From positions 534 to 64,533 of the forward strand of contig JBGQCJ010000007.1 in NCBI GenBank assembly GCA_041495285.1: a stretch of DNA of 64,000 nucleotides. The letters are read 5' to 3'. This stretch comes from Verrucomicrobiia bacterium (GTDB taxonomy: Bacteria > Verrucomicrobiota > Verrucomicrobiia > Palsa-1439). The translations under genes were made by a program, and so were the position numbers. Shown here one piece after another: positions 1 to 64,000 of the stretch (positions within the stretch are counted from its first letter, which is position 1; the number at the start of each line of letters is the position of its first letter). Under the pieces are notes generated by a model. The model was not told the origin of the DNA. It made no database searches and was given only the letters and a program-made list of their open reading frames with translations.

Positions 1-1764
1 CCATTCGCCCGAGAGTTGAAGCCGTCCTTCACGACATCGGATTGGGCGAAGCACGTCGTGTGGTATCAGATTTTTCCCGAACGATTTCGCAACGGCTCGA
101 CGCAGAACGATCCGCCGCACACCGTACCGTGGCGCTGGGATTGGTACAAGCCGACGGCGTGGGAACGGATGGTCGAAGGCAAGCCGTTCTCGAACGACTG
201 GTATGGCCGCCGGTTCGGCGGCGATTTTCAGGGCGTGATTGAGAAGCTGTCCTACTTCCACGAGATCGGCGTGACCGCGTTGTACTTCTGTCCCGTATTC
301 GAGTCGAATTCGAATCACGGTTACGACACGGTGGATTACCGGCACATCTCGCAGTATTTCGGAACGAAGGGCGACAATGAAAAGGTCATCAAGCGCGAGA
401 CTCTCGACCCGGCCACGTGGGAATGGACGCCATCGGACAAACTGTTCCTCGAATTCGTCAAGAAGGCCCACGCACAGGGGTTGAAGGTTATCGTGGACGG
501 CGTGTTCAATCACATGGGCCGGGGGAACTTTGCGCTCAACGACCTGCTCACCCACGGCCGGAAGTCGGCCTATGCCGATTGGTTTGATGTGAACGATTGG
601 GGTCCGCCCGTGAAGTACAAATCATGGGACGGCGGTGGCGCGATGCCGAACTTTCGTAAAGATGGCGCGAAAGGTTACGCGTCCGATTCGGCCAAGAAAT
701 ATATCTTCGACATCACGAAACGCTGGATGGACCCCAACGGCGACGGCGACTCGTCCGATGGCGTGGACGGTTGGCGGCTCGACGTGGCCGAGGACGTGCC
801 GCGCCCGTTCTGGCAGGATTGGCGCAAGCATGTGAAAGGCATCAACTCCAACGCCTACATCAGCGGGGAAGTTTGGGGGCCGGCCCCCTCGCATCTGCAA
901 GGCGACGAGTGGGACGCAGTGATGAACTATCAATTCGCTATGCGCGCCATCCGGTATTTCATTGACCAGAAACGCAAGATTTCCACAACCGAGTTCGACC
1001 GGCAACTCAAGGAACTGCTCGGCATGTACTCGATGCAGGTCAACTTCGTCATGCAGAATCTTTACGACTCGCACGACACCGACCGGCTCGCCAACATGAT
1101 CATCAATCCCGACCGCGACTACGACGGCTGCAATCGCCCGCAGGATGGTTGTCCATACAACGGCGCAAAGCCCGGCAACCAAGCCTACCGGGTGTTGAAG
1201 CTGATGGCCACGTTCCAGATGACCTTTCTCGGCGCGCCGATGATTTGGTACGGCGACGAAACCGGTATGTTCGGTGCCGACGATCCGACCGACCGCAAAC
1301 CGATGTTGTGGAAAGACCTCGAACCGTACGACAATGCCCAAGATCGCGTGATGCCCGACGTGCTCGACCACTACCGGCGCGTCATCGCCATCCGCAACAC
1401 GTACCGGGCGCTGCGAACCGGTCTGCTGCAAACCGTGCTCATGGATGATGCGAATAACCTCTACGGATTCACCCGCAGCCGCGGCGAAGAGATTGTCACG
1501 GTCGTTCTCAACAACGGCGCGAACGACCAAGTGGCCGTCGTGCCGTCACCGTACCCGAACGACACGCGAGTCGTGGACATCCTGACCGCTTCCGGGGAGT
1601 ACTACGACGCGCCAATGTCGAGTCTCGGCTTCCCGGCGTTTGCCAAGGACGCCAAAGTTCGCGCCTTCCGCGCCGCCGCCAACGCCCCCGCCTTCACCGT
1701 CCGCGACGGCAAGATTAGCGTGACCGTCCCGAAGAAGTCAGCAGTGGTTCTCGTGAGGCAATGA
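1..1764 (+). CDS. GH13-family alpha-glucan hydrolase (cyclomaltodextrinase/neopullulanase-like); probably N-terminally truncated by the window edge, no signal peptide, so likely intracellular
   Basis: ORF 16..1764 has an alternative TTG start and the frame is open back to nt 1. The WYQIFPERF motif sits at residues 16-24, whereas family members usually carry an ~120-aa N-domain before it. GH13 regions are readable: GVTALYFCPVFES, GWRLDVAEDV (catalytic Asp region), NHD-type motifs. The C-terminal beta-domain is present. Confidence 0.8.
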   Translation, partial: PFARELKPSFTTSDWAKHVVWYQIFPERFRNGSTQNDPPHTVPWRWDWYKPTAWERMVEGKPFSNDWYGRRFGGDFQGVIEKLSYFHEIGVTALYFCPVFESNSNHGYDTVDYRHISQYFGTKGDNEKVIKRETLDPATWEWTPSDKLFLEFVKKAHAQGLKVIVDGVFNHMGRGNFALNDLLTHGRKSAYADWFDVNDWGPPVKYKSWDGGGAMPNFRKDGAKGYASDSAKKYIFDITKRWMDPNGDGDSSDGVDGWRLDVAEDVPRPFWQDWRKHVKGINSNAYISGEVWGPAPSHLQGDEWDAVMNYQFAMRAIRYFIDQKRKISTTEFDRQLKELLGMYSMQVNFVMQNLYDSHDTDRLANMIINPDRDYDGCNRPQDGCPYNGAKPGNQAYRVLKLMATFQMTFLGAPMIWYGDETGMFGADDPTDRKPMLWKDLEPYDNAQDRVMPDVLDHYRRVIAIRNTYRALRTGLLQTVLMDDANNLYGFTRSRGEEIVTVVLNNGANDQVAVVPSPYPNDTRVVDILTASGEYYDAPMSSLGFPAFAKDAKVRAFRAAANAPAFTVRDGKISVTVPKKSAVVLVRQ

Positions 1765-1877
1765 CGTTCAAGTGAGCGACCGCCATAGACGGCGACGGTG
1801 GTGCCGCAAGGGGCGCATCCGAGCCCGCACCCCGCGTTGAGAGGAAGCGGTAGCGGCGGTTCGCCCGACTGATCCGG

Positions 1878-2392
1878 TCAGGCGGCAGGTGCATCTCGTT
1901 CATTATCAAGTTTACAAAGGCGTTCGTACTCTTCGCGTGCTTCTGCAGCAATCTTAACGCGTCTGGTGGCGTGGAATGCCATGAAGCACACCAGTACGCC
2001 AATAACTAGCCAACAGAAGAATACTATCCTACGGACGAAATCGATGCCCAAAGGGTTTGAACTGGATTGCTGATCTAACTTACCCATGGTATCTGCCGCA
2101 ACGGGGAAACAAATGAAGATTATGAGCATCCCGATAAAGCACAAAATTCTGATCGTGCAACGTATCAACTCCGCGAGCAGGAGATCTGGATGCTTGGCGA
2201 GGAGGTGTATACGCGTTTGCTCAGCAGCCAGTCGCCTGTCACGACGCACCCGGAAAGTAGTTGAAGTTAGGGCGGCTAGAGAGGAGATACCATCTCGCAA
2301 ATACGCCGCGAGCAAGCTAGCGAGTATGCCAATGAAAACCGCAGTGAACCACCAGCCGGGATCCTTGAACAATCTGATAATCGATTCCATTT
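1878..2392 (-). CDS. small integral membrane protein (about 171 aa, 3-4 predicted TM segments, charged coiled C-terminus) in a conspicuously AT-rich islet
   Basis: ATG at 2392 (MESIIRLFKDPGWWFTAVFIGILASLLAAYL...) lies inside the 229-aa ORF 1878..2567. Hydrophobic stretches FTAVFIGILASLLAAYL, ILCFIGMLIIFICFPVA and IVFFCWLVIGVLVCFMAF are followed by a charged tail RRVKIAAEAREEYERLCKLDNERD. Local GC is far below the window average. The upstream part of the long ORF overlaps the GNAT gene and is rejected. Confidence 0.35.
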
Positions 2393-2406
2393 GAGCGAGG
2401 CGACAC

Positions 2407-3024
2407 CTAACCCGAGCCGGCGTACTCTTCGTCGGTGATGAGGTCGCGGCCCATGAGGACGTAATCGTGGGAGATGGCCTGCATATCTTTGACGTAATCC
2501 GGCACAACCAGGATTTCGTGAAAGCCGAGTTCGGCAAACACGCGGCGGGCGCGGACTTGGTTGCCAAGGAATTCGGCTTCGAGTTTTTCGAGTCCGATGT
2601 CGCGAGCGATGTGGATCAATTCGTTGACCATCACTTTGGCGAGTCCTTTGCCGCGGGACTCAGGAAGGACGACGACGCTGATGCGACCGATGTGACGTTT
2701 CCAGCCGCCGAGCGTTTGGTGGAGCGACGCGTCGGCGACGATTTGCCGCCCTGACCCCTCGGCGTCTCGCGGACTCGGCTTGTCGCCGGACAGCGCGAGG
2801 AGGGGAAGGATTCTTCCGTAATCAATGTGCTGGCACCATTCGCGGATGACCTCGATTTCGGTGACGCGGTGCTTGAACAGAATGCGTTCGTTCGCCGGCA
2901 CGGCGACGAAGAATTGGTGAAACTGTTTCTCGTCGGTGGATTCCAGCGGCCGCAGCGTGGCCGACGAGTGGTCCTTGAGCGTGATGTTCTTCGGATAGTG
3001 TTCGAGAATATCATCCAGTTGCAT
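2407..3024 (-). CDS. GNAT family N-acetyltransferase
   Basis: Start moved to the ATG at 3024 (MQLDDILEHYPK...), which is preceded by GAGGTGG. The acetyl-CoA binding motif region (VVVLPESRGKGLAKVMVNELIHIARDIG) and the overall GNAT fold pattern are readable. The upstream extension to 3114 would run through a 25-bp hairpin arm. Confidence 0.75.
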   Translation of the reverse strand: MQLDDILEHYPKNITLKDHSSATLRPLESTDEKQFHQFFVAVPANERILFKHRVTEIEVIREWCQHIDYGRILPLLALSGDKPSPRDAEGSGRQIVADASLHQTLGGWKRHIGRISVVVLPESRGKGLAKVMVNELIHIARDIGLEKLEAEFLGNQVRARRVFAELGFHEILVVPDYVKDMQAISHDYVLMGRDLITDEEYAGSG

Positions 3025-3079
3025 TCGCCACCTCGCGCGCAGAGCGTAGCGAGGAGACAGTGTGATTGCAAGGGCGATG

Positions 3080-3156
3080 TTGTAGCCGCGAGCCTGCTCG
3101 CGGCAGAATGACAATGCCCCGTGAACAACGGGCCGCGAGCAGGCTCGCGGCTACAA
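3080..3156. repeat. perfect 25-bp inverted repeat (TTGTAGCCGCGAGCCTGCTCGCGGC / GCCGCGAGCAGGCTCGCGGCTACAA) with a 27-nt loop; GC-rich stem-loop between the stop of the giant GH gene and the GNAT gene
   Basis: Arms at 3080-3104 and 3132-3156 are exact reverse complements. No U-tract follows on either strand, so it is not a canonical intrinsic terminator. It resembles REP-type palindromes; compare the elements at 23054 and 48341, which also end in CTACAA. Confidence 0.8.
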
Positions 3157-3199
3157 TCGTCCCCAGCGTGATGGCGGTAACAAGATGCACCCGCCCGAA

Positions 3200-6100
3200 T
3201 TATGGCAGGACTTTTACTTTGTAATACTTGCGCGTGCCGGCAACCGATGAATCAGTATAACTGGTCGTGGCTCCAGCGGACGGGATGGGGCTGCCGTTGA
3301 GGGGCGTTGCTCCGAAGCCTGCTGCCAGGTCGGTGGTTGCGTATACGTTGTAGCTCTTGCCGGCTGCGCTCGTCCACGTGATCAGGTAACCGCCGCCGCT
3401 TGGCGCGATGCTGATGATGTGAAAATACGACGAGCTGTCTTTCGGATGCGTGCCGGCAATATATTCCTGCATGTTGGTCATGCCGTCGCCGTCGGGATCG
3501 CCGTTGGCGCCGTTGGCACCGGTCGGGTCATTGGGGTTGAGGCCGTGATCAATTTCCCACTGGTTGGGCAGACCATCGCCATCGTCATCGCCGTTCGGAT
3601 CGTAGGACCGCACGGCGCTCAACTCCAGAGCCAGGCTGAAGACTTGGCTTGTGCCCTGCAATTCAATCTGCTGTGTCTGCGCTTGATTGCGCATGTTGAT
3701 GGCGAAGATGTTGCCGCTGCCGTCGTCGGTGGCGCCAGCGTTGTAGTTGACGTTGCTGTGGCCGGCATCGGAATACCCAATTGATGCAGTTGCCACGGCA
3801 AGGGAGTTGGAATTGATGACCGTCACCTTGCCGCCGGCGGTTGCCGGGCCTTGCAGGCTGGTTTGGCCGAAGAAGAGCAGATTAAGCAGGTCAGGTGACA
3901 AGCCGTGCCGGACTTTCAACTGTTGCACCGGACTGGCGAGGGTGTAACCGGCTTCGAGCTTTGTCGAGTCCGTGCCGAGCGTGATGGTCTTGACGATCTT
4001 GCCATCGGAGCTGGTGAACTGCCAGCCGGTGCCGGTCGGCGCCGGCGACGCGGTGTAGAGGTCGTTGACGTACTGCGTGGTGCCGAAACCCGACGGCGTG
4101 TTGGTGACGGCGAACCAATCTTTGAACGCCGATGTCCGGTAGGCAACCACGGTGCTGCCGCTGAAGCTTACGTCGCCTTCGCGCTCGTCCTCGAACTCCG
4201 GCGTGCTGACGAGGTTGCCGACAATTTGATAGGCGTTGCTCGTCACGGTGTCGCGCGCGAACGCGGCGATCAACCGGCCGCCGATGCGTTCGAAGACGGC
4301 GTAGATGCGGTTGTTGGACAAGATGTACTCATTCTCGCCGTCGTGATCCACGTCTTGCGTGCCGTCGGCAACGGGCGAGGTAGACGGATTCGATGCCGCC
4401 CACGCGGCGGCGTGCGCGACGATGCTCGCCTGCCGGGTGGCGCGAGCCGCCGGCTTGAGGGCGAACTGAGCCAAGGAATCGAAAGACGCATCCGGTGACT
4501 TGTACTGGCCGGTGGAGAAGCGGTCGTAACCGCCATTGTCCTCGTTGTGGAACGCGGTCTCGAAGATGCCGTTGAGGTACACGAGCTTCGCGAGATTGCT
4601 GAGCGTACCGGACGCAGCTTGCACGTTCGCCCACGCGGACGCAAGGATGGTGCCGTTGGTCAATACGTGGCCGAGTTTCCAGGTCGCGTTGGTGACGTTG
4701 GGACGCAGGATCGGGAACTTGTTGAAGAAACTCTCCTCTTGCGCGCTGCCGTAATACCAATTGTCGTAGTTGGTCTCGCTGGCGTGCCGGACAAAGTCCT
4801 TGGATTGCATGTTGAAGTTGGCGGAGCCGCGATCAATCACGGTCGGGATATCGCCGCCCGGGCCGTTGATGGTGCCGTCATTGTTGATGTCCACCTGGCC
4901 GGCGGCAAATTTGTCGAGTGTGACGACCTTGATCCACGGATGGTTGGCGATCCAGCGCAGATTCAGATTGAACGTGTCCGGGTTACGCTTCGTGCCGTCC
5001 ACGCCACCGGCGGTCTCCCAGTTGTCGCCGAGAACGACGATTTGATCCCGGTTGCCGCTGAGCGCTTTGCGGATGAGCAGTTCACGCAGTGCGATGCTCG
5101 CGCCGAGGTCATTATTCAGGTACATCTGGTCGGACGCGCCGCTGATGAGGAACGCGCGCATATTGTTGAACTTGTTGATCCGGTAGCCGTCGTCGCTGAG
5201 CGCGGCACCGCGACCGTTGAACGTGCCGTAGAGTTGCTCGCCCCACCACCACAGATGCACCATCTGATCGAGGATGGTGAAGTTGTGTCCGCTGTTGGCG
5301 GCCAAATCGCTCAACGTCTTGCCGTCGGCGACGCGCTCGGCCAGATAGACCGGCGAGTTGGCGTTGACGGAGTTGTTGCCGTACACGGTGCGCATGATGT
5401 CGTCCTGCAACTGGATGCCGGCGCGGTTCACGGAGCCGGTAAAGCACGGCGCGACGTGATCGGCAAACATGCCGGATACGAGCGCGACCTGACCAGAGGC
5501 GACCATCGAAGCGATGCGTTGGTTGAACTTCGGTCCATCGCGCGATCCGGTGGGGTCGAGGGACGGATCACTCTTCGCCCACTGCAACGCCGAGATGAGC
5601 GAGCCGCTCAAGTGCAGGTTCAGCGACAGCTTGAAAACCTGAGCCGATTCGAGAGCGCGATAGTAGCCGGTCGGATTGTCGCCGGGGTCGAGCGAGCCGA
5701 CGATGTTGGTCGGCGTGCGTGATACCGCGTTGGAAACGAGGCCTTGGATGATGCTGGCCGGCAGAATGGATTGGTTGCCGTGCAACAGAACCGCCAGTTT
5801 GACGACGTTGGGCCGGTTGGTCACGCTGACGATGTTGTTGTTCGCGTTGTAGGCGCTCAGATTGATCGGGTTCTGATTGACCGTCGTGAACCAGTAGTGG
5901 AGCGTGTCGTTGGGCGGTGTCGGCGTGTCGCTTTCGGGAATGTCGTCATCGTAAATCGTGTCGGTAAAGTCGGAGCCGGACTTCGGCGTATCGCCGGCGC
6001 CGGGGCCGCCGCTGACGCAACTGTTGCAGGTGCCGTCGCGCGTCGTGGCCACTTGGAAATACAACGGCGACGAACCGTTCCAGCCAGCATCCGTGAGAGC

Positions 6101-9100
6101 TTTGCGGCTGATGGCAATCTCGCACGCATCAAGGTCGGAGCGGTAGTAACTGCCGAGGAACCCGCAATCGCCCGTGGTGCATCCCGGTGTATAGCCGCGA
6201 GTTTGGTAGGCGTCCAGCGTGGTGTCAACGCTCTGCCGCTTCACGTAGACGTGACCATTGTTTGCATCGTAAGCGGCCACGACCACCTTCCAGCCCATCT
6301 CGGTTTTTGTGTCCACTTCGTCGGGAATCGTGATGTTGGCGGTGGCCGGGTCGCCGGGAATGCCGAAGCTGATGATCACATAGATGTCCAGATGACCTTG
6401 TTCGGCTTGATATTGCAGGTCGTGGAAATCAACGCGGAAGTAATACTTGCCGTCCGCTCCTCCATCGCGCGCGTAGAACGCGAGGATGTCGCGCGACCAG
6501 TCGTAGCCGTCGTTCCACGGATACACGTCACGGCCGCGCTTGAGCGAGCCGGCACCGTCGTACTCATCGAGCGCCTTCAGGTCGTCCACCGTCCAATCCT
6601 GAAACTCCTCGTTCCACGTGACGCCGCCGGTCGTGCCGATGACGGGGCCGGCGCCGATGTTGATCGAGTTGGCTACTGGTGGCGGTATATCGTCGCGTAC
6701 TTGTGGGTCGGTGCGATTGTTGAACTCCTGCAAGTTGGTGAAACCGTCGCCATCGGGGTCGCCGTTCGCGCCGTTGGTGGTGTTGGTGATGATGGCGCCG
6801 GTGTGCATGTTGGTGTGGCCGATGATGCCGTCGTCCCATGGGTCGAGACCGTGTGCGGCCTCCCAGCCGTCGGGCAGGCCGTCGCCATCGGTGTCGGGAT
6901 TCAGCGGATCAGTCTCCAGCCAGACGGCGTTCGGGTATTGCGTCCGAAGCGCATCGCGATCGATGGCGCGCGATTTCATGCCGGTAAAGTTGATCGTTGG
7001 CGGGTTGGCGACATAGCCGGTAATGACGCCGCTGCCGTTAATCAGCCCGATGTCCACGCGCCCGTTGTGGTTGGCGTCCTCCGCTCCATCCAGCGCTCCG
7101 TCGCCATCGGTGTCGTTATTGCTTGGATCGGTTTCCAGCCACACGGCGTTGGGGAACTGCGAGATGATGGTGGTTCGATCATAGCGGGAACTGCCTTTGA
7201 CCGTCGGCGGGTGCGCGATGACATTGGTGACGACGCCGGCCGCGTTGGTCAGGCCAACGTCCATGCGTCCGTTGCGGTTGGCGTCTTCGATGCCGTCCAT
7301 CAGACCGTCAAAGTCTGTGTCGGGACTGTTCGGGTCGGTCACTGTGCCGGCGACAAGGTCGGTGCGCGGCGCGTTCTCGTCGTAGTTCCAGTAGCTGTAA
7401 CCCGGAGGCGGGTTACTGTTTGAGAATTGGCCGTTGTCGGGCTTGGTGTTGTAGCGCGGCGGGTCGGCATCGGCGATGAAGTTCTTGTACCCATCACCAT
7501 TCGTGTCGGCGTTGAGATCCGTGTTCGTGGCGATGCTGCCTTCCAGTCCGAGTTCCAGCGCGTCTGGCAGGCCATCGTTGTCGCTGTCGGGATTGGTCGG
7601 GTCAGTCTTGCCCGTGAAGAAGTAAGCGTGGACTTGTCCATTGCTCCACGACTGGGCTTCGGTGCCCGGCAGCGGGGTCTGCGTCGTCTCGGCGGAATCA
7701 CTCAAGCCGTCGTTATCGTCATCGTCGCTGTTCGGGTCGGTCGGCACGGTCTGATTGAAGACCACGTTGACGATGCGGAACGCCGTGTTCGAGCCGCCGC
7801 CGAGCGCGTCGGCGCGAATCGTGAACGTTCCTTGGAAGAGATTCGTCCAGGGGAAATTCCAACGCTTTGTGGTGCCAACAAAGGTTGTGTCGTTCGACGC
7901 GACGCCACCGGCGAAGGCGTTGGTGGTGATGTTGAAGCTGATGAGCACGTTGGTGACACTGGTGCTGGTCTCGGTGACGATGGTGTAGCTGCGCTCGGCC
8001 GGCACAGCATTGGTTTTGTCGGGCAACGTGATCGTGTACGGCGAGCGGCCCTGTGCGTCGGCGTTGGGCGGCTGGATAATGTCCACCGAGATGCCGGTCA
8101 GCGTGACGTTGACGTCGCTCGAGTCCTGCAGGTGCGTGTTTGAGCCGGTGTCGTCGTAGAAGAGCTCGATGTGATGCGGACCGGCGCTCATGCCGCCCCA
8201 GTCATAGCGCAACGCATGGGTGCCGCTACCGCAGGCCGCATCGTTGATGTAATAGAGCGGCGTGCCGTCAGGTTTGCGGCGAGCTTGCACCGACCCGTCA
8301 ATCTTGATGGTGAACTTGTCGATATTGCTATCCAGTGAGCCGTCGAAGCAGGTGACGATGGTGTAAGTGGAGTTCTGATCGAGCGAGATGTTGCGCCGGT
8401 CGTTGTTGAAGCAGTCAAGGTCAGGGCACCGCACCTCGAACACCAGCGCGGGCGCCGAACAATCTATCGTGCGCGTGATTTCTTTGACGCGATTGGTGAA
8501 GGCAGCGCTTGTCAGACCCTTGAGTCTAATTTTGATGGTCGCACTGCCGGTGCTGGGGATTCCGAGATAGCTGAACCGGTATTCGCGCGGGAAATTCGGG
8601 TACAGACCGCTGAGCGAGGGCAGGGGCGATACCTCCGTCGCCTTGGCGAAGGCCGGCAAGCCGTTGGTCAGACCATTGCCGAAGGCAGGATTATCGTTGC
8701 CGGCTTCGCCATCAATGATGTTGTACTCGACCTCCGTGACGTTCGGGTCGGCGCGCACGACGATGCCGTAGGATTTGCTGAAGAACGCGGTTTCGCCCGC
8801 TGCGGGGAAGGCGATGGCACCGTCCGGCAACGACGGGTCGTAGTAGAACGTCTGCAGGAACGTGTTGAAGACGCTGGACTTGCCGTCGCGCGGCAGAAAC
8901 GCGCGCGCCCGCACGATGTGGAAGCCGGGTTCGAGTCCGACCGTTGTCGAGTTGGTGTTCAGGTCGTCATGCAACCAGACTCGCACAGATTGCGGATTGA
9001 AATTGGTGATCGCCGCCTGCCGGAGCGCGTAATATTTCGATTGATCGGAGTTGGAAATCGTGGACGCGCCGCGTTTGAAGAGCGCGATTTTGTATTTAAC

Positions 9101-11956
9101 GGTACCGCTCGATTGCGCCGGGATCGTTGCCTTCCACCAATCCACGGTGCCGGTATCACTGCCGCCGGCGGCGCTGGTGTGATCGAACTGCAACGCGATG
9201 ACCTGAGTGGTTGTACCGGCTTTCGGCTGGCCGAATGCGCCTTCAGGATTCGTGCCGTCGGTGCTGTAGTAAACCGTGCCGGTATTGATTCCGAATTGGT
9301 AGCCGACCTTAACCCAAACGGTCACTGCATCGCTTGCGGTTGGGTTGAGCGGAACGCGTTGTGTCGCCGGGCCGCCGGTGACGCTGTCGGCCGGGTTGTG
9401 GTAAACCCAATTGGCGGTCTGGCCGTTGTACGCAAGGCCACCGCCGTTACCGGTCGCAATGGAGCTGCCGCCGCCGATGGTGTAGGCGTACGTTTCCGCG
9501 CCGAGCGAGACAACCGTGTCGTTGGCGATATTGGTGGCGGCGAATTTTTCCGGGCCGTTCAGGAATTGAAACTTCGTGTCCTCGTAGCCGAGGAACATGT
9601 CGTAGGTGAAGCCGGGCCGATTGTCGCGTCCGTCCACGAACCCGGTGGCGTTGTTGGTCCAGAGTTTGCCGAGTCCCATCTGGCTGTTGAGGTCGGTGCC
9701 GCCGTCGAGTTTGACGAGGACGTTGGTGGCCGAGCCGTCGGTGCGCACGAGGATGTCGAACAGATTGCTGTTGGTGATGACCGGGATGTCGATGGCGTAA
9801 GTGAGATTCGAGATGTTGCTGCCGATAATGACGTTGCCGTTGATGTCCACGCTGCCGCGCATCTTGAAGGGAAACAGCGGATTGTAGTTCACATCGCCGT
9901 CGGGGCCGGTCGAGCGGCGCACCGTCATGCGCGGGACTTCCACGCCGTTTTGGACGAACGTGATGGCGTTGTTCGACATCACGCCGCTGGCCGGACGGCT
10001 GGCCTGCGGACCTTCGTAGGCGTAAATCAGATAGCTGCCACGCGGGATCTTGAACTCGATCGCGCCGCCACCGGGCGGAACGAACTGTCCGCCGACGTAC
10101 ACGAGACGGTCAACAGGGTTTGAGGCGTTGATGCTGGCCTGTGCGGCGGCTAAGTTTAGCGTTACGTTGCGCACCAGAATCCTCGGGCAAGCGCGCTCTT
10201 TGTAAGGCGAATCGGCCATCTGCACGAGGATCGAACCGGGTGGGTAGCTGACCGCCAAGCCGACGCCGCGACTTGTCGGCGCGCCGTAACACGTGCTCGG
10301 CATACCGGAATCGTTCTGCGCGACGCCGTCGTCAAACGCGACATCGCCGCAGGTGTCGCCGCCGGAACTCGTGCAAAAGTTGTCGTTCATGACGAACAAC
10401 GCGACGTTCTGATCGATTTGGCTTCCGGCCTCGCGGTTGTCACGGCGTTCGAAAGCGACGATGTCGTTATCGCTCCAACGGGCTGTACTCTGGCCACGCG
10501 CGAGTTGATTGTGCAGGTAGGCGATGTCCGGCATCTTGTTGTCGCCGAACTCGCCGAGGTAGGAGGCGTTGGCGTTGCGCGGGAATTCGCCGCCGCATTG
10601 CGTGCAGTTGGCGGATTTGCGCCAGCCGTCGGAGTAGATCACCGGGATGCCTTCGCGCATGAACATGTACGCCAGTTCGATGGGGCGATGGCTTGGGTCG
10701 TAGAAACCGTTGTCATGACTCTGCACGAACATGACGCGGTTGGCCGCGTTGAAGTGCCCGTAGCCGTCATAGCTGCTCTGGTCGACGCCTTGGAGACCCG
10801 CGCTTGGATTTCCAATGAGGTGCGTGAAGCCCTCGAACGTGTTGATGAGCGGAGCGTCCACGAGCCGCATGCCGCGGCTTGTGTACTCGTCGAAGCTCGG
10901 CGGCTCGCCGAGATGTTCGCCGAAGATCAATGCGTCGTTGCGAATCTTCTCCGCATCGAAGCAGCTATCGCGGTTATTGGGAGCGTTGGTGCTGGCGGCG
11001 GTGGACTCGTTGTAGCCGCTGATCGGATTATTGTAACCGTAACCGTGCACCCAGTCGTACATGACTTGGATGGCCCCGGCGTAGCCATTGGGTGTGGCGG
11101 AATCGTCGCCGAAAAAACTGCTGGGCACATGTTTGACGGCGTCCAGCCGCAGGCCGTCGCACCTCGATTCGTTCATGAACCAGATTGCGGCGCGAATGAG
11201 ATAGGCGGCCGTATCCTCGACGACCGGGACGCCGTTGGTGCCGTTAAACGGATGCCACGAGCCGCTGCCGGGATCGATCTGCGGCAGGCTTGTATCCATA
11301 TAATACTCGGGGTTGTTCGGCTGGCGGATGAAGGACAGCTTGGGGCCGGTGCTGGCCAAAGTCGGACCGAAGTTCTCATTGACGTTGACCTCCTGCGCGA
11401 GGTCGCTCAGGTGGGAGAAGTTGATGTGCTGCACATCCCATGTGTTTTGCCAACTACCGCCACCGTCGTTCATGTCCGTCCATTGCCGGTAAAAACCGTC
11501 GGCAGTCGTTCGCAGATGGAAATCTTCTGGCAGCAGACCGGGGTAAACGGTGATCGGCGTGTTTGCATCGTAGCCCGGCACGTCGTAACTCCGGTGGTTC
11601 ATGATGTTGTCGAAATAGACGCGGATGCCGAACCGGTGGGCCATCTGCACCATGCGAATCAACTCGTCCTTCGTGCCGTACCGGGTGGCGATGGTGCCTT
11701 TTTGGTCTTTGTCGCCGAGGTCAAACGGATCGACGAGATCGTAACCGGCGGAGAATTGGCTGTTGGCCTTGGACGGGGGCGGTAGCCAGAGCGCGGTGTA
11801 GCCGGCCTCAGCAAGCTCCGGCATTTTCTGGCTGATTTCGTTCCAACTTTGGTTGAAGAGCTGGAGTACAGCCTCACCCCGGGCTTGCGCCAGGTACGCA
11901 AGCCCGAACGTGAGGCCGGCAAGAGCCTTCCGCATGCTCGCTTTACACAATTGCAC
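3200..11956 (-). CDS. giant (2918 aa) secreted multidomain alpha-glucan hydrolase: N-terminal GH13 catalytic domain, internal GH57-like region, Asp-rich TSP3-like repeats, shared C-terminal domain
   Basis: Largest ORF in the window. The likely start is GTG at 11956, preceded by AAGGTGAAGGGGAG. Signal-peptide-like N-terminus (MRKALAGLTFGLAYLAQA). GH13 regions I-IV are present: FDNIMNH, GLRLDAVKH, FGEHLG, FVQSHDN. An internal segment is paralogous to the 12059..15493 protein (WNEEFQDW...AFYARDGGADGKYYFRVDF; LNLHLSGSLISALQWA; YLAERV), interpreted as a beta-sandwich domain plus GH57-like region. Repeated DxDxDGxxDxxE motifs: NPDTDGDGLPDGWE, DPDGDGFTNLQEF, DPDGDGMTNMQEY. The C-terminus ends ...TSYTDSSVAGTRKYYKVKVLP*, matching the family tail. 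Confidence 0.85.
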   Translation of the reverse strand: MQLCKASMRKALAGLTFGLAYLAQARGEAVLQLFNQSWNEISQKMPELAEAGYTALWLPPPSKANSQFSAGYDLVDPFDLGDKDQKGTIATRYGTKDELIRMVQMAHRFGIRVYFDNIMNHRSYDVPGYDANTPITVYPGLLPEDFHLRTTADGFYRQWTDMNDGGGSWQNTWDVQHINFSHLSDLAQEVNVNENFGPTLASTGPKLSFIRQPNNPEYYMDTSLPQIDPGSGSWHPFNGTNGVPVVEDTAAYLIRAAIWFMNESRCDGLRLDAVKHVPSSFFGDDSATPNGYAGAIQVMYDWVHGYGYNNPISGYNESTAASTNAPNNRDSCFDAEKIRNDALIFGEHLGEPPSFDEYTSRGMRLVDAPLINTFEGFTHLIGNPSAGLQGVDQSSYDGYGHFNAANRVMFVQSHDNGFYDPSHRPIELAYMFMREGIPVIYSDGWRKSANCTQCGGEFPRNANASYLGEFGDNKMPDIAYLHNQLARGQSTARWSDNDIVAFERRDNREAGSQIDQNVALFVMNDNFCTSSGGDTCGDVAFDDGVAQNDSGMPSTCYGAPTSRGVGLAVSYPPGSILVQMADSPYKERACPRILVRNVTLNLAAAQASINASNPVDRLVYVGGQFVPPGGGAIEFKIPRGSYLIYAYEGPQASRPASGVMSNNAITFVQNGVEVPRMTVRRSTGPDGDVNYNPLFPFKMRGSVDINGNVIIGSNISNLTYAIDIPVITNSNLFDILVRTDGSATNVLVKLDGGTDLNSQMGLGKLWTNNATGFVDGRDNRPGFTYDMFLGYEDTKFQFLNGPEKFAATNIANDTVVSLGAETYAYTIGGGSSIATGNGGGLAYNGQTANWVYHNPADSVTGGPATQRVPLNPTASDAVTVWVKVGYQFGINTGTVYYSTDGTNPEGAFGQPKAGTTTQVIALQFDHTSAAGGSDTGTVDWWKATIPAQSSGTVKYKIALFKRGASTISNSDQSKYYALRQAAITNFNPQSVRVWLHDDLNTNSTTVGLEPGFHIVRARAFLPRDGKSSVFNTFLQTFYYDPSLPDGAIAFPAAGETAFFSKSYGIVVRADPNVTEVEYNIIDGEAGNDNPAFGNGLTNGLPAFAKATEVSPLPSLSGLYPNFPREYRFSYLGIPSTGSATIKIRLKGLTSAAFTNRVKEITRTIDCSAPALVFEVRCPDLDCFNNDRRNISLDQNSTYTIVTCFDGSLDSNIDKFTIKIDGSVQARRKPDGTPLYYINDAACGSGTHALRYDWGGMSAGPHHIELFYDDTGSNTHLQDSSDVNVTLTGISVDIIQPPNADAQGRSPYTITLPDKTNAVPAERSYTIVTETSTSVTNVLISFNITTNAFAGGVASNDTTFVGTTKRWNFPWTNLFQGTFTIRADALGGGSNTAFRIVNVVFNQTVPTDPNSDDDDNDGLSDSAETTQTPLPGTEAQSWSNGQVHAYFFTGKTDPTNPDSDNDGLPDALELGLEGSIATNTDLNADTNGDGYKNFIADADPPRYNTKPDNGQFSNSNPPPGYSYWNYDENAPRTDLVAGTVTDPNSPDTDFDGLMDGIEDANRNGRMDVGLTNAAGVVTNVIAHPPTVKGSSRYDRTTIISQFPNAVWLETDPSNNDTDGDGALDGAEDANHNGRVDIGLINGSGVITGYVANPPTINFTGMKSRAIDRDALRTQYPNAVWLETDPLNPDTDGDGLPDGWEAAHGLDPWDDGIIGHTNMHTGAIITNTTNGANGDPDGDGFTNLQEFNNRTDPQVRDDIPPPVANSINIGAGPVIGTTGGVTWNEEFQDWTVDDLKALDEYDGAGSLKRGRDVYPWNDGYDWSRDILAFYARDGGADGKYYFRVDFHDLQYQAEQGHLDIYVIISFGIPGDPATANITIPDEVDTKTEMGWKVVVAAYDANNGHVYVKRQSVDTTLDAYQTRGYTPGCTTGDCGFLGSYYRSDLDACEIAISRKALTDAGWNGSSPLYFQVATTRDGTCNSCVSGGPGAGDTPKSGSDFTDTIYDDDIPESDTPTPPNDTLHYWFTTVNQNPINLSAYNANNNIVSVTNRPNVVKLAVLLHGNQSILPASIIQGLVSNAVSRTPTNIVGSLDPGDNPTGYYRALESAQVFKLSLNLHLSGSLISALQWAKSDPSLDPTGSRDGPKFNQRIASMVASGQVALVSGMFADHVAPCFTGSVNRAGIQLQDDIMRTVYGNNSVNANSPVYLAERVADGKTLSDLAANSGHNFTILDQMVHLWWWGEQLYGTFNGRGAALSDDGYRINKFNNMRAFLISGASDQMYLNNDLGASIALRELLIRKALSGNRDQIVVLGDNWETAGGVDGTKRNPDTFNLNLRWIANHPWIKVVTLDKFAAGQVDINNDGTINGPGGDIPTVIDRGSANFNMQSKDFVRHASETNYDNWYYGSAQEESFFNKFPILRPNVTNATWKLGHVLTNGTILASAWANVQAASGTLSNLAKLVYLNGIFETAFHNEDNGGYDRFSTGQYKSPDASFDSLAQFALKPAARATRQASIVAHAAAWAASNPSTSPVADGTQDVDHDGENEYILSNNRIYAVFERIGGRLIAAFARDTVTSNAYQIVGNLVSTPEFEDEREGDVSFSGSTVVAYRTSAFKDWFAVTNTPSGFGTTQYVNDLYTASPAPTGTGWQFTSSDGKIVKTITLGTDSTKLEAGYTLASPVQQLKVRHGLSPDLLNLLFFGQTSLQGPATAGGKVTVINSNSLAVATASIGYSDAGHSNVNYNAGATDDGSGNIFAINMRNQAQTQQIELQGTSQVFSLALELSAVRSYDPNGDDDGDGLPNQWEIDHGLNPNDPTGANGANGDPDGDGMTNMQEYIAGTHPKDSSSYFHIISIAPSGGGYLITWTSAAGKSYNVYATTDLAAGFGATPLNGSPIPSAGATTSYTDSSVAGTRKYYKVKVLP

Positions 11957-12058
11957 TTCTCCCCTTCACCTTTAGACCCATCGTCAGCACTTCGCGCTCC
12001 AAAATAGCATCTTCACGCCACTTTGTCGAACCGCGTGGCGGCTGCTTCCCTATGTTTT

Positions 12059-15000
12059 TCAAGGGGTTGGAACAATTCCGACCCGGTAGTACCGGTGCGC
12101 GAGACCGAACGTGCCGGTCATAGAATTGGTGCTGGAGGTCGTCGCCAGAATACTGTCCGGCACGAGTAATTGCCACGAGTTGCTGGAATCGTCTTTGAAA
12201 TACACTTGGTATCGTTTGGTCGGCACGCAGCTCCAAGCAATCGAGAGTCCTCCGCCGGCCACCGGCGTGATACTCGTGATCTTGAAAACCGAATTCGCGT
12301 CCTTGGGATTCGTGCCGGCAAGGGATTCCTGCAAATTCGTCATACCGTCGCCATCGTCGTCGGCATTCGGGTCGCCGCCGGTTGCGGTGCCCCAATACTG
12401 ATACTCGAATCCATCCGGCATTCCGTCGCCGTCGATGTCCGGGTTCTCCGGCTGCGGATCCAACACGTTGGCCAAACCATCACCATCGATGTCGTTTGCG
12501 CTGGCAGGACTGAACGCCAGCCACGTCGTGAAATTGGTCGCGCCGCCGGAGTTAAACACTTCGACCTGCTCGACCAACGGCAAGCCGCGGTTCTGGTAAC
12601 CGGCTTGGTCGAGATTGCTGACGATGTTGAGCGTGTTGTTGGTGCCGCGTACGGCGTAGGCCGCACCGCCAACTTTGTTCGTGAGGCCGTAGAAGTACAA
12701 TGAATCGGTGTGGACAATGAGATTGGTGTCGCCGTGGTGCAACAAGTCCAGTTGATTTGGGCCAAGACCGTGGCGGATGTAGAGATTGCCAACGCCGGTG
12801 CCGAGCGTGTATTGCGCCTGCACCGCATCGCGACCGCTCGGCAAAGTAACCCGTTTGCGGATCTGGCCGTCGTTGGAAACGAATTCCCAGAAGTTCGAGC
12901 CTTGCACGGGCGAAGTGGGTGCCGCGTAATCCATGTCCACATAGCGATTGTCGCCGGGCGTGCTGGCGTACCGGTCCTTGAAAGCCGAACAACGGAGATT
13001 GTCGGCCTCTTCGGCATCGGTTTCCTCGGCGGGGTTGGCCACCGGTGCGCCGATGACTTGGTAAGCGTCTTGAGTTGCCGGGTCGTACACGAATGCGTAG
13101 ATGAGCCGCGCGCCCCAACGTTTGAAGCAAAGATAAACCTTGTTGTTCTTGAGCACGTACGAATTCCACACGTCGTCGTCGAGATTCGCGGCGACAGCAA
13201 CGGTGGTCGAACCTTGCACGCCGTTCTTTACGTCCTGCACCCACTGCGCGGCGTCCGCGAGGATGCCGAGCGTGCGCACGTGACCATGCAGCCGCAGCGC
13301 CCAGCCGGAAGTGTTGTCGTAGGTTGTGTCGGCTTGCGAGAACGTGCAGCCGTCGTTCACGTCGAAGTTCACCTGATAGTTGCGCGACTTGTAGTTGTCG
13401 GGGTTGGCGTCTTCGTCGTGCCACGCGGTCTCGTAAATCATCGCGGAGTACGCCCACTCGGCCAGCGTTTTGAGATTACCGGCGGGCATCCCGGCCACCT
13501 TGTCCCACGAGTCGCGAATCAAAGTGCCCGGTGTGTTCATGTCGCCGTAGACTTTCGCAGTCTGGACAACGCCGCTCGGGTCGACGCGGGGATGACGTTG
13601 AGAGAAATTCTCCTCCTGACCGGAGCCGTAGTACCAATGGTCGTAATCCTGTTCCGAGGCGCGTTTGAGCCACTCGTAGGTCTGCATGCTCAAGTTGGTC
13701 TGTGTGCCGTGATCCTCGTAAATCCAGCTCGGATCGCTCTGCGCCCACGTGACGACGTCTTTGAGATTCACGACCTGAATCCATTGGTGGTTGGCGGCCC
13801 AGCGAATCGTCTGATGCCATTGGTCGGCGTTGTTGTTCGGGGTGGGCGAGGCGAACGAATTGCCGGCGTACGCTTCCCAATCGTCAAACACCACGGTGAT
13901 TTGCGAGGGATCGGACGACAGAGCCTTATCGAGCAGCGTGTAGCGTGTGTCGTTCTGCATGCCGCCGTCATTGGGCCCGAATTTTTCCTGATCTTCCCGG
14001 TCGTTGATGAAGAAGCACAGGACGCCATTGATCTTGTGTAGCTTGTGATGGTAAGCGCGGTCGTTGCAGCCGCCGAAGCCGGCCCAGCGCTCGTTGCCGG
14101 TGGCGCAGCAATTGTTGAAAAAGTTCGTCTCGTCCGAATAGAACCACCAGTGCAGGTGCGAGACCTCGTCAAGGTAAGTGGCTGTGTAGCCACCGGCCTT
14201 GATGTCCTCGATCGGCTTGCCCTTGAGCGGGCCGTTTGGATTGGCGTGTGCCCAGCCGGTATCCGAGTGAATGACGCGCTCGGGCACGTGCATGACCTTC
14301 ATGTCGTTGGTGGTCAGCCCGAACACTGATTGTGCCAAGTCGTTGAACGCCGCGATCGAGCGCTGGTTCACATCGCCTTCGAAGTACGGCATGATGTGCT
14401 CGGCGTAGGTGCCACCGATGAGCGAGCCGGTACCGCTGTTGATGAAATTCTTGAGTCGCTGCAAAAAAGTCGGGCCATCGCGTTCGCCGAACGCGTAGTT
14501 CGGGTCGCTCGGGTCCTGCCGGGCCCACAAGAGCGAACTGATGAGCGAGCCGCTCAAGTGCATGTTCAGCGGGACATGGAGCATCTCATGTGTGTCGATG
14601 GTGCGGATGAAACCGGGATACAAATTCAAATCCGACCGCTTGGTGTAGATGTGCCCCTGCGTCTGCGCGCGTGTGCCAAGTGATTGATTCGCATGGGCAA
14701 TCGCCGCGTACTTCGCGCGATTGACGGTCGCGGTGGACGAAATCGACCCGTAGAGACGGCCAGTGCCGCCGCCCAAATCGCGTACGAGTCCGCCGCAGCC
14801 CGGGCAGACGATGGCGTCCACGATGTCGCTGCCGGGGATCTCGCCGGGGCCGCCGTTGGTGCCGTCGCGCGCCGTGAACACCTGGAAATGCAGCGGGCTA
14901 ACACCATCCCAGCCCGCATTGATCAGCACGGAGCGTTTGATGCCAAATTCCATGCTGTCCAAATCGCTGCGCCAGTAGGAAATGCCGCCGTTCTGGGACG

Positions 15001-15493
15001 CCACGAAGTTGTTGGTCACGCCACTGCCATTCCAGTTCGTGTCGTAGATTGAGCCGTGGTTGGTGTCGTACACGGCCACGCAAATCCGCCACGGGTTGTC
15101 GGTCTGCGTGTCGGTGAAATCTGGGAACCAAACCTGTCCGTTAGCATCGCCGGGTTGAGTGGCAATGGCCACGTACACGTCGACGCCACCGTTTTCCGCG
15201 CCAAGGAGCAAGTCGAAGAAGTCCACGCGAAAGTAGTAGTTGCCGTCGGCGCCGCCGTCGTGCGCGTAGAACGCGATGAGGTCGCAGCCGGGATCGTTCG
15301 CGTCGTTGAACTTATACTCGTCGTTATTGACGTCGAGGGCGCGCACATCGCTGGCCGACCAGTCTTGAAATTCCTCGTACCACGTCGTGCCGCGCTTGTC
15401 GGTGCCGATGGCCGGGCCCGGGCCGATGGTGATCGCGCGGGTGTTCAGCGCGCAAGCCAACGTGAGGGCGGCGAATACTGCCGGGCGAATCAC
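12059..15493 (-). CDS. secreted GH57-like glycoside hydrolase (about 1144 aa) with TSP3-like repeats and the shared C-terminal domain
   Basis: ORF 12059..15607. I place the start at GTG 15493, giving a good signal peptide MIRPAVFAALTLACALNTRA and removing a 111-nt overlap with the upstream gene, whose stop TAA ends at 15496. The N-terminal region is paralogous to the internal region of the 2918-aa protein. GH57-like motifs: MHLSGSLISSLLWA, HVPERV (WxPE-like), FDDWEAY. DIDGDGMPDGFE and DDDGDGMTNLQES repeats are present. The C-terminus ends ...TGTFGLAHRYYRVGIVPTP*. Confidence 0.8.
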   Translation of the reverse strand: MIRPAVFAALTLACALNTRAITIGPGPAIGTDKRGTTWYEEFQDWSASDVRALDVNNDEYKFNDANDPGCDLIAFYAHDGGADGNYYFRVDFFDLLLGAENGGVDVYVAIATQPGDANGQVWFPDFTDTQTDNPWRICVAVYDTNHGSIYDTNWNGSGVTNNFVASQNGGISYWRSDLDSMEFGIKRSVLINAGWDGVSPLHFQVFTARDGTNGGPGEIPGSDIVDAIVCPGCGGLVRDLGGGTGRLYGSISSTATVNRAKYAAIAHANQSLGTRAQTQGHIYTKRSDLNLYPGFIRTIDTHEMLHVPLNMHLSGSLISSLLWARQDPSDPNYAFGERDGPTFLQRLKNFINSGTGSLIGGTYAEHIMPYFEGDVNQRSIAAFNDLAQSVFGLTTNDMKVMHVPERVIHSDTGWAHANPNGPLKGKPIEDIKAGGYTATYLDEVSHLHWWFYSDETNFFNNCCATGNERWAGFGGCNDRAYHHKLHKINGVLCFFINDREDQEKFGPNDGGMQNDTRYTLLDKALSSDPSQITVVFDDWEAYAGNSFASPTPNNNADQWHQTIRWAANHQWIQVVNLKDVVTWAQSDPSWIYEDHGTQTNLSMQTYEWLKRASEQDYDHWYYGSGQEENFSQRHPRVDPSGVVQTAKVYGDMNTPGTLIRDSWDKVAGMPAGNLKTLAEWAYSAMIYETAWHDEDANPDNYKSRNYQVNFDVNDGCTFSQADTTYDNTSGWALRLHGHVRTLGILADAAQWVQDVKNGVQGSTTVAVAANLDDDVWNSYVLKNNKVYLCFKRWGARLIYAFVYDPATQDAYQVIGAPVANPAEETDAEEADNLRCSAFKDRYASTPGDNRYVDMDYAAPTSPVQGSNFWEFVSNDGQIRKRVTLPSGRDAVQAQYTLGTGVGNLYIRHGLGPNQLDLLHHGDTNLIVHTDSLYFYGLTNKVGGAAYAVRGTNNTLNIVSNLDQAGYQNRGLPLVEQVEVFNSGGATNFTTWLAFSPASANDIDGDGLANVLDPQPENPDIDGDGMPDGFEYQYWGTATGGDPNADDDGDGMTNLQESLAGTNPKDANSVFKITSITPVAGGGLSIAWSCVPTKRYQVYFKDDSSNSWQLLVPDSILATTSSTNSMTGTFGLAHRYYRVGIVPTP

Positions 15494-15495
15494 TT

Positions 15496-18400
15496 TTATG
15501 GGTTCACGCACCTGATCTTGTAGAACCGTTGCGTCCCGGCTGTGTTGTCGGTATGGGACAGGGTGATTTCGCCGGTTTGCGCGGTTTTCTGGATGAGAGA
15601 TTGCCAACCGCCGCCGAGCGAGTCGCAGTACATCACATCATAAGTCTTCCCTGGAACAGATGCCCACGTGATGGTGAACCCGCCGGCGACGGCTGGTTGA
15701 ATCTTCTGAATGACGAAATCTTTCGACGGTTCAAGACGATCGTAGATGCCATTGCCGTCGTTGTCGGTAATGGCAGGGATTGACAGCATGAGAAACTCGT
15801 TGCTTTCGATGTTGCCGTTGCCGTTACCTGCCGGCGCCTGGGCGACTAACGCGCCGTTTGGTGGAGAGTTCGTTGTGTTGTAAGCGGCGGCACAGACGTA
15901 GATGTTCGAGGGCATCGATCCGAACGCTTGGGCGAGATTAATTGTGCCTTCCATATAGCCGGCGTTGGTGGGCGCTTTGGCGAATTGGTTGGATGCGGTC
16001 ACGGCTGAGCCATCGAGGTTCTGCCAGCCGACGTAACCGTTATTGCTCTCACCACTCAGGAATGGCTTGGGACCGCTCGCGGCCATCGTGCCGGCCTTCG
16101 ACCACGTCGGAAACGCCGGTGACATCGGCGAGAGTTGGTCGGTGACGACAATGAAGTGATCGTTCTTGGTGGTGTCTCCGGGATAAATACCGGGCGACCA
16201 AGTGGCGACGTAAAGCATCTGACCGCGCACGGCGGCGTAGATCGTCATGCCGGGATTGCTCTGCAGATAATTCGTCGAATCGACGCTGTTGCCGTCGATG
16301 ACGAACGGCGGACTGAAATTCGGCGGCGGGGGATTGAACGTCGTGGCGCACGCGGACGGGGATGATTCGGCGGAGCTGTCGATGCTGTTCGTGGCGATGA
16401 TGGTGTAGCAGAATTGTGTGCTGGCCGGCAGCCCGATGTCGGAGTACGTGGTGGCCGAGGTCGTCGCGATCTGCGAGCCGGCACGTTTGACGATGTAACC
16501 GGTCGCGCCGCTCGACGCCGTCCACGAGACATTGATCTGGTTTGTCGCCGCGCCGGTCGCCGTGACGTTTTGTGGAGTGCCCGGCGTCGTCGGCGAACCG
16601 CTGGGGCCAACGAAAACATGTTGAATGGGCGAGTTGTAGGTGTTACCGCGGCTGTCGGTGGCACTGACGTAGTAGTCGACGTAGCCGCCCGTCAAGCCGG
16701 TCACTTTCGAGTAGTAGTAGTCCGCGATGTATTGCGGCGTGGAGCTGATGGCGGGCGCGACGGAGCGCTGGGTCATCGCCTGGCGAATCCAGGGCCCGGT
16801 GTTCGGCCCATCGGCGTAAACCTTGAACTGGTCTTGTGTTGGAGCGTAGGAGCCGTTGGAGCGATAGAGGAGGCTGACGTTCGTGATACCGGAAGCGTCG
16901 TAGGCGTATGTCCAAACCCAGAAATCGTTGTTGGCCGGCACGGTGACGTGGTAGCTGTACTGCGCGCCGAAGTTCGTCGTGCCGGGATTCCACGGATGCC
17001 GCTGCGGGATGAACAACGTCGGCGGCGTGTTGTCGAGCGAGGGGTTGCCGGTAACGATGGAGTTCACATTGCGCACGGCGTTGGATTGCGAAACGACGCA
17101 GCGGGCGCACTCGTCGCCGCCGCATCCGAAATATACAAACCCGCTGTCGAGTCCGCCGAGGTAGTAGTGCCAGCCGAGTTCGACCGCGCTCGGTGTCTGG
17201 CTGAAACTTCCCGGATCGCGAATCTGATCAATGCGATTAGTGTAGCCGGTGAGCGTGTTCTGGATTTGCTGCGCGGTCTTGACGCGATTCTCGGTCGCGA
17301 GTTGAACGCGTATCACGTCGGCCTTGCTGCTGGTGCCGACGCTGGGGTCGACGACGTTGACGCTGTTGGAGGTGATGCTCGGCGGCCAGTGCCAGCCGGT
17401 AAACAATGGCGAGCCGAAGTCGCCTCCCGCTTGATTGTTTACCCAGCCACCGTCTTCGACGTGAACGACGTCGTTGGAGTTCGGCGGCCAGTCATTAATG
17501 AATTGCTCGACGGTGGTCGGTTCGTAGCCGGCGGAGTTGGCCTGACCGGCAATGCTGTTGACCTGACTCATGTAATAGGTGAAGCCGCCGCTGAACGCGT
17601 TGTCGCCATCGTGCGCGAGGTAGACGAGGGCGGGCTTGGCAGGATCATTGTGCGCGCTCAGCGTGCCGAGGCTACTGATGTTCCAGGATTGTTCGCTGTC
17701 GAGATAACCGAGCGCCTGTTCGCTGGGAACGAGCATCAACATCGAAGCGGCGCCTGTGGACGGATTCACATACCGGCCGTAGTGCAACTGGTAGGCGAAC
17801 GGCAACGCGGCGGCCGGTTGACAACCGAGATTGTTGACGGAGACGCGTTGGTAGTTGCCGGCGCCTTGCGCTGGATTGATCTGGTCAGCCTTGTTCGGCA
17901 CATCGCAGTTGTCGCCGCTGAACGAGACCGGGTAATCGGAACAGGAGCGGGTCAAGTGAGTGTTGCCGACGACCGACCATTCAATACCGGCTTGTTTCAG
18001 GATCGGAATCATCCGCTCGGTGAAACAGGTCTCGGAAGGAAAATAGCCGCGCGACACCGCTGGACTCGTCGTCCAGAAAATCTCCATCTGTCGGCGGTGA
18101 ATCAGCAACTCCATCAGCAGCGTCTCGTCACTAATCAACGGAGCAAGCGAGTGATGGTAGTTGAAGTTCACGAGATCCATCCGGGGCTGGCTGCCGCTGG
18201 TCGTCCAATTGCGGGCTTGGATGTTCGAGTTGTTCCAGCCCGCGTTGTAACAACCCGAGCCGCCGCAGACGTTATGGCCGACGAGGCTCTGAACATTTTC
18301 AATCAGCGCGCCTGAGTAGCTGACTTGCGCACCGGCGTTGACAAAGTTGGTGACTGTACTGACGGAATCTCGTGGCCGGTATTGATAGGCCGCGATGCGG

Positions 18401-18669
18401 TCGTCGACGGTGAAGATATTGAGGACGGTTTCCGGATTCGGGTGCGGCCGGCCGCCATTCTGCTGCTGGATGGTATCCCATGCGCTCTCGTAATGATCGG
18501 CTGCATGGCCGGACGCGGCCTGATCCGGCCAATAGACGGGCTGGTGCAGATGCCAGTGCCAGGTCACATGGACGCTGTTGTTTGCTGAGGCAGGAAGACT
18601 GAGGGCAAGGGCTGCGGCGGTGAAAAAGCCGCATGCAATGTGCTTGGTACCGCGCTTCATTTCATTCAC
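15496..18669 (-). CDS. secreted GH57-family glycoside hydrolase (1057 aa) with fibronectin-III domain and shared C-terminal domain
   Basis: Signal peptide MKRGTKHIACGFFTAAALALSLPASA. GH57 signature regions: HWHLHQP (region 1), NYHHSLAPLI (HPILPL-like), FPSETCF (WxPE nucleophile region), LAHDGDNAF (region 4). An FN3-like segment is present (PQNVTATGAATNQINVSWTASSGATGYIVKR...). The C-terminus ends ...GTQRFYKIRCVNP*. Confidence 0.85.
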   Translation of the reverse strand: MNEMKRGTKHIACGFFTAAALALSLPASANNSVHVTWHWHLHQPVYWPDQAASGHAADHYESAWDTIQQQNGGRPHPNPETVLNIFTVDDRIAAYQYRPRDSVSTVTNFVNAGAQVSYSGALIENVQSLVGHNVCGGSGCYNAGWNNSNIQARNWTTSGSQPRMDLVNFNYHHSLAPLISDETLLMELLIHRRQMEIFWTTSPAVSRGYFPSETCFTERMIPILKQAGIEWSVVGNTHLTRSCSDYPVSFSGDNCDVPNKADQINPAQGAGNYQRVSVNNLGCQPAAALPFAYQLHYGRYVNPSTGAASMLMLVPSEQALGYLDSEQSWNISSLGTLSAHNDPAKPALVYLAHDGDNAFSGGFTYYMSQVNSIAGQANSAGYEPTTVEQFINDWPPNSNDVVHVEDGGWVNNQAGGDFGSPLFTGWHWPPSITSNSVNVVDPSVGTSSKADVIRVQLATENRVKTAQQIQNTLTGYTNRIDQIRDPGSFSQTPSAVELGWHYYLGGLDSGFVYFGCGGDECARCVVSQSNAVRNVNSIVTGNPSLDNTPPTLFIPQRHPWNPGTTNFGAQYSYHVTVPANNDFWVWTYAYDASGITNVSLLYRSNGSYAPTQDQFKVYADGPNTGPWIRQAMTQRSVAPAISSTPQYIADYYYSKVTGLTGGYVDYYVSATDSRGNTYNSPIQHVFVGPSGSPTTPGTPQNVTATGAATNQINVSWTASSGATGYIVKRAGSQIATTSATTYSDIGLPASTQFCYTIIATNSIDSSAESSPSACATTFNPPPPNFSPPFVIDGNSVDSTNYLQSNPGMTIYAAVRGQMLYVATWSPGIYPGDTTKNDHFIVVTDQLSPMSPAFPTWSKAGTMAASGPKPFLSGESNNGYVGWQNLDGSAVTASNQFAKAPTNAGYMEGTINLAQAFGSMPSNIYVCAAAYNTTNSPPNGALVAQAPAGNGNGNIESNEFLMLSIPAITDNDGNGIYDRLEPSKDFVIQKIQPAVAGGFTITWASVPGKTYDVMYCDSLGGGWQSLIQKTAQTGEITLSHTDNTAGTQRFYKIRCVNP

Positions 18670-18908
18670 CCGTCGTGGGGTTCATTTACCAGCGTAAACC
18701 GCTTTACCGAGCGGCTTCAAAAAAATGACCGACTCTCGAACTGCTTCCACAACTCCATCGGTCACTCACTTCTCTAACTCGGATTGAAAGCTAACAAAAA
18801 CGCCGTCCGAATGCAATGCCTATTTCGTGCCTTCTTCTTCGGCTGAGAATCCCCGGCGGCGACGGCATCTGAATTGCTCAACAGTGAATCTTCTGGTACT
18901 CTGGTGAG

Positions 18909-19616
18909 GTGATGAGAATTAGGATTGCATATGTTATTACAGCGGCGGCGCTCGTGCTGGCCGGAGCATCGGCTCGCGCCGGTGGCCAAGCGGCGACGGC
19001 GAAGAAGATTATCTCCCCTGACGAACAGTACGCGGTGCTGGCTGGAAATCTCCAACGGTCCGGTTGGAATTTCGATCAGATTTTTGCCGAGTTGTGCAAG
19101 ACCGTGCTCAGCAATTGTGACCGGAATCCGAAGTTACCGTTGGATGATCAGGCCAGAGCGATGTTCGGCGGCCTCTGGCTCTGGACGCGCAAGGGCGGTT
19201 CGCCGGTCTTGCAGGGCCAGAACGACAAGGCGCTGCATTTCATCGGCGGCGGCGCCTTCCAAGGATATTGGGACGTGGGGCGCTCCGCGGCGATCATCAA
19301 AGAGGAGATCGACAAGAGAGACCCCAACAATTTCTTCGACTTGGATGACATGGCCGCGACGATGATGGGCGCGCGCTGGGTGGATATCGCCACCAGTGAA
19401 AACCTTCAACAGAATCGCCGCTGGTTGGAACTCTGGGCCACGGGTCGGTACACACTTTCGCGTTCGTTGCCCAAGCTTGCGTTTGGACACATGGAGCCGG
19501 GCAAGAACGCATCCCCCGAAAGGATCAAAGCCGTTCGGGACGCAGTCAACGCAGCACTGACTCCGCCGAGTTCCGAACTGTCAGCAGCAACTCCGCCAGT
19601 TGCCGGGCCGCGCTAG
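18909..19616 (+). CDS. secreted hypothetical protein (235 aa)
   Basis: N-terminal signal peptide MMRIRIAYVITAAALVLAGASARA. Codon usage is typical of the window (G/C-rich third positions). No recognisable family. Transcribed divergently from the GH operon. Confidence 0.5.
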   Translation: MMRIRIAYVITAAALVLAGASARAGGQAATAKKIISPDEQYAVLAGNLQRSGWNFDQIFAELCKTVLSNCDRNPKLPLDDQARAMFGGLWLWTRKGGSPVLQGQNDKALHFIGGGAFQGYWDVGRSAAIIKEEIDKRDPNNFFDLDDMAATMMGARWVDIATSENLQQNRRWLELWATGRYTLSRSLPKLAFGHMEPGKNASPERIKAVRDAVNAALTPPSSELSAATPPVAGPR

Positions 19617-20398
19617 TTTCCCGGCAGGGCACCGAAGTTTTCTTGAGCGTTCGTCCTTGCGCAATCGCTGCCGCCAACGCCGATGCGTCCGCACAATCCA
19701 CAACGCTCCCGCTGGCTCCGTAATGACAATGAGAAATCACCCGGCACCCCGCCGCCTGCGCCTCGGCAATGGTCAGTCCATAGCTCTTATGCCGGGATGG
19801 CGACACGAACAGGATCGTCTCGCGCATTGGTGCCGAAGGCACGACGATCCGCGCGCTGGGCCGGACACAATCAAACTGCTTTTGAAAAGGCCAATCGCAA
19901 CACGTCGGGAAGCGCTCCGAACCAGCGGAACTTCGCCACGATTTCCGGCCGCACCACGCCGCGCAGGTAGAACTTCGTGAAAAACTCGACCACGTCCACA
20001 TGAAAGATCGTCACGATCCGGTAACCGCGTGCGCCCAATGCCGCAAAATCCGGTCCTTCGCTGATGTCGTTGCTCAGCACGACGCACTCGTGCGGATTGC
20101 GCCTCAGGATTTCGCCCGTACCGGCACACTCGAACTGCCGGCAGAACCGCGCGTATCCCAACTCGGTCAATTCGTGGAGGGGCGCGCTCCGTCGCGCCCG
20201 CCCCGGCTCGGCCACGACAGAGCGTGGCCCTCCAGGACCGGTCATCCCCAGCGAGCGCGGGCTCAGTACGGTGAGCGGAAATGGTTTTTGCTCGCGCCAT
20301 TCGCGAATCAGGTAATCGGCAACCGCCTTCCCGCCGCCGAGCGGCTCGGTGTCCGGGAACTCCGCGTGGGCCGCGCTGTAAACGACCTCGAAGTTCAC
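19546..20398 (-). pseudogene. GT4-like glycosyltransferase split over two frames (apparent frameshift near 19830-19880); possible pseudogene or sequencing error
   Basis: ORF 19871..20398 encodes the N-part (MNFEVVYSAAHAEFPDTEPLGGGKAVADYLIREW...). The conserved Glycos_transf_1 C-terminal motif region (ETILFVSPSRHKSYGLTIAEAQAAGCRVIS...ASALAAAI) is in a different frame within ORF 19546..20001. The two frames differ by +1. The combined length of about 284 aa is short for GT4. Confidence 0.4.
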
Positions 20399-21519
20399 GG
20401 CTGCGGAAAACGTTTATCGAGGAACCGGCCTTTGCGCTGGATGAGTTGGCCGTCCACGTAAATCTCGCCACCTTTGCGCAAATCGCAAACCATGTCCCAG
20501 TGCAACCCGCTCCGGTTCTTGTTGCCCGTCTCGGGGTAACCGGCACCCAGCGCGAGGTGGATCGTGCCGCCGATCTTCTCGTCGAAGAGCGTGTTCTTCG
20601 TGTAACGAGTGACGTGATAGTTCGTACCGATGGCGGCCTCGCCGAGGTAACACGAGCCGGCATCCATCTTGATCATCGCACGTAGAAACTCCTGACCCTT
20701 TTCAGCTTCCGCCTTCACGACCTTGCCGCGCTCGAACGTGAGCCGCGCGCCGTCCACTTCCCGGCCACCGTGCACAGCCGGGAAGCTGAACTTGACATGA
20801 CCTTCAACGCTGTCTTCGACCGGGCCGGTAAACACTTCGCCGTCGGGAAAATTGCAGTGGCCGTCGCAGTTGATCCATTTGCGGCCCTTCACGCGATACC
20901 GGATGTCGGTGTCTTCGGCGACGATGCGCACTTCGCGCGATTTGTTGAGGAAGTCGGTGAGCGATTGTTGTTCCTTCGAGATGCGCTTCCACGTTTTGAC
21001 AGGGTCGGCGTCGTTGAGGTGGCCGGCGCCGTACACGAAGTCCTCGTATTCCTCCAGCGACATCTCGGCATCCTGTGCACTGGCGTTGCACGGCCATTGG
21101 GTGCCGACCCAGCGGAGCTTCCCGCTGGCGCTGCGGTCCATGAAAATCTTGCTGAGAGGCTTCCGGGCTGCGGAGGTCGCCGCGAGCCGCTTCGGGTCAA
21201 CGTTGGTGAGCGCCTTGGTATTTTCGTCGGCCCAGACGCCGAGCGAAGCGTCAATGCGTTGGAGTTTGTGTTTGGCGAAGGGCGAGACCCATTTGAGCTG
21301 TTGGTCATTCGCCTCGGCGTAGAAAATCTCGGCAAGACTGTCGAGCGAGATGTCGCAAATCACGAACGCTCCACAACGCAGCGCGGCCCGGTAACATTCG
21401 CGAATCAACGGGGCGGCGATGGCTTCGCCATTGATGGCCACGATGTCGCGGGATTTGAGAGCAAGTGAGTAATTCGTAAGGAGACGGGCCAGCTTCTCGA
21501 TGCGCAGGTCTTTCATGGC
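20395..21519 (-). CDS. M29 family aminopeptidase (AmpS/PepS, aminopeptidase T-like)
   Basis: Start moved to MKDLRIEKLARLL at 21519. Full-length similarity to thermophilic metalloaminopeptidases across the 375 aa, e.g. HLALGAGYPETGNKNRSGLHWDMVCDL near the C-terminus. Confidence 0.85.
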   Translation of the reverse strand, partial: AMKDLRIEKLARLLTNYSLALKSRDIVAINGEAIAAPLIRECYRAALRCGAFVICDISLDSLAEIFYAEANDQQLKWVSPFAKHKLQRIDASLGVWADENTKALTNVDPKRLAATSAARKPLSKIFMDRSASGKLRWVGTQWPCNASAQDAEMSLEEYEDFVYGAGHLNDADPVKTWKRISKEQQSLTDFLNKSREVRIVAEDTDIRYRVKGRKWINCDGHCNFPDGEVFTGPVEDSVEGHVKFSFPAVHGGREVDGARLTFERGKVVKAEAEKGQEFLRAMIKMDAGSCYLGEAAIGTNYHVTRYTKNTLFDEKIGGTIHLALGAGYPETGNKNRSGLHWDMVCDLRKGGEIYVDGQLIQRKGRFLDKRFPQP

Positions 21520-21581
21520 GAAGTTTGTAGCTGAAAAGCGAGACGATTTCAAATCCGGTGTGTTACATTTATTGAAACGGC

Positions 21582-23030
21582 ATGAGCGCGCTGCAACCAT
21601 CTCAGACAATTCGCGATCGATGGGACAAGACGCTGGCCGCCCATCTGCTCAACCGTGCCGGGTTTGGCGGCTTGCCGGAGGACGTTGCTCAGGCTGCGAA
21701 CTGGGGAATGGAACGCACGGTGGATTACCTCCTCGACTTCGAAAAAACGCCGGAGAGTTTTCCTGTGCCCGAAACGCCGGAAACTCCCAAGCGTCCCAAG
21801 CAGATGTTTGCCGATCTCAGCAAGGAGGAACGCCAACAGAAAGTGAGGGAGTTGCTTCGTTCCAACCGGGAGGCGATCGAGGAGACGCGCGGTTGGTGGA
21901 TCAAGCGGATGCTGACAACCAAGCGGCCGCTGCAGGAAAAGATGACGCTGTTCTGGCACGGACACTTCGCCACCAGCGCCAACGACGTGAAGAGCGCCCG
22001 GCACATGCTGGTGCAGAACGAATTCCTGCGCAAAAACTGTCTCGGTCACTTCCGCACCTTATTGCGCGGCATCTCCCGCGACCCGGCCATGTTGAAGTAC
22101 CTCGACAACAACACCAATCGCAAGCAACACCCCAACGAGAACTACGCGCGCGAGTTCATGGAATTGTTCACGATCGGTATCGGCAACTACAGCGAAGACG
22201 ACGTGAAGGTCGCAGCCCGCGCCTTTACCGGCTGGACGTTTCGCGGCGACGAGTTCACGGTCATCGATCGGCAGCACGATTACGGAAGAAAAACATTTTT
22301 GGGTGTGACCGGCGATCTCGACGGCACGGACATCATTGACATCATTCTCAAACAACCGGCCACGGTGCGGTTCATGGCGAGGAAGTTGTTCGAGTTTTTT
22401 GTGTACAGCAACCCGGAGCCGCCGTTGGTCGAAGAACTCGCCGCGCTGTTGCGCCGGACCGACTATGAAATCAAACCGTTCCTGCGCACGCTGTTCACGT
22501 CCGAAGTGTTTTACTCGCCACCAGCGTACCGGACGCAGATCAAAAGCCCCGCACAACTCGTCGTCGGTTCGGTGCGCAATCTCGGCGTGACGATCAACGA
22601 GCGCGCCCTCGCCGTTGCGATGCGGATGCTCGGGCAGGACTTGCTCTATCCGCCCAACGTCAAAGGCTGGGACGGCGGCGAGGCGTGGATCAACACCAAC
22701 ACGTTGCTGATGCGCTACAACATGGCCGGCTACCTCGTCGAAGGAAAAATTCCCGAGGGCGGGCGCCAGCCACGGATTCAGGGACAGCGCGGAATGCGTC
22801 TCTCGCGTTTCGGATCGCCCAAGAGCACGCTGGACAAGATGTACGGCCCGGAAATCGCTGCGGACGCGCCAAAACTTGTGGACGCGCTCGTGGCGCGTCT
22901 GTTGCAAGCGCCGCTCGACGGCGCCGCGCGCAATATGCTAATCTCTTACACCGAGCGCGCCCGGGTCAGCGAGCGACCGGCCACGGTGGCGCATTTGATC
23001 ATGAGCATGCCGGATTACCAGCTTTGTTGA
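21582..23030 (+). CDS. DUF1800 domain protein
   Basis: WHGHFATS and ELFTIGIGNYSEDDVKVAARAFTGWTF are hallmarks of the DUF1800 family. It is paired with the downstream DUF1501 gene, as is typical in Planctomycetes and Verrucomicrobia. Confidence 0.8.
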   Translation: MSALQPSQTIRDRWDKTLAAHLLNRAGFGGLPEDVAQAANWGMERTVDYLLDFEKTPESFPVPETPETPKRPKQMFADLSKEERQQKVRELLRSNREAIEETRGWWIKRMLTTKRPLQEKMTLFWHGHFATSANDVKSARHMLVQNEFLRKNCLGHFRTLLRGISRDPAMLKYLDNNTNRKQHPNENYAREFMELFTIGIGNYSEDDVKVAARAFTGWTFRGDEFTVIDRQHDYGRKTFLGVTGDLDGTDIIDIILKQPATVRFMARKLFEFFVYSNPEPPLVEELAALLRRTDYEIKPFLRTLFTSEVFYSPPAYRTQIKSPAQLVVGSVRNLGVTINERALAVAMRMLGQDLLYPPNVKGWDGGEAWINTNTLLMRYNMAGYLVEGKIPEGGRQPRIQGQRGMRLSRFGSPKSTLDKMYGPEIAADAPKLVDALVARLLQAPLDGAARNMLISYTERARVSERPATVAHLIMSMPDYQLC

Positions 23031-23053
23031 CGCCAGCCACATCCAAATTCTCC

Positions 23054-23115
23054 CGTAGGAGCGGCCTCCCGGCCGCGATCGGCCCGGCCCGGTCGCGGCG
23101 TGGACGCCGCTCCTA
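23054..23115. repeat. GC-rich imperfect palindromic element (GTAGGAGCGGC...GCCGCTCCTAC) immediately after the DUF1800 gene; a second copy sharing a 28-bp identical core lies at 48341
   Basis: CCGTAGGAGCGGCCTCCCGGCCGCGATC at 23052-23079 recurs exactly at 48339-48366. The outer arms GTAGGAGCGGC and GCCGCTCCTAC are reverse complements and end in CTACAA, like the 3080 hairpin. Confidence 0.75.
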
Positions 23116-23133
23116 CAACACCAGGACGAAGCC

Positions 23134-24438
23134 ATGAATGAGACGATTCAAACCCGGCGCGAGTTCCTGCGAAAAAGTCTGTTCTTCCTCGCGACGAGCT
23201 ATAGCGCGCCGTTCTTTTTGACGCGCACGGTGCTCGCACTCGATTCTGCGCGCGCCAACGCAGCGACGGCCAGCATCCCCGGTATGCCCGACGATCGCAT
23301 CCTCGTCGTCATCCAAATGGGCGGTGGCAACGACGGACTGAATACACTCGTGCCGTACGCGATGGACGAGTATTACCGGGCGCGTCCACAACTCGGTGTG
23401 TCGAAGGACAAGGTTCTGACACTCAACGACACGGTCGGTCTGCATCCGAACTTGGACAAGCTGAAATCGCTCTACGACAACGGCCGCATGGCCGTGGTGC
23501 AGGGCGTCGGTTATCCGAACCCGGACCGCTCGCACTTCCGGTCGATGGAAATCTGGCATACCGCCGATCCGAAGAGCAAGGCGGTGCAATACGGCTGGCT
23601 TGGCCGGTACCTCGACAACACCTGTCCGGGCTGCGACCCGCGCACCAACCGCACCAACCCGCTCGGCGGTCTTAACGTCGGCTCATGGATGCCGGTCGCG
23701 CTCAAATCGCGGCGCGGCTTGAGCGTCGCGGTGGACAATCCCGATTCGTTCCGTTGGATTCCGACGGCCGCCGACGAGAACGATGCGCAGCAGGCCGAGA
23801 CGACCTTCGAGCGGTTGAACCGCGTCGTGGCGCAGAACCTCAAAGACCCGCAGGTCGCGCGGCTGGATTTCCTCTCGCGCGTGGCCATGGACGCACAGCT
23901 CAGCTCCGACCGACTTCGCGACGTGCTGAAGAAATCGAAGACCGCGCAGGCGACGTATCCGGCCAGCGGACTGGCCCGGCAACTCCAAATGGTTTCGCGG
24001 ATGATCGCCGGCGGCCTCGGCACGCGTGTCTATTACGTCTCGATGGGTGGGTTCGACACACATGCCAACCAGAAGGGGCCACACGAGCGTCTCATGACGG
24101 AGTTGGGCGAAGGCGTCGAGGCGTTCTACAACGACCTCGACAAACAAGGCAACCACGGCCGCGTGCTCACGATGACGTTCAGCGAATTCGGCCGGCGCGT
24201 CGCCGAGAACGCCAGCGGCGGCACCGATCACGGCACCGCTGCCCCGATGTTTGTGTTCGGCACGCGCATCAAAGCCGGTGTGTACGGCACGCATCCCGGC
24301 CTCAACGACCTCGACCGGGGCGACCTCAAATTCGCCACGGATTTTCGCAACGTGTACGCCACCATCCTCGAAAACTGGCTCGGCGCAAAGTCACAGCCGA
24401 TCCTTGGCAGCGACTTCAAGAAGCTGGCGTTCGTGTAA
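23134..24438 (+). CDS. DUF1501 domain protein (sulfatase-like fold) with twin-arginine signal
   Basis: Tat motif RREFLRKSLFFLATS at the N-terminus. DUF1501 signature regions (GGNDGLNTLVP..., GGFDTHANQ, DHGTAAPMFVFG). Partner of the DUF1800 gene. Confidence 0.85.
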   Translation: MNETIQTRREFLRKSLFFLATSYSAPFFLTRTVLALDSARANAATASIPGMPDDRILVVIQMGGGNDGLNTLVPYAMDEYYRARPQLGVSKDKVLTLNDTVGLHPNLDKLKSLYDNGRMAVVQGVGYPNPDRSHFRSMEIWHTADPKSKAVQYGWLGRYLDNTCPGCDPRTNRTNPLGGLNVGSWMPVALKSRRGLSVAVDNPDSFRWIPTAADENDAQQAETTFERLNRVVAQNLKDPQVARLDFLSRVAMDAQLSSDRLRDVLKKSKTAQATYPASGLARQLQMVSRMIAGGLGTRVYYVSMGGFDTHANQKGPHERLMTELGEGVEAFYNDLDKQGNHGRVLTMTFSEFGRRVAENASGGTDHGTAAPMFVFGTRIKAGVYGTHPGLNDLDRGDLKFATDFRNVYATILENWLGAKSQPILGSDFKKLAFV

Positions 24439-24460
24439 AGGAAGATTGCCGGCGCACTCG

Positions 24461-25069
24461 TCACGACTTGGTGGACTTGTTTCGTTTCAGGACGTAGGCA
24501 TGCTCTTCGACGAAAGCACCGGTGTCCGCGGCGTGCTTCGACAAGAAAGCCTCCCACTGTCTGGGGCTGGCAGTGAACAGAACGACACCATCCGGGTCAT
24601 TCATGTGGGGCAGGGAGAGTTTGTGCTTTTCGAGATTCTTCTTGAGCCAATCGTAATCGAGGGGTTTCAGTGCGAGCGCGTCGCCATTCAATTCAACCTT
24701 GCACACGGTGTGAACGGCCCGGACAGTCCACGTCCAGTATGAATTCATTTTCGTTTCGTCGCCGGGTTCTCCCGGCAGCACATCAACAAACATGTTCTTG
24801 CCGAGCTTGAAGAATCTCACGGCGAACGTCGCCCCGACGTTTTGCTTGTCGAACGCCTTCAGCGTGCAGTTCGTTGCCGCGTCGCCGCTAAACACCCAGG
24901 CGCGGATCGCATTGGTGGAAACGTCGTCGCCGAAATCCTTTTGCAGCGTCCATTCGCCGATGACTTCCCGGACGTAAACCATCGAGTTGTCGGTACAAAA
25001 TGGGCCAACCGACTGGACCACACAGCCGGCAAGGAACAGCAAAGACACGAGCAAGGCACGTTTCATCAT
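24461..25069 (-). CDS. lipoprotein, hypothetical (203 aa)
   Basis: Start set at the ATGATG at 25069, preceded by GGAGGAAT. Lipobox-type signal MMKRALLVSLLFLAGC. The longer ORF upstream to 25297 has no RBS and overlaps the ExeA-like gene. Confidence 0.55.
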   Translation of the reverse strand: MMKRALLVSLLFLAGCVVQSVGPFCTDNSMVYVREVIGEWTLQKDFGDDVSTNAIRAWVFSGDAATNCTLKAFDKQNVGATFAVRFFKLGKNMFVDVLPGEPGDETKMNSYWTWTVRAVHTVCKVELNGDALALKPLDYDWLKKNLEKHKLSLPHMNDPDGVVLFTASPRQWEAFLSKHAADTGAFVEEHAYVLKRNKSTKS

Positions 25070-25135
25070 CAATTCCTCCATCGAAACGGCAGCAGCGTAG
25101 CCCCAAAGGCGGTCGGGCGCAACGCAATTTGCGGC

Positions 25136-25990
25136 ATGGTGCGTGCTCAAAATAACGAGGGATACCAGGAGACGATTTTGTACCTGAACTACTACAACCT
25201 GCGCGAAGCGCCGTTCAACATCACGCCGGATCCGCGTTTTCTGTTCTTCAGCAACAAGCATCAGGAAGCGTTCAATCATTTGCTCTTCGGCATCCACGAA
25301 CGCAAAGGGTTCATCGAGCTGACCGGCGAAGTGGGCGCGGGCAAGACCACCATCTGCCGCAAACTACTCGAAGAACTCGGCCCCCGTTACAAGACCGCGC
25401 TGATTCTCAATCCATGCTTGAGCAGCCATCAACTCCTCAAAACCATCGTGCTGGAGTTCGGCCTCAAACCGCGCGGCATCGACCGCGTCGCCTACCTCGA
25501 ATCGCTCAACGAATTCGTCCTCAAAGAAGTCAACGCCGGCAGCGATGTGGTGCTCATCATTGACGAAGCGCAAGACCTCAGCGACGAATTGCTCGAACAA
25601 GTCCGGTTGCTTTCCAATCTCGAAACCGATCACCAAAAACTCATGCAAATCGTTTTGATGGGCCAGCCTGAACTCCGGGAAACACTCCGGCAACCCAAAC
25701 TCCGACAACTCCGTCAACGCATTACCGTTCGCTATCACCTTCAGCCACTCGACGTGGTCGAGACCGGCAACTACATCAACCACCGCTTGTCGCTGGCCGG
25801 TGCGAACGGGGCGCCGCGTTTCGATGAAGGCGCGATCAAATCAATCTACAAATACTCCGGCGGCATTCCGCGGCTGATCAACGCCGTGTGCGACAAAACG
25901 CTGCTGGCCGGATTCGTCATGCAGACCGGCCTGATCACGCGGAAGCTGGTGGATCTCGCCATCGAAGAACTGCAAGGAATCCCGGCATGA
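25136..25990 (+). CDS. ExeA/GspA/MshM-like AAA+ ATPase (AAA_22-type, secretion/pilus-biogenesis associated), short form without a peptidoglycan-binding domain
   Basis: ATG at 25136. Walker A GEVGAGKTT, Walker B VVLIIDEAQDL. Characteristic ExeA-family text: LYLNYYNLREAPFNITPDPRFLFFSNKHQEAFNHLLFGIHERKGFIELTGEVGAGKTTICRKL and HRLSLAGANGAPRFDEGAIKSIYKYSGGIPRLIN. Confidence 0.75.
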   Translation: MVRAQNNEGYQETILYLNYYNLREAPFNITPDPRFLFFSNKHQEAFNHLLFGIHERKGFIELTGEVGAGKTTICRKLLEELGPRYKTALILNPCLSSHQLLKTIVLEFGLKPRGIDRVAYLESLNEFVLKEVNAGSDVVLIIDEAQDLSDELLEQVRLLSNLETDHQKLMQIVLMGQPELRETLRQPKLRQLRQRITVRYHLQPLDVVETGNYINHRLSLAGANGAPRFDEGAIKSIYKYSGGIPRLINAVCDKTLLAGFVMQTGLITRKLVDLAIEELQGIPA

Positions 25991-26517
25991 GCCTGATCAA
26001 CGAAGCCCTGAAGCGCACCCGGGACGCCTCGTATCAAACGGCCGCCGCTCCGACAGCCCCCGCGCCGAGTTACCGGCTCGGCAACACCGCGGAGACGAGG
26101 GCGTTCAGCGCCAAAGGTGCGATGGTGTTGACGATTGCAGTGATCACGATCGCACTGGGGACCGTGGGCGTCGTCGCGTTTCGGCGAGTTGCGCCCATAC
26201 ACGCCGTACATGAGGCGTTGATTTCGACCGCGCCAGAAACGACACCACCACCGCCGGTCACTGAGCCAGTGCCAATCGTTCCGAATGTCCTACCGGCAAT
26301 CGAGAGCGCGGCTCCATCGCCACCGGCGCCAACGCGAGAGGCTCCGAAACTCGTGTTGCAGGGAATCACCATCGACGGCGCCGTGCGCGAGGCGATGATC
26401 AACGGCTTCAATCTGCGCGAAGGTGAAGACATCGAAGGCGCGCGCATCGTGGCCATTGAGAGCCGGCGCGTCACACTGCAGTTTGACGGCCGCGAGATTG
26501 TTCTGCGAATGCCCTGA
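25987..26517 (+). CDS. GspB/ExeB-like partner protein (N-terminal cytoplasmic segment, one TM, Pro-rich linker, C-terminal GspB-type domain)
   Basis: The ATG at 25987 overlaps the stop of the ATPase gene (ATGA), suggesting translational coupling. TM segment AMVLTIAVITIALGTVGVVAF, linker PETTPPPPVTEPVPIVP. The C-terminus LVLQGITIDGAVREAMINGFNLREGEDIEGARIVAIESRRVTLQFDGREIVL fits the GspB periplasmic domain pattern. Confidence 0.5.
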   Translation: MSLINEALKRTRDASYQTAAAPTAPAPSYRLGNTAETRAFSAKGAMVLTIAVITIALGTVGVVAFRRVAPIHAVHEALISTAPETTPPPPVTEPVPIVPNVLPAIESAAPSPPAPTREAPKLVLQGITIDGAVREAMINGFNLREGEDIEGARIVAIESRRVTLQFDGREIVLRMP

Positions 26518-26580
26518 CTGTCGATTCGTCGCCCGCCGCTTCTTCTCGCCAGTAGCTCTACGGTTGACTATATTCCGGTC

Positions 26581-27003
26581 ATGCGACACGTCCGGGACGA
26601 AGCACTGCTCAGACGAATGGAACACCGTCGGCAAGCGCGGCAAACGGAACGGAGGCTGGCGGTTCTCCTCGCCGTGGGTGTGTTGCTGGCGCTCATCGTT
26701 GTAGAACTTGGTCGCGGTCTTCTCGCCATGCACGAGCTGGAGCAATTTGTATCGACGATCGAGCAAACTCCGGCCGCCGAGGTGAAACGCGAGGTGGCGC
26801 GATGGGCGCAAAGGTTGAACGACATGGATCCGTTGGTGCGTAACGCAGCGATCAGCGCAATGAAAGTCGCGACTGGAAAGAATCTCGCGCCGATGTCCGG
26901 TGCTTGGATGGCTTGGTGGAGGGAGAACGAAGCCACGTGGCAATATCAACCGCCGCGATCTCACGCGGCACCTCCTCCAACGCAACAACCCGCGCAACCA
27001 TGA
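26581..27003 (+). CDS. hypothetical membrane-anchored protein with HEAT-like segment (140 aa)
   Basis: ORF with a TM segment LAVLLAVGVLLALIVV and DPLVRNAAISAMKVATG (HEAT-like). Ends with a Pro/Gln-rich tail. No family assignment. Confidence 0.4.
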   Translation: MRHVRDEALLRRMEHRRQARQTERRLAVLLAVGVLLALIVVELGRGLLAMHELEQFVSTIEQTPAAEVKREVARWAQRLNDMDPLVRNAAISAMKVATGKNLAPMSGAWMAWWRENEATWQYQPPRSHAAPPPTQQPAQP

Positions 27004-27200
27004 AACTTTTTCACTGGGGATTGTTGTTGCGCTACATGGTGTACGGTGTCTTGCCCCTGGTCGTGGGGTTTGTCATACTGGAGCGGCATGTCGGCGAAGG
27101 CGCGGCAGGCTCGATGTTTGTGATTCTGGCGTTCGTGCTGCCGTTCGTGGCGATGGGGTGGCTTGGCTGGCAGCATTTTCGGCATCGGAAACCAAGATAG
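27000..27200 (+). CDS. small 2-TM membrane protein (66 aa)
   Basis: The ATG at 27000 overlaps the upstream stop (ATGA). MKLFHWGLLLRYMVYGVLPLVVGFVILE and SMFVILAFVLPFVAMGWLGW are the two hydrophobic helices. Confidence 0.35.
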   Translation: MKLFHWGLLLRYMVYGVLPLVVGFVILERHVGEGAAGSMFVILAFVLPFVAMGWLGWQHFRHRKPR

Positions 27201-27224
27201 GTCGCGGGGAGAAGGAGAGGACAC

Positions 27225-28643
27225 ATGGCTCAGATAGCGCCAAGTGTCAGTTATAGTTTCACCATGCGGTTGCGCCTCGCGAACAAAACCGGGATGTTCG
27301 CGAAGATTCTGCACACCATCGCTCAACAAAGGGGCGACCCCGGTGCCGTGGACGTTGTGCGCGCCGACCGCGAGTTCAAAGTGCGCGACCTCACCGTCAA
27401 CGCCCGCGACGACGAACATTCCCGGGCCATCATCGAAGCGGTGAAACGCCTCAAAGGCGTCACGGTCGTCAACGTCTCCGACCGCGTTTTCCTCATGCAC
27501 CTGGGCGGCAAGATCCGCATTCAAAACAAAATCCCGCTTACCACCCGCGACGCGCTCTCGATGGCTTACACGCCCGGCGTCGCGCGCGTGTGCATGGCCA
27601 TCGCCGAAGACAAACGCAAGGCGAGCACGCTCACCATCAAGCACAACTCCGTCGCCGTCGTCAGCGACGGCACCGCCGTGCTCGGCCTGGGCAACATCGG
27701 CCCGGAAGCCGCCATGCCGGTCATGGAAGGCAAGGCGATGCTCTTCAAGGAATTTGGCGACATCGACGCCTATCCGATTTGCCTCCAGACGCAGGACACC
27801 GAGGAAATCATCAAAGCGGTGAAATGGATTTCGCCGGGTTTCGGCGGCATCAACCTCGAAGACATCAGTGCGCCGCGTTGCTTCGAGATCGAGGCGCGGC
27901 TGAAAAAGGAACTCGACATCCCGGTCTTCCACGACGACCAGCACGGCACCGCCGTCGTCGTTCTCGCCGCGGCCATCAATGCGCTGAAAATCGTGAAACG
28001 AAAGATGAGTAAGATCAAAATCCTCATCGTCGGCGCCGGCGCGGCAGGCGTCGCCGTCACGAAAATGCTTCAGGCGGCCGGTGCGCGACACATCGTCTGC
28101 TGCGACCGCAAGGGCATTATCTGCAAGAAACGGTTGCCGGACCTCGACTTCAGCAAAACGTGGCTGGCCGAGCATACCAACGAGCGCAACGTCACCGGCA
28201 GCATTGAAGACGCGGCGCGCGGCGCGCACCTGTTCATCGGCGTCAGCGGTCCCGGCGTGTTTCCGGTACGCGCACTGAAGAAGATGGCGAAGGATCCGAT
28301 TGTGTTTGCGCTCGCCAATCCTGTTCCCGAAATCATGCCGGAGCAAGCCGAGCAGTACGCGCGCATCATCGGCACCGGCCGGAGCGACTATCCGAATCAA
28401 ATCAACAACGTGCTCGGTTTCCCCGGCATCTTCCGCGGTGCGCTCGACGCCCGGGCCACCGACATCAACGAGCCGATGAAACTCGCCGCGGCCAAGGCCA
28501 TCGCCGGCTGCATTACCGCCGACGAACTCAGTGAGGAATACATCATCCCGAGCGTGTTCAACAAACAAGTCGGCCGCCGGGTGGCGCGCGCGGTCGAAGC
28601 CGCCGCGTACGCCAGTGGCGTGGCCAAAAGAAGAAGGGGTTAG
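27225..28643 (+). CDS. NAD(P)-dependent malic enzyme (ACT regulatory domain plus malic enzyme, no PTA domain)
   Basis: N-terminal ACT-like domain, then canonical malic-enzyme motifs: [67 protein letters not shown] (NAD-binding Rossmann), [10 protein letters not shown]. Confidence 0.9.
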
Positions 28644-28745
28644 CGTTTCACATCCGTGCTTGCGTATCCGGCATTCTGCGCGATACTCTGCCCGGCACAT
28701 CAGCGAAAGGCGTTGAACACGAAGTCAACAAACGGAGGCGGGTTC

Positions 28746-29705
28746 ATGAAAGTCAGAAACTTGAAGTGCATCATTTTGGTTTGCCTGTTGGCCATCGTCG
28801 CGACATTCCCGGTCGGCGCGTGGGACGGCACGGGGCACATGCTCGTGGCGCAGATCGCGCGCGACCGGCTTAACGACAAAGCGCGCGCGAAAGTGGACGC
28901 GTTGGCGGCGCAACTCGACAACAACGGGGTGCCATACAACGGCGTCAGCCTTGCCTGCTGGCCCGACGACATCAAAGACCGGAAATCGAAGTCACCATTT
29001 CAAGGACAGTTCAGACCATGGCACTATATCGATATCGGATGTTTGCCAACTGATCCCGATGTGCTCGCGCATCCGCCCACGTTGACCAAGACGAATGGCG
29101 ACGTGATTGTCGCGCTGAATCACTGCATCGATCTCATCAAGAACAAGAAAACTGACGAATTAGTGCCGAGCGAATCGGTGGCGCTGGCGTTGCTGATACA
29201 CTTCGCGGCCGACATCCATCAGCCGTTGCACACCACCGCGCGTTACAATCCCGACCCCAAACCGGACGACAAATATAAGGACGACGCGGGCGGCAACGGG
29301 GTCAGCCTCGCCAACCTCGCGGACACGCCGTGGGGAAAGAATCTTCACACGTTCTGGGACGAGGCGTACCGGCGCTATTATAAGGATGGCGAGGTCAAGG
29401 CGTTGCCCGAACTCAAAGAGGCGACCGCGCTGGGCAGCCCGGAGATGAAGGATTGGTTGAAGAAGCTTGAGTCCGACGCGCCGACCGGCAAGCCCGCGCT
29501 CGGATTCGACGCGAAGAACTGGGCGCTGGAGACGCACGAGATCGCTTGCCGGCAAGTGTACGGCACGCTCGACGCACCGTACGGCGCGCGCGACATCAAG
29601 CTGACGGAGAAGTACGTCACGGAAGCGACGCAGACCGCGCGCCAGCAGCTCGTGCTCGCCGGTTACCGGCTGGCGGCGCTGTTGAACGAGCTTTACGGGA
29701 AGTGA
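28746..29705 (+). CDS. secreted S1/P1-family nuclease
   Basis: Start at MKVRNLKCIILVCLLAIVATFPVGA (signal peptide). The mature N-terminus WDGTGHMLVAQIA matches the S1/P1 WGxxGHxxVAxIA zinc-ligand motif. Further His/Asp ligand regions are present (HFAADIHQPLH). Confidence 0.8.
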   Translation: MKVRNLKCIILVCLLAIVATFPVGAWDGTGHMLVAQIARDRLNDKARAKVDALAAQLDNNGVPYNGVSLACWPDDIKDRKSKSPFQGQFRPWHYIDIGCLPTDPDVLAHPPTLTKTNGDVIVALNHCIDLIKNKKTDELVPSESVALALLIHFAADIHQPLHTTARYNPDPKPDDKYKDDAGGNGVSLANLADTPWGKNLHTFWDEAYRRYYKDGEVKALPELKEATALGSPEMKDWLKKLESDAPTGKPALGFDAKNWALETHEIACRQVYGTLDAPYGARDIKLTEKYVTEATQTARQQLVLAGYRLAALLNELYGK

Positions 29706-29721
29706 AATCGGCCGGCGCGGG

Positions 29722-30186
29722 TCAGCGGGGCCGGGAGGATGGGCCGGACTCGCCGCCCATCTCGCGCACCGTCTCGATGTAACGCTGGAAACGCTCGACC
29801 GGGTCCGTAATGGCTTTCCATTTGAGCATGGCGCGCACGCGCTTCAGCAGGTCCGAGACGTCGATGGGTTTGGAAACGAAATCGTCGGCGCCAGCAATCA
29901 TCGATTCCACGAGATGCTCGCGCGATTGGGTGCCGGTGACGACAATGATCGGAATGTTCTGCGTGCGGTCGTCCGCCCGGATCGTCTTGCAGAAGGTGGC
30001 ACCAGTCATCCCCGGCAACCGCAGGTCCAGCAGGATCAAATCGGGCCGGAGATTCAGCGCTTGCTTGACGCCGTCCTCACCGTTGACCACTGTCTGAATG
30101 GTGAAATTGTCGGGCGCGAGAATGTCCTTGAGGAAATTCTGCATTTCCACATCGTCTTCAACGATCAAGATGCTTTCCGCTGACAT
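29722..30186 (-). CDS. single-domain response regulator (CheY-like receiver only)
   Basis: Start at MSAESILIVEDDVEMQ (ATG 30186). Receiver motifs: phospho-acceptor LILLDLRLPGMTG, PIIVVTG, K in VSKPID. The 371-aa ORF upstream of this Met is GC-skew noise with no domain. Confidence 0.75.
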   Translation of the reverse strand: MSAESILIVEDDVEMQNFLKDILAPDNFTIQTVVNGEDGVKQALNLRPDLILLDLRLPGMTGATFCKTIRADDRTQNIPIIVVTGTQSREHLVESMIAGADDFVSKPIDVSDLLKRVRAMLKWKAITDPVERFQRYIETVREMGGESGPSSRPR

Positions 30187-30367
30187 GCTCAGGGCTGCGA
30201 CTCCTCCGGCACGAGAATCCAATACTCCCGGCGTCCCGGCCTGACAAGAACTTTTCTCGCAGCGCGGAAGTGTCCTTGGCGGCCCGTGGCTGTAGAACCA
30301 CGCTGCGATTCCGTCCGCGTTCGGTCTTGCAGTTAAGCGGGCGCAGCGGTATTTAGCGGGTCGGAGG

Positions 30368-31945
30368 TTGCGAATGAAGAAACGAACAACTCTTCTTGCC
30401 GCACTGGCCGCATTGTTCTCGTGTGACCGGACATTCGTGAAGCAGCTCTTCGCGGTTTGGCTTTGTTGTTGCCTGCCCACATGGCTCTTGGCCGAGACGG
30501 GGTCACACGGCATCGAGAATTCCATCGTGAAGGTGTTCTCCACGATGCGGTATCCGGATCCGTACAAGCCGTGGACGAAGCAGGCGCCACGGGAAGTGTC
30601 CGGCAGCGGCGTCGTCATTGAAGGCAAACGTATTCTGACGTGCGCCCACATTGTCTTGTACGCGAGCCAGGTGCAGGTGCAAGCGAATGAGGCCGGTGAC
30701 AAGATCTCCGGGAGCGTCGAGGCGGTCGCACCGGGCATTGACCTCGCGGTGATCAAGCTCGATGACGACAAATTCTTCGAATCGCATCCGCCGCTGGCGC
30801 GTGCGCGTGGATTGCCGGACGTGAAGGATGCCGTCACGGCCTATGGGTATCCGGAGGGCGGAACGAGTCTTTCGATCACGAAGGGTGTGATCTCCCGCAT
30901 CGAATTTGTGCCGTACAATCATGAAGTCGCCGGCTTGCGGATTCAGATCGACGCGGCCATCAACCCCGGCAACAGCGGCGGACCGGCTATTGTCGGCGAT
31001 CGAATGATCGGGCTCGCGTTCCGTCGTCTGGGCGGCGCCGATAACATTGGCTACATCATCCCGAACGAAGAGATCGATCTATTTCTTCAGGACATTGCCG
31101 ACGGCCACTATGACGGCAAGCCAGCCCTGTTCGATGAACTGCAGACGCTGGAAAACCCGGCCTTGCGCGCGTTTCTGAAACTCGACGATTCAGTCAAAGG
31201 GATTGTCGTGCATCGGCCCGACCGCGATGACCCCGGCTATCCGCTCAAAGAATGGGACGTCATCACTCGGATAGGCGACACGCCCGTTGACGATCAAGGC
31301 ATGGTCAAGCTCGGTGCCAACCTGCGTGTGCATTTCCAATATCTTGTGCAGAGCGTCGCGAAGAACGGGAAGGTGCCGTTGACCGTCGTCCGCGCCGGTA
31401 AGGAGACCCACGTCGAAGTTCCCGTGTGGCCGACTTCACCACGCGTGATACCGGAGTTGGAAGGCACGTACCCGTCCTATTTCATCTATGGGCCGCTCGT
31501 ATTCTCAGCCGCCACGGTAGAATTCACCGAGGGCCTCGCGAAGACCAGTAAAGGCACCGACATTATCAGCCGGTTGAGCTACACTGGCAGTCTGTTGGTG
31601 AAGCGCATGGGCGAGAAGCCCGCGTTTGAGGGCGAGCGACTCGTTGTCGTGTCGTCGCCGTTCTTCCCGCACAAACTTTCCAAAGGCTATTCCGTCCCCA
31701 TCACACAGGTCGTTAGAACCGTGAATCACATTCCCATCCGAAACCTCAACCATCTCGTGGAAGTGCTGCGAGACTGCAGCGACGAGTTTATCACCATCGA
31801 GTTTGATAAACGCTACGATGAAGCGCTGGTGTTCTCGCGCGCCGAGATGATTGCCGCAACAGATGAGATTCTGACCGACAACGGCATTCGCAGCCAAGGT
31901 TCGCCGGATACGCTCGCCGTTTGGAACGCCAAGCCAAAACACTGA
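30368..31945 (+). CDS. secreted trypsin-like serine protease (S1C/Trypsin_2 domain) with about 300-aa C-terminal extension of unknown function
   Basis: Catalytic triad contexts TCAHIV (His), DLAVIKL (Asp), GNSGGPAI (Ser). Hydrophobic N-terminus. The C-terminal half has no recognisable PDZ signature. Confidence 0.8.
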   Translation: MRMKKRTTLLAALAALFSCDRTFVKQLFAVWLCCCLPTWLLAETGSHGIENSIVKVFSTMRYPDPYKPWTKQAPREVSGSGVVIEGKRILTCAHIVLYASQVQVQANEAGDKISGSVEAVAPGIDLAVIKLDDDKFFESHPPLARARGLPDVKDAVTAYGYPEGGTSLSITKGVISRIEFVPYNHEVAGLRIQIDAAINPGNSGGPAIVGDRMIGLAFRRLGGADNIGYIIPNEEIDLFLQDIADGHYDGKPALFDELQTLENPALRAFLKLDDSVKGIVVHRPDRDDPGYPLKEWDVITRIGDTPVDDQGMVKLGANLRVHFQYLVQSVAKNGKVPLTVVRAGKETHVEVPVWPTSPRVIPELEGTYPSYFIYGPLVFSAATVEFTEGLAKTSKGTDIISRLSYTGSLLVKRMGEKPAFEGERLVVVSSPFFPHKLSKGYSVPITQVVRTVNHIPIRNLNHLVEVLRDCSDEFITIEFDKRYDEALVFSRAEMIAATDEILTDNGIRSQGSPDTLAVWNAKPKH

Positions 31946-31979
31946 ATCGACGCTGAAGCCGGCCTCCTGCTAGGCCGTC

Positions 31980-32130
31980 CGGTAGCTGGAGAGGACCCAG
32001 TCGCTTAGGAATTTGTCGGGGTCGGCGAGGGCGGCCTTGGGAATGACGAACTCGGTCTGGCCGGTATTCGTTTTGATAAGGTTGAGGCCGAACTGGTAGT
32101 CTTTGAACAGCTCCCGGACACGCTGCCGCA
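31980..32130 (-). pseudogene. decayed duplicate of the 3-prime end of the ClpX-like gene (about 150 bp, about 95% identical to 33306..33443 plus 33557..33575)
   Basis: A direct DNA repeat CGGTAGCTGGAGA(G/C)GACCCAGTCGCT... is shared with the C-terminal coding end of 33296..34849. The copy carries a 113-bp internal deletion between AACTCCCGG short repeats and has no upstream reading frame. Confidence 0.6.
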
Positions 32131-32169
32131 GGCCATTCGCTGATTGGATAATTGCCGCCCGGCTTTGGA

Positions 32170-32955
32170 TTAGCGACGCGCCGTTCGCCGACGGGTGAAC
32201 GTGGCGACGCCCAGCCCACCAAGCACCACCAGCAGGAACGCGCTCGGCTCGGGGATGGTCGTCAGCGCAAATGCCATGTCGATGCTCTGGCCTTGGAACG
32301 GATGGCCGGGCGGATAGTGCATGTCGCGCCAGTTGGGCGGAAGCTGAGGCAAATCATCGAACACAGCGTCGTCGTTGAAGTGTTGGAGCGACGTCTTCCA
32401 GCCGAACAGGCCATTGGTCGTCATCACCGACACATCGAGCCAGTAGATGTTGCCGATCTGCTGCGTGAACGCATTCGCGGGATCGATGAAGAAGTTGTAT
32501 TGCCAAATCTCCGTGTCGGATCCGATGATTGCATTGACGTTGGGATCGTAGAAGCCCTCGTTGGCGTTGGTATAGAATCTTTCGATGAATTGGCCCGGTA
32601 CGAAGTTCGTGGCCCAAAGCTGCGCCCCCGGTTGACTCCAAGGTGTGAGCGCCCCCGCCGGGATGTCCGAGTGGAAGCTGATGTGGAAGTTGGTGATCGA
32701 ACCAACCCCTATGTTATTCAGCCACGAACCCCAGATGTGGATGTCGGTAATCTCCCCTGAGAAGGTGCACAGAAAATCATCGGCCAATATCTTTGGCGCC
32801 GTAGCCCGGACGTCCATGCCGAAGTTCTGGTCCGGCATCTGGACCCATTTTGCCGGGTCGCCGGGATTCCAATCGGCCCGCACCGGCGCCGCTATGCCCA
32901 CCAAAGCAATGATGGCCAGCACTGCGAAGTAGCTTCTGATGACTGATACGTTCAT
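32170..32955 (-). CDS. PEP-CTERM sorting-domain protein (secreted, 261 aa)
   Basis: Start at ATG 32955, preceded by GGAGGAA. Signal peptide MNVSVIRSYFAVLAIIALVGIAAPVRA. The C-terminus IPEPSAFLLVVLGGLGVATFTRRRTARR* is a textbook PEP motif plus TM helix plus Arg-rich tail, i.e. an exosortase substrate. Confidence 0.8.
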   Translation of the reverse strand: MNVSVIRSYFAVLAIIALVGIAAPVRADWNPGDPAKWVQMPDQNFGMDVRATAPKILADDFLCTFSGEITDIHIWGSWLNNIGVGSITNFHISFHSDIPAGALTPWSQPGAQLWATNFVPGQFIERFYTNANEGFYDPNVNAIIGSDTEIWQYNFFIDPANAFTQQIGNIYWLDVSVMTTNGLFGWKTSLQHFNDDAVFDDLPQLPPNWRDMHYPPGHPFQGQSIDMAFALTTIPEPSAFLLVVLGGLGVATFTRRRTARR

Positions 32956-33295
32956 AGCCTCGTTCCTCCATGGATAAGCTGGTTGTTTGTAGCTGATTTG
33001 GAGTACAACCACAGGTGGTTTGAGGCTACAACGATGCTACCCTGCTGAACAACGGAGTGCTTACCCAAATTGCCCCAGCAGGGGAAACTGCGGACATCTC
33101 GAAAATCGGCTCTCACCTTACTCTGGCCTCGCCATCCCATGACCAAACGCGTCGTGACGCTTCTCCTAAGAAGCAAAGTGTAGTCAAGCGTGTAAGCGAA
33201 AGTCAAGAACAAACCCTCGTCCGTTGAAAAGTTTCTTGAGCCGGCGGTCGCTGAGGCTGTTCTTGCGACAGATCGGACGCGGTTCAACGAGGCGA

Positions 33296-34849
33296 CTATT
33301 CCTTGCGGTAGCTGGAGACGACCCAGTCGCTGAGGAATTTGTCGGGGTCGGCGAGGGCGGCCTTGGGAATGACGAACTCGGTCTGGCCGGTATTGGTCTT
33401 GATAAGGTTGAGGCCGAATTGGTAGTCCTTGAACAACTCCCGGCAAAGGTCCGTCACGGATTTGTGCGCGTGTTGGGCGCGGTCAATGATTTCCTCGACA
33501 GCATCACTGTCGATCGAGACGCGCAGTTTGTGTTTTTCCTCAAACTTGCGCTCGAACTCCCGGACACACTGCCGCATCACTTCGCGTTGCTCGTAGGCCG
33601 GCTCGTGCAAGATGCGCTGCAATTCCTCGTGAGGATGCTCCACGAGTTCGCGGGTGACGACGAACTGGTGGATGTTCGAGGACGGCAGCTCGAACTTGAA
33701 GTCGCGCAAGACGTGCTCGCAGACGGTGAGCAGGCCGCGCGCGCCGGTATTCTCCAGAGCCGCTTTCTCGGCGATGGCGTGCAGTCCTTCGTCGGAGAAA
33801 ATCACATCAATGCCGAAGGAATGAAAACTAGACTCGTATTGCCGGACGACCGAGCCTTCGCTTTGCCGGAGAATGTTATACAGATCGTCCACGCCCAGTT
33901 TGTCGAGCACGACGCGGACCGGTAGGCGGCCAACGAACTCCGGCTCGAAGCCGAACTTGATGAAGTCCTCGGTCTGCGCCTGGCGCATCAGGTCGGCTTG
34001 GCCGATGTCTTCGGCGAGATGACCGCCGAAACCGATCTGCGATTCGCGCAGGCGGCGGCGGACAATCTCGAGCATCTGATCGAACGCGCCGCTGACGATG
34101 AAGAGGATGTGCTTGGTGTTGATTGTCTCCCGTTTGACTTTGCCGCCGTGACGCTGAAACTCGAACGCCGCCTGTAGTTGCGCCTGAATGTCGGTCGGTG
34201 AACGGAGCGGCACCTCGGTTTCTTCCATCAGTTTGAGAAGATTGGTCTGCACGCCGCGGCCGCTGACGTCCCGGCCGATGATGTTGGCCGGCGTGGAGAT
34301 TTTGTCGATCTCGTCGAGGTAAACGATGCCGTACTGGGCCAGACGAATATTGCCGTCGGCGCGGTGGACGAGTTCGCGGACCAAATCTTCGACATCGCCG
34401 CCGACGTAACCGGTCTCGCTGAATTTCGTGGCATCGGATTTCACAAACGGCACGCCGATGAGGTCGGCGATGATCTTGATGAGATAGGTTTTGCCAACGC
34501 CGGTCGGGCCGATGAGCAGGACGTTTTGCTTCACATAATCGCGAAGTTCCTCGCCTTGTTCAGTGGCCTTGACGTGGTTGTAATGGTCGCAGACGGCGAT
34601 GGCGAGCGCCTTCTTGGCGTCTTCCTGCCGGATGACGTAACGGTCGAGGTGCGCCTTCACGTCTTTGGGTTTGAGGTTGAAATCAAACTCGACCTTGCGG
34701 CGTTTCGGTTCTTCCGCGGGTGGCGTGGTCTCGATGGTTTCCGGCTGAGGCGTGCCGGCAAAGACCACCCGGTCGCCGAATTCTTTCTTCATGAATTCGG
34801 AGAGCTTTTTCTGAATCTCATCCGGCGTTGGCAGCGGCTGATCGCTCAT
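33296..34849 (-). CDS. ClpX/HslU-family AAA+ unfoldase (ClpX-like, no N-terminal zinc finger, Lys/Glu-rich N-terminus)
   Basis: Walker A LLIGPTGVGKT. The ClpX-type signature VPFVKSDATKFSETGYVGGDVEDLVREL, the sensor region and a C-terminal small helical domain are present. At 517 aa it is longer than canonical ClpX. Confidence 0.7.
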   Translation of the reverse strand: MSDQPLPTPDEIQKKLSEFMKKEFGDRVVFAGTPQPETIETTPPAEEPKRRKVEFDFNLKPKDVKAHLDRYVIRQEDAKKALAIAVCDHYNHVKATEQGEELRDYVKQNVLLIGPTGVGKTYLIKIIADLIGVPFVKSDATKFSETGYVGGDVEDLVRELVHRADGNIRLAQYGIVYLDEIDKISTPANIIGRDVSGRGVQTNLLKLMEETEVPLRSPTDIQAQLQAAFEFQRHGGKVKRETINTKHILFIVSGAFDQMLEIVRRRLRESQIGFGGHLAEDIGQADLMRQAQTEDFIKFGFEPEFVGRLPVRVVLDKLGVDDLYNILRQSEGSVVRQYESSFHSFGIDVIFSDEGLHAIAEKAALENTGARGLLTVCEHVLRDFKFELPSSNIHQFVVTRELVEHPHEELQRILHEPAYEQREVMRQCVREFERKFEEKHKLRVSIDSDAVEEIIDRAQHAHKSVTDLCRELFKDYQFGLNLIKTNTGQTEFVIPKAALADPDKFLSDWVVSSYRKE

Positions 34850-34870
34850 AATAGTCGTCTGACCATACCG

Positions 34871-36985
34871 TCAAATCTCCCAGTTTTCAACGCCGGCTGC
34901 CGGCCTGCCTTGCTGAAAACGCCGGACGGCTTCGGTCGTGCCGACGACCACGAGATGGTCGCCGGCGTTCAGGCGGGAGCGCGCCTGCGGTTGCTCGACG
35001 GAAGTTTTGCCGGTCACTGGGTCGCTGTGTTTGATCTGCAGCAATTGAATACCGTAATTGCTGGCCGGAGAGATTTCACCGATAGTCCGATCGACGAACG
35101 CTTCCGGCACGGCGATGCTTTGAATCTGGAAATCCTCCGGCAGTTCCACGTACACGCCGCGTTCGGCTTCTTTGCCGGTCATGGTGAAGCGGCTCATCAA
35201 CGGGCGTTTCTGCAGGATTTCCTGATTGTACACACCAATCAGGTCGCGCTTGGAAATCCAACCGAGCAGCTTACGACTTTGCTCGCCGTCCAGGACCGGC
35301 AATCGCTCCGAGTTCTGCTTCCAGAATTTCTCCATCGTGTCCGCCAGACATTGCTCGGGCGTCACGAAGGCGAACGATCCGTCAAGTAGATCGTAGGCAA
35401 TCACCGAATCGAGCGAATCCCCGTGGCGCAACATCTCTTTCAGTCCGTGCAACGAAATCGCGCCAAGGAACCGGTCAGTCCCGTCCACGACGTACAAATT
35501 GTTGTAGGACGATTTCAGAAACCGATCCATCACCATCGTGAACGGATCGGTTTGCTTTACCGCGTCCGCACCTTCGTGCATCAGGTCGCGCACGCGCAGG
35601 TTTTGCATGATGCTGGCTTCGGGACCGCTCGGCAACACGACGCCGCTTCGCCGCAACGATTCTTCGTGCAACGATTCCCGTTTCAACAGGCGCGCGGTCA
35701 GGTAGCTGATGATGCAGACGAACATCAGCGGCAGAATAATCTGCAAGGAGTTCGTCTGTTCGAAGATCATCACAATGGACATAATCGGGGCGTGCGTCGT
35801 ACCGGCGATGATCGCGCCCATGCCGACCAGCGCGTACGCGCCCTGATCGGCGGTGTGTTGCGGAAACAAATGGTGCACGCCGTACCCGAATGCGCCGCCC
35901 AGCAACGCGCCGATCATCAATGACGGCGTGAACAGACCGCCCGCGCCGCCGGAGCCTCGCGTCAACGCGGTGGCGACGAGTTTGGCCAGCGGTAAGATCA
36001 GCAACAGCCCGATGGACAATTTATCGTGCAGCGCCATGTTGGCGGCATCAAAGCCATTGCCGTACACATGGGGTAGCCAGATGCCGATGACGCCCACCAT
36101 CGCAAACCCGACCGCGGGCTTCGTGTAACGCGGGAGCGGTAACTTCTTGAACGCGTCCTCCGTCCAAAACAATGCCTTGGTGAACGCGACCGACACAATC
36201 CCACTCAGGATACCGAGCGCGAGGTAGCCGAACAGTTCCCAGCCGGACACCAGTTCGTAGCGCGGAATAATGAAACGCGGCAGGTCGCCCATGCCGGCGC
36301 GAAACACCAGCGTCGAAATGACCGACGAAATAACCACCGGCCCGAATATCTCCGGCGCAAAGTTGCCGATCAGAATCTCCAGCGTGAAGATCGTGCCGCC
36401 AAACGGCGCGTTATACACGGCCGCCAGCGCCGACGAGGCGGCGCAGCAAACCAGAATACGCAAGTGCTGCGTCGTGAGACGGCACCGGCGGCCCAGATAC
36501 GAGCCGTACGCCGAGGCGAATTGGATCATCGGGCCTTCTCGCCCCAGCGAGCCGCCGCTGGCGACGGTCACGATGCCGGCCAACACGCGCGGCATCGTTT
36601 GGCGCAGTGAAATCTCGCCGCCCTTCAACGCCAGTGCCTGAATCATACCGGCCGTGCTGTGACTGCTGGCATCGCTTCGAAGCAACCAGCCGAGCAGTCC
36701 GACCAAGGCACCGCCCGCCGCGAGGATTAGCACGCGCCAGTACCAGGGATACTGGAGCGCGGCGTCGAGATGGTGTTCCCCGCTTCCCCAAAACATATTC
36801 TGGAAGTAGGCGATGAGATGCGCGATGCCCATCGAAGTGAGGCCGGTCACCAGACCCACCAACGGGATGAGGATAAGAAATGCGTTCTCGCTGGGCGTGC
36901 GTCGGGCCAGTTGCGCCCAGACCAGCGTCTGAAACTTGTTGCCGACCGCCCGAAACCGTTGCACCAACGTTTGCATCAGCACCAC
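34871..36985 (-). CDS. ClC-family chloride channel/transporter with C-terminal CBS pair and TrkA-C-like domain
   Basis: Selectivity-filter motifs GSGIP-like (GGSLGREGP), GKEGP-like, GxFxP (GLFTPS). Multiple TM helices are followed by CBS-type segments and a C-terminal TrkA-C-like beta domain. Confidence 0.8.
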   Translation of the reverse strand: MVLMQTLVQRFRAVGNKFQTLVWAQLARRTPSENAFLILIPLVGLVTGLTSMGIAHLIAYFQNMFWGSGEHHLDAALQYPWYWRVLILAAGGALVGLLGWLLRSDASSHSTAGMIQALALKGGEISLRQTMPRVLAGIVTVASGGSLGREGPMIQFASAYGSYLGRRCRLTTQHLRILVCCAASSALAAVYNAPFGGTIFTLEILIGNFAPEIFGPVVISSVISTLVFRAGMGDLPRFIIPRYELVSGWELFGYLALGILSGIVSVAFTKALFWTEDAFKKLPLPRYTKPAVGFAMVGVIGIWLPHVYGNGFDAANMALHDKLSIGLLLILPLAKLVATALTRGSGGAGGLFTPSLMIGALLGGAFGYGVHHLFPQHTADQGAYALVGMGAIIAGTTHAPIMSIVMIFEQTNSLQIILPLMFVCIISYLTARLLKRESLHEESLRRSGVVLPSGPEASIMQNLRVRDLMHEGADAVKQTDPFTMVMDRFLKSSYNNLYVVDGTDRFLGAISLHGLKEMLRHGDSLDSVIAYDLLDGSFAFVTPEQCLADTMEKFWKQNSERLPVLDGEQSRKLLGWISKRDLIGVYNQEILQKRPLMSRFTMTGKEAERGVYVELPEDFQIQSIAVPEAFVDRTIGEISPASNYGIQLLQIKHSDPVTGKTSVEQPQARSRLNAGDHLVVVGTTEAVRRFQQGRPAAGVENWEI

Positions 36986-37135
36986 TGTACTAGCAAATCA
37001 GACCGGGCGGGTCAAACTACTGCGAGGTCACACGAAAGGCTTGCATTTCAAAAAGAAATGAGCGATAAAACAACTACGGTTGTCTCACTTCAAGGAGAGT
37101 GAGCGGCTGATCGAAGGAAGGAGGACGGCAGACGG

Positions 37136-37366
37136 ATGACTTACAGACAACCAACGCATCAGGAAATTGCAGCCCGCGCCTACCAGATTTATCTCGAACG
37201 CGGTCGAGGGGAGGGCCGCGACAAGGACGACTGGTTGCAGGCCGAGTATGAGCTGATGCAGTTGCCCGTGCGCAAGCTCGCCGAGATCGAACCGCCCAAA
37301 TCAAACGGCAAAGACACACGCAAGCGAAGGACTATCGTCGATTTGGTGCGAGCGGCAATGTATTGA
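37136..37366 (+). CDS. DUF2934 domain protein (76 aa)
   Basis: HQEIAARAYQIYLERGRGEGRDKDDWLQAEYEL matches the DUF2934 consensus. Preceded by AAGGAGGA. A 6-bp-stem hairpin lies in the 5-prime leader. Confidence 0.7.
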   Translation: MTYRQPTHQEIAARAYQIYLERGRGEGRDKDDWLQAEYELMQLPVRKLAEIEPPKSNGKDTRKRRTIVDLVRAAMY

Positions 37367-37491
37367 GGCAGCGAGTGTCGCGGAGCGGGTTTCGCGCTGA
37401 CAAACTCGCAGAGGCAAGGAATGTACGCCACGAAGCGGAGCGGGAGAATTTTGCGTCAGCGCCAAACTCGCCGTTGGTTGAATCCCGAACC

Positions 37492-37767
37492 ATGGAACAG
37501 CCCGAACGCAATCGGCCCAGCGCCCTCGAAGTACGCAACAAATATGGAATCACCTCAATCGGACTGCTTGTTTGGGTCATCTGGTGCATCCACGACGGCT
37601 GGTTCCATCCCGGTTACGAACACATTGCCTTCAGCCGTTTCATGGCTGCCATTTCAATTCCGATTCTGATTTTCTGTGCCGTCATGGCCGGTAGCGCGGC
37701 TCGCGCCGTGCGCCGCCAGCAACAACCACCGCCGCAAGAACCCCCCGATTCATCGCCTCCGGCATAG
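37492..37767 (+). CDS. small membrane protein, hypothetical (91 aa)
   Basis: Internal Met of ORF 37363..37767. Two hydrophobic helices (ITSIGLLVWVIWCIHDGW, AISIPILIFCAVMAGSAA). Weak evidence. Confidence 0.3.
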   Translation: MEQPERNRPSALEVRNKYGITSIGLLVWVIWCIHDGWFHPGYEHIAFSRFMAAISIPILIFCAVMAGSAARAVRRQQQPPPQEPPDSSPPA

Positions 37768-37777
37768 AATCACCACC

Positions 37778-38698
37778 ATGCGCATCGGCTTCATGATGCC
37801 GTACGATCCCGAGCGGATCAAATTCGCCCAGCAACACGGCTTCGGCAGCGTCGAGTTGCAGACAAGTCCCGGCTGCGGCTTCTTTCCCGGTGACGTTGGC
37901 TGGAAAGAGAAAGCCGACAAGGTGAAACACGCCTTCGCTGCTGCCGGCCTGAGGATTTCTTGTCTCGCCTGCTTTTACGTCAATCACATGGACGACCGCG
38001 AAGCCGACCGGCACAAGGAACTCGTTCGCAACTCAATCCTGCTCGCCGAAAAAATGGGTGTCGGCGTCGTCGGTGGATTCTCCGGTCGGATCATGGGCGA
38101 AGATTTGCCGAAGAGCCTGCCGAAGTTCCGCGAGATTTGGAGCGAACACGCCAAGTTCGCCGACGATCACGGCATCCGCATCGCATTCGAGCATTGCCCA
38201 ATGGGTTGGTACAACACACCTGCCAGCGGCAACAACATGATCTGCACGCCCGGCATCTGGGAACGCGCCTTCAACGAAGTGCCCAGCGACGCGCTCGGCT
38301 TGGAATGGGATGCCAGCCACCTCGTCTGCATGTTCATTGACCCGGTCGCCAACCTCCGCCAGTTCGGCAAACGCGTCTATCACGTCCACGCCAAAGACGC
38401 GCACGTCCACCGCGACCTGCTCGCCAAATACGGCTTCTGGCATCCCGGCGTCACCGAACACTGTTTCCCCGGCCTCGGCGACACCAACTGGGCGCTCGTC
38501 GTGAAAGAACTCCTTCGCCAAGGCTACACCAACGACCTCAACATCGAAGGCTGGCACGACGCCGTCTTCCGCGACCACAAAGACAAACCGCCACCCGACG
38601 TCGCCCAAAACGTTTCACAGACCGCCTTCCGTGACCTCGAAGACGCCGGCCTCCTCCTCGCCCTCAAACACCTCTCCCCATTCGTCCCGGCAGAATAA
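37778..38698 (+). CDS. sugar phosphate isomerase/epimerase (xylose-isomerase-like TIM barrel)
   Basis: Start at MRIGFMMPYD. The AP_endonuc_2/TIM-barrel pattern is present, with a conserved Glu/His/Asp metal-ligand spacing (IAFEHCP, HVHAKDAH, LNIEGWHD). Confidence 0.8.
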   Translation: MRIGFMMPYDPERIKFAQQHGFGSVELQTSPGCGFFPGDVGWKEKADKVKHAFAAAGLRISCLACFYVNHMDDREADRHKELVRNSILLAEKMGVGVVGGFSGRIMGEDLPKSLPKFREIWSEHAKFADDHGIRIAFEHCPMGWYNTPASGNNMICTPGIWERAFNEVPSDALGLEWDASHLVCMFIDPVANLRQFGKRVYHVHAKDAHVHRDLLAKYGFWHPGVTEHCFPGLGDTNWALVVKELLRQGYTNDLNIEGWHDAVFRDHKDKPPPDVAQNVSQTAFRDLEDAGLLLALKHLSPFVPAE

Positions 38699-38951
38699 CG
38701 CTCTGGTAGGGCGCGACCACGTGGAACGTGGCAAGCCGCCAGGCGCGCATCTCCGTTGTGCGCTGGTCTCCCGACCGCGCACGAATGTCGGCGTGAAGCT
38801 GAAGGATTCTGAAAGGGTCTCCACCGCCAAAGGCCATAATTTTCTTGCATTCACGGCTTTCGTTTGTTCTACTTCCGCCGCTAGGAGAAACACGGCGAGG
38901 CTGGCGTCACGTTTGCGTTTCCTCCTCCGTGTCGCTCCAGAGTCGCAGGGC
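38647..38951. repeat. dispersed duplicated block, copy 1: 3-prime end of the isomerase gene, block B, and a conserved 120-bp block X containing ATAATTTTCTTGCATTC; it lies upstream of the first beta-helix/CTD gene
   Basis: 38647-38697 is about 90% identical to 48728-48778. 38750-38787 is similar to 48447-48486. 38833-38951 is about 85% identical to 48790-48908, including ATAATTTTCTTGCATTC and GGCGTCACGTTTGCGTTTCCTCCTCCGT...CTCCAGAGTCGCAGGGCA. Confidence 0.75.
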
Positions 38952-39571
38952 ACAGTGACGTTCAACGTATCACGCGGGTCGCACCAAAGAGCGGTTCATC
39001 AGCGCGGAACTGTACCGTCGCGCCCTTTCTTCGCCACGATCGTGTTAAGCCTTGCACTCGTGGGACTTGCAGCCAAGTCATTCATTCCGGGGATTGTTGG
39101 CGATTTCGCGTGCCGGGTAGCCGCCGATTCCGGTAGCGCGACCACCGACGACAACGACGATGACGGCAAACCATCACCGGACAATGATTCCACCACCTGC
39201 AAGTTTGGCGATCTTACGAAGGCGATCCTTGTCACAGTTGACTTGGCGTTACCGCACTTGCTGATGCCTGTCCATGCCTTGGCGGTGCCTGATACGACCA
39301 CGGAAGCAGTTTTGCCGGATCATTTTCTGCCCAATGCCGAAATCGGGCCGCCAGGCGGTATCGCTCTTGGAGCGACCACGGGGCCACGTGCGGACTCGCT
39401 GCCGGGCACCGTCGGCACCGTGATACGCTCCGGCTGTTCGCGACGTGCACCCCTTCCTCACGCAGCAGTAACCCTCTGTGCTGCCGGCACCTATCCCAAT
39501 GACGTTGTCACGAACTACTGCGACCTCGGCGACGTGAAAAACGGAAAAGATACTGGAAGGGGAACACAATC

Positions 39572-42500
39572 ATGAACTCAAGACCGATGATCTTCTGGAT
39601 TGGATTGATGACGGCTGTTCTCGTTGCGCCGATGGCGCAAGCGGTCACCAACTTTGTGACCACCACCGCCGACAGCGGGGCCGGCTCGTTGCGCGAGGCC
39701 ATCTCCAACGCGAACAGCACGGCAGCGCTGGACTTCATTCACTTCAACATTTCGGGTACCGGGCCGTTTACCATCACCCCGGCCACCGCGCTGCCGACCA
39801 TCACCAATTCGGTGGTCATTGACGGTTACACACAGTCCGGCGCGAGTCAGAACACGTTGACGAATGGCGACGACGCGGTTCTGAAAATTGTGGTGCTCGG
39901 AACGCTGAATACGGATACTACCAACACCACGATCCGCGGGCTGGCGATCAAACAGATTCGCTTGGGCAATGAAGGCCCGTTGGGCGGCCACGTCGTCGAA
40001 GGAAACTTCATCGGACTCGATGCCACGGGCACGAACGACCTGGACGGAGGCGTCTTATCGGTCAACACTCCCAATAATCGAATTGGCGGCACGACGCCGG
40101 CGGCGCGCAATATTATCTCGGGTCACGGCACCCCTGTCAGCACGGCCGTCGGCATTGAGATGGCGGGACCGTTCGCCACGAACAATCTGATTCAAGGCAA
40201 CTTCATCGGCACGGACCGAACGGGCACCCTCGCCATCCCCAACACAGATCGCACCATTGTGTGCAATTCGTTCACCAAGAACAACACGATTGGCGGCACG
40301 AACAGCGGCGCGCGCAATGTCATCTCCGGCAACTCCGATCGCGGGATCGTGCTGGACGGCACCAACAACGTCGCGCAGGGCAATTTCATCGGCGTCGACG
40401 TGACCGGCGTGAATCCCTTGGGCAATACTCGCAGCGGTGTCGAGATTACCGGCTCCAACAATGTCTGCGGCGGGTTGGCCGCTGGTGCGGGAAATATCAT
40501 TGCTTATAACGGGGTGGGCGGAACGTCCAGCAATGGCGTTGAAGTCCAAAGCGGAGTGAAGTTCTATGTCATCCTCTCCAATTCGATCTACGACAACGCG
40601 GGTCTGGGGATCGACTTGTTTCCGCAAGGAGTCGTCAACTTGGGGTTTCCGGTCATCACGTCGGCCAGCAACTTGGTTGCGGGTACCGTCATCAAGGGAA
40701 CGTACACGCCCAGCGTCACCTCCCGCATCGAATTTTTTTCCAATCCTGACTGCGATTCCTCGGGCTTTGGCGAAGGCAAGACGTTGGTGATCTCGACCAA
40801 CCTCCTCGCCGACGCCGGCGGCAATTTCACCGTCACGTTGCCGACGATTCCGCCCGGTCTGTTCATGACCGCGACCGGGGGCGGCACTTCAGAATTTTGC
40901 CAGTGTCGGATGGTCGTCTTTGCCGGCAAGACGAATAGTTGGACCAACAGCGTCAGTGGCAACTGGAACAATGGCACCAACTGGTCGCTAGGCGGTCCGC
41001 CGTACATTTTGCTGGAGCAAGTCTTGATCACCAATGCGGCCAGCAAGACCGTCACCAACGACGGTGCGTTCCCCAGCACCATGAGCATCAGCAATCTCAC
41101 GATCAGCGCCCCGGGTGGGGCGGTCAACACGTTGTTGGTCAACGCCGGCACCAATACGCCATTGCGCATCGTCAACGCCTGCATCATTTCCAACGGCGGC
41201 GCGCTCGTGGTGACAAATTCGATCTGGCAGGTGGACGGGTTCGGCAGTATCTCCAACATCATCAACGGCAGCGCCACCGTGTTGGCCGGTTCCCGTTTGG
41301 TCTCCACACCCACCTACGTCGGCAGCGCTGCCGGCGCCAGTGGCACGCTCACCATCGCGGGCGGCAGCAATAGCGTGTTCGGCACACTCAGCCTCGGCTC
41401 GATCGCCAACGGGACCGGCACTGTCTGGGTGACCGACGGGAAATTGTTCCCGCCGTTGCTGCGCGTTGGGCAGTTCGGTTTCGGCCAGATGATTACTTCC
41501 AATGGCCTCGTGCAAAGCGGGGGCACGGTTTCATTTATCGGTTCGCAACCCGGCTCGCGCGGTCAGGTCACGGTAGCCGGTGGCACGAATATTTTTCCGT
41601 CGCTGACCATCGGCGAAATGAGCGGCGCGACCGGCTCCGTGTTAGTGAGCGACGGGCTGCTGCAAGTCAACGGCGACGTCCTGCATAGCCGCGGCACCTT
41701 CACCGTCGCCGGGGGCAACGCGAATCTCTTGGGAGAGTTTGACAATCGTCCGAGCAACATCGTGTGGATCACCGGCGGGCAAATGGCGGTGACTAACGGC
41801 AACATGTTCCCTGGACAGATCGTGGTTAGCAATGGCACGTTGCTGGCACGCGACCTGTTTCTCGGTAACTCTGTCGGTATCGCCATTCTGAGGGTTGACG
41901 GCGGAGTCGTCGCGCTGCCGAAAAGTTTCAACGGTCTGATTGTCGGTAACGGTTCCATCACCGGCAGTGTATGGCAAACCGGCGGGCAGATCATTCTGAC
42001 CAACACGACCCTGTCCATCGGTGGCCTGTTCGGTTCCGCAGTCGGCACCGTGACCGGCTCCAACGGCACGTTGCTGGCCAGCAACGTGTTTGTCGCGGCC
42101 ATCTCGAGCGGGCGCGGCACGTTCAACATTGCCGGCAGCACCAATCACGTCTACGCCAACCTGATTCTCGGCGACGAGTCCTGCATCGGCACCGGCATCG
42201 TCAACATGACCAGCGGCCAGCTCTTCGTGACCAACGCTGCCGGCAATGCCACCCTCGACGTTCGCAGCGGCACGCTCGCTATCAGCGGTGGTCTGTTGCA
42301 AGCCGACAAGATTATCATCACCAATCCCTGCGCACACTTCGTCAACAGCGGCGGCGCAGTCATTTACAACACCGCCGTGTTGCCGCCGAACGGCGACGCC
42401 GATGGTGACGGCATTCCCAACGGTTACGAGATCAGCCACGGCCTGAACGCGCTTGATCCCGCAAACGCGAATCAGGACACTGACGGCGATGGTCTGACCG

Positions 42501-42796
42501 ATTTGCAGGAGTACCTCGCCGGCACCGACCCGACCAACAGCGCGTCTGCATTTCGGGTCACGTCGATCGTCCGAACGAACAGCAACATCCGCATCACGTG
42601 GTCAACGGCCGGTGGTCACACCAATCGCGTGCTGATTGCAACGCCAGTGCCCGGCGGCAGCTTCACGAATGAGTTCAGCAATCTTAGCTCCTTCATTATC
42701 CTCCCCGGCTCGGGCGATACCAGCACCAACTACACTCACATTGGCGGCGCGACCAACTCCCCGTCGAACTACTACCGGATCCGTTTGATTCCATAG
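39572..42796 (+). CDS. secreted adhesin-like protein (1074 aa): N-terminal right-handed parallel beta-helix, PATR-like beta-strand repeats, TSP3-like repeats and the shared C-terminal domain
   Basis: Signal peptide MNSRPMIFWIGLMTAVLVAPMAQA. The N-terminus VTNFVTTTADSGAGSLREAISNANSTAALDFIHFNISGTGPFTITPATALPTITNSVVIDGYTQ is the classic beta-helix CASH-type start. Repeated (GTLTIAGGxNxV / GxGQMxxSNGxV)-like units follow. DADGDGIPNGYE and DTDGDGLTDLQEYLAGTDP repeats are present. Ends ...TSTNYTHIGGATNSPSNYYRIRLIP*. Confidence 0.85.
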   Translation: MNSRPMIFWIGLMTAVLVAPMAQAVTNFVTTTADSGAGSLREAISNANSTAALDFIHFNISGTGPFTITPATALPTITNSVVIDGYTQSGASQNTLTNGDDAVLKIVVLGTLNTDTTNTTIRGLAIKQIRLGNEGPLGGHVVEGNFIGLDATGTNDLDGGVLSVNTPNNRIGGTTPAARNIISGHGTPVSTAVGIEMAGPFATNNLIQGNFIGTDRTGTLAIPNTDRTIVCNSFTKNNTIGGTNSGARNVISGNSDRGIVLDGTNNVAQGNFIGVDVTGVNPLGNTRSGVEITGSNNVCGGLAAGAGNIIAYNGVGGTSSNGVEVQSGVKFYVILSNSIYDNAGLGIDLFPQGVVNLGFPVITSASNLVAGTVIKGTYTPSVTSRIEFFSNPDCDSSGFGEGKTLVISTNLLADAGGNFTVTLPTIPPGLFMTATGGGTSEFCQCRMVVFAGKTNSWTNSVSGNWNNGTNWSLGGPPYILLEQVLITNAASKTVTNDGAFPSTMSISNLTISAPGGAVNTLLVNAGTNTPLRIVNACIISNGGALVVTNSIWQVDGFGSISNIINGSATVLAGSRLVSTPTYVGSAAGASGTLTIAGGSNSVFGTLSLGSIANGTGTVWVTDGKLFPPLLRVGQFGFGQMITSNGLVQSGGTVSFIGSQPGSRGQVTVAGGTNIFPSLTIGEMSGATGSVLVSDGLLQVNGDVLHSRGTFTVAGGNANLLGEFDNRPSNIVWITGGQMAVTNGNMFPGQIVVSNGTLLARDLFLGNSVGIAILRVDGGVVALPKSFNGLIVGNGSITGSVWQTGGQIILTNTTLSIGGLFGSAVGTVTGSNGTLLASNVFVAAISSGRGTFNIAGSTNHVYANLILGDESCIGTGIVNMTSGQLFVTNAAGNATLDVRSGTLAISGGLLQADKIIITNPCAHFVNSGGAVIYNTAVLPPNGDADGDGIPNGYEISHGLNALDPANANQDTDGDGLTDLQEYLAGTDPTNSASAFRVTSIVRTNSNIRITWSTAGGHTNRVLIATPVPGGSFTNEFSNLSSFIILPGSGDTSTNYTHIGGATNSPSNYYRIRLIP

Positions 42797-42806
42797 GGAA
42801 CTGACA

Positions 42807-45125
42807 ATGAAGACATACCACATGATTGCAGCGGCAATCTTACTGGGCGCGATTCATCTGGACGAAGTCGAGGCGCAGAACAATAGTTGGACGAACATCA
42901 ACGCCGGCAAGTGGGAGACGAACGGCAACTGGTCGCTCGGCGTCGCGCCGGCGAGCACGCAATCCGGTACGTTCATCACGAATGCCTTCAGCAAGACGGT
43001 GACGATTGATTCAATCACGACCAACTTCCCCGGCACGATGACCATCAGCAATCTGACGGTGTCGGCGCCGTCGGTGCCCACCTCGTTCAACAGGCTGTCT
43101 CTGGATAACTCCGGCCTTGCGACGCCGCTGCGCATTCTCAATTTTCTCAAGGTGGACAGCGCGGGCACGTTGGTGGTGGGCACCAACTCGGTCCTGCAAG
43201 TGGACAATCCGACGTTCACCGGCTTTGTGAGCATTGATGGCGGCGGTTTTGTGATCGTCGTGGACGGCGGCACGCTCGCGGCCACCAATCAGACGACGTC
43301 CCTCGGTGGCCTCACCACGGGCGATATCCTTGTGAACAACGGCAACCTGAGGACCTTGAATCTTTCGATGGGCAACTTTCCCGGCGCAGTAGGCACATTG
43401 AGACTGCAAGCCGGTTTGGTCGAAGTGAAGTCCGTCTTGTCGCTCGGAGCCTCCGGAAGTTCGACCGCGGCGGTGTGGGTGACCGGCGGACAGCTCGTGG
43501 CGACCAACGCCACTACAACGATCGGGAATAGCAGTTCGGGCCGGTTGACCGTGTCGAACGGCACCGTGAATGCCGGAACTGTTACGGTGGCGCAAACGCC
43601 CGGCACAGCCGGGACGTTGACGGTGGCCGGCGGCACGTTCACGGCCGAGCGGCTCGTGGCGACGAACAGCAGCGCCACGATTCAGTTTCCCGCAGGCACG
43701 ATGACGCTGCGCGGCGCGGAGATCGGCAACAGTCTGGCGTTTGAGATTGGCGGAGCCGGGCAGACGGCGGTATTGAACCTTGTCGCCGGTACGAACCGCT
43801 TTGCCTTCAGCCTCTATGTCGGATCCTCGGCGAATGCCACCGGCACGTTGTGGATGACGGGCGGTCAATTGGTCGTCACCAACGCCATCACTTCCATCGG
43901 CGAGTCCGGTGTTGGACAGATGACGCTTTCTAACGGCATCTGGCTGGCAAATGGAGTCGTCGTTGGGAGAAATGCAGGTTCACAGGGGACGCTGACGATT
44001 GCGGGAGGTACGAATACCGTCATCAACGGTGGGGTGAGTGTCGGCCTCGGTTCGAATGCGGTCGGCGCGGTCTGGATTGTCGGCAACCAGGCGCGACTGG
44101 CGACAGTTACCACAAACGTTTCCAGCTCCATTTCACTCGGGGGCAACGACGGCACCGGGCAACTGAGCATTTCAAACGGCAGTGTCGAGACGTTGAGCTT
44201 GCTCATCGGGAGCGGCCTTCGGTCGCGCGGCACCGTAACGGTCGCGGGCGGTGAGTTGATCGTGCACGGCGCTTTGCCTGTTGGCCACCAACAAACCTCT
44301 ACCGGCACTGTTTGGATCACCAGCGGACAGCTCATCGTCACCAACGATTCCACTTTCGTTGGTAACCTTGGCAAAGGGCAAATGACCGTCTCCAACGGCA
44401 CGTGGCGGGCAACCGACGTGACTGTCGGCGGCGCGTCAGGCTCGCAAGGCACACTGGCCATCGCCGGCGGCATCAGCAGTGTGTACTCGAACCTAACGGT
44501 CGGTAATTTCGCCTGCAGCGCGACCGGCATCGTCAACGTCACCGCCGGCCAACTTCGCGTGACGAACAACGCCGCGAATGCCGTGCTCGAGGTGCGCAGC
44601 GGCACGTTGACCCAAAGCGGCGGCACGCTGGACGTTGACCGGCTCATCATCACGAACGACTGTGGCCGCTTCGTGCATACCGGCGGAACGCTGATCACCG
44701 GACTGATTACTCTCAGCCCGTTTGGTGATGCGGATGGCGATGGAATACCGAATGACTGGGAACTCGCGGCCGGGCTTGATCCATTCAATCCGAATGATGC
44801 CGGCTTGGACGAGGACGGCGATGGATTGACGAATCTGCAAGAGTACTTCACCGACACCGACCCGCATGATGCGACCAAGTACCTGCACATCACCTCGATT
44901 GTTCGCACCAACAACGATATTCGTATCACGTGGCCGACGGAAGAGTTCTATGGCCTCGGCATATTTTACCGGGTGCTATCGGGGACAAATCTGCTGACTG
45001 GTGTCACTAACAATTTGAGTCCAAATATCTTGGGCCCATTTGGCAGCTCGACCAATTACCTCGACGTCGGCGGCGCTACGAATTCCCCTCGTCGGTTCTA
45101 TCGTGTCCTCGGCAACATTGACTAG
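42807..45125 (+). CDS. secreted paralog (772 aa) with PATR-like beta-strand repeats, TSP3-like repeats and the shared C-terminal domain
   Basis: Signal peptide MKTYHMIAAAILLGAIHLDEVEA. Tandem ~40-aa units are present (TGTLWMTGGQLVVTNAITSIGESGVGQMTLSNGIWLANGVVVGRNAGSQGTLTIAGGTNTV...). DADGDGIPNDWE and DEDGDGLTNLQEYFTDTDP repeats follow. Ends ...SSTNYLDVGGATNSPRRFYRVLGNID*. It starts 11 nt after the previous gene. Confidence 0.85.
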   Translation: MKTYHMIAAAILLGAIHLDEVEAQNNSWTNINAGKWETNGNWSLGVAPASTQSGTFITNAFSKTVTIDSITTNFPGTMTISNLTVSAPSVPTSFNRLSLDNSGLATPLRILNFLKVDSAGTLVVGTNSVLQVDNPTFTGFVSIDGGGFVIVVDGGTLAATNQTTSLGGLTTGDILVNNGNLRTLNLSMGNFPGAVGTLRLQAGLVEVKSVLSLGASGSSTAAVWVTGGQLVATNATTTIGNSSSGRLTVSNGTVNAGTVTVAQTPGTAGTLTVAGGTFTAERLVATNSSATIQFPAGTMTLRGAEIGNSLAFEIGGAGQTAVLNLVAGTNRFAFSLYVGSSANATGTLWMTGGQLVVTNAITSIGESGVGQMTLSNGIWLANGVVVGRNAGSQGTLTIAGGTNTVINGGVSVGLGSNAVGAVWIVGNQARLATVTTNVSSSISLGGNDGTGQLSISNGSVETLSLLIGSGLRSRGTVTVAGGELIVHGALPVGHQQTSTGTVWITSGQLIVTNDSTFVGNLGKGQMTVSNGTWRATDVTVGGASGSQGTLAIAGGISSVYSNLTVGNFACSATGIVNVTAGQLRVTNNAANAVLEVRSGTLTQSGGTLDVDRLIITNDCGRFVHTGGTLITGLITLSPFGDADGDGIPNDWELAAGLDPFNPNDAGLDEDGDGLTNLQEYFTDTDPHDATKYLHITSIVRTNNDIRITWPTEEFYGLGIFYRVLSGTNLLTGVTNNLSPNILGPFGSSTNYLDVGGATNSPRRFYRVLGNID

Positions 45126-48100
45126 GTGAGAAAGGAAACTATGAAAAATATTTCGTATCGGCTCTTGTTGGTTGGAATGCTACTCTTTGGCAGCAACGTC
45201 GAAGGTGTGCTGACGACGAACAGTTGGTTTCTCTTCGGCGGGAAGTGGGAAGATGGCACAAAGTGGTCGGCGGGCTCCCCGTCCCTCTTAAATGCTGTAA
45301 ACACTATCACCAACGATTTGTCGGCCATCACCGTCACCATCGACACCACCACGGTGACTCAGCACGTGATGGCCCTTACCAGCCTGACCGTCAGCAACCT
45401 CTTTCTCGGGCGCGGCTCGGTCATTACGCATACGCTGTTCATGAATAACGCCAACAATACCCCCGGCAACATCGGCCTGACCATCCTGAGCAACTTCACT
45501 ATCAACGCCACCGGCATCCTCTCGATCACCAACTCCGACTTGCGGGTCACGAATCCGACCGGCGGGTTATTCATCAACGGCACCGCGTTGCACAACTTCG
45601 GAACGATCACCTGCACCAATCTGTCCGTTGGCCGAACCGGCGTGGGCACGATGACTGTCTCCAACGGCACATTGATCACTCGCAACCTGAATGTGGCCGA
45701 GCTTTCCGGCTCGCAAGGCACGTTCAACATCGCAGGCGGGTCGGTCACGTCTCGCAATATGCTCGTGGCGCTTTCGGGCCTGACCGGCACGGTGTGGATG
45801 ACCGGCGGCCAACTCACGGTCTCTAACGAATCCACAGCTTTGGGCGACCCCGGCGTCGGCCAAATGACGGTTTCCAACGGCACATGGGCGGCGAGCATCG
45901 TCTCGGTCCGGCAAGGCACACTGACCATCGCCGGTGGGACTCACAAGTTTTATAGCCTGGCCATTGCTTCAGGCGCCAGCACACTCACCGCAGCGGTGTG
46001 GATGGTTGGTGGCAACGTCGCGATCACCAACACGACAACGGCTTTCCCCGGTTTCACCAATGGTACCGCTGTGGGCTTGAATGGTTTCGGACAAATGACG
46101 ATGTCCAACGGCACATTCTTGGGGCGCGACATGTACGTCGGCACCAACACCGGCTCGGTCGGCACATTCACGATGGCCGGCGGCACCAACACGCTGACGT
46201 CGCTTCTCAGCGTGGGCGGACTGCCCGGCGCGACTGGCGCGGTCTGGATAACCGGCGGGCGGTTCGCTGTCACCAACAACAACACGCAGATCGGGGTCAG
46301 TGGTGTGGGGCAGATTACGCTCTCCAACGGCACGTGGCTGGCGCGGGATGTGTACGTCGGCGTCAATGCCAGCTCGCGTGGCACACTCACCTATGCCGGC
46401 GGCACCAACATCCTGTCGTCGGTGCTCCAACTCGGCATCAACAGCGGCGTGACCGGCACATTATGGATGACCGATGGACGACTTGTCGTGACCAACGTTG
46501 CATCCAGCGTTATCATCGGCTCCAGTGGCGTTGGTCAAATGGCTGTGTCCAATGGCGACTGGTTGGCCCGTGAAGTTTTCATCGCGACCAACGCCGGCTC
46601 GGCCGGCACGTTGAACATCGCCGGCGGCAGCGGCCTCGTGACTTCCAACATGATCCTCGGCAACTTTGCCTGCTCTTCGACCCCCATCGTCAACATGACC
46701 GCCGGCAGCTTGATTGTGTCCAACCCCAACCCGGTCATTGCCGCGAAACTGGAAGTGCGCAGCGGCACGTTCACTCACAGCGGCGGAGATTTGGTCCTGC
46801 GCAATCTCGTGATCACGAACGCTTGCGCCCGCTTTCTGCACACCGGTGGCACGCTAAAGATCACGGGAGTACTTATCCTCGATCCCAATATGGACGCCGA
46901 TGGCGACGGGATCCCCAACAACTACGAACTGTTCAGCCCCGTTCTGTTCCAATTGAACCCGAACGATGCCGGCGAAGATCCCGACGGCGACGGGTTCACG
47001 AACTTGGAGGAATACCTGAACGGCACCGATCCGACCGTAAACGATTTCCACATCACCGCCATCGCGCGGGAAGGAAACGATATTCGGATCACGTGGGCGA
47101 CGGTCGGCGGCACGACGAATCGCGTGCTCGTGTCCACGGGCGCGGCGGGCGGATCATTCACGAACAACTTCACCAACTTGAGTCCTCGCATCTTCGTTGC
47201 CGGCACCGGTGCAACCAGCACCAATTACCTCGACAGCGGCGGCGCGACCAACACGCCGGCGCGCTACTACCGCGTGCGGCGGAGTCTCGAGCCAGGCGGG
47301 GCGCGTTTCCTCTTCGACGCCGGCCACGCCCAGAGCGCCGGCAACGCGGATTGGGTCGTCGATGCCGACGTTCGCAACATCGTCTGGAACAGCTCGGGCA
47401 CGTTCACGACCGGTGGCAGCGACTCCAATGCGCAGCGCATCCCGACGCCGCCGGCCAGCGGAATCATTTCCAGCACGCCGGAGACGTATTGGGACGGCGG
47501 AATCTCCGCGTGGGCGGTGGACCTCGTCAAGCGCGGCCATTCCGTCGAGACACTGCCGGCAGGCGTGCAGTTCACCTACGGCACGGCCAACGCGCAAGAC
47601 TTGAGCAACAACTACGATGTCGTGGTCGTGGACGAGCCGAACATTCTGTTCACGCTCGTCGAGAAACAGGCGCTGCTCAGCTTCGTTACAAACGGCGGCA
47701 GTCTGTTCATGATTTCCGACCACACCAGCTCGGATCGAAATAGCGATGGCGTAGACTCGCCTGAAATCTGGATGGATTTTCTTACGAACAATCTGGTCGC
47801 GAACAATCCGTTCGGCATCGTGTTTCCGTCCTCGAGCGCGAGCGGGACAAACACGTTCAATCACAATATCGTCGGTGACCCGATCCTGAACGGCCCGGTC
47901 GGGCTGGCGACGAACACCGCCTATTTCGCCGGCAACCGATTCCAGATTGACCACACGAAGAATCCAACCGTGATCAGCCACATGTGGTTCGGCACCGCCG
48001 TCGATTCCAACAACCTGTGCGCGGTGGCCTCGTTGCGCTACGGCAATGGCCGCGTCGTGGTGGTCGGCGACAGTTCGCCGATCGAAGACGGTACGGGCGA

Positions 48101-48203
48101 CCCGGGCGATGGACTGTTCAACGGCTACACCGGCGACCTCGGCGAGACCAATCGCATTTGGATACTCAACGCCAGCGAATGGCTTGCCGCGCCCTTTCAG
48201 TGA
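45126..48203 (+). CDS. secreted paralog (1025 aa): PATR-like repeats, TSP3-like repeats and a complete copy of the shared CTD, followed by an extra ~300-aa C-terminal domain (class-I glutamine-amidotransferase/ThuA-like by inference)
   Basis: Signal peptide (MKNISYRLLLVGMLLFGSNVEG). The CTD is internal here (...ATSTNYLDSGGATNTPARYYRVRRSLEP at about aa 700) and is followed by ARFLFDAGHAQSAGNADWVVDAD...YDVVVVDEPNILFTLVEKQALLSFVTNGGSLFMISDHTS.... It starts 1 nt after the previous stop. Confidence 0.8.
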   Translation: MRKETMKNISYRLLLVGMLLFGSNVEGVLTTNSWFLFGGKWEDGTKWSAGSPSLLNAVNTITNDLSAITVTIDTTTVTQHVMALTSLTVSNLFLGRGSVITHTLFMNNANNTPGNIGLTILSNFTINATGILSITNSDLRVTNPTGGLFINGTALHNFGTITCTNLSVGRTGVGTMTVSNGTLITRNLNVAELSGSQGTFNIAGGSVTSRNMLVALSGLTGTVWMTGGQLTVSNESTALGDPGVGQMTVSNGTWAASIVSVRQGTLTIAGGTHKFYSLAIASGASTLTAAVWMVGGNVAITNTTTAFPGFTNGTAVGLNGFGQMTMSNGTFLGRDMYVGTNTGSVGTFTMAGGTNTLTSLLSVGGLPGATGAVWITGGRFAVTNNNTQIGVSGVGQITLSNGTWLARDVYVGVNASSRGTLTYAGGTNILSSVLQLGINSGVTGTLWMTDGRLVVTNVASSVIIGSSGVGQMAVSNGDWLAREVFIATNAGSAGTLNIAGGSGLVTSNMILGNFACSSTPIVNMTAGSLIVSNPNPVIAAKLEVRSGTFTHSGGDLVLRNLVITNACARFLHTGGTLKITGVLILDPNMDADGDGIPNNYELFSPVLFQLNPNDAGEDPDGDGFTNLEEYLNGTDPTVNDFHITAIAREGNDIRITWATVGGTTNRVLVSTGAAGGSFTNNFTNLSPRIFVAGTGATSTNYLDSGGATNTPARYYRVRRSLEPGGARFLFDAGHAQSAGNADWVVDADVRNIVWNSSGTFTTGGSDSNAQRIPTPPASGIISSTPETYWDGGISAWAVDLVKRGHSVETLPAGVQFTYGTANAQDLSNNYDVVVVDEPNILFTLVEKQALLSFVTNGGSLFMISDHTSSDRNSDGVDSPEIWMDFLTNNLVANNPFGIVFPSSSASGTNTFNHNIVGDPILNGPVGLATNTAYFAGNRFQIDHTKNPTVISHMWFGTAVDSNNLCAVASLRYGNGRVVVVGDSSPIEDGTGDPGDGLFNGYTGDLGETNRIWILNASEWLAAPFQ

Positions 48204-48221
48204 GCACGGCCCGACAATTAG

Positions 48222-48344
48222 ACGACCAACTTCGCCACCATCTTCGCTGTCACCAACGTTACCGGCACTAGGACCAGCTACCTCGACGTCGGCGCCGCCA
48301 CGAATAGGCCGAGTTTCTATTATCGGGTGCGATTGGTTCCGTAG
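48222..48344 (+). pseudogene. orphan remnant of the shared C-terminal domain (last ~40 codons, no upstream gene body)
   Basis: An open frame of only 41 codons translates to TTNFATIFAVTNVTGTRTSYLDVGAATNRPSFYYRVRLVP*. This reproduces the family tail (FTNxF..TN...TSTNYLDxGGATNxPxRYYRVRL) 19 nt after the stop of 45126..48203. Confidence 0.65.
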
Positions 48345-48405
48345 GAGCGGCCTCCCGGCCGCGATCCTCTGGGCCGGTCGCGACCGGGAGGTCGTTCCTA
48401 CAACC
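48341..48405. repeat. second copy of the GC-rich palindromic element (GTAGGAGCGGCCTCCCGGCCGCGATC...GTCGTTCCTACAA)
   Basis: The 28-bp core is identical to 23052-23079. Imperfect arms GTAGGAGCGGCCTCCCGGCCGCGA and TCGCGACCGGGAGGTCGTTCCTAC. It overlaps the stop codon of the CTD remnant. Confidence 0.7.
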
Positions 48406-48446
48406 GCGTCCGCCTCGTGCCGTAGTGATGAGGGCGCCACCGATAG

Positions 48447-48908
48447 GTGCGCTGTATCCTCTCCGTTATGCGCGGGTCTTCCGACCGCGCACAAGCTCCG
48501 GGTTGTAAGACCTCGCGTTCAACGCACACGTCGAGCACATGAGACCGTCGCCGAACATTGGAGGCGAGGAGGGGATGTTTGCGTTGACTTCTGCGCTTGA
48601 TGCATAGCACTACTATGTATCGTGTCTGCTCCGGCTCGCGTAAAGACTGAAGCAGCGCAATGCATCGCTATCCGACATATCAACACGGGCAACTGTCGGC
48701 TGAGGAGCGCCACGATCTCGAACACGACGGCCTCCTCCTCGCCCTCAAACACCTCTCCCAATTCGTACCCGCAGAGTAATTGTCTCGCAGGCTATAATTT
48801 TCTTGCATTCGGGGCCGCGTTCTGGTCAACTCCGCCATTCGGAGAAACGAAGGGGCTGGCGTCACGTTTGCGTTTCCTCCTCCGTATCCCTCCAGAGTCG
48901 CAGGGCAA
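48447..48908. repeat. dispersed duplicated block, copy 2 (rearranged: block B, isomerase-tail fragment, block X), upstream of the FG-GAP/CTD gene
   Basis: See copy 1 at 38647..38951. The order of sub-blocks differs between copies. The isomerase-tail fragment here (…LLLALKHLSQFVPAE*) has no gene body. Confidence 0.7.
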
Positions 48909-49545
48909 CGATGAAGACGAAGCTGATCGCGGTGGCTTCTTGGGCCGTGTTTCTCGTATCGGCCGGGTTGGAGTATGGGTTGGAGATCGACTTTCCTCTC
49001 ATGCCGCCGGTATGGTTGGTAATAGCAGTTTGTGCTTTGATAGGTGCCACCGCCCACGCCTCAATCAGTTCCACTAACCCTTCGCGCTTCATCATCAGCG
49101 CTGACGCGCTTGCGAAAAGCTGTGCATCGCCGATGCCGTTGAAAACAGCGCCCGCTGAAGCCGAGTTTGCAAGCCGAGTTAGACGAGACGCCGCTGTCGT
49201 GTGCGGCAAACGCGGCGGTGTCGTCTCTGCCGCAATCAGCGGGCCTACAAGACACGCAGATTTTGGGGCATTCGTTGTAGGTCGCGTGCCGAGTTTGACG
49301 AGACGCGATGATGCCGCTGGCTCATCGCAAACCTCCCGCGCCGTACGGCCGGTCATCTTTCTGGGCGCCGCGACAACACGAGGGCCTCCCTGCGCCGGTG
49401 ACCAGAGTCCGCGTCTGTTTGACGGCGCGCTGGACCCCCCGGCCCCGCACTTCTGCGCCGCCCCACCTTTCTCCGAGTTCCACCTTCGCGATTCATCGTC
49501 AGCACGCAACGTTACCCCTGCAGCCAATCCCGCAGCATCACTTGC

Positions 49546-51303
49546 ATGGAGGATCAGATGAGACTTCTCATTCGCAGTACACTGACCATTGCTTTAATTG
49601 CGCTGGCGATGAGCCTACCGGGCCTAACGGCCAACGCCCAACCCGCCCAGCAAGCCTATGTCAAAGCCTCCCACACCGCAATGGGCGGGGGGCGCCTGTT
49701 CGGTTACTCGGTGGCGGTATCGAGCGACACGATGGTGATCGGGGCGGAATCGGAGAACAGCAACGCCACCGGCGTGAACGGCGACCAGGCCAACAACAAC
49801 GCACTCGGCTCCGGCGCGGCTTACGTATTCGTGCGCAGTGGAACCAACTGGAGCCAACAGGCCTATCTCAAGGCCTCCAACACCGATGCGGGTGACCACT
49901 TCGGCTGGTCGGTGGCGATGTCAGACGACACGATGGTGATCGGCGCGCCTTATGAGTCCAGCAACGCCACCGGCGTGAACGGCGTCCAGACCAACAACGG
50001 CGCTGCTTTCTTCTCTGGCGCGGTCTACGTCTTCGTGCGGAGCGGTACGAACTGGAGCCAGCAGGCCTATCTGAAGGCCTCCAACACCGATGCGAATGAC
50101 CACTTCGGCTACTCGGTGGCGGTGTCGGGCGACACGGTAGTCGTCGGGGCGGACCAGGAGGCGAGCAACGCCACCGGCGTGAACGGCGTCCAGACCAACA
50201 ACAGCGCCGGATTCTCCGGTGCGGCCTACGTCTTCGTGCGCAGTGGAACGAACTGGAGCCAACAGGCCTATCTCAAGGCCTCCAACACCGGGCTCAGTGA
50301 CCAGTTCGGCTGGTCGGTGGCGGTGTCAGGCGACACGGTAGTCGTCGGGGCGTACACGGAGTCGAGCAACGCCACCGGTGTGAATGGCGTCCAGACCAAC
50401 AATCTCGCGAGCAACTCCGGCGCGGCCTACGTGTTCGTGCGCGGCGGAACCAACTGGAGCCAGCAGGCCTATCTCAAGGCCTCTAACACCGAGTCGGACG
50501 ACAGGTTCGGTACTTCGGTGGCGGTGTCAGGCGACACGGTGGTGGTGGGCGCGTTTCAGGAGGACAGCAACGCCACCGGCGTGAACGGCGTCCAGACCAA
50601 CAACAGCCTTACCAACCCCGGCGCAGCGTATGTGTTCGTGAGGAGCGGGACGAGCTGGAGCCAGCAGGCGTATCTCAAGGCCTCCAACACCGATGGGGGT
50701 GACTGGTTCGGCATTTCCGTGGCGGTGTCAGGTGACACGGTGGTCGTTGGGGCGTACGGTGAGGACAGCAACGCCACCGGCGTGAACGGCGTCCAGACCA
50801 ACAACGTTGCAAACGGCTCCGGCTCCGGCGCGGCCTATGTGTTCGTGCGGAGCGGTACGAGCTGGAGCCAGCAGGCGTATCTCAAGGCCTCCAACACCGG
50901 TGTGGGTGACGAGTTCGGCTACTCGGTGGCGGTGTCAGGCGACACGGTGGTGGTCGGGGCCATAGATGAGGCCAGCAACGCCACCGGCGTGAACGGCAAC
51001 CAGAGCGACAACAGCGCAACCAGCTCCGGCGCGGCCTACGTCTTCACCGGCTTAGTCACCTCAACACCTCTCAGCGTCAGCAGCCTTGCGCGCGTTGGCA
51101 ACTGCATTGGCGTAACGTGGAACACCGCACCCGGCATGACCAATGAGTTGCAGGCCACCGCGTGTGGTGGGGGTTACAGCACAAACAGCTTCACCGCCAT
51201 CTTCAGCGTCACAAATGCCGTTGGTTCGGTGACCAACTATCTCGACTGTGGCTGCGTAACCAATTCCCCCTCGCGCTTCTATCGGGTTCGGCTGGTGCAG
51301 TAA
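49546..51303 (+). CDS. secreted 7-bladed FG-GAP-like beta-propeller protein with the shared C-terminal domain (585 aa)
   Basis: Signal peptide MRLLIRSTLTIALIALAMSLPGLTANA. Seven ~67-aa repeats of the form QQAYLKASNTxxxDxFGxSVAVSGDTVVVGAxxExSNATGVNGVQTNNSxxxSGAAYVFVRSGTNWS. Ends ...VTNYLDCGCVTNSPSRFYRVRLVQ*. Confidence 0.8.
   Translation: MEDQMRLLIRSTLTIALIALAMSLPGLTANAQPAQQAYVKASHTAMGGGRLFGYSVAVSSDTMVIGAESENSNATGVNGDQANNNALGSGAAYVFVRSGTNWSQQAYLKASNTDAGDHFGWSVAMSDDTMVIGAPYESSNATGVNGVQTNNGAAFFSGAVYVFVRSGTNWSQQAYLKASNTDANDHFGYSVAVSGDTVVVGADQEASNATGVNGVQTNNSAGFSGAAYVFVRSGTNWSQQAYLKASNTGLSDQFGWSVAVSGDTVVVGAYTESSNATGVNGVQTNNLASNSGAAYVFVRGGTNWSQQAYLKASNTESDDRFGTSVAVSGDTVVVGAFQEDSNATGVNGVQTNNSLTNPGAAYVFVRSGTSWSQQAYLKASNTDGGDWFGISVAVSGDTVVVGAYGEDSNATGVNGVQTNNVANGSGSGAAYVFVRSGTSWSQQAYLKASNTGVGDEFGYSVAVSGDTVVVGAIDEASNATGVNGNQSDNSATSSGAAYVFTGLVTSTPLSVSSLARVGNCIGVTWNTAPGMTNELQATACGGGYSTNSFTAIFSVTNAVGSVTNYLDCGCVTNSPSRFYRVRLVQ
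49648..51070 (+). repeat. seven near-identical tandem DNA repeats of ~201-204 bp encoding the FG-GAP-like blades
   Basis: GGCCTATCTCAAGGCCTCCAACACCG... and GGTGTCAGGCGACACGGTGGT... recur with >85% nucleotide identity at ~200-bp spacing. Confidence 0.8.
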
Positions 51304-51314
51304 CACTGGACAAT

Positions 51315-52109
51315 TCAACCGCCCAGCTTCGCATGAACGGCCATGAAACGCTCGACACGTTTTGCGTCTGCAGGATTTGACCAGAGGCCGTCGACTTTGA
51401 AGTGTGAGCCGACGATGAAGCCGTCGGCGGCGGGATAGAAGTTCGCAAGATTCTCAACAGTCACACCGGAACCGAGGATTACCGGCAAGTGGCAATGCTG
51501 CTTGGCGTCGGCGATATCGTCGAGTTGTGGCGGATCACCGGTCACCGAGCCGGTAATGATGACTGCATCGCCGCGCATGAATTCGACTGCTTCGGCTGTC
51601 GCACCGATGCCGATGTCGGCGGTGATGGCGTGCGAACTGTGTTTCTTCTTCACGTCGGCCCAGACTTGCACGCGGTCGGCACCAATCTCTTTCCGGTAGC
51701 GCAACAGTTTCGCCGCGCAAGACTGAATGAGTCCTTCGTCGGCCACGTGGGCGAACGCGAATCCTTCCGCGCGGATGAAGTCGAGTCCGGCAGCGTGAGC
51801 GACCGCCATCGCTTCGTGATTCGCGCCGGCCAGAATCTGGATGCCGCACGGCAGATCGCAGACTTCTTTCACCGCGCACGCAAGGGCAGTCATTATCGTC
51901 GTGATCTCCGGTCCGACTTCGCCCCGCAAGTACGGCGTGTCGTGCATGTTTTCGATGGCGACACCGTGAACGCCACTATCCCGGTAAATCTTGGTCTCGC
52001 GTACCGCCTTCGCCTCGATCTCGCGCACGCTCAACCGACTCGCGGGCGTGCCGGGTAGCGCCTCGACGTGAATCATTCCAATCACCGGCTTCTTGGAGGA
52101 GAAAAGCAT
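51315..52109 (-). CDS. BtpA/SgcQ-family TIM-barrel protein
   Basis: Start at ATG 52109 (MLFSSKKPVIGMIHVEALPGTP...). MIHVEALPG and VHGVAIENMHDTPY are BtpA-family signatures (PF03437-like). The 400-aa ORF upstream of this Met is Arg/Gln-rich noise. Confidence 0.7.
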   Translation of the reverse strand: MLFSSKKPVIGMIHVEALPGTPASRLSVREIEAKAVRETKIYRDSGVHGVAIENMHDTPYLRGEVGPEITTIMTALACAVKEVCDLPCGIQILAGANHEAMAVAHAAGLDFIRAEGFAFAHVADEGLIQSCAAKLLRYRKEIGADRVQVWADVKKKHSSHAITADIGIGATAEAVEFMRGDAVIITGSVTGDPPQLDDIADAKQHCHLPVILGSGVTVENLANFYPAADGFIVGSHFKVDGLWSNPADAKRVERFMAVHAKLGG

Positions 52110-52277
52110 TGCGGGATTATAGCCATCCGTCCACACAAGCCAAGCCTTTGACCGGCAAACTCTAATCTGGAGGGCCACGCTCCGTCGTGGCCGCATCCCG
52201 TTCACGGACGCGACGGAGCGCGTCCCTCCAAACCTCCGGAACAGTTTTATCCCTTGTGACCGAGCGCGCATCATGCT

Positions 52278-54134
52278 TTGCTTTTGGGTATGGCGAGAGA
52301 GACGAACGATTCGGCAACCGGCCAGTCCAACTGGGATGTGACGCGGCGACTGTTGGCGCTGACGTGGCGTTACCGGGCGGGCTGCGTCAAGGTGTTCGTT
52401 TATCAGTTGGTGTTGCTCGTGATGGGGCTTACCGTGCTCGGGTTGACCGGCCTCGGCATTGATTTCATTCGCCACCAGTTGGACCCGACCGCCCCCGCGC
52501 CATACTGGCCGTTTCATCTGGTGCCGCCGGCGGATTGGTCGCCGATGAGGGTCATCACCGTGATAGCGGGCGTGATGTTATTGCTGGCGCTGGTGCGGGC
52601 GTGGTTGAATTATCTTTACGCCGTCAAGAGCGCGGAGTTGATCGAGCAAGACATCGTCGTCGAGTTGCGCTCGCAAGTGTACGACAAACTCCAGCGGCTG
52701 AGCTTTCAGTTCTTCGACGCCAACGCCAGCGGTTCGATCATCAACCGCATCACCGGCGACTCGCGCGCCGTCGCCAACTTTGTCAACAACGCCATGCTAC
52801 AGGGCATCATTATGTTTCTGTCGCTGGCCGTGTACCTCAGTTACATGCTGGCCATTCACGCGAAACTCACGCTCGCGTGTCTCGCCACGACACCATTCCT
52901 GTGGTTGACCGCGACGATTTTCTCGCGGCTTGTCCAACCGGCCTACATGCGCAACCGGGAGTTGTCGGACCGGATGGTGCTCACGCTCGCCGAAACCGTG
53001 CAAGGCATGCAGACAATCAAAGGCTTCGCGCGCGAGCGTGAACAGTTCGAACTGTTTCAATCCGAGAACCACGCGGTACGCGATCAGCAGCAATCCATTT
53101 TCCGCCGCGTCAGTGTGTTCGTGCCGTCCATCGGTTTCTTCACGCAGGTCAATATCTTCGTGCTGCTGCTCTACGGCGGCCATCTCGTCATTAATGGAAC
53201 ATTGCCACTCGGCACCGGCATGATTGTGTTCGCGGGACTGCTCCAACAATTCTCCGGACAAATCTCCAACGTCGCGCAGATCGCCAACACCGTGCAGCAG
53301 AGTCTGACCGGTGCGCGCCGCGTGTTCGAGGTGCTCGACACGCCGGTCACCATCCTGAACACGACGAATCCAGCGCCGTTGCGTCGCGCCAAAGGTGCCG
53401 TGCGATTCGAAGGCGTCACCTTCGCCTACAACTCGTCCGAGCCGGTACTGCAAGACATCACGTTCGAAACTCGTCCCGGCGAGTGTGTGGCAATTCTCGG
53501 TGCGACCGGTGCTGGTAAGACGACGTTGCTGAGTTTGATTCCGCGCTTTTACGACCCGACGCGAGGTCGCGTGTTGGTGGACGGCACGGACGTGCGCGCG
53601 CTCGATCTCGACGATCTGCGTCGCAACATCGGCTTGGTGTTTCAGGAAAGTTTCTTTTTCAGCAACACCGTCGCGGCGAACATCGCGTTCGGCCATCCCA
53701 ACGCGACTCGCGAGGAGATCGAACGCGCCGCGAAGATTGCTTGCGCGCACGAGTTCATCACTGAGTTGCCGCAAGGGTACGACACGGTGCTGGGTGAAGC
53801 CGGCAAGGATTTGTCGGGCGGTCAACGGCAGCGGCTCGCCATCGCGCGCGCGATTCTGCTCGATCCGGCCATTCTGCTGCTCGATGATCCGACCGCGTCG
53901 GTTGACCCGCAAACGGAAACGGAGATTTTGCAGGCGATTGAGAATGCGATGCGTGGGCGCACGACGTTGATCATCGCGCACCGGGTGAGCACCGCGCGCC
54001 GCGCCAACCGGGTCATCGTGCTGGAGCAGGGGCGCATCGTGCAGGTCGGCACGCACGCGGAGCTGATTCGCATCAACGGCCCGTACCGGCGTGCGGCGGA
54101 GCTGCAGTTTTCAGAACCGGAGCCCGTGGCATGA
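52278..54134 (+). CDS. ABC exporter, fused permease/ATPase subunit (MsbA-like), first of a heterodimeric pair
   Basis: Six-TM domain followed by an NBD: Walker A GATGAGKTT, signature LSGGQRQRLAIARA, Walker B ILLLDDPTASVD, H-loop IAHR. Confidence 0.85.
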   Translation: MLLGMARETNDSATGQSNWDVTRRLLALTWRYRAGCVKVFVYQLVLLVMGLTVLGLTGLGIDFIRHQLDPTAPAPYWPFHLVPPADWSPMRVITVIAGVMLLLALVRAWLNYLYAVKSAELIEQDIVVELRSQVYDKLQRLSFQFFDANASGSIINRITGDSRAVANFVNNAMLQGIIMFLSLAVYLSYMLAIHAKLTLACLATTPFLWLTATIFSRLVQPAYMRNRELSDRMVLTLAETVQGMQTIKGFAREREQFELFQSENHAVRDQQQSIFRRVSVFVPSIGFFTQVNIFVLLLYGGHLVINGTLPLGTGMIVFAGLLQQFSGQISNVAQIANTVQQSLTGARRVFEVLDTPVTILNTTNPAPLRRAKGAVRFEGVTFAYNSSEPVLQDITFETRPGECVAILGATGAGKTTLLSLIPRFYDPTRGRVLVDGTDVRALDLDDLRRNIGLVFQESFFFSNTVAANIAFGHPNATREEIERAAKIACAHEFITELPQGYDTVLGEAGKDLSGGQRQRLAIARAILLDPAILLLDDPTASVDPQTETEILQAIENAMRGRTTLIIAHRVSTARRANRVIVLEQGRIVQVGTHAELIRINGPYRRAAELQFSEPEPVA

Positions 54135-55924
54135 AGAAGGTTTCCATCACTCATGTCCAACACGACCCCGAGTGGGCGAGGGAACGGCCGCTGGAGTTCG
54201 GGTTGATCTGGCGGATGTTCGGCTACACGCGTCCGTATGCGCGCAAACGCAACTGGCTCTTCGCGCTGGTGATCTTGCGCTCGATTCAGTTGCCGGTGCT
54301 GGCGTGGATGATTGGCGCAATCATTAACGGGCCGATTGCCCGGCACGGCACAAGTGGAGTGGTTTGGGGTGCGGTCGGATTCTTGGCGTTCGCGTCCATC
54401 ACGCAATTCTGTTTTCACTTCCGGCAGCGGCTGGCGCTGGAACTCGGCGAGGCGGTCGTGCACGACATGCGCCGCGATATTTTCCAGCATTTGCTGCGCA
54501 TGCCGATGAGTTACTACAACCGCACCAAGATCGGCCGCATCATCAGCCGGTTCACGTCCGACGCCGAGGCCGTGCGGGCCGGCGTGCAGGACGTGTTCTT
54601 CATCACGGCGGTGCAAGGCGGGCAGATGATTGTGTCCGCGTTGCTGATGTTGTGGTACGACCGGGTGTTGTTTCTGGTCGTGCTCGCCATGGCGCCGGTC
54701 TTGGTCGCGCTGAACTACCATTTCCGGCGAACGCTCAGCCGCGCGCAGCGAGTCATCCAGGAAAGTTGGAGTCGCGTGACGGCGACGATCGCGGAATCGG
54801 TCAGCGGCATTCGCGTGACACAGGGATTTGTGCGTCAGGAAGTCAATGCCGGTCTGTTTGCCGACCTGATCGCCGACCACGCGCGCAACAACCTCGGCAG
54901 CGCGCGCGCTTCGGGCGTGTTTCTGCCGATCCTCGATTTGAACAGCCAGGTATTCACCGCGGCGTTGCTCGTGCTCGGTGGTTACCGGGTATTGCAACCC
55001 GCCATCGCCATGCCGATCGGCAATCTGATTCAGTTCTTCTTTCTCGCGAACATTTTCTTCAGCTCGATCCAACCCATCGGCCAGCAGTTTAACCAAGCGC
55101 TCACGGCGATGGCCGGTGCGGAACGAGTGTTTCGCACGCTCGACTCCAAGCCCGATTGGGAAGAACCGCCGACCGCCGTGGAGTTGCCGCGCATTCAAGG
55201 CCGCGTCGAATTCCGGGAAGTCTCATTCGGTTATGGCACGGACCGGCCGGCGTTGCGCGAGATGAGTTTCGTCGTCGAACCGGGGCAGACCGTTGCGCTC
55301 GTCGGTCACACCGGCAGCGGGAAAAGTTCCATCGTCAATCTCATTACGAAGTTTTACCTGCCGAACGAGGGCGCGGTGTTGATTGACGGTCGCGGCACGC
55401 GCTCGATCAAGGGCGATTCGCTGCACCGGCAAATGGGCATCGTGAGCCAGCAAAATTTCCTCTTCACCGGCACGGTCATGAACAACATCCGGGTTGGGCG
55501 GCCTAATGCGACGGACGAGGAAGTCACGGATGCGGTACGCAAGCTCGACTTCCTCGATATCATCGGTTCGTTGTCCGCGGGTTTCGCAACGCAAGTTGGC
55601 GAACGCGGCGCGAATCTCTCGCTTGGACAACGGCAACTCATTTGTTTCGCGCGCGCGATGATCGCTGACCCGCGAATTCTCATTCTCGACGAAGCGACGA
55701 GTTCGGTGGACTCGGTGACCGAAGCGCGCGTGCAGCGGGCACTGGTCGCGTTGGTGCGCGGGCGAACGAGTTTTGTCGTGGCGCACCGGCTCAGCACGAT
55801 TCGGCATGCCGACCTTGTGCTGGTGCTGGATCATGGCCGGATCGTCGAACGCGGCACCCATGTGCAACTGTTGCGGGCCGACGGCGTGTACGCGCAGCTT
55901 TACCGGCAGTTTGTGAGCGCGTGA
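54131..55924 (+). CDS. ABC exporter, fused permease/ATPase subunit, second of the heterodimeric pair
   Basis: Overlaps the upstream stop (ATGA). Walker A GHTGSGKSS, signature LSLGQRQLICFARA, Walker B ILILDEATSSVD, H-loop VAHR. Confidence 0.85.
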   Translation: MKKVSITHVQHDPEWARERPLEFGLIWRMFGYTRPYARKRNWLFALVILRSIQLPVLAWMIGAIINGPIARHGTSGVVWGAVGFLAFASITQFCFHFRQRLALELGEAVVHDMRRDIFQHLLRMPMSYYNRTKIGRIISRFTSDAEAVRAGVQDVFFITAVQGGQMIVSALLMLWYDRVLFLVVLAMAPVLVALNYHFRRTLSRAQRVIQESWSRVTATIAESVSGIRVTQGFVRQEVNAGLFADLIADHARNNLGSARASGVFLPILDLNSQVFTAALLVLGGYRVLQPAIAMPIGNLIQFFFLANIFFSSIQPIGQQFNQALTAMAGAERVFRTLDSKPDWEEPPTAVELPRIQGRVEFREVSFGYGTDRPALREMSFVVEPGQTVALVGHTGSGKSSIVNLITKFYLPNEGAVLIDGRGTRSIKGDSLHRQMGIVSQQNFLFTGTVMNNIRVGRPNATDEEVTDAVRKLDFLDIIGSLSAGFATQVGERGANLSLGQRQLICFARAMIADPRILILDEATSSVDSVTEARVQRALVALVRGRTSFVVAHRLSTIRHADLVLVLDHGRIVERGTHVQLLRADGVYAQLYRQFVSA

Positions 55925-56066
55925 GTGAAAGGGCGGAGGGGGCGAGATATTCACGCACAGGTGTGTCCGTTTCTGGCGGTGACGCTTGGAGCTATTGTGG
56001 CGTTTGCACTCTCCTGCATCTTTCCAGCATTGACGTATCAGGGGAAGTGGAAGTAGTCTCAAGGTC

Positions 56067-57380
56067 ATGGGGAAGTTGCCGGGGCCTTGGGTTCGCTGGA
56101 TTGTATGCATCTTGCTGGCGGTGCTGTTTCTAACGGAGACGAAAGCCGAGGAGTTTTCTACCACCAACCGAGACTGCCTCGCGCATTTCTGGGTCGCGGC
56201 TGAGGGCGGTAAGAGACCGGTCACGGTTGTCTCCTTTGGTGATTCGATGGCCGACTCCTACCAGTCGGTCACTTATTCTTTGATTAACTCTCTGGCCGGT
56301 CGTTTGGGTGTTGCCGGGTATTCTCTGAACAATTACGCCAACGCAACCGAGTATCGCCTGACCAATGGTGCACAGTACGTCGTAGGTCCAACACAATTCT
56401 GGTTCACAGACCATTATCGGCTGCCAAGCGGCGGCGGATTGTGGTGGGAAGCGCAGAATTCTCCCGGCGGCGTTTACTCGGATGCGGTGGGTGTGTTCTG
56501 GGTCTCGCAACCGCAAGGCGGCTGGTTCACGCTGTCCGTCTCGACCGCAGGTCAGGCGTGGACGCCGGTCGTAATGCTCAGCGGCAACGGGAGTACACCG
56601 GAAGGTCATTTCGCAAGAGTCTTCTTGGCGCCTGACTTCCATAGGGTCCGCGTGGATGGCGTTTCGGGTATCAACTACATCATCGGACCCCAACTGCTGT
56701 CACAGAAGACGGGCGGTGTGCACGTTGTGTTCATGGACAAGGGCGGAATTGGTCTGGACTCGGTGACAAACATCCCGATTTCCATACGCCAGCCGATTCT
56801 GGCGGCGTTGAACCCCGACCTGATCGTCTGGCACATGAAGGAAGACGGTTCTGTGGCGACCAGCAACCGGATGCTGGAATGCGAGAACTGGTGGTCCAAC
56901 GCCGCGCCGGCCTGTGATATCGCCTACATTGGCACACCCTATACGGCGTATGATACCAATACCACGACTACGATCGATCAGAACCGGCTCGTGCGGAACA
57001 TCGCTGTTACCAAACACCGGACGTATGAGGATCTGATGCAACCCAGCGTGAGTTACAATTGGCTGTATGCCCAAGGATACATGGTGGACGCAGTCCACCT
57101 CAATGTCACCGGAGGGAAGTATCTGGCTAACATCATGTGGAACGATTTGGGGTTCTTTGCCCTCAATGTTCCTCGGACATTGACCCTGAAGTTCTCGGGG
57201 CAGAAACTGACAGCCGAATACCCCACGGTCACCGGGGTTTACTACGCGCTGGAGATGTCCACAAATTGGGTTAACTGGTTGCCGATCGTCAGCGCACCGG
57301 GCAGCGGCCAGAAGTTGTCTACCAACGTCCCGGCGAGTTCTCGGAATGCTTTCTTCCGACTCAGGCTCTCACCCAACTGA
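56067..57380 (+). CDS. secreted SGNH/GDSL-family hydrolase with a C-terminal domain related to the shared CTD (437 aa)
   Basis: Signal peptide MGKLPGPWVRWIVCILLAVLFLTETKA. GDS motif block VTVVSFGDSMADSY. The C-terminal ~80 aa (TLKFSGQKLTAEYPTVTGVYYALEMSTNWVNWLPIVSAPGSGQKLSTNVPASSRNAFFRLRLSPN*) matches the family tail pattern (..IxW......G..........TN......FFRLRL). Confidence 0.75.
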   Translation: MGKLPGPWVRWIVCILLAVLFLTETKAEEFSTTNRDCLAHFWVAAEGGKRPVTVVSFGDSMADSYQSVTYSLINSLAGRLGVAGYSLNNYANATEYRLTNGAQYVVGPTQFWFTDHYRLPSGGGLWWEAQNSPGGVYSDAVGVFWVSQPQGGWFTLSVSTAGQAWTPVVMLSGNGSTPEGHFARVFLAPDFHRVRVDGVSGINYIIGPQLLSQKTGGVHVVFMDKGGIGLDSVTNIPISIRQPILAALNPDLIVWHMKEDGSVATSNRMLECENWWSNAAPACDIAYIGTPYTAYDTNTTTTIDQNRLVRNIAVTKHRTYEDLMQPSVSYNWLYAQGYMVDAVHLNVTGGKYLANIMWNDLGFFALNVPRTLTLKFSGQKLTAEYPTVTGVYYALEMSTNWVNWLPIVSAPGSGQKLSTNVPASSRNAFFRLRLSPN

Positions 57381-57495
57381 TCGGTTTCACAGCGAGGCAA
57401 GGGCAGCACGAAAGCACCGTGGCAGAGACGAAGCAAGAATCGCCTGCGGAATTCGGCGCATAGCCAGCAAGAACGGAACAAATGCATTCAGCAGA

Positions 57496-57530
57496 AAAAA
57501 CGCCTAGACCGGCAACACTACCCTAGCGGA
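57496..57530 (-). terminator. weak candidate intrinsic terminator downstream of tRNA-Ser (short CTAG-containing stem followed by UUUUUU on the minus-strand transcript)
   Basis: Minus-strand reading gives CCGCTAGGGTAGTGTTGCCGGTCTAGGCGTTTTTT. Only about 4-5 bp of stem, hence low confidence. Confidence 0.25.
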
Positions 57531-57629
57531 TGATCAGTCCAAAGTTCACCGGAGATGCAACATCGATCAATTCTACTGTCGGTCTGAGCAATAGCAGAGG
57601 CAGAATTGTGGTTTGCTGCGCAGATAGAA

Positions 57630-57721
57630 TGGCGGAGGGGGCGAGATTCGAACTCGCGAGGGCCTTTGCAGACCCCACACGCTTTCCAGGCGTGCGCATT
57701 AGACCACTCTGCCACCCCTCC
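57630..57721 (-). tRNA. tRNA-Ser (anticodon GGA), type II with long variable arm, CCA encoded
   Basis: Minus-strand read: GGAGGGGTGGCAGAGTGGTCTAATGCGCACGCCTGGAAAGCGTGTGGGGTCTGCAAAGGCCCTCGCGAGTTCGAATCTCGCCCCCTCCGCCA. The acceptor stem GGAGGGG/CCCCTCC is 7 bp. The anticodon stem CACGC/GCGTG is perfect, with loop CTGGAAA (anticodon GGA). The T-arm is GCGAG-TTCGAAT-CTCGC. Confidence 0.85.
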
Positions 57722-57753
57722 GAGCGGAAAGCGCGATTACTTTAACGCGCTCG

Positions 57754-57939
57754 CTATTCCTGCGCAAGCCCGCCTTCGGTCAATTGCCGCAGCAGCCATT
57801 CTTCCTCCAACGGGTTCAGATCAAATTGGAGTGCGGTTTGCTCGACAGCCCGCACCTTCTCCATGCCGGGATGCTCTTTCAAGAGTGTGTTGACCCAGTC
57901 CAATGCTTTCGCGCGTTTCTCAGCGTCCGCCTTGCTCAT
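57754..57939 (-). CDS. small hypothetical protein (61 aa)
   Basis: Start at ATG 57939, preceded by GAGGTG. Its first codons overlap the stop of the Sua5 gene (ATGA), suggesting coupling. MSKADAEKRAKALDWVNTLLKEHPGMEKVRAVEQTALQFDLNPLEEEWLLRQL. No family assignment. Confidence 0.45.
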   Translation of the reverse strand: MSKADAEKRAKALDWVNTLLKEHPGMEKVRAVEQTALQFDLNPLEEEWLLRQLTEGGLAQE

Positions 57940-58916
57940 GGTTTCACCTCGATGCCGGCCGCGCGCATCAACCGATCGCGCACGGCGAGGCCGATGCCGC
58001 GTGCCGGCGGTAGCGCGCAAAGGATTACGTCCACGGCTTGTGCGTCCAACTCGCGCAACCGTGCGAAGAGTGTGCGCGCCATGGCATCGAGGTCTTCCTC
58101 ACATCGAACGATACCGATTCGTCGTCCCTGAGCTTCCAACTCCCGACCACGCGCGCTCAAAGCATCCGCGTCTTCAAACAGCTCGACGCGCGCGCGTGGC
58201 GCGTAGTGTTTGATTGTCATACCGGGGCTGGCGAGACCTTTCTTCGCGAGCTCTTCGGTGACGTTTTGTCCGATCACCACATCTCCCAACGCTGCCTTCA
58301 ACTGTTCGTGGCTGACGCCGCCGGGGCGCAAGATGGCTGGCGGCGATTGCGTCAAATCGAGTACCGTGGATTCGACGCCGAGCGGTGTCGGCCCGGCATC
58401 CAGAATCAAATCAACCCGGTCGCCCAAATCGGCGAGGACATGTTCCGCGCGGGTTGGGCTGGGACGGCCGAACTTGTTGGCGCTCGGTGCCGCGATGGGA
58501 AGTTTTGCGGCGGCAAGCAGCGCGGCAGCGACCGGATGCCACGGCATGCGCAACGCGATGGTCGGTCGGCACGCAGTTACTTCGTCGGGAACACACAGCG
58601 CTTTCTCGACGACGAGCGTGAGCGGTCCCGGCCAGAACTTGCTCGCCAACAATTCAAACGTCGGCGCCAGCCGCTTCATCAACGGACGCGCCATCCCCAT
58701 GTCGCGTACGTGAACGATCAGCGGATCCCAATCGGGCCGGTCCTTCGCGGCGAAAATCTTCTGCACGGCGGTCTTGTCCAGAGCGTGCGCGCCGAGTCCG
58801 TACACCGTTTCCGTCGGGAACGCGACGAGTCCGCCGGTCTGTAGAATCTTCGCCGCGCGTTGGATCGCGGCGCGATCCGGGAAGCGCGCATCCACGGTGA
58901 CGACGTTGCGTTTCAT
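57936..58916 (-). CDS. L-threonylcarbamoyladenylate synthase, Sua5/YwlC type (TsaC domain plus Sua5 C-terminal domain)
   Basis: Start at ATG 58916 (MKRNVVTVDAR...). TsaC/YrdC motifs are present: GGLVAFPTETVYGLGAHALD, KIFAAKDRPDWDPLIVHV, SANKFGRPSPT. A C-terminal Sua5 domain follows. Confidence 0.85.
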   Translation of the reverse strand: MKRNVVTVDARFPDRAAIQRAAKILQTGGLVAFPTETVYGLGAHALDKTAVQKIFAAKDRPDWDPLIVHVRDMGMARPLMKRLAPTFELLASKFWPGPLTLVVEKALCVPDEVTACRPTIALRMPWHPVAAALLAAAKLPIAAPSANKFGRPSPTRAEHVLADLGDRVDLILDAGPTPLGVESTVLDLTQSPPAILRPGGVSHEQLKAALGDVVIGQNVTEELAKKGLASPGMTIKHYAPRARVELFEDADALSARGRELEAQGRRIGIVRCEEDLDAMARTLFARLRELDAQAVDVILCALPPARGIGLAVRDRLMRAAGIEVKP

Positions 58917-58958
58917 CGTTGGCAAGATAAGCGTGTGTGCTACGATGGGCGAGTCTAA

Positions 58959-59795
58959 ATGAAGAACACGGCGATTTTGTTGATTGATTGTCCGGACCGC
59001 AAAGGGATCGTTGCGGCGGTGGCGGATTTTCTGTACGGACACGACGCGAATATTGTACATGCCGACCAGCATCAGGATGCGGAGAAGAAGCTGTTTCTGA
59101 TGCGGGTGGAATGGGAGTTGGCGGATTTCAGATTGCAGATCTCGGATTTCAAACCGACATTCGCGCCGGTCGCCGAGAAATTTCAGATGCGGTGGCGCTT
59201 GGAGTTGTCGGCGGCGCGGCCGCGGATGGCGATCATGGTCTCGTCGCATCTGCACTGTCTGGCGGACTTGCTCTACCGGCACGAGAGCGGTGAGTTGGCC
59301 TGTGAGATACCGGTGATCATCAGTAATCATGACGACGCGCGCCGGCTGGCGGAGTTTCACCGGATCCCGTTCGAGTGCTTCCCCGGCAAGGTCGAGAAAC
59401 GGCAACTGGCAGTGCTGGAACGGCACAATGTGGATTTTATCGCGCTGGCGCGTTACATGCAGATTTTATCCGGTGACTTCGTGAACCGGCATCCCCAGCG
59501 CATCATCAATGTGCATCACTCCTTCCTGCCGGCGTTTCCCGGGGCCCGGCCTTATCACCGGGCGTTCGAGCGTGGGGTGAAGTTGATTGGGGCGACGAGT
59601 CATTACGTGACGGAGGCGTTGGACGAGGGACCGATTATCGAGCAGGATGTGGTGCGCATCTCGCACCGGGATCAACTGGAGGATTTGATGCAGAAGGGGC
59701 GCGACTTGGAGAAGGCGGTGTTGTCGCGGGCAGTGCGGTGGCATATTGACCACCGGATTTTGGTGTACGCAGGAAAGACCGTGGTGTTCGACTGA
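58959..59795 (+). CDS. purU: formyltetrahydrofolate deformylase
   Basis: N-terminal ACT domain (AILLIDCPDRKGIVAAVADFL) plus a formyltransferase domain with the PurU pattern (IISNHDDARRLAEFHRIPF, INVHHSFLPAFPGARPYHRAFERGVKLIGATSHYVTEALDEGPII). Confidence 0.85.
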   Translation: MKNTAILLIDCPDRKGIVAAVADFLYGHDANIVHADQHQDAEKKLFLMRVEWELADFRLQISDFKPTFAPVAEKFQMRWRLELSAARPRMAIMVSSHLHCLADLLYRHESGELACEIPVIISNHDDARRLAEFHRIPFECFPGKVEKRQLAVLERHNVDFIALARYMQILSGDFVNRHPQRIINVHHSFLPAFPGARPYHRAFERGVKLIGATSHYVTEALDEGPIIEQDVVRISHRDQLEDLMQKGRDLEKAVLSRAVRWHIDHRILVYAGKTVVFD

Positions 59796-59954
59796 GCCTG
59801 GTGGTGACAAGATAGATGAGTGGCCGGGCGTTTCCGAAACGCGCGCGGCGGCGACCGTCGAAGGCCGAGCAAGCCCCGAAGAAACTCACCATCCCCACGC
59901 CCACGCTGGGCAAGTTGGATGCCGTGGACGCACTGGGGCGACAAGCTAATCCCC

Positions 59955-60257
59955 ATGGCCGGTCGGGTCGTAACGGTGCAGGGTGTGGTGATTCGGACTC
60001 ACCACGATGAGAAAGGCGGCACGCGATTTTTCAATTTTGACAAGAATCGGGACAGGTTCAGTTTCGTGATGTTCGAGTCCGCCACGAAACTGTTTCAGGC
60101 GCAGGGCGAGTCGACGGAGGACTACCTGCAGAAAAAGATTCAAGTCACGGGCGTTTTGACGATTCACAAGGGCCGGCCAAGTATGGTGGTCAACAAGCCC
60201 GAGCAGATTGTGCTGGTGCGGCGAATCTCGTGTCAACACTGGCATCGGGCGTGCTAA
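59955..60257 (+). CDS. hypothetical small protein (100 aa), weak call
   Basis: Internal Met (MAGRVVTVQGVVIRTHHDEKGGTRFFNFDKNRDRFSFVMF...) of ORF 59820..60257. No RBS was evaluated and there is no family. The alternative frame 59816..60010 is Arg/Pro-rich noise. Confidence 0.3.
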   Translation: MAGRVVTVQGVVIRTHHDEKGGTRFFNFDKNRDRFSFVMFESATKLFQAQGESTEDYLQKKIQVTGVLTIHKGRPSMVVNKPEQIVLVRRISCQHWHRAC

Positions 60258-60273
60258 TGAAAATGGATGGCCC

Positions 60274-60717
60274 ATGAAACGACGAGCCCACGCCCACAAG
60301 CCCAAGACCGTGTTGATTGCGGAAGACGACGAGGCGATGGGCCATCTGGTTGCCGAAGCGCTGCAAGAAGCGGGATTTCATCCGCACTGGGTCAGTGACG
60401 GAATTGAAGCGCTGAACTTCATCCTGCAATCAAAGCCCGACATTGTCGTCCTCGATCTGAATCTCCCGCGACTTCCCGGCTACGAGATCTGTTCGATGCT
60501 CCGCAAAGCCGTTCCCGTCCGCCACACGCCGGTCATCGTTATGTCCGGGCTCAGCCATTGGGACAACAAACTTCAGGCCTTCGAACTCGGCGCGGACGAT
60601 TACGTGACCAAACCGTTCCACATGGACGAATTGGTGGCGCGCGTCGAAGCCGTGCTGCGTCGCACCCGTTTCAGTCATCAGCCGACACCTTTCCTCTCGC
60701 ACGGCCTCGCCGCGTAG
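60274..60717 (+). CDS. single-domain response regulator (CheY-like receiver only)
   Basis: Start at MKRRAHAHKPKTVLIAEDDEAMGHLV. The phospho-acceptor context IVVLDLNLPRLPGYE, PVIVMSG and the K in VTKPF are readable. Confidence 0.75.
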   Translation: MKRRAHAHKPKTVLIAEDDEAMGHLVAEALQEAGFHPHWVSDGIEALNFILQSKPDIVVLDLNLPRLPGYEICSMLRKAVPVRHTPVIVMSGLSHWDNKLQAFELGADDYVTKPFHMDELVARVEAVLRRTRFSHQPTPFLSHGLAA

Positions 60718-60728
60718 CCGGTGAAACC

Positions 60729-60805
60729 TGGTACGCCCGGAGGGATTTGAACCCCCAACCCTCGGTTCCGAAGACCGGCGCTCTGTCCAGTTGAGCTACG
60801 GGCGC
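60729..60805 (-). tRNA. tRNA-Arg (anticodon TCG), CCA encoded
   Basis: Minus-strand read: GCGCCCGTAGCTCAACTGGACAGAGCGCCGGTCTTCGGAACCGAGGGTTGGGGGTTCAAATCCCTCCGGGCGTACCA. Acceptor stem GCGCCCG/CGGGCGT (G1-U72). D-arm GCTC...GAGC. Anticodon loop CTTCGGA (anticodon UCG). T-arm GGGGG-TTCAAAT-CCCTC. Confidence 0.8.
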
Positions 60806-61770
60806 ACAAGCTTTGTAAATACTGACATTACTGACGTATTATCATCCTGCCAATTCCACTTGAAGCAAACATTTTGCAAACATGAACAAAAGGTTACCCC
60901 CCAAAATAACGACGGGTATCGCAAAATACTTTCCTTCTGTCCCTTCACGGACAGCCACACTATCAAACGCTCAAACTTTGTTCAATGTTGCGAACTTAAA
61001 AACCGACCTGAGCGCTTCCCCGATTTTTCCGAGTCTCCTCAGTAAATTCTGCAATTCCTTACAGAATAAGGCTCACAAGGCAACCGGCCACTCGGCAACA
61101 ACGGGCAACGACAGACATCTTAATTGCCAATTTTTGCCAAGTGGAATCCGCAGTTAATCTACTGTTTGCAAAGTGTAAGGGTCAAAGTTTGCCGCGCTCG
61201 CGCCAGGTTCTCCCAAACAGCTGACGCAAATACATGCTCTACGTCATCGAACATCGTGGTGGCGGTAGGATTGACTTTTCACCCGGAATTGACACCGTGA
61301 GTCGCGACGGAAACAACTCCTGAATCTGCGAACGACCCCAACATGGCGGACCACCGAGGAAACAGCCGTCGCGAGGCGCGAGCCATATGACACGGGCCGC
61401 TCAACTTTTTCTGTGGCAAAATCGGGTTTGACGGGGCCACACGCGTTGGTTTGATGTGTGAGTGTTGCAGGTTCGAACCCGACCGTGGGCTCCACTACAC
61501 CTTCACAATCCAGCCATTACACCCTTACTACACCGTCAAAACTCCCTTGACAAGCGATTGGTCGAGTTCTGATTTCTTTATTGGTTCGGTAGTGTCTGAT
61601 GCCGCAGGATGGCGAGACCCTAATACTACGTCTCAGATCTAACGAACTGCCTCTTGACACCGCGCCTTGCTCGACAGCCTCTCTAGCAGTCAACCTACAG
61701 ACTGCAGTCTTGCATAACTGGGCAGTTTCGCCGAGTCTTGTTTAAGACAACAAGGAATTGTGTGGTTCAC

Positions 61771-63021
61771 ATGAAGGAGTTCCTCAAAAAGCCTGCAGGA
61801 CGGTTAGGTTGCGCAGGTTTGATATGTGTATTTGTGTGCAGTGGTTGTGGCGAACCGTCAACGAATACTCCTTCGACGGATTCCGCAAGCAAATCTCCGC
61901 CGCACACTGTTGCCGCGAATCTTCCGCACGTATCCGAGCAGCCGGGCTTCAACCGGCACAAGACCAATTCACCTCTTCGCGAAGTCTCGCTGTGGGAAAC
62001 GAATTCAGCGGTCCCATCCAAACCCAGTCCACGGACCGCTCCTCCAGCCGGTACATCAGCCTCCATGTCCATGACGCCCGGGTCCTCAAGCGTCGCGCAG
62101 GGGTTGCTGACTCGATTGGCCCATCTCAAATTCAGCGGCGGCAACATCTCTGCGGACCAAGCCAACGAGGTGAACCAGTTGTTGCAGCAATTGAGAGAAC
62201 AGGGCGCGGTGGCCATCCCCGCCATTCGGGAGTACCTGCAACAGAACCAGGATTTCAGTTTCGACGACTTCGCGGGTGGCAACCTCGTGAATTACGGAAC
62301 GCTGCGGGTCGGTTTGATCGACGCGCTGCAACAGATTGGCGGCGCCGATGCGATCCAGTTGTCCTTGGCCACGCTCCAACAGACCGCCGATCCTCTGGAG
62401 ATTGTCTTGTTGAGTTCCTACCTTGAAAGTCAACAACCGGGACAGTTTCGTCAATTCGAATTGGCGGCAGCGCAAGAGGTGCTGATCCAGGCGGCGAACG
62501 GTCCAGTGCCGGGTCGCGACATGAGCCCGCTGTTTGAATTGCTCCAAGCGTACGGCAGTACCAATATTGTTCCCGACTTGGAGAGGGCGGTCTCGCGATG
62601 GAATTACTATGCGACACTGGCGCTGGCCGGACTTCCCGATGGTGCCGGCATCCCAACACTGATCAAGCTCGCCCAAGACCCATCCGTCAGCTCTCTGGGA
62701 AACGGCGACTTTGCATTGCGACCGCTTGCGCAAGCCGCTCTGCAGTACCCCGCTGCGGCGGCCGCCTTGGTCGACGACGCCCGGCAGAACCGAGTCCCGG
62801 ATACGGCTTGGTCCACAATAGCCGCGGCGTTGTCCGGCAGCTACATCCAATACGGCAACCAGATCTTCGGCACCACCGCGCCCGCACAGAATTGGTCGCC
62901 AGACCAAATCAGCCAACGAATTGCGCTGATTAACCAAATGTTGGCGGTCACCACGAGTCCCACCGGCCGACAGGCGCTGCAAAACGCCCTGACATCAGTC
63001 ACCAGCCGGCTCCCAAAATAG
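61771..63021 (+). CDS. lipoprotein with HEAT/ARM-like helical repeats, hypothetical
   Basis: Start at MKEFLKKPAGRLGCAGLICVFVCSGC (lipobox). A low-complexity Ser/Pro linker is followed by helical repeat-like segments (LLQQLREQGAVAIPAIREYL, LAGLPDGAGIPTLIKLAQDP). Confidence 0.5.
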   Translation: MKEFLKKPAGRLGCAGLICVFVCSGCGEPSTNTPSTDSASKSPPHTVAANLPHVSEQPGFNRHKTNSPLREVSLWETNSAVPSKPSPRTAPPAGTSASMSMTPGSSSVAQGLLTRLAHLKFSGGNISADQANEVNQLLQQLREQGAVAIPAIREYLQQNQDFSFDDFAGGNLVNYGTLRVGLIDALQQIGGADAIQLSLATLQQTADPLEIVLLSSYLESQQPGQFRQFELAAAQEVLIQAANGPVPGRDMSPLFELLQAYGSTNIVPDLERAVSRWNYYATLALAGLPDGAGIPTLIKLAQDPSVSSLGNGDFALRPLAQAALQYPAAAAALVDDARQNRVPDTAWSTIAAALSGSYIQYGNQIFGTTAPAQNWSPDQISQRIALINQMLAVTTSPTGRQALQNALTSVTSRLPK

Positions 63022-63026
63022 ACGGG

Positions 63027-63317
63027 TTACGGTTCGTTCCAGCCCATCAACTGTGCGATCGTGGCCGCTACGGCGGGATCGTCGGGAAAGATGACTGGCA
63101 ATTCCTTCACGCGAACCGACTTCTCCCCCACCCGCCGCACCACAGCCTTTACCGGACAACCACACGCACTATAAAGGAACGTCGCTTCGCGCTCGGCGAC
63201 ATCCGGCCAGAAGTCTTGCACAGGTAATGCCAAATCCCGAACGACAGCATCCAGAATTAAACCCGATGTTTCGGAGCCATCCAGCAGGTAGGGTTTGCCG
63301 TGACCGTCATCGAGCAT
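63027..63317 (-). CDS. hypothetical protein (96 aa), weak call
   Basis: ORF MLDDGHGKPYLLDGSETSGLILDAVVRDLALPVQDFWPDVAEREATFLYSACGCPVKAVVRRV.... An in-frame stop lies immediately upstream. No family. Possibly a fragment. Confidence 0.3.
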   Translation of the reverse strand: MLDDGHGKPYLLDGSETSGLILDAVVRDLALPVQDFWPDVAEREATFLYSACGCPVKAVVRRVGEKSVRVKELPVIFPDDPAVAATIAQLMGWNEP

Positions 63318-63728
63318 GATGAGCAGGTTCTTACCGGCAAAGCTGGAACTCGGTGGATGAGTTACCGGTATGATTTAGGATCTCCACAGTATCTCGCCGG
63401 TGCGGCGAAACCCCAGTTGGCCAACGCCCGGCTTCTCCGTGCTGACGTGCATGGAGATGTGCAGCTTGCCATCGGCAGTTGGCTCATCGTACGCATCGAG
63501 GATCGCAAAAGTGCGTCCGCGACCGTCGTCGGGTGTGGAACGCCGCTCAATCTAACCGAGTGCCTCGGTGATTGTGGGCGGCTTCTGGTCTAAGTCGAGT
63601 TTGGCCGTGACGATCACCGCCTGAGCGACTTCCATCGTGGGCAGATTCGTTTCTTGGGCGGAGGCCTTTCCAACCAAGAGACAAACCAAGATCACTCGAA
63701 ACATACCGGTGTCCTTAACACAGTCGGC

Positions 63729-63766
63729 AAAAAAGTGAGACGGTCGAAGCGATCCGGCCGTCTCAC
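63729..63766 (-). terminator. rho-independent terminator for the minus-strand CTD gene that enters the window at 64000
   Basis: A 9-bp perfect stem GTGAGACGG / CCGTCTCAC (63735-63743 and 63758-63766) with a 14-nt loop. On the minus strand it is followed by TTTTTT (A-run 63729-63734). It lies 22 nt downstream of the stop at 63788. Confidence 0.65.
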
Positions 63767-63787
63767 TTGCGTTACGAGCGAATGCTC

Positions 63788-64000
63788 CTATGGGCAGTTC
63801 GGCGTCCCGGATGACAACCGGATGCGGTAGTACCGCGACGGTACGTTGGTCGCACCGCCGACATCCACCCAGTTGGTGGTGACGGCGCCGCTGCCGGACA
63901 CGAACAACGTGGCGAGACTAATGTAGTTGTTTGTGTAGTTGCCGCTGATGATCGGGTTCGCCAGTTGCACGACGTTGGTCGAACCGCCGACGGTCAGCCA
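63788..64000 (-). CDS. C-terminal end of a further CTD-family protein; the gene continues beyond the window
   Basis: The minus-strand frame is open to the window edge. The tail ...VTTNWVDVGGATNVPSRYYRIRLSSGTPNCP* carries the family signature (TN..DVGGATN.P.RYYRIRL). Confidence 0.7.
   Translation of the reverse strand, partial: WLTVGGSTNVVQLANPIISGNYTNNYISLATLFVSGSGAVTTNWVDVGGATNVPSRYYRIRLSSGTPNCP

Follow-up and report, generated by a model that had tools for sequence, protein, structure and literature searches.

The 64-kb window analysed here, a stretch of 64,000 nucleotides from a contig of a soil or peat Verrucomicrobiia bacterium, encodes exported proteins with unrelated N-terminal domains and one common C-terminal end, which raises the questions of what this end is and what it does for the proteins that carry it. 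The Verrucomicrobiota of soil and peat are abundant degraders of polysaccharides, most of them uncultured, and to our knowledge their surface display of adhesins and enzymes is poorly understood beyond the PEP-CTERM/exosortase system. A sequence-only reading of the window had proposed that the common end is a sorting or attachment tag outside the named families.

Copies of the shared tail in the window

A six-frame HMM scan, together with the translations, gave ten copies of a tail of 68–82 aa at the coordinates named in the sequence-only reading, on cargo that is unrelated. Seven are C-terminal, one is internal, one is cut by the end of the window, and one is a remnant. Naming the copies by the first coordinate of their open reading frames, subtype B comprises five (39572, 42807, the internal copy of 45126, 49546, and 63788), and the remnant is also of this type. 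The consensus quoted earlier, IRITW.T.GG.TNRVL...TSTNYLD.GGATN.P.RYYRVRL, describes these six but not the four more divergent copies of subtype A (3200, 12059, 15496, and 56067), which follow ITW.s..GK.Y.V...W...FY+V. The two subtypes are 21–29% identical.

Three subtype A tails lie on the reverse strand: at 3203..3424, forming the last 74 residues (aa 2845–2918) of a 2918-aa GH13-type protein (ORF 3200..11956; leave-one-out E 1.9e-14); at 12062..12286, the C terminus of a 1144-aa protein (ORF 12059..15493; leave-one-out E 5.4e-9, and iE 6e-11 with an external-only profile); and at 15499..15717, the C terminus of a 1057-aa GH57-like protein (ORF 15496..18669; leave-one-out E 2.9e-10). The fourth, on the forward strand at 57174..57377, is a probable divergent tail at the C terminus of ORF 56067..57380, which ends in FFRLRLSPN-stop.

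Subtype B tails on the forward strand occur with thrombospondin type 3 (TSP3) repeats as a cassette in three proteins. In the beta-helix ORF 39572..42796, the C-terminal cassette (42395..42793) consists of two TSP3 repeats at aa 942–980 and the tail at aa 994–1074 (42551..42793), and the protein terminates in YYRIRLIP-stop. ORF 42807..45125, a beta-helix protein with T5SS/PEP-CTERM-associated repeats, likewise ends in a cassette (44727..45122; TSP3 repeats at aa 641 and 668, tail at 44883..45122). In the 1025-aa ORF 45126..48203, the cassette (46893..47291; TSP3 repeats at aa 590 and 618) is internal, with the tail at aa 641–722 (47046..47291) followed by ~300 aa that include a weak DUF4350/GldG-like region. 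This architecture, internal tail included, recurs in a homologue (P0101) from a different sample. The forward-strand remnant at 48222..48341, which reads TTNFATIFAVTNVTGTRTSYLDVGAATNRPSFYYRVRLVP-stop, is what is left of a subtype B tail, namely its C-terminal half; it lies outside any long ORF, 19 nt past the stop of ORF 45126..48203, and covers profile positions 38–78. A further subtype B tail forms the C terminus of the FG-GAP repeat protein of ORF 49546..51303 (51070..51300, forward strand; leave-one-out E 6.2e-17). The last, at 63791..64000 on the reverse strand, belongs to a gene whose start lies beyond base 64000 and ends in ...RYYRIRLSSGTPNCP-stop.

The copy at 63791..64000 and the remnant were left out of the profile-building set and were recovered at E 6e-15 and 3.5e-10, respectively, the next six-frame fragment having E 0.79. 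Leave-one-out testing gave significant scores for eight of nine copies (E 5e-9 to 1.5e-27), and the tail of ORF 56067..57380 failed (E 1.6). A profile from foreign proteins only ranked all ten copies above noise, with the latter tail at iE 0.007 and the first noise match at 0.16; on these scores its membership in the family appears marginal.

Cargo of the tail-bearing proteins

All eight full-length carriers in the window have, by inspection, a signal-peptide-like N terminus, and no other anchor is seen in their translations. The cargo types first assigned to them held up unevenly. GH13 is borne out for ORF 3200..11956 by an Alpha-amylase Pfam match, and FG-GAP for ORF 49546..51303 by a match at E 2e-87. 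The GH57 match of ORF 15496..18669 is weak (E 3.5e-5), as is the TIGR04393 match of the beta-helix cargo (JGI name "T5SS/PEP-CTERM-associated repeat protein"). Pfam does not support the SGNH hydrolase assigned to ORF 56067..57380: no part of this protein matches Pfam, and only a GDS-type motif is visible. The N-terminal domain of ORF 12059..15493 also has no Pfam match, and the only fn3 match among the window proteins falls in an internal domain of ORF 15496..18669 (aa 698–772) and scores below the cut-off. Matches of the FG-GAP protein to SMODS and DUF5749, and a match to exosortase V, had no significant individual stretch and were discarded as spurious.

Beyond the window, 78 carriers include 51 Pfam families. 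Adhesin-like proteins (beta-helix, PKD, Ig, cadherin-like) predominate among the carriers, which also include some hydrolases; the tail is found on proteins containing amylase, BACON, Laminin_G, and glucodextranase-B domains. Such carriers bring to mind a glycan- or substrate-binding module, similar to a CBM, that would target its carriers to environmental polysaccharide or to the cell's own EPS or LPS. The GH13 and GH57-like enzymes here and the amylase, BACON, Laminin_G, and glucodextranase-B proteins elsewhere fit this idea, as do the beta-sandwich fold described below and the conserved loops with their Thr/Asn-rich and aromatic motifs. However, no CBM model in Pfam matches the tail, and the prevailing beta-helix, PKD, and Ig carriers are not CAZymes; we consider a CBM-like function quite unlikely. 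Were the ligand the cell's own surface glycan, this explanation would merge with the retention function discussed below.

TSP3 repeats and the cassette

In most proteins the tail is preceded by two TSP3-type repeats of the calcium-binding kind. Of the eight full-length window proteins, six have the motif (D.D.DG..[DN]..E) immediately ahead of the tail; the exceptions are ORFs 49546..51303 and 56067..57380, and in ORF 15496..18669 the single motif, DNDGNGIYDRLE, is degenerate. ORF 3200..11956 has two motifs (aa 2790 and 2820) just upstream of its tail, and ORF 12059..15493 has three. The Pfam model TSP3_bac (PF18884) has matches in six window proteins, of which four score beyond the Pfam 25-bit cutoff, and is present at E<=1e-4 in 29 of the 78 foreign carriers. 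These matches concern the linker upstream of the tail and not the tail itself.

Repeats and tail are modelled by AlphaFold as one confident unit: for ORF 39572..42796, AF2 gave a pLDDT of 83.8 for the tail alone and of 89.1, with a pTM of 0.76, for the 150-aa cassette. Conservation within the beta-helix family is somewhat higher for the cassette than for the cargo, with a mean pairwise identity of 55% for the TSP3 repeats, 48.5% for the tail, and 42% for the cargo.

Fold and family membership

Searches of Pfam-A (2025) and NCBIfam (2026) gave no match for the tail at thresholds up to E<=10; Pfam fn3 (PF00041) in particular gives zero matches on any window tail at that threshold, and literature searches found no description of it. 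The claim that the tail falls outside the named families is supported at the level of families, but the tail does have relatives in the Fn3-like superfamily. A PDB profile search returned the Fn3-like protein 3mpc of Clostridium thermocellum (E 8.8e-4), and hhalign aligned the tail with canonical bacterial Fn3 units at a probability of 92%. In this alignment, tail positions 7–78 of 81 correspond to Fn3 positions 9–68 of 88, leaving the last 20 Fn3 residues unmatched. Strands A to F are retained, and with them the Trp of strand B (ITW) and the Tyr motif of strand F (YYRV); the final strand of the AF2 model spans residues 74–80 of 81, and the proteins stop 3–5 residues past YYRV. From the alignment and the DSSP strings of the model, we infer that the FG loop and G strand of Fn3 have no counterpart in the tail. 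Of the features that define the Fn3 superfamily, the fold and the Trp/Tyr motifs are present, and a match to the fn3 model and seven strands including the G strand are not. Judged by these comparisons, the tail, ~72–82 aa long, belongs to the fibronectin-III-like beta-sandwich superfamily as a divergent member without a G strand; as a family it is new to Pfam and NCBIfam, whereas its fold superfamily is already known. Its near-invariant features are the loop motifs GG.TN and GGATN.P and the two surface arginines in YYRVRL.

Distribution and position

At E<=1e-3, an exhaustive search with the tail profile gave 5,671 clusters; at the stricter E<=1e-10 there were 1,053. Almost all named matches were to uncultured Verrucomicrobiota. 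The carriers come from soil, peat, and bog Verrucomicrobiota of Limisphaerales and Chthoniobacterales types; searches of a word-indexed protein set, using short tail profiles, returned mostly short fragments and little taxonomy, the only names added being Limisphaerales and Chthoniobacteraceae. In a genome survey that used a subtype B alignment (A2), and is hence biased towards that subtype, 39 of 40 loci were in Verrucomicrobiia MAGs, with several loci per genome on different contigs. The tail occurs in thousands of protein clusters and, in many Verrucomicrobiia MAGs, at several loci scattered over the genome; it is not a local duplication. Tail genes often stand in co-directional paralogous arrays. 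In the neighbourhoods of the 40 related loci (10 kb each), where shadow ORFs and paralogous tail genes made up most of the search output, nothing was conserved except those paralogues, and no binding partner, receptor, processing enzyme, or machinery was found there or in the window. A prepilin-type (H-X9-DG-like) gene occurred in five loci; such genes are very numerous in Verrucomicrobiota, and it was not counted as evidence of a partner because they are too common.

The last tail copy is the end of the protein in 142 of 149 top matches (86 of 87 single-copy and 56 of 62 multi-copy), and in the related loci, 56 of 59 copies stand at the end of their protein. The ends themselves are near-invariant (...RYYRVRLVP-stop), and there is also a longer type of tail with ...RYYRVRVLLP. 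Some carriers, such as P0060 and P0064, have tandem arrays of 2–8 units of ~72 aa with proline-rich linkers between them, and the units inside the arrays finish with ...FYRV.L.P followed by a linker.

The C-terminal bias and near-invariant end recall a secretion or sorting signal, that is, a folded C-terminal domain that an outer-membrane translocon or sortase-like enzyme would read and then remove. The diversity of cargo (51 Pfam families in 78 carriers) points the same way, as do the resemblance in size and beta-sandwich nature to T9SS CTDs and the alternation with PEP-CTERM described below. But true C-terminal sorting signals do not come in tandem arrays or internal copies, which makes a sorting tag unlikely here; no T9SS-type HMM matches the tail; and neither the window nor the 40 loci hold candidate machinery. 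We also considered ...LVP-stop as a recognition signal with a free carboxylate and rejected it, as the internal array units end likewise and then run into a linker; this shared motif instead marks the conserved end as a boundary of the fold. The tandem arrays and the conserved internal copy make a structural or binding module likelier than a tag that is recognised and cleaved, and we regard a signal-like sorting tag that is cleaved off as improbable. Of the original "sorting or attachment" proposal, attachment remains plausible, and sorting is the weaker half.

PEP-CTERM and the C-terminal slot

The window also contains, as the sequence-only reading had reported, a PEP-CTERM protein (32170..33012), whose C terminus, IPEPSAFLLVVLGGLGVATFTRRRTARR, is the only genuine PEP-CTERM end seen, and an XrtA-system ATPase-like gene (24842..25990). 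The tail has no HMM match, PEP motif, or TM segment that would make it a T9SS CTD, PEP-CTERM, or sortase-type signal, again in agreement with that reading. The two kinds of ends meet on the cargo family of ORF 42807..45125, which NCBI defines as T5SS- or PEP-CTERM-associated. Among 115 homologues of its N-terminal domain, 109 end in the tail, two end in PEP-CTERM, and none has both. This alternation within one beta-helix family suggests that the tail fills an anchor slot, and, resting on two counter-examples, that it may be equivalent in that slot to PEP-CTERM.

A possible role in surface retention

We favour, tentatively and with a probability of roughly 40%, the idea that the cassette is a calcium-stiffened, non-covalent surface-retention or interaction module. 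The proteins would leave by Sec export, with the tail as the terminal element of multidomain proteins; after export, the cassette would form the cell-proximal end of its carriers. There, the tail would bind a common cell-envelope component or scaffold non-covalently, the calcium-loaded TSP3 repeats would act as a stiff spacer, and the cassette would have the architectural function that falls to PEP-CTERM anchors or autotransporter barrels in sister proteins. Against such a role, tandem arrays of 2–8 units would suit a plain stalk or spacer just as well, conservation of the tail is barely above that of the cargo, and no partner was found.

Those same observations fit a second possibility, namely that the tail is a generic structural module: a lineage-expanded Fn3/Ig-like spacer or stability domain with no common partner, comparable to the Fn3 "X modules" found in clostridial and actinobacterial hydrolases or to adhesin Big repeats. 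Its terminal position would then come from growth of gene families by duplication and domain shuffling. The tandem ~72-aa units with Pro-rich linkers, the conserved internal copy, the frequent co-directional paralogous arrays, and the lack of any partner in the neighbourhoods of 40 loci all sit comfortably with a spacer, as does conservation just slightly over that of the cargo, and the nearest solved relative is itself the Fn3 spacer of a cellulosomal xylanase. It is harder to see, however, what a module that is the last element in ~95% of its carriers would space. Moreover, one tail subtype is common to unrelated cargo (beta-helix and FG-GAP propeller), the tail alternates with PEP-CTERM in one family, and the near-invariant loops and the two surface arginines of YYRVRL suggest a binding surface. 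We consider a pure spacer somewhat unlikely on this balance.

A more specific form of the retention module is speculative, and we hold it to be unlikely. The cassette of TSP3 repeats and G-less Fn3 domain could be the cargo-side half of a new Verrucomicrobiota attachment system, in which the F-strand edge is completed in trans by a partner strand. The missing G strand would leave this edge open and the two invariant arginines exposed, and an outer-membrane or scaffold partner might dock one of its strands there by donor-strand complementation or beta-augmentation. If true, each cell would plug dozens of its adhesins and enzymes into one receptor, in a functional analogue of dockerin–cohesin or T9SS CTD anchoring; we know of no attachment system of either kind in Verrucomicrobiota.

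In general, the tail is the currently unannotated common C-terminal end of more than 1,000 clusters at E<=1e-10 and of up to 5,671 at E<=1e-3. Defining the family would improve annotation and supply a simple marker of the exported and surface proteome, and the tail HMM, together with a small, well-modelled domain, offers a handle on a possible second surface-attachment route beside exosortase. If the tail is only a spacer, its value is limited to annotation.

Comparison with known systems

Several known systems resemble the tail or its cassette in part. First, the carriers have TSP3 stretches in common with the Amuc_1099 family pilus-like system protein (NF042425), CglD, and MtsD. The 2918-aa protein scores 62.7 bits against NF042425 (cut-off 50) and covers profile positions ~104–170 of 321; only the TSP3 repeats match, not the tail, and the match falls short of a full-length equivalog, so these proteins were rejected as relatives. 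Amuc_1099 itself is uncharacterised (PMC5332112, PMC13174399).

Second, the T9SS CTDs of Bacteroidota (Por_Secre_tail and type B CHU_C) are, like the tail, C-terminal beta-sandwiches of ~70–100 aa found on many unrelated exported proteins of one lineage. In Bacteroidota, the CTD is removed after recognition by the translocon. The tail, in contrast, is neither single-copy nor strictly C-terminal, given arrays of up to 8 units and the internal copy. The T9SS CTD models in Pfam and NCBIfam (PF18962/TIGR04183; type B PF13585) do not match it, no T9SS components are among the annotated genes of the 64-kb window, and we know of no T9SS in Verrucomicrobiota.

Third, dockerin modules share with the cassette a C-terminal position on many secreted proteins and a duplicated calcium-binding D.D.DG loop-plus-helix motif, and both are candidates for assembly onto a common scaffold. 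The predicted calcium-binding part of the cassette, however, matches TSP3_bac and is followed by a beta-sandwich; Dockerin_1 (PF00404) matches no window carrier at E<=0.01, and no cohesin-like partner was found.

Fourth, the closest fold relatives are the Fn3-like module of C. thermocellum CtXyl5A (PDB 3mpc, 5g56) and bacterial Fn3 domains generally. At 68–82 aa rather than about 90–100, the tail is shorter, apparently by the FG loop and G strand, and is missed by Pfam fn3. It is almost always terminal, whereas Fn3 modules are usually internal linkers, and it differs further in its coupling to TSP3 repeats and its near confinement to Verrucomicrobiota.

Finally, PEP-CTERM/exosortase is present in the same genome, and on one beta-helix cargo family its signal is found in the C-terminal slot otherwise filled by the tail. 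The tail has no basic cluster or TM helix to accompany its missing PEP motif; PEP-CTERM is a short signal, and the tail is a folded domain.

Results

Translation of the open reading frames places a segment of ~70–80 residues, the tail, at the C terminus of seven window proteins, encoded at 3200..11956, 12059..15493, and 15496..18669 on the minus strand and at 39572..42796, 42807..45125, 49546..51303, and 56067..57380 on the plus strand. A further copy is internal to ORF 45126..48203 (residues 641–722), one belongs to a gene cut by the window end (63791..64000, minus strand), and a half-copy lies just downstream of ORF 45126..48203, at 48222..48341. We built a profile from eight copies and ran it over the six-frame translation of the window, where it recovered exactly these ten sites. 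The two copies left out of the profile scored E 6e-15 and 3.5e-10, whereas no unrelated fragment did better than 0.79. In leave-one-out tests, eight of nine copies were regained, with E values from 5e-9 to 1.5e-27. The tail of 56067..57380 failed this test (E 1.6); it reached iE 0.007 with a profile of foreign proteins only (first noise match, 0.16) and is a probable, weakly supported member of the family.

The sequence-only reading had described related C-terminal segments following a single consensus. The segment is present at all sites, and the consensus holds for subtype B (five window copies plus the remnant), whereas subtype A (3200, 12059, 15496, and 56067) is more divergent, with 21–29% identity to B. 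Asp-rich, TSP3-type Ca-binding motifs, reported ahead of the tail in most cases, immediately precede it in six of the eight full-length proteins and not in the other two. The N-terminal cargo is unrelated, in agreement with the earlier reading, and comprises GH13, beta-helix proteins of the “T5SS/PEP-CTERM-associated repeat” type, an FG-GAP propeller, and a GH57-like domain. The GH57-like assignment is weak, and the SGNH hydrolase proposed for 56067..57380 lacks Pfam support. By inspection, all eight full-length carriers have signal-peptide-like N termini, cleavable in appearance, and no other anchor.

The minus-strand subtype A genes are the last three of an alpha-glucan-related cluster (16..18669), which also includes a cytoplasmic-looking GH13 (16..1764) and a GNAT. 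Its 2918-residue GH13 protein has a long mid-protein TSP3 run (six motifs at residues 1412–1744, with a CglD-like match); next comes a 1144-residue protein without Pfam domains, and the last member is GH57-like. ORF 45126..48203 (plus strand) continues beyond its internal cassette (TSP3 repeats plus tail) into a weak DUF4350/GldG/ABC_transp_aux-like region, and the half-tail starts 19 nt after its stop (region 45126..48344), which suggests that an insertion or fusion long ago displaced the original C terminus. P0101, a homologue from a different sample, shares this internal-tail architecture.

Neither isolated tails, even at E≤10, nor tails inside full-length proteins matched any Pfam-A or NCBIfam model, in keeping with the earlier impression that the tail belongs to no named family. 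A profile search of PDB sequences found the Fn3-like protein 3mpc (E 8.8e-4), the Fn3 module of C. thermocellum CtXyl5A (5g56), and hhalign gave a probability of 92% against canonical bacterial Fn3 repeats drawn from the weaker matches of our database search. Foldseek comparison of the tail model with the PDB returned nothing significant, so the kinship is distant. Tail positions 7–78 of 81 align with positions 9–68 of the 88-residue Fn3 unit, and in all alignments the tail covers strands A to F and then ends. The last modelled strand comprises residues 74–80. From alignments and model together, the FG loop and G strand appear to have no counterpart. Judged from these profile alignments, the tail is no orphan and has a predicted fold of the Fn3-like class. 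No description of it was found in the literature searched, and we regard it as a new family among modules of a known type.

The tail profile, run exhaustively with HMMER against 1.84 billion cluster representatives, matched 5,671 proteins at E≤1e-3, of which 1,053 pass E≤1e-10; because the larger set takes in some canonical Fn3 repeat proteins (e.g. P0093 and P0146), the true family size lies between these figures. Among the top 150 matches, the tail occupies the extreme C terminus in 86 of 87 single-copy proteins, a tail copy is the final element in 56 of 62 multi-copy proteins, and the ends are strikingly uniform (...TN.P.RYYRVRLVP-stop). Species-representative genomes scanned with subtype B patterns yielded 40 loci, 39 of them in uncultured Verrucomicrobiia MAGs from peat, bog, palsa, and soil, with several loci per genome on different contigs; other tail matches bear the names Verrucomicrobiae, Limisphaerales, and Chthoniobacteraceae. 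The window as a whole has a match in a JGI metagenome contig. In the related loci, 56 of 59 tail copies are terminal, and tail genes frequently stand two to four in a row as paralogues of the same orientation. The dispersed loci and the cluster counts thus show a widely distributed, lineage-specific family and rule out a local duplication.

The sole non-Verrucomicrobial match among the 40 loci, in an Acidobacteriaceae MAG (L041, CAWAEU010000062.1, 4941..5102), is a 54-residue fragment without a proper end; it may be a remnant, the product of a transfer, or the result of contig mis-binning. A third subtype of ~95 residues, ending ...RYYRVRVLLP, adjoins subtype B genes in related genomes (loci L005, L009, L017, L024, and L027, e.g. 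L009 1458..3242, and L022 5881..10047); in the L022 copy the proper end is apparently gone, perhaps after a frameshift.

No tail partner or machinery was found within the window or the related neighbourhoods, whose only common content is paralogous tail genes. The remaining window genes are of ordinary chromosomal types, with two exceptions, one encoding a PEP-CTERM protein and the other resembling the XrtA-system ATPase. The ATPase-like gene encodes an AAA_22 ATPase (24842..25990, plus strand) scoring 311.5 bits, just below the cut-off of 324.5, with TIGR03015 (“XrtA/PEP-CTERM system-associated ATPase”); it overlaps or adjoins an ORF with a weak T2SSB (GspB-like) domain (25888..26517, plus strand), and together they suggest an exosortase-associated ExeA/GspB-like pair. 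The bona fide PEP-CTERM protein noted earlier is borne out as a DUF7901 protein (E 3e-51) at 32170..33012, minus strand, with the textbook end IPEPSAFLLVVLGGLGVATFTRRRTARR; this genome thus combines an exosortase route with tail-bearing proteins. Neighbouring genes for DUF1800 and DUF1501 proteins lie at 21582..24438, plus strand (E 1e-126 and 9e-32); Planctomycetes and Verrucomicrobia commonly have this pairing, which agrees with the inferred taxonomy. In five related loci, upstream of tail genes (L007, L008, L018, L021, and L022, e.g. L022 529..1431) is a protein with a prepilin-type N-terminal methylation motif (…FTLIELLVVIAIIGILAAMLLP…, H-X9-DG-like), a recurrence that may be coincidental, such genes being numerous in the phylum.

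Discussion

Our results show that exported proteins of Verrucomicrobiota end in an uncatalogued module of the Fn3 superfamily, which lacks the G strand and in most cases comes joined to two TSP3 repeats. We infer, with a probability of about 0.4, that it serves as a cell-proximal, non-covalent retention or interaction module, with Ca-loaded TSP3 repeats acting as a stiff spacer. One clue comes from the beta-helix N-terminal domain of ORF 42807..45125, 115 homologues of which end in the tail (109), in PEP-CTERM (2), or are truncated (4), and never carry both. This exchange, in a cargo family that NCBI defines by its link to autotransporter barrels or PEP-CTERM, indicates that the tail fills the slot of anchoring devices elsewhere. 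Within the family, mean pairwise identity is 55% for TSP3, 48.5% for the tail, and 42% for the cargo, making the cassette slightly more conserved than what it carries; the loop motifs GG.TN and GGATN.P and both arginines of YYRVRL are near-invariant. In a further reading, more novel and in our view unlikely, the tail would plug into a shared receptor through strand complementation at its open F-strand edge. One homologue, P0245, has an S1-P1 nuclease Pfam domain (PF02265) and a recorded sequence without a terminal tail; a separate S1/P1 nuclease is encoded at window 28656..29705.

A true secretion or sorting signal, the sorting half of the sequence-only proposal of a sorting or attachment tag, is improbable. 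The tail does sit at the end of very diverse proteins, but it also occurs internally and in tandem arrays whose ~72-residue units are separated by short Pro-rich linkers (P0060, for example, has eight units and P0064 four). Both arrangements speak against a T9SS-CTD-like signal that is recognized and cleaved. These copies imply that the unit is self-contained, and because array units share the ...FYRV.L.P end, that end is a fold boundary; a free-carboxylate signal is countered on the same grounds. A plain stalk or spacer module without a partner is somewhat less likely than a retention or interaction role. Cargo is diverse and extracellular in type: 78 carriers contain 51 Pfam families, most commonly PKD, Ig, cadherin-like, RCC1, BACON, and beta-helix, with TSP3_bac in 29 carriers and some CAZyme domains. 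We think it quite unlikely that the tail is itself a CBM-like glycan binder, a role that would merge with cell-proximal retention if the glycan were the cell's own.

The tail can aid annotation and offers a starting point for studying the surface biology of Verrucomicrobiota; its interest is moderate, and a dedicated partner would raise it. Membership tests place it outside the T9SS CTD, PEP-CTERM, dockerin, and Pfam fn3 families, and it falls within the Fn3-like fold class, without the G strand of that fold. The sole named relative of the cassette is Amuc_1099, which matches through its TSP3 repeats alone and is itself uncharacterised (PMC5332112, PMC13174399). With dockerins and the T9SS CTD, the tail has in common at most the use of one terminal module on many cargo proteins.

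Follow-up and report, generated by a model that had tools for sequence, protein, structure and literature searches.

Our comparisons, taken together, favour with a probability of about 0.6 a model in which two segments of the window (the 64-kb stretch of Verrucomicrobiia DNA analysed here) are old paralogues, A and B, of a lineage-specific leader cassette that heads surface-protein operons and acts through shared transcriptional control and translational coupling. We envision a constant part of ~190 nt that would comprise a sigma-70-like promoter (-35 TGGACA or TTGCAT, 17 nt, extended -10 TGnTCTACT), a ~75-nt 5' UTR, an AGG ribosome-binding site, an NTG start codon and a downstream motif, M2. 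A leader ORF of either of two families would follow, with membrane-targeting hydrophobic segments, a long spacer, an X-G-P-P motif, an unconstrained tail and a stop codon lying on the ATG of the downstream gene, here called the cargo. The cassette would place different cargo operons under one transcriptional control, and cargo translation would depend on ribosomes having read the leader ORF to its end. Judged by their sequences, the small upstream genes look more like built-in translation control devices than like ordinary proteins.

The original prediction described three upstream sub-blocks present in two copies in different order and copied as a unit, with an orphan isomerase C-terminus in the second copy. 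The sub-blocks were found where they had been placed, at 84-91% identity, the first two as follows.

37778 to 38698, + strand: xylose-isomerase-like TIM-barrel gene (Pfam PF01261, E 6e-30)
38633 to 38710, + strand: sub-block 1, copy A, the isomerase 3' end plus 12 nt (85% identical to 48714-48791)
48714 to 48791, + strand: sub-block 1, copy B, an orphan isomerase tail (…DLEHDGLLLALKHLSQFVPAE, then stop; 85% identical to copy A)
38750 to 38782, + strand: sub-block 2, copy A, a GC-rich hairpin block, terminator- or REP-like (91% identical to 48460-48492)
48460 to 48492, + strand: sub-block 2, copy B, the hairpin block (91% identical to copy A)

In self-comparison of the window the isomerase tails match at 85% over 78 nt, or 89% over 66 nt, and the third sub-block, block X, at 84% with 4 gap openings (38831-38952 vs 48789-48907); the core of each sub-block occurs exactly twice in 64 kb vs 0.00-0.05 occurrences expected by chance. 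Copy A is ordered tail-hairpin-X and copy B hairpin-(220 nt)-tail-X. The orphan fragment in copy B derives from the last 26-29 codons of the isomerase gene, whose tail has normal, C-ending codons. By tblastn, the fragment aligns to isomerase residues 278-306 only (48690-48776, 65% amino acid identity); the same search found no other part of the isomerase gene upstream of this fragment. The orphan 3' end therefore supports copying as a unit for the tail together with block X. Copy B probably originated when a stretch including the isomerase 3' end was duplicated, with subsequent deletions leaving the tail alone. We take the duplication to be old because copies A and B are not closer to each other than B is to a copy from another metagenome (81% vs 76%). 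Sub-block 2 of copy A sits 52 nt past the isomerase stop; its best hairpin (GUGCGC.GGUC/GACCGCGCAC) lies inside a fold of -29.7 kcal/mol (z -1.4), and the block is absent from the other loci. Orphan gene ends make up a patchwork upstream of B, with a 25-bp palindrome nearby (48341-48405), and a second orphan-end duplication lies elsewhere in the window (31980 / 33306).

Block X forms the 5' part of the ~190-nt module, with M2 downstream of it.

38824 to 38954, + strand: block X, copy A, promoter-like region plus ~75 nt of 5' UTR (nhmmer match 38824-39032, E 7.5e-55)
48780 to 48910, + strand: block X, copy B (nhmmer match 48780-48930, model positions 9-165, E 2e-32)
38845 to 38873, + strand: candidate sigma-70-type promoter, copy A (alignment of 12 copies, assigned by eye)

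The module occurs before variable secreted-protein genes at 12 distinct DNA loci (9 A-type and 3 B-type, the window's two copies counted), with 72-88% conservation in a comparison set of 10-12 sequences, some of them from the same studies and hence of limited independence. Matches in L004-L013 and L017 have E-values of 1e-46 to 1e-63. Conservation across loci starts abruptly at the candidate sigma-70-like promoter; the flanks upstream of it are unrelated between loci, and the neighbouring genes there (LacI, FIST, ABC, TPR) are likewise unrelated and sometimes divergently oriented. An HMM of block X found no third copy in the window, and the search for further copies that had been proposed turned them up in the other metagenome loci, one per locus in the same orientation and position; the ~200 kb searched contained no copy outside a leader/cargo context. 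These 12 loci, with their leader ORFs and large secreted-protein genes, strongly reinforce the earlier proposal of a shared cis-regulatory cassette; regulation itself is inferred. Block X does not mark every gene for the shared C-terminal domain (CTD), at least three other CTD-gene units in the window being without it. One relative (P0031) has block X and M2 joined directly to a large protein of 826 aa and another (P0035) has them a few codons ahead of the cargo's own signal peptide; because some relatives thus carry block X and M2 without a separate leader ORF, the leader ORF is, on these sequences, dispensable for the cassette.

Across the 12 copies the promoter region reads T(G/T)GAC(A)-17 nt-TGnT(C)TA(C)T, the -10 being without the canonical A at position 2, and columns T32, G34, T52, T55, A58 and T60 of the alignment (A4) are invariant. 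Copy A has -35 TTGCAT (38845-50), a 17-nt spacer and an extended -10 of TGt (38865-67) plus TCTACT (38868-73); in the same alignment copy B has TTGCAT (48803-08), TGg (48823-25) and TCAACT (48826-31), and the -35 of most relatives is TGGACA. A consensus promoter scanner called no promoter at block X because position 2 of the -10 is not A. The pattern of conservation suggests a promoter in block X and would put the transcription start of copy A near 38880. The TATAAT-like element proposed at 38835-40 and 48793-98 was not upheld: relatives have CGAATT or CAAATT in its place, which is 5' of the conserved -35-like and extended -10-like elements. Conservation up to the start codon, by contrast, held, with NTG (ATG, GTG, TTG or CTG) at the leader start position in 11 of 12 aligned DNA copies, CTG serving as start in 5 loci, and an invariant AGG 4-7 nt 5' of it. 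L009 has no NTG there, L007 has an extra ATG immediately before the position, from which its gene was called, and several protein-only relatives have ATG at the position itself (P0006, P0008, P0022, P0030, P0033).

Downstream of block X each copy continues into a leader ORF and its cargo.

38955 to 39575, + strand: leader ORF A, 206 codons from a GTG start to a TGA stop that overlaps the cargo ATG (13 homologues)
39024 to 39083, + strand: hydrophobic segment at aa 24-43 of leader A (Kyte-Doolittle hydropathy peaks at 2.04, window 26)
39312 to 39353, + strand: family A peptide motif LPDHFLPNAE(T/I)GPP, the most conserved of the family (family alignment)
39572 to 48203, + strand: cargo operon A, encoding three large secreted repeat proteins that carry TSP3 repeats and the shared CTD (domain matches)
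48911 to 49561, + strand: leader ORF B, 216 codons, ATG start, TGA stop overlapping ATG 49558 (homologues P0016-P0019)
49352 to 49390, + strand: family B motif VIFLxxAxTRGPP (T156 R157 G158 P159 P160 invariant in alignment A3)
49558 to 51303 (annotated from 49546), + strand: cargo B, an FG-GAP repeat protein that carries the shared CTD (Pfam PF14312, E 2e-87)

Both leader ORFs appear to be translated genes under patchy purifying selection (dN/dS 0.1-0.5 in patches), and a coding signature is present in their relatives. The frame is open in 10 of 10 A-type and 4 of 4 B-type loci at ~25% nucleotide divergence; the other five frames contain 1-9 stops in leader A and are interrupted in nearly every locus of both types. 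Indels in leader A are in frame (3 and 6 nt). It has 13 homologues, with E-values from 1e-40 to 1e-65; across codons 25-136 of the A-type loci the dN/dS ratio is 0.46, with 0.39 in the hydrophobic segment, 0.74 in the spacer, 0.64 in the tail and 0.26 in the motif region (codons 100-136), where variation is mostly at third positions. For leader B (homologues at E 1e-13 to 1e-21) it is 0.10-0.18 in the N-terminal block of the three block X-carrying copies (window, L013, L017), 0.07-0.53 in the RGPP block, 0.64-0.99 in the middle (values with finite dS), and 0.5-1.2 past GPP. In each family constraint falls on only three things, namely the N-terminal hydrophobic segments, the X-G-P-P motif and the stop overlapping the cargo ATG (ATGA), and the remainder of each ORF evolves almost neutrally. 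The predicted hydrophobic N-termini are borne out by Kyte-Doolittle windows of 1.6 or more at aa 20-31 of leader A and at aa 5-6 and 24-36 of leader B, segments that are conserved in the respective families; codon-position diversity in that of leader A is 0.25/0.13/0.36, and its aa 24-43 may be a signal anchor or signal peptide h-region. The family A motif reads EIGPP in the window copy (ETGPP is the family form), with L120 P121 D122 L125 P126 N127 E129 G131 P133 invariant, and lies 73 residues before the stop and ~90 from the hydrophobic segment (aa 43 to 133). In family B the first Pro codon of the motif is CCT in 4 of 4 loci, and the motif lies 56 residues before the stop, ~105 residues separating aa 52 from 160. 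The two families are unrelated to each other and unannotated, similarity being limited to a 24-codon N-terminal stretch seen in some B-family relatives. Pfam-A and NCBIfam gave no profile match for leader A, leader B or their homologues; the best curated-family score was DUF2946, at E 0.029 below its cut-off and in 1 of 12 members. The atypical third-position composition noted earlier was found again (GC3 0.61 vs 0.74-0.82 in neighbouring genes) and codon scores are negative in the window copies, and for these reasons the window leader ORFs might be decaying copies.

The leader stop overlaps the cargo ATG as ATGA in 7 of 9 A-type and 3 of 4 B-type loci (10 of 13), and the remaining gaps are 13 nt or less. 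It is from this geometry that we infer coupling. In the window the ORFs are much as predicted, except that leader B starts one base later than 48910, at ATG 48911; the predicted overlap stands for A (ATGA at 39572-39575, cargo ATG at 39572), and in B the corresponding ATGA is formed with ATG 49558 rather than at 49546. This ATG, preceded by GGAGGA, is more likely the FG-GAP start than 49546. Gene callers disagree at B, JGI calling a minus-strand ORF. The three proteins of cargo operon A have 1074, 772 and 1025 aa, and the CTD of cargo B is 44% identical to that of big1. Across loci the cargo genes vary widely in type (beta-helix, FG-GAP, HYR, Chlam_PMP) and are only 30-50% identical where alignable at all.

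Operon partners are often linked in function, and the products of the leader ORFs could instead be ordinary small proteins of the membrane or periplasm that act in trans, for instance as anchor, chaperone or assembly factor for the adhesin-like cargo with which they share operon and promoter. Purifying selection in parts of real ORFs, the hydrophobic N-terminus of both leaders and, in family A, two conserved cysteines with an Asp-rich DDxDDDGKP stretch recalling the cargo TSP3 repeats all speak for such a protein. We nevertheless consider it unlikely: spacer and tail are near neutral (dN/dS 0.64-1.2), the same slot is taken by two unrelated families that are built alike, some cassettes do without a leader ORF altogether, and the cargo types differ so widely that a specific-partner role fits poorly. 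AF2 finds no fold, its model of leader A (pLDDT 52) having only two helices, one at 23-43, and the leader ORF is probably not a folded domain.

Some stretches of the cassette are conserved at the nucleotide level or have hairpin potential.

38884 to 38938, + strand: candidate 5' UTR hairpin H1 (GGAG..ACACGG.GAGG..loop..CCUC..CCGUGU..CUCC; RNAalifold)
38976 to 39025, + strand: motif M2, codons 8-24 of leader A, GGGTCGCAC...GTTCATCAGCACGCAACGTTACCCCTGCGCCC in relatives (nucleotide-level constraint)
49489 to 49527, + strand: M2-like DNA in copy B, in a frame that differs from M2 in A (nhmmer positions 175-210, E 0.0012)
39367 to 39433, + strand: nucleotide-invariant patch with hairpin potential, H3 (GGAGCGACCACGG ... 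CCGTGAnACGCTCC; cross-locus comparison)

Pairwise diversity of M2 at codon positions 1/2/3 is 0.18/0.11/0.15, without periodicity, its rare codons TTA, GTT and CAT are frozen, and its DNA is also found upstream of non-A ORFs; the M2-like DNA of copy B lies 31-69 nt before ATG 49558 and matches five other loci at 92-100% over 20-30 nt (blastn). By these measures the 24-codon M2 stretch is conserved as DNA or RNA rather than as protein. The H3 patch begins 13 nt past the GPP codons, which end at 39353; in 6 of 7 loci neither arm varies, even at third codon positions (L007 has the 5' arm only), and the fold is -32.6 kcal/mol (z -1.2). Gene conversion among paralogues, instead of RNA-level function, could account for the low dS in parts of ORF A. 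H1 has 5 pairs with double changes vs 1.7 in shuffles (5/500), a folding z of -1.3 in copy A, and is not the MFE fold in copy B; covariation for H1 and H2 is weak or none and folding energies are no better than shuffles. Rfam 15 at the gathering threshold matched only two tRNAs in the window and nothing in block X, M2 or the ORF region.

The nucleotide-level conservation of M2 and H3, together with the GC3 of 0.61, the negative codon log-odds of the window copies and the disagreement of gene callers at B, could be read to mean that the region is a long structured 5' UTR or ncRNA and the 200-codon ORFs chance frames in GC-rich DNA. The comparative data largely refute this reading and make it very improbable: frames remain open in every A-type and B-type locus despite the divergence, indels are in frame, variation is third-position-biased with dN/dS down to 0.07-0.26 in motif regions, the leader stop sits on the cargo ATG, and Rfam gave no match in 38700-39700 even at E of 1 or less. 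It is scarcely credible that block X and the sub-blocks beside it have no regulatory role and are what is left of a MITE- or REP-like mobile or repetitive element, or of a neutral segmental duplication, in that the GC-rich hairpin after gene ends, the palindrome, the patchwork upstream of B and the second orphan-end duplication are set against a block X that has no terminal inverted repeats or target duplications (no inverted repeats at block ends were found in the window), is 72-88% identical across metagenomes where the DNA just upstream is unrelated and the cargo far more divergent, always keeps its orientation and its distance to the start codon and downstream ORF, does not occur outside its context in the ~200 kb, and, occurring twice in the 64 kb and once at each related locus, does not behave as a dispersed repeat.

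The leader cassette that we favour can be set beside several known arrangements. The ATGA stop/start overlap of translationally coupled gene pairs is a textbook feature of bacterial operons, and the leaders share it. Unlike the upstream genes of ordinary ATGA pairs, they evolve fast, with only a targeting segment and one motif conserved, and have their own conserved putative promoter and UTR in a package redeployed before unrelated cargo. The extended signal peptide region (ESPR) of type V secreted proteins is a conserved N-terminal extension before the signal-peptide hydrophobic core; the extension here, SRGSHRRAVHQHATLPLRP, is comparable and in P0031 is fused directly to the large protein, but it has no sequence similarity to the ESPR, its third positions are frozen, the same DNA occurs in another frame, and conservation reaches into non-coding DNA. 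In Bacteroides capsule loci, upxY/upxZ form a conserved leader that heads multiple variable surface-structure loci. Here too one conserved 5' module is repeated before several variable surface-structure operons in one genome, albeit with different components, no NusG-like gene and no invertible promoter repeats seen.

The leader ORF may also work in cis as a RAPP-like ribosome-arrest peptide. Such arrest peptides and monitoring substrates include SecM, ApdA/ApdP and the 'RQH family' (Fujiwara et al. 2024, PMC10987492; Sakiyama et al. 2021, PMC7897499). Arrest by RGPP has been shown experimentally, TGPP served as a query motif in the study of RAPP-like arrest, and most RAPP-like sequences from ordinary proteins do not arrest (PMC10987492; PMC7897499). 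Searches for Sec/YidC monitoring substrates looked for a small unknown ORF directly upstream of secA, secDF or yidC (Fujiwara et al. 2024, PMC10987492), with an N-terminal secretion signal or transmembrane segment and a conserved C-terminal sequence, commonly RAPP-like (PMC10987492). The leaders resemble these peptides in being small unannotated ORFs directly upstream of, and touching, the downstream gene, in their N-terminal hydrophobic segments, in a long, poorly conserved spacer (more than 30 aa; ~90 in A, ~105 in B) and in one short conserved X-G-P-P-type motif, which alone is common to different families. They differ in preceding beta-helix/TSP3 and FG-GAP surface proteins rather than secA, secDF or yidC, in carrying the motif 56-73 codons before the stop and not within the last 15-20 residues, and, in window copy A, in reading IGPP instead of RGPP or TGPP. 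The leader moreover overlaps the cargo start, which implies a logic of coupling, whereas arrest peptides unmask the SD from a distance.

We offer only as a doubtful, speculative extension the idea that the leader ORFs are a new class of force-sensitive RAPP-like (RGPP/TGPP) arrest peptides gating giant secreted surface proteins and not Sec/YidC components. The ribosome would pause at X-G-P-P and be released once the membrane translocon has been engaged by the N-terminal segment; only ribosomes freed in this way would reach the end of the ORF and pass to the cargo start through the ATGA overlap, and M2 and H3, with their frozen nucleotides, would supply the RNA side of the switch. If this is true, cargo synthesis would be licensed by available secretion capacity, and duplication would carry the module to positions ahead of further cargo genes.

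Altogether our comparisons are best explained by a cassette, composed of a promoter, a leader and an upstream open reading frame (ORF), that duplication has placed ahead of different surface-protein operons. The original prediction had described three sub-blocks shared, in different order, by the cassettes at ~38.7 kb (copy A) and ~48.7 kb (copy B). All three are present in both copies and their order does differ:

38633-38710 (copy A) and 48714-48791 (copy B): isomerase tail, the last codons of a xylose-isomerase-like gene plus 12 nt; 85% identity over 78 nt, 89% over the 66 coding nt
38750-38782 (copy A) and 48460-48492 (copy B): GC-rich hairpin block; 91% identity
38831-38952 (copy A) and 48789-48907 (copy B): block X, a promoter-like region and 5' UTR before the leader start; 84% identity with 4 gap openings

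The core of each sub-block occurs exactly twice in the 64-kb window against an expectation of ~0. Copy B represents only residues 278-306 of the isomerase, and its fragment is thus an orphan gene end. Block X of copy B is as near to that of L006, a metagenome locus from another sample (81%), as to that of copy A (76%), indicating that the A/B duplication is old. Elsewhere in the window a second gene end has been duplicated as an orphan, much as the isomerase tail was: a 138-nt direct repeat with 95% identity (31980-32117 and 33306-33443) flanks a DUF7901 gene; the 33306-33443 copy is the 3' end of an MCM/AAA-type gene (33296-34849, minus strand) and the 31980-32117 copy is intergenic. Ahead of copy B, the frame of the third cargo gene, whose stop lies at 48201-48203, runs on via a second stop (48219-48221) into an orphan end of the C-terminal domain (CTD) common to surface proteins, which closes with TSYLDVGAATNRPSFYYRVRLVP and a stop at 48344. 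The stretch 48201-48344 is therefore a decayed CTD gene end, and the true non-coding spacer before copy B begins at ~48345. At 48341-48405 the end of this fragment overlaps a near-perfect 25-bp palindrome (GUAGGAGCGGCCUCCCGG...CCGGGAGGUCGUUCCUAC; dG -51.7 kcal/mol, z -6.4), probably a REP-like element or a terminator.

Two metagenomic contigs match the window at 99.95-99.99% identity, Ga0534156_0000123 from JGI (3300053058) and JBGPOQ010000043 of MAG GCA_041488115.1. Among GTDB species representatives, a DNA pattern search for block X and a protein-profile scan for the leader protein each returned 0 matches, and a scan of JGI metagenomes added only two further loci. The ORF called over region A, used as a protein query, retrieved 13 clusters (E 1e-40 to 1e-65), all metagenomic, and the DNA of these relatives is 72-79% conserved through the whole leader ORF. 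Conservation across loci sets in abruptly at the position of ATAATTTTCTTGCATTC; the upstream genes vary (LacI, FIST, ABC ATPase, TPR) and are divergent in L006 and L007. On the 3' side there is always a large signal-peptide protein, of variable type (for example a 1199-aa repeat protein, a 966-aa HYR protein or a 595-aa Chlam_PMP-like protein), and these cargo proteins share 30-50% identity between loci at best, where alignable. Weak matches to an Akkermansia-named Amuc_1099 model and to a T5SS/PEP-CTERM-associated repeat hint at a Verrucomicrobiota-like lineage, as no more than a guess. A search with ORF B revealed a second small family; of the three distinct loci of its relatives, two (L013 and L017) likewise carry block X. 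Profile HMM searches placed the module (block X and M2, the motif 3' of it) in 12 distinct DNA copies, full copies scoring E 1e-46 to 1e-63, and detected no third block X in the window. A short peptide profile of block X and M2 recovered only 4 proteins, the query being swamped by low-information words.

Genes with the same CTD (...FY(K/R)(I/V)R...) also lie on the minus strand at 3200-11956, 12059-15607, 15496-18669 and 63815-64000, and neither block X nor a leader ORF was found upstream of them. The cassette therefore serves only a subset of CTD genes. The earlier proposal of a shared cis-regulatory cassette gains considerable support from the 12 DNA copies of the module, whose regulatory role is a putative one. 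At L010 (923-1075) the cargo has collapsed to 50 aa, its signal peptide joined directly to the last CTD residues, and the leader cassette is intact. L005 carries a phage-type integrase and a DUF6088 gene (775-2010) ~6 kb upstream of its cassette copy, and no link between these genes and the cassette was found.

The TATAAT-like element of the original prediction was rejected as a -10 because it is not conserved: in an alignment of the 12 DNA copies, relatives read CGAATT or CAAATT. The elements that the copies do share are T(G/T)GAC(A), which is TTGCAT in both window copies, and, after a 17-nt spacer, TGn and T(C)TA(C)T; six columns (T, G, T, T, A, T) are invariant. We infer that these elements constitute a sigma-70-type promoter with an extended -10. 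The putative -10 has no A at position 2, and a consensus promoter scanner reported nothing for this promoter. On the sigma-70 reading, transcription would start at ~38880 in copy A and ~48838 in copy B, giving a 5' UTR of ~75 nt. A sigma-54 reading of TTGCA was rejected, as the GG-N10-GC spacing is not found and the window copies lack the GG. A long imperfect hairpin (H1) is predicted in the UTR by RNAalifold; its covariation is weak (double changes in 5 pairs vs 1.7 in shuffles; 5/500), shuffles reach folding energies just as good and copy B has a different MFE fold. The proposed start codons are supported by an invariant AGG 4-7 nt before the start position and by NTG at that position in 11 of the 12 DNA copies, and the same position is ATG in several relatives known as protein only. 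L007 has an extra ATG, its called gene start, immediately before the NTG; an oddity is the CTG at the start position in five loci.

M2 corresponds to codons 8-24 of ORF A (38976-39025) and lacks codon periodicity (diversity of 0.18/0.11/0.15 at positions 1/2/3); its invariant codons include rare ones such as TTA and GTT. Copy B has the same DNA at 49489-49527, read in another frame and lying 31-69 nt ahead of the cargo start. M2 is constrained as nucleic acid. The M2-encoded N-terminus is also the only part of families A and B, the relatives of the two leader ORFs, that hhalign aligns (probability 72%), homology being undetected outside it. Among relatives known as protein only, the translation of block X and M2 is followed by a B-type ORF (P0016, P0019, P0033), by a short tail (P0032, P0034), by the hydrophobic core of the signal peptide that belongs to an 826-aa protein (P0031) or, ~20 codons on, by the signal peptide of the cargo itself (P0035). 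These varied continuations make block X and M2 the constant unit and the body of the leader ORF a variable insert.

The two leader ORFs described in the original prediction exist (GTG 38955-39575 and ATG 48911-49561), with the hydrophobic N-termini and atypical third-position composition claimed for them: GC3 is 0.61 vs 0.74-0.82 in neighbouring genes, and codon log-odds are negative. Whether they are real genes had been left open, and the coding signature now found, consisting of open frames, third-position bias and patches of low dN/dS, indicates that they are. The family A frame is open in 10 of 10 loci, with 1-9 stops in each of the other five frames, and its indels are 3 or 6 nt. Diversity across codon positions is 0.25/0.13/0.36 in the hydrophobic segment and 0.14/0.13/0.31 in codons 100-136, and Nei-Gojobori dN/dS is 0.39 and 0.26 in these two regions, 0.74 in codons 46-99 and 0.64 after the motif. 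In family B, dN/dS is 0.10-0.18 in the N-terminal block of two hydrophobic segments (three copies with block X), 0.07-0.53 in the VIFLxxAxTRGPP block and 0.5-1.2 past the motif; the middle gives 0.64-0.99 where dS is finite. Neither family matches Pfam or NCBIfam, no Rfam family was found at the gathering threshold or at E <=1, and a profile search of 1.84 billion representatives gave only 22 matches. AF2 predicts two helices and no fold for family A (pLDDT 52). The window's leader A has a lower GC3 than all its homologues (0.69-0.77) and reads EIGPP, not ETGPP; its pairwise dN/dS (0.23-0.52) is not unusual, and it may be under somewhat relaxed selection. In leader ORF B, a 51-nt patch (49236-49286) with the inverted repeat CCTACAA...TTGTAGG is 96% identical to the homologous L013 5166-5216 within otherwise near-neutral surroundings. 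With no other copy in the window or the compared loci, it was rejected as a dispersed repeat.

Both families share one architecture, in which hydrophobic segments at the N-terminus are followed by a long spacer under weak constraint, an X-G-P-P motif and a tail that is again weakly constrained. The short invariant motif is LPDHFLPNAE(T/I)GPP in family A and TRGPP in family B, and by eye only HFLPNAETGPP resembles IFLxPAxTRGPP. GPP occurs once in the 11,587 residues of confident genes in the window and yet is the best conserved motif of two unrelated ORFs, so chance is unlikely, with the caveat that the coincidence was noticed post hoc. Just past the GPP codons of family A, the arms GGAGCGACCACGG (13 nt) and CCGTGAnACGCTCC (14 nt) are able to pair (H3, 39367-39433) and do not vary, even at third positions, in 6 of 7 loci. 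In the window and L013, CCTCC in family B proline codons looked by eye as if it could pair with the cargo Shine-Dalgarno; with only 3-4 sequences to compare, this idea was dropped. Leader stop and cargo ATG overlap as ATGA in seven of nine A-type and three of four B-type loci, the remaining gaps being at most 13 nt. ATG 49558 is a likelier start than 49546 for the FG-GAP cargo of copy B: it follows GGAGGA by 4 nt and overlaps the leader stop as ATGA, a geometry shared with L013 and L017.

On this best-supported reading the leader ORF would work chiefly in cis, with ribosomes that translate it being brought to the overlapping cargo start. Duplication, conservation, coding signal, motif and stop-start overlap are direct results of the comparisons; the promoter and the translational coupling are putative. 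The module itself is genuine and previously unannotated, and elements of its kinds, a shared promoter/leader and a coupled upstream ORF, are known. That the leader ORFs instead encode ordinary accessory membrane proteins would suit their hydrophobic segments and coding signature, and we give this perhaps one chance in four; it sits badly with the near-neutral evolution of most of each ORF, with the filling of one slot by two unrelated families and with the cassettes that have no leader ORF at all. Somewhat less probable still is that they work like the monitoring substrates of the Sec/YidC arrest-peptide class. In line with published search criteria for regulatory arrest peptides, they have an N-terminal targeting signal, a spacer of >30 aa and a conserved motif, and this motif is of the RAPP-like class: Fujiwara et al. 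(PMC10987492) include RGPP in that class, demonstrate in vitro arrest for two RGPP peptides and took TGPP as a query motif. However, neither sec nor yidC genes follow the leader ORFs, and their motif lies 56-73 codons before the stop, unlike the C-terminal motif of monitoring substrates. With these two defining features absent, and with RAPP-like sequences from ordinary proteins being mostly non-arresting in the same study, we do not class the leader ORFs as monitoring substrates, although by analogy a link between the module and RAPP-type arrest peptides is plausible. A purely non-coding leader region could accommodate M2 and is largely refuted by the open frames, third-position bias and low dN/dS patches. 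A mobile element is likewise largely refuted, since the module is conserved across loci beside unrelated upstream DNA.

For annotation, these leader ORFs are a caution, as they are real despite poor codon statistics and gene callers treat them inconsistently. A testable role is now available for two protein families and one non-coding module, all of them unannotated. Fujiwara et al. (PMC10987492) pose the explicit question of whether arrest of the RAPP type extends beyond Sec/YidC; if the link suggested here is true, RAPP-like leader peptides would serve not only housekeeping secretion genes but also the cargo that is secreted. And if the promoter, leader and upstream ORF work together as we propose, many different adhesin-like operons in this uncultivated lineage would be wired to one promoter and leader.

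Follow-up and report, generated by a model that had tools for sequence, protein, structure and literature searches.

The described systems closest to the C-terminal tail analysed here are the bacterial fibronectin type III (FN3) domain, the T9SS CTD, the chaperone-usher pilins, and the PEP-CTERM and autotransporter devices. The bacterial FN3 domain (PF00041; PDB 3mpc and the matching domain of 5g56) consists of strands A, B, C, C', E, F, and G, with G pairing with F. It has the tryptophan of strand B, Y.V.Y in strand C, T.Y.D in strand E, and YY.V in strand F in common with the tail, whereas the FG loop and the G-strand are absent from the tail. The tail also differs from FN3 in its long subfamily, which has seven residues inserted between C' and E and a short extra strand before them, and in being nearly always the last part of its protein and finishing with a fixed R-L-V-P.

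The T9SS CTD (type A, TIGR04183 / Por_Secre_tail) resembles the tail in being an Ig-like sandwich of ~80 aa at the C-terminus of diverse Sec-exported proteins, with many paralogues per genome; of the known systems it offers the nearest parallel to the way in which the tail may act. The CTD belongs to the Bacteroidota, whereas the hosts of the tail are Verrucomicrobiia, and the tail also has internal and tandem copies, an arrangement that to our knowledge is not known for the CTD. The CTD models (TIGR04183, TIGR04131, and Por_Secre_tail) gave no match in the tail when NCBIfam and Pfam were searched at E <= 1. Nothing of the kind of the T9SS machinery (PorU/PorV/SprA etc.) occurred among the scanned ORFs of the window, which denotes the whole 64-kb stretch of DNA analysed, and we know of no cleavage, sortase, or translocon for the tail.

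Chaperone-usher pilins and the tail are both Ig-like sandwiches without the seventh (G) strand. A pilin is a small subunit in its own right, bears a donor extension at its N-terminus, and has its gene beside those of a chaperone and an usher. The tail, in contrast, is an appendage on large enzymes, lacks a donor extension and chaperone/usher neighbours, and its module is also found as tandem copies within one chain. PATR and T5SS/PEP-CTERM-associated passengers elsewhere bear a C-terminal sorting device; passengers of both these kinds that have the tail bear it where their relatives bear a sorting or anchoring device. Unlike the PEP-CTERM and autotransporter devices, the tail is a soluble sandwich without a transmembrane helix, a PEP motif, or a β-barrel.

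The tail was mapped in ORF 39572-42796, whose Sec-exported product comprises a β-helix-like passenger, TSP3 repeats, and a C-terminal sandwich, and has a signal-peptide-like N-terminus (MNSRPMIFWIGLMTAVLVAPMAQA). TSP3_bac was the only match in a Pfam scan of this ORF (PF18884, E = 2e-9, two stretches). ORF 38631-39575, directly upstream, appears spurious. The first-pass annotation had assigned the shared domain to positions 42380-42796, the 3' end of the ORF, which holds two bacterial TSP3 repeats followed by a β-sandwich of ~80 aa. The sandwich is present in this span, but the TSP3 linker takes up 42380 to ~42538, and the sandwich proper covers ~42551-42793. A short helix follows each TSP3 repeat (AF2 helices at residues 14-19 and 41-46, pLDDT 90-96), and the linker finishes with the conserved LAGTDPTNS. 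The features of the gene and its tail are as follows:

39572-42796, + strand: whole gene ORF, 1074 aa (ORF list and translation)
42395-42538, + strand: two bacterial TSP3 repeats (calcium-binding, DxDxDG), the linker before the sandwich (Pfam PF18884 TSP3_bac)
42551-42793, + strand: FN3-like β-sandwich without a G-strand, the shared tail, ~80 aa (tail HMM E = 3e-37; hhalign; AF2)
42554-42577, + strand: strand A, RVTSIVRT (AF2 DSSP strand 59-66; A-B antiparallel covariation ladder)
42584-42610, + strand: strand B, NIRITWSTA, with the nearly invariant Trp (AF2 strand 69-77)
42617-42649, + strand: strand C, HTNRVLIATPV (AF2 strand 80-90; C-C' and C-F covariation ladders)
42659-42682, + strand: strand C', SFTNEFSN (AF2 strand 94-101; C-C' hairpin covariation)
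42695-42703, + strand: short extra strand between C' and E, IIL (AF2 strand 106-108, model 1)
42716-42739, + strand: strand E, DTSTNYTH, with the TNY.D motif (AF2 strand 113-120)
42770-42790, + strand: strand F, YYRIRLI, final strand in both domain and protein (AF2 strand 131-137, pLDDT ~93)
42782-42796, + strand: C-terminal tetrapeptide R-L-I-P and stop codon (family consensus R-L-V-P-COOH)

Alignment of 293 family domains with 59 canonical FN3 repeats (hhalign) gave a probability of 95.3% and E = 2e-8, with family columns 8-77 of 80 paired to FN3 columns 6-68 of 87. The tail is thereby paired with FN3 strands A to F, and 19 FN3 columns, those of the FG loop and the G-strand, have no counterpart. 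As the FG loop and the G-strand are unmatched while A to F align, the FN3-like strand mapping of the first-pass annotation, including its missing G-strand, is correct. Strand B aligns to the Trp-containing 'ISISW'/'LTW' of canonical FN3, strand E to 'TNYTD' of 3mpc, and strand F, with its nearly invariant Y, to 'YYYVV'/'YYYQL' of canonical FN3, each of these being the B-, E-, and F-strand by FN3 consensus, respectively. The tail profile matched PDB 3mpc, an 'Fn3-like protein', with E = 4e-4. In this match FYRV of the tail falls on YYYVV, which FN3 consensus marks as the F-strand of 3mpc, and the chain of 3mpc, 103 aa long, continues ~28 residues past the stretch aligned to the tail. Canonical FN3 arrays were weak matches to the tail profile, and the Pfam fn3 model (PF00041) was not reported on the tail even at E <= 1.

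The extra strand IIL is specific to the long subfamily and spans only 2 residues in AF2 model 2, which was predicted without the linker. The 7-residue insertion relative to canonical FN3 lies just past it, where hhalign places a 7-column gap in the FN3 template at GSGDTST. Weak covariation ladders between A-B, B-E, C-C', and C-F agree with the FN3 sheets A-B-E and C'-C-F at a Meff of only 259, B-E being the second-strongest antiparallel ladder by mean-field DCA. Foldseek searches of the PDB with both AF2 models returned no significant neighbour (best E = 1.7e-3 and 3e-2) and hence no canonical FN3 structure at that level; the structures matched, at TM <= ~0.5, were generic sandwiches of Ig-like or FN3-like type. 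A circular permutation, in which an N-terminal strand would act as G, was ruled out: hhalign puts this strand at the FN3 A position, and in the AF2 model strands A and B are joined by a turn of just two residues. Judged by profile alignment, the tail is an FN3-derived β-sandwich that keeps A, B, C, C', E, and F, with a short inserted strand in this subfamily, and has lost the FG loop and the G-strand, so that it closes with the FN3 F-strand ([FY]YR[VI]RL).

The module ends seven ORFs of the window, and an eighth (45126-48203) has an internal copy that is followed by a DUF4350-like domain. Domain E-values of the tail HMM on these seven terminal copies and one internal copy ranged from 3e-37 to 2e-12, and all eight proteins have N-termini that look signal-peptide-like by eye. 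The copies other than that of ORF 39572-42796 are located as follows:

44868-45122, + strand: tail of the next gene, ORF 42807-45125 (HMM E = 1e-27)
46995-47288, + strand: internal TSP3 and long-type sandwich of ORF 45126-48203 (aa 624-721, ...ARYYRVRRSLEPGG; HMM E = 9e-33)
51058-51300, + strand: tail of an FG-GAP repeat protein, ORF 49546-51303 (tail HMM)
57168-57377, + strand: divergent tail of ORF 56067-57380 (HMM E = 2e-12)
3203-3439, - strand: tail of a 2918-aa alpha-amylase-like protein, ORF 3200-11956 (tail HMM)
12062-12301, - strand: tail of ORF 12059-15607 (tail HMM)
15499-15729, - strand: short-type tail of a GH57-like protein, ORF 15496-18669 (tail HMM)

That the family stops soon after its YYRVR motif, as had been proposed, holds throughout the window, where all seven terminal copies end 3-7 residues past the [FY][FY][RK][VIL] core. 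Their C-termini read NYYRIRLIP*, RFYRVLGNID*, RFYRVRLVQ*, KYYKVKVLP*, RYYRVGIVPTP*, RFYKIRCVNP*, and AFFRLRLSPN*.

The tail belongs to a very large family without a name, whose members sit at the far C-terminal end of extracellular proteins of soil Verrucomicrobiia that are otherwise unrelated. Outside the window its profile matched 20,173 cluster representatives with an E-value of 1e-3 or better, 3,081 of them at E <= 1e-10, and a profile scan of Verrucomicrobiia genomes, which used a tighter alignment of the tail, confirmed 403 copies, several per genome. A second, word-index homologue search gained little. The tail is also found as an internal or tandem repeat, with C-terminal placement far commoner: of 188 proteins sampled, 185 finish with their last copy. 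The distance from [FY]YR[VI] to the end is exactly 4 residues in 164 of 184 proteins, and the commonest ending, RLVP, occurred in 109. At positions +1 to +4, R, L, V, and P occurred in 86, 89, 72, and 81% of terminal copies and in 23, 43, 22, and 12% of internal copies, respectively, a comparison that is partly confounded by subfamily as terminal copies are mostly of the long type. The difference persists within the same proteins.

The tail is new to the Pfam and NCBIfam copies searched, and the PDB copy held only a weak canonical-FN3 match. Searched alone against Pfam and NCBIfam, the tail returned nothing specific; scans of the tail region gave TSP3_bac for the linker and sub-threshold Amuc_1099 and MtsD matches over the TSP3 part. 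No solved family member was found with a broader tail profile among PDB sequences. Source annotations of tail proteins name the passenger domains only, and the literature searched, on protein sorting in Verrucomicrobia, on Pedosphaera, on TSP3, on FN3 without a G-strand, and on the motif itself, held nothing relevant to the tail.

The first-pass annotation had read the missing G-strand as the mark of an incomplete Ig/FN3 fold, and one explanation of the tail follows from this, namely that the G-strand comes in trans from another subunit, a receptor, or a component of the outer membrane, by donor-strand complementation as in chaperone-usher pilins, and that the cargo is docked in this way. The lack of a G-strand fits such docking, as do the position of the F-strand, which is the last element and reaches the penultimate residue of the protein in the AF2 models, and a terminal strand and tetrapeptide that are conserved more than the fold requires. 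Covariation likewise gave no reliable closure of A on F (parallel A-F ladder 0.45 by mean-field DCA, within noise). Mean-field DCA pairs that would place the TSP3 linker over the F edge were also at noise level (z = 2.6-2.9, Meff 163). However, AF2 confidently folds the tail alone as a compact sandwich whose six to seven strands all come from its own chain, both with the TSP3 linker (pLDDT 91.5, pTM 0.80) and without it (pLDDT 90.4, pTM 0.80), although it would probably do so for a pilin too. Identical G-less units, moreover, occur internally and in tandem, joined by proline-rich linkers of only ~7-10 residues from RFYRV to the next A-strand (P0032, P0033, P0036, and P0049), which favours autonomy; ending at the F-strand is therefore the design of the family and not a truncation at the protein end. 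The complementary strand that a donor mechanism calls for was not found either. The eight window proteins begin, once mature, with unrelated sequences that have no pilin-like donor extension in common, Pfam scans of the window genes revealed no chaperone, usher, Fimbrial-type, or other candidate partner gene, and clustering of the ORFs within 3 kb of the tail at 80 Verrucomicrobiia loci gave no recurrent non-tail neighbour family. Small six-stranded sandwiches such as tendamistat are, in addition, stable by themselves. Dependence on a donor strand thus appears quite improbable to us. From the predictions and the tandem copies we infer that the tail probably folds autonomously, and it looks like a stand-alone tag, not a broken fold.

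The cargo is diverse: 70 cargo proteins contained 51 different Pfam families, for the most part those of CAZymes and of adhesin-type repeats. It includes glycoside hydrolases, pectate lyases, and β-helix or PKD adhesin-like proteins of soil and peat Verrucomicrobiia, as well as PATR and T5SS/PEP-CTERM-associated repeats. An autonomous FN3 derivative without a G-strand, whose C-terminal R-L-V-P-COOH version serves enzymes and adhesins exported by Sec as a common address or anchor tag, has in our judgement a somewhat better than even chance of being the right description. In favour of a tag are the C-terminal placement with its exact four-residue end, the stronger conservation of that end in terminal than in internal copies, the variety of the cargo, the signal-peptide-like N-termini, the seven terminal copies in one 64-kb window and several copies per genome, and the passengers that elsewhere bear a sorting device. 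A point against a tag is that the unit, as its internal and tandem copies show, can serve as a plain structural repeat. The tail could accordingly be an ordinary module, either an FN3-type spacer or a carbohydrate- or cell-wall-binding domain, that is placed last and has no role in sorting or docking. FN3 ancestry fits this explanation, FN3 being a common spacer in bacterial CAZymes, and so do the existence of internal and tandem copies, the mostly polysaccharide-active cargo, and the weak Foldseek neighbours, which are accessory β-sandwich domains of GH3 and GH29 enzymes. Yet a spacer needs neither the last place in 185 of 188 proteins nor an R-L-V-P end 4 residues past the motif, and the module sits equally on enzymes, β-helix adhesin-like proteins, and FG-GAP and RCC1 repeats. 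We hold an ordinary module to be somewhat unlikely. A chance motif or an annotation artefact is practically negligible and already refuted by E-values down to 3e-37 with the tail HMM in the window and by the 20,173 database representatives.

The tag function of the tail is inferred, and its logic would be that of the T9SS CTD of Bacteroidota. The terminal module consists of the calcium-binding TSP3 linker, the sandwich, and the almost invariant R-L-V-P-COOH. If it acts as a shared tag, this module would be recognised, after Sec export of the cargo, by a common partner, which would either keep the cargo on the cell surface or move it across the outer membrane. The likeliest recognition surface would be the free edge of the F-strand together with the terminal tetrapeptide. 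Pfam scans of the window genes showed no candidate sorting machinery, and no paper or experiment in the literature searched ties the tail to sorting. A more specific version, in which soil Verrucomicrobiia own a cargo-tag system whose F-edge and R-L-V-P-COOH dock by β-strand augmentation on a putative outer-membrane or surface partner, is speculative and in our view rather unlikely. If it were true, the Verrucomicrobiia tag would match the T9SS CTD in function and would work by pilin-like strand complementation.

As a natural case of an FN3 domain functioning in the absence of strand G, the tail is relevant to fold evolution and to the engineering of minimal Ig-like scaffolds. Verrucomicrobiia are major degraders of polysaccharides in soil and peat, and how they export and display their enzymes is poorly understood. 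Their extracellular proteins bear this one C-terminal module, which is easy to recognise, in tens of thousands of cases. The tail is thus a ready-made predictor of the secreted and surface proteome of Verrucomicrobiia, and it points to a putative common partner for export or anchoring.

The interval 42380-42796 (+) forms the 3' end of ORF 39572-42796 in the ORF list, translated as a product of 1074 aa with a signal-peptide-like N-terminus (MNSRPMIFWIGLMTAVLVAPMAQA). The region that follows its TSP3 repeats, referred to here as the tail, was matched by no model in the Pfam and NCBIfam scans.

Features at the 3' end of ORF 39572-42796
~42395-42538, +: two bacterial TSP3 calcium-binding repeats (Pfam PF18884, E = 2e-9)
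after the TSP3 repeats and before the stop, +: C-terminal region of ~80 residues in the translation, SAFRVTSIVRTNSNIRITWSTAGGHTNRVLIATPVPGGSFTNEFSNLSSFIILPGSGDTSTNYTHIGGATNSPSNYYRIRLIP
42794-42796, +: stop codon

Sub-threshold matches to NCBIfam NF042425, "Amuc_1099 family pilus-like system protein" (33-42 bits vs a cutoff of 50), occurred at 42392-42600 and 44739-44933 (ORF residues ~942-1003 and 645-709); they span the TSP3 repeats, extend into sandwich strands A/B, and prompt the question of whether Akkermansia Amuc_1099 carries a related module. The listed ORF directly upstream (38631-39575, +; 314 aa) has a low-complexity, non-protein-like translation without a match in the Pfam scan and is probably non-coding, which would leave a gap of ~870 nt 5' of the gene.

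The first-pass annotation had described the tail as an FN3-like sandwich that stops after the F-strand, and both its strand mapping and the missing G-strand were borne out. Among PDB sequences, the tail profile matched the "Fn3-like protein" 3mpc (E = 4e-4), with the tail segments ITW, Y.V, TNYTD, and FYRV corresponding to LTW, SYNV, TNYTD, and YYYVV, the B, C, E, and F strands by FN3 consensus. The 3mpc chain (103 aa) extends ~28 residues past the aligned part. Canonical FN3 arrays of giant proteins were matched weakly, and in these SSRSSAVSATT comes after YYYQL, at the expected G-strand position. Two database proteins with long arrays, P0044 (5597 aa) and P0114 (3246 aa), with 29 and 14 matched stretches, served as the canonical reference. 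Comparison of 293 family domains with 59 canonical repeats by hhalign gave a probability of 95.3% (E = 2e-8) and paired family columns 8-77 of 80 with FN3 columns 6-68 of 87. The 19 FN3 columns at the end, which hold the FG loop and the G-strand, were left unpartnered, and the tail family showed an insertion of 7 residues between C' and E. Mean-field covariation (280 domains, Meff 259), a weak but independent signal, was clearest for the antiparallel ladders C-C', B-E, C-F, and A-B, which is the FN3 sheet arrangement A-B-E and C'-C-F.

AlphaFold2 modelling of the 138 residues marked by the first-pass annotation, with a 32-sequence alignment, yielded a pLDDT of 91.5 and a pTM of 0.80.

Strands predicted by AlphaFold2 (residues of the 138-aa model)
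59-66: strand A
69-77: strand B
80-90: strand C
94-101: strand C'
106-108: short extra strand
113-120: strand E
131-137: strand F

The same strands were predicted for the sandwich alone (86 aa; pLDDT 90.4, pTM 0.80), so every predicted strand is supplied in cis with or without the linker. The TSP3 linker (residues 11-58) was modelled at pLDDT 90-96, which together with the whole-chain pTM suggests that it packs rigidly against the sandwich; its DPTN segment pairs with F-strand residues in a weak covariation signal (z = 2.6-2.9). As to what covers the F edge, covariation favoured neither strand A nor the TSP3 linker, both signals being at noise level. Foldseek neighbours were generic Ig-like or FN3-like folds only (de novo Ig DIG14, Ptr ToxA, GH3 and GH29 accessory sandwiches, EMMPRIN), none at E < 1e-3 and with TM at most about 0.5.

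A search of 1.84 billion representatives with the tail profile, run with no word index, matched 20,173 proteins at E <= 1e-3, of which 3,081 reached E <= 1e-10. The best 150 profile matches were analysed together with 30 hits found earlier and the ORFs of the window, 188 proteins in all. A copy lies at the extreme C-terminus in 185 of them, and exactly four residues follow the [FY]YR[VI] core in 164 of 184, most often RLVP (109 of the 164), so that the stop shortly after the motif noted at first pass is general. A genome scan with one genome per species confirmed 403 copies, several per genome. In the genomes sampled, the family is specific to Verrucomicrobiia: of the 80 best loci, 79 came from MAGs of Verrucomicrobiota, the majority with the label Verrucomicrobiia or Verrucomicrobiae, and the Acidimicrobiales label of the remaining bin (locus L050) is probably a binning error. 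At least two tail-bearing ORFs lay within about 3 kb in 19 of 77 loci (L002-L081 set), a tendency to cluster.

Seven ORFs of the window end in the module, and an eighth carries it internally. All eight were detected by the tail HMM at E = 3e-37 to 2e-12; the recurrence is real and not due to chance.

Module-bearing ORFs of the window and an amylase-like ORF
16-1764, +: amylase-like, without tail
3200-11956, -: 2918-aa alpha-amylase-domain protein ending in the module
12059-15607, -: ends in the module
15496-18669, -: GH57-like protein ending in the module
39572-42796, +: ends in the module
42807-45125, +: ends in the module
45126-48203, +: internal TSP3 and sandwich unit (aa 624-721), followed by a DUF4350 / ABC_transp_aux-like domain
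49546-51303, +: ends in the module
56067-57380, +: ends in the module

The passengers include amylase-like, GH57, FG-GAP, and beta-helix repeat proteins, and signal-peptide-like N-termini were seen by eye in all eight module-bearing proteins. The stretch 16-18669 looks like an alpha-glucan-related cluster, within which ORF 12059-15607 also bears the tail; its overlap of ~110 nt with 15496-18669 as listed places its true start codon probably further downstream. Three genes in a row at 39572-48203 (+) code for beta-helix / PATR-like repeat proteins, each with a signal peptide; the tail forms the end of the first two. DUF1800 and DUF1501 genes lie side by side at 21582-24438 (+). Two adjoining ABC exporter genes (ABC_membrane and ABC_tran; 52278-55924, +) are flanked by the tail-bearing genes 49546-51303 and 56067-57380, and no evidence tying them to the tail was found.

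The missing G-strand was the sole point in favour of an incomplete fold that takes a donor strand from a partner, as in donor-strand complementation, and this earlier proposal is unlikely. The structure prediction that had been suggested for the isolated tail returned a confident sandwich with its predicted strands in cis. The G-less unit is also internal and in tandem (database proteins P0032, P0033, P0036, and P0049; period about 75-77 aa), where RFYRV is followed by a linker of ~7-10 residues, often proline-rich (e.g., ILAPVPAPPL), and then by the A-strand AITSIRV. The TSP3 and sandwich unit in ORF 45126-48203 ends ...ARYYRVRRSLEPGG and passes directly into the DUF4350-like domain. From these copies it follows that the family is built to stop at the F-strand and is not truncated there by a protein end, which argues that the G-less unit folds autonomously. 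The eight window proteins have unrelated mature N-termini and thus offer no pilin-like donor extension. Among the window genes, Pfam scans revealed neither a chaperone or usher gene nor another candidate partner, and clustering of every ORF up to 3 kb from the tail recovered no recurrent non-tail neighbour across 80 Verrucomicrobiia loci.

Terminal copies are under a constraint that is absent from internal ones, also inside proteins with both kinds, whereas both kinds conserve the [FY]YR[VI] core equally well.

Conservation after [FY]YR[VI] (terminal; internal copies)
+1, R: 86%; 23%
+2, L: 89%; 43%
+3, V: 72%; 22%
+4, P: 81%; 12%

Among 70 cargo proteins, 51 Pfam families were found, including GH28, GH30, apiosidase-like, pectate and rhamnogalacturonan lyases, CBM6, PKD, PATR, RCC1, and DUF11. 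For the database hits, many of which are fragments, a crude regex flagged signal-peptide-like starts in 52 of 98. PATR or "T5SS/PEP-CTERM-associated" repeats form some of the passengers; elsewhere such repeats accompany a C-terminal sorting or anchoring device. Architecture, distribution, and conservation are what the data show; from the Verrucomicrobiia-specific distribution, the diverse cargo, the signal-peptide-like N-termini, the terminal R-L-V-P constraint, and the PATR-type passengers together, we infer that the tail is somewhat more probably than otherwise a C-terminal address or anchor tag. That it is a plain spacer or binding domain appears unlikely, though less so than the donor-strand proposal.

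The tail is related to FN3, but the Pfam fn3 model does not match it and one defining strand is missing; it is thus classed as an FN3-derived variant rather than a member. With chaperone-usher pilins it has the missing G-strand in common, but none of their other defining features. Its resemblance to the T9SS CTD of Bacteroidota is by analogy only, as it matches no T9SS CTD model, occurs in a different phylum (Verrucomicrobiota), and has internal copies.

The Verrucomicrobiia module is undescribed: the tail was unmatched in the Pfam and NCBIfam copies searched, PDB sequence searches gave only the weak canonical-FN3 match and no solved structure of a family member, source annotations name passenger domains only, and a literature search including motif strings returned nothing on it. 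The result of greater interest lies in its size, strict C-terminal placement, and invariant R-L-V-P end. As an address or anchor tag, the module would serve on exported proteins, in concept like the T9SS CTD.
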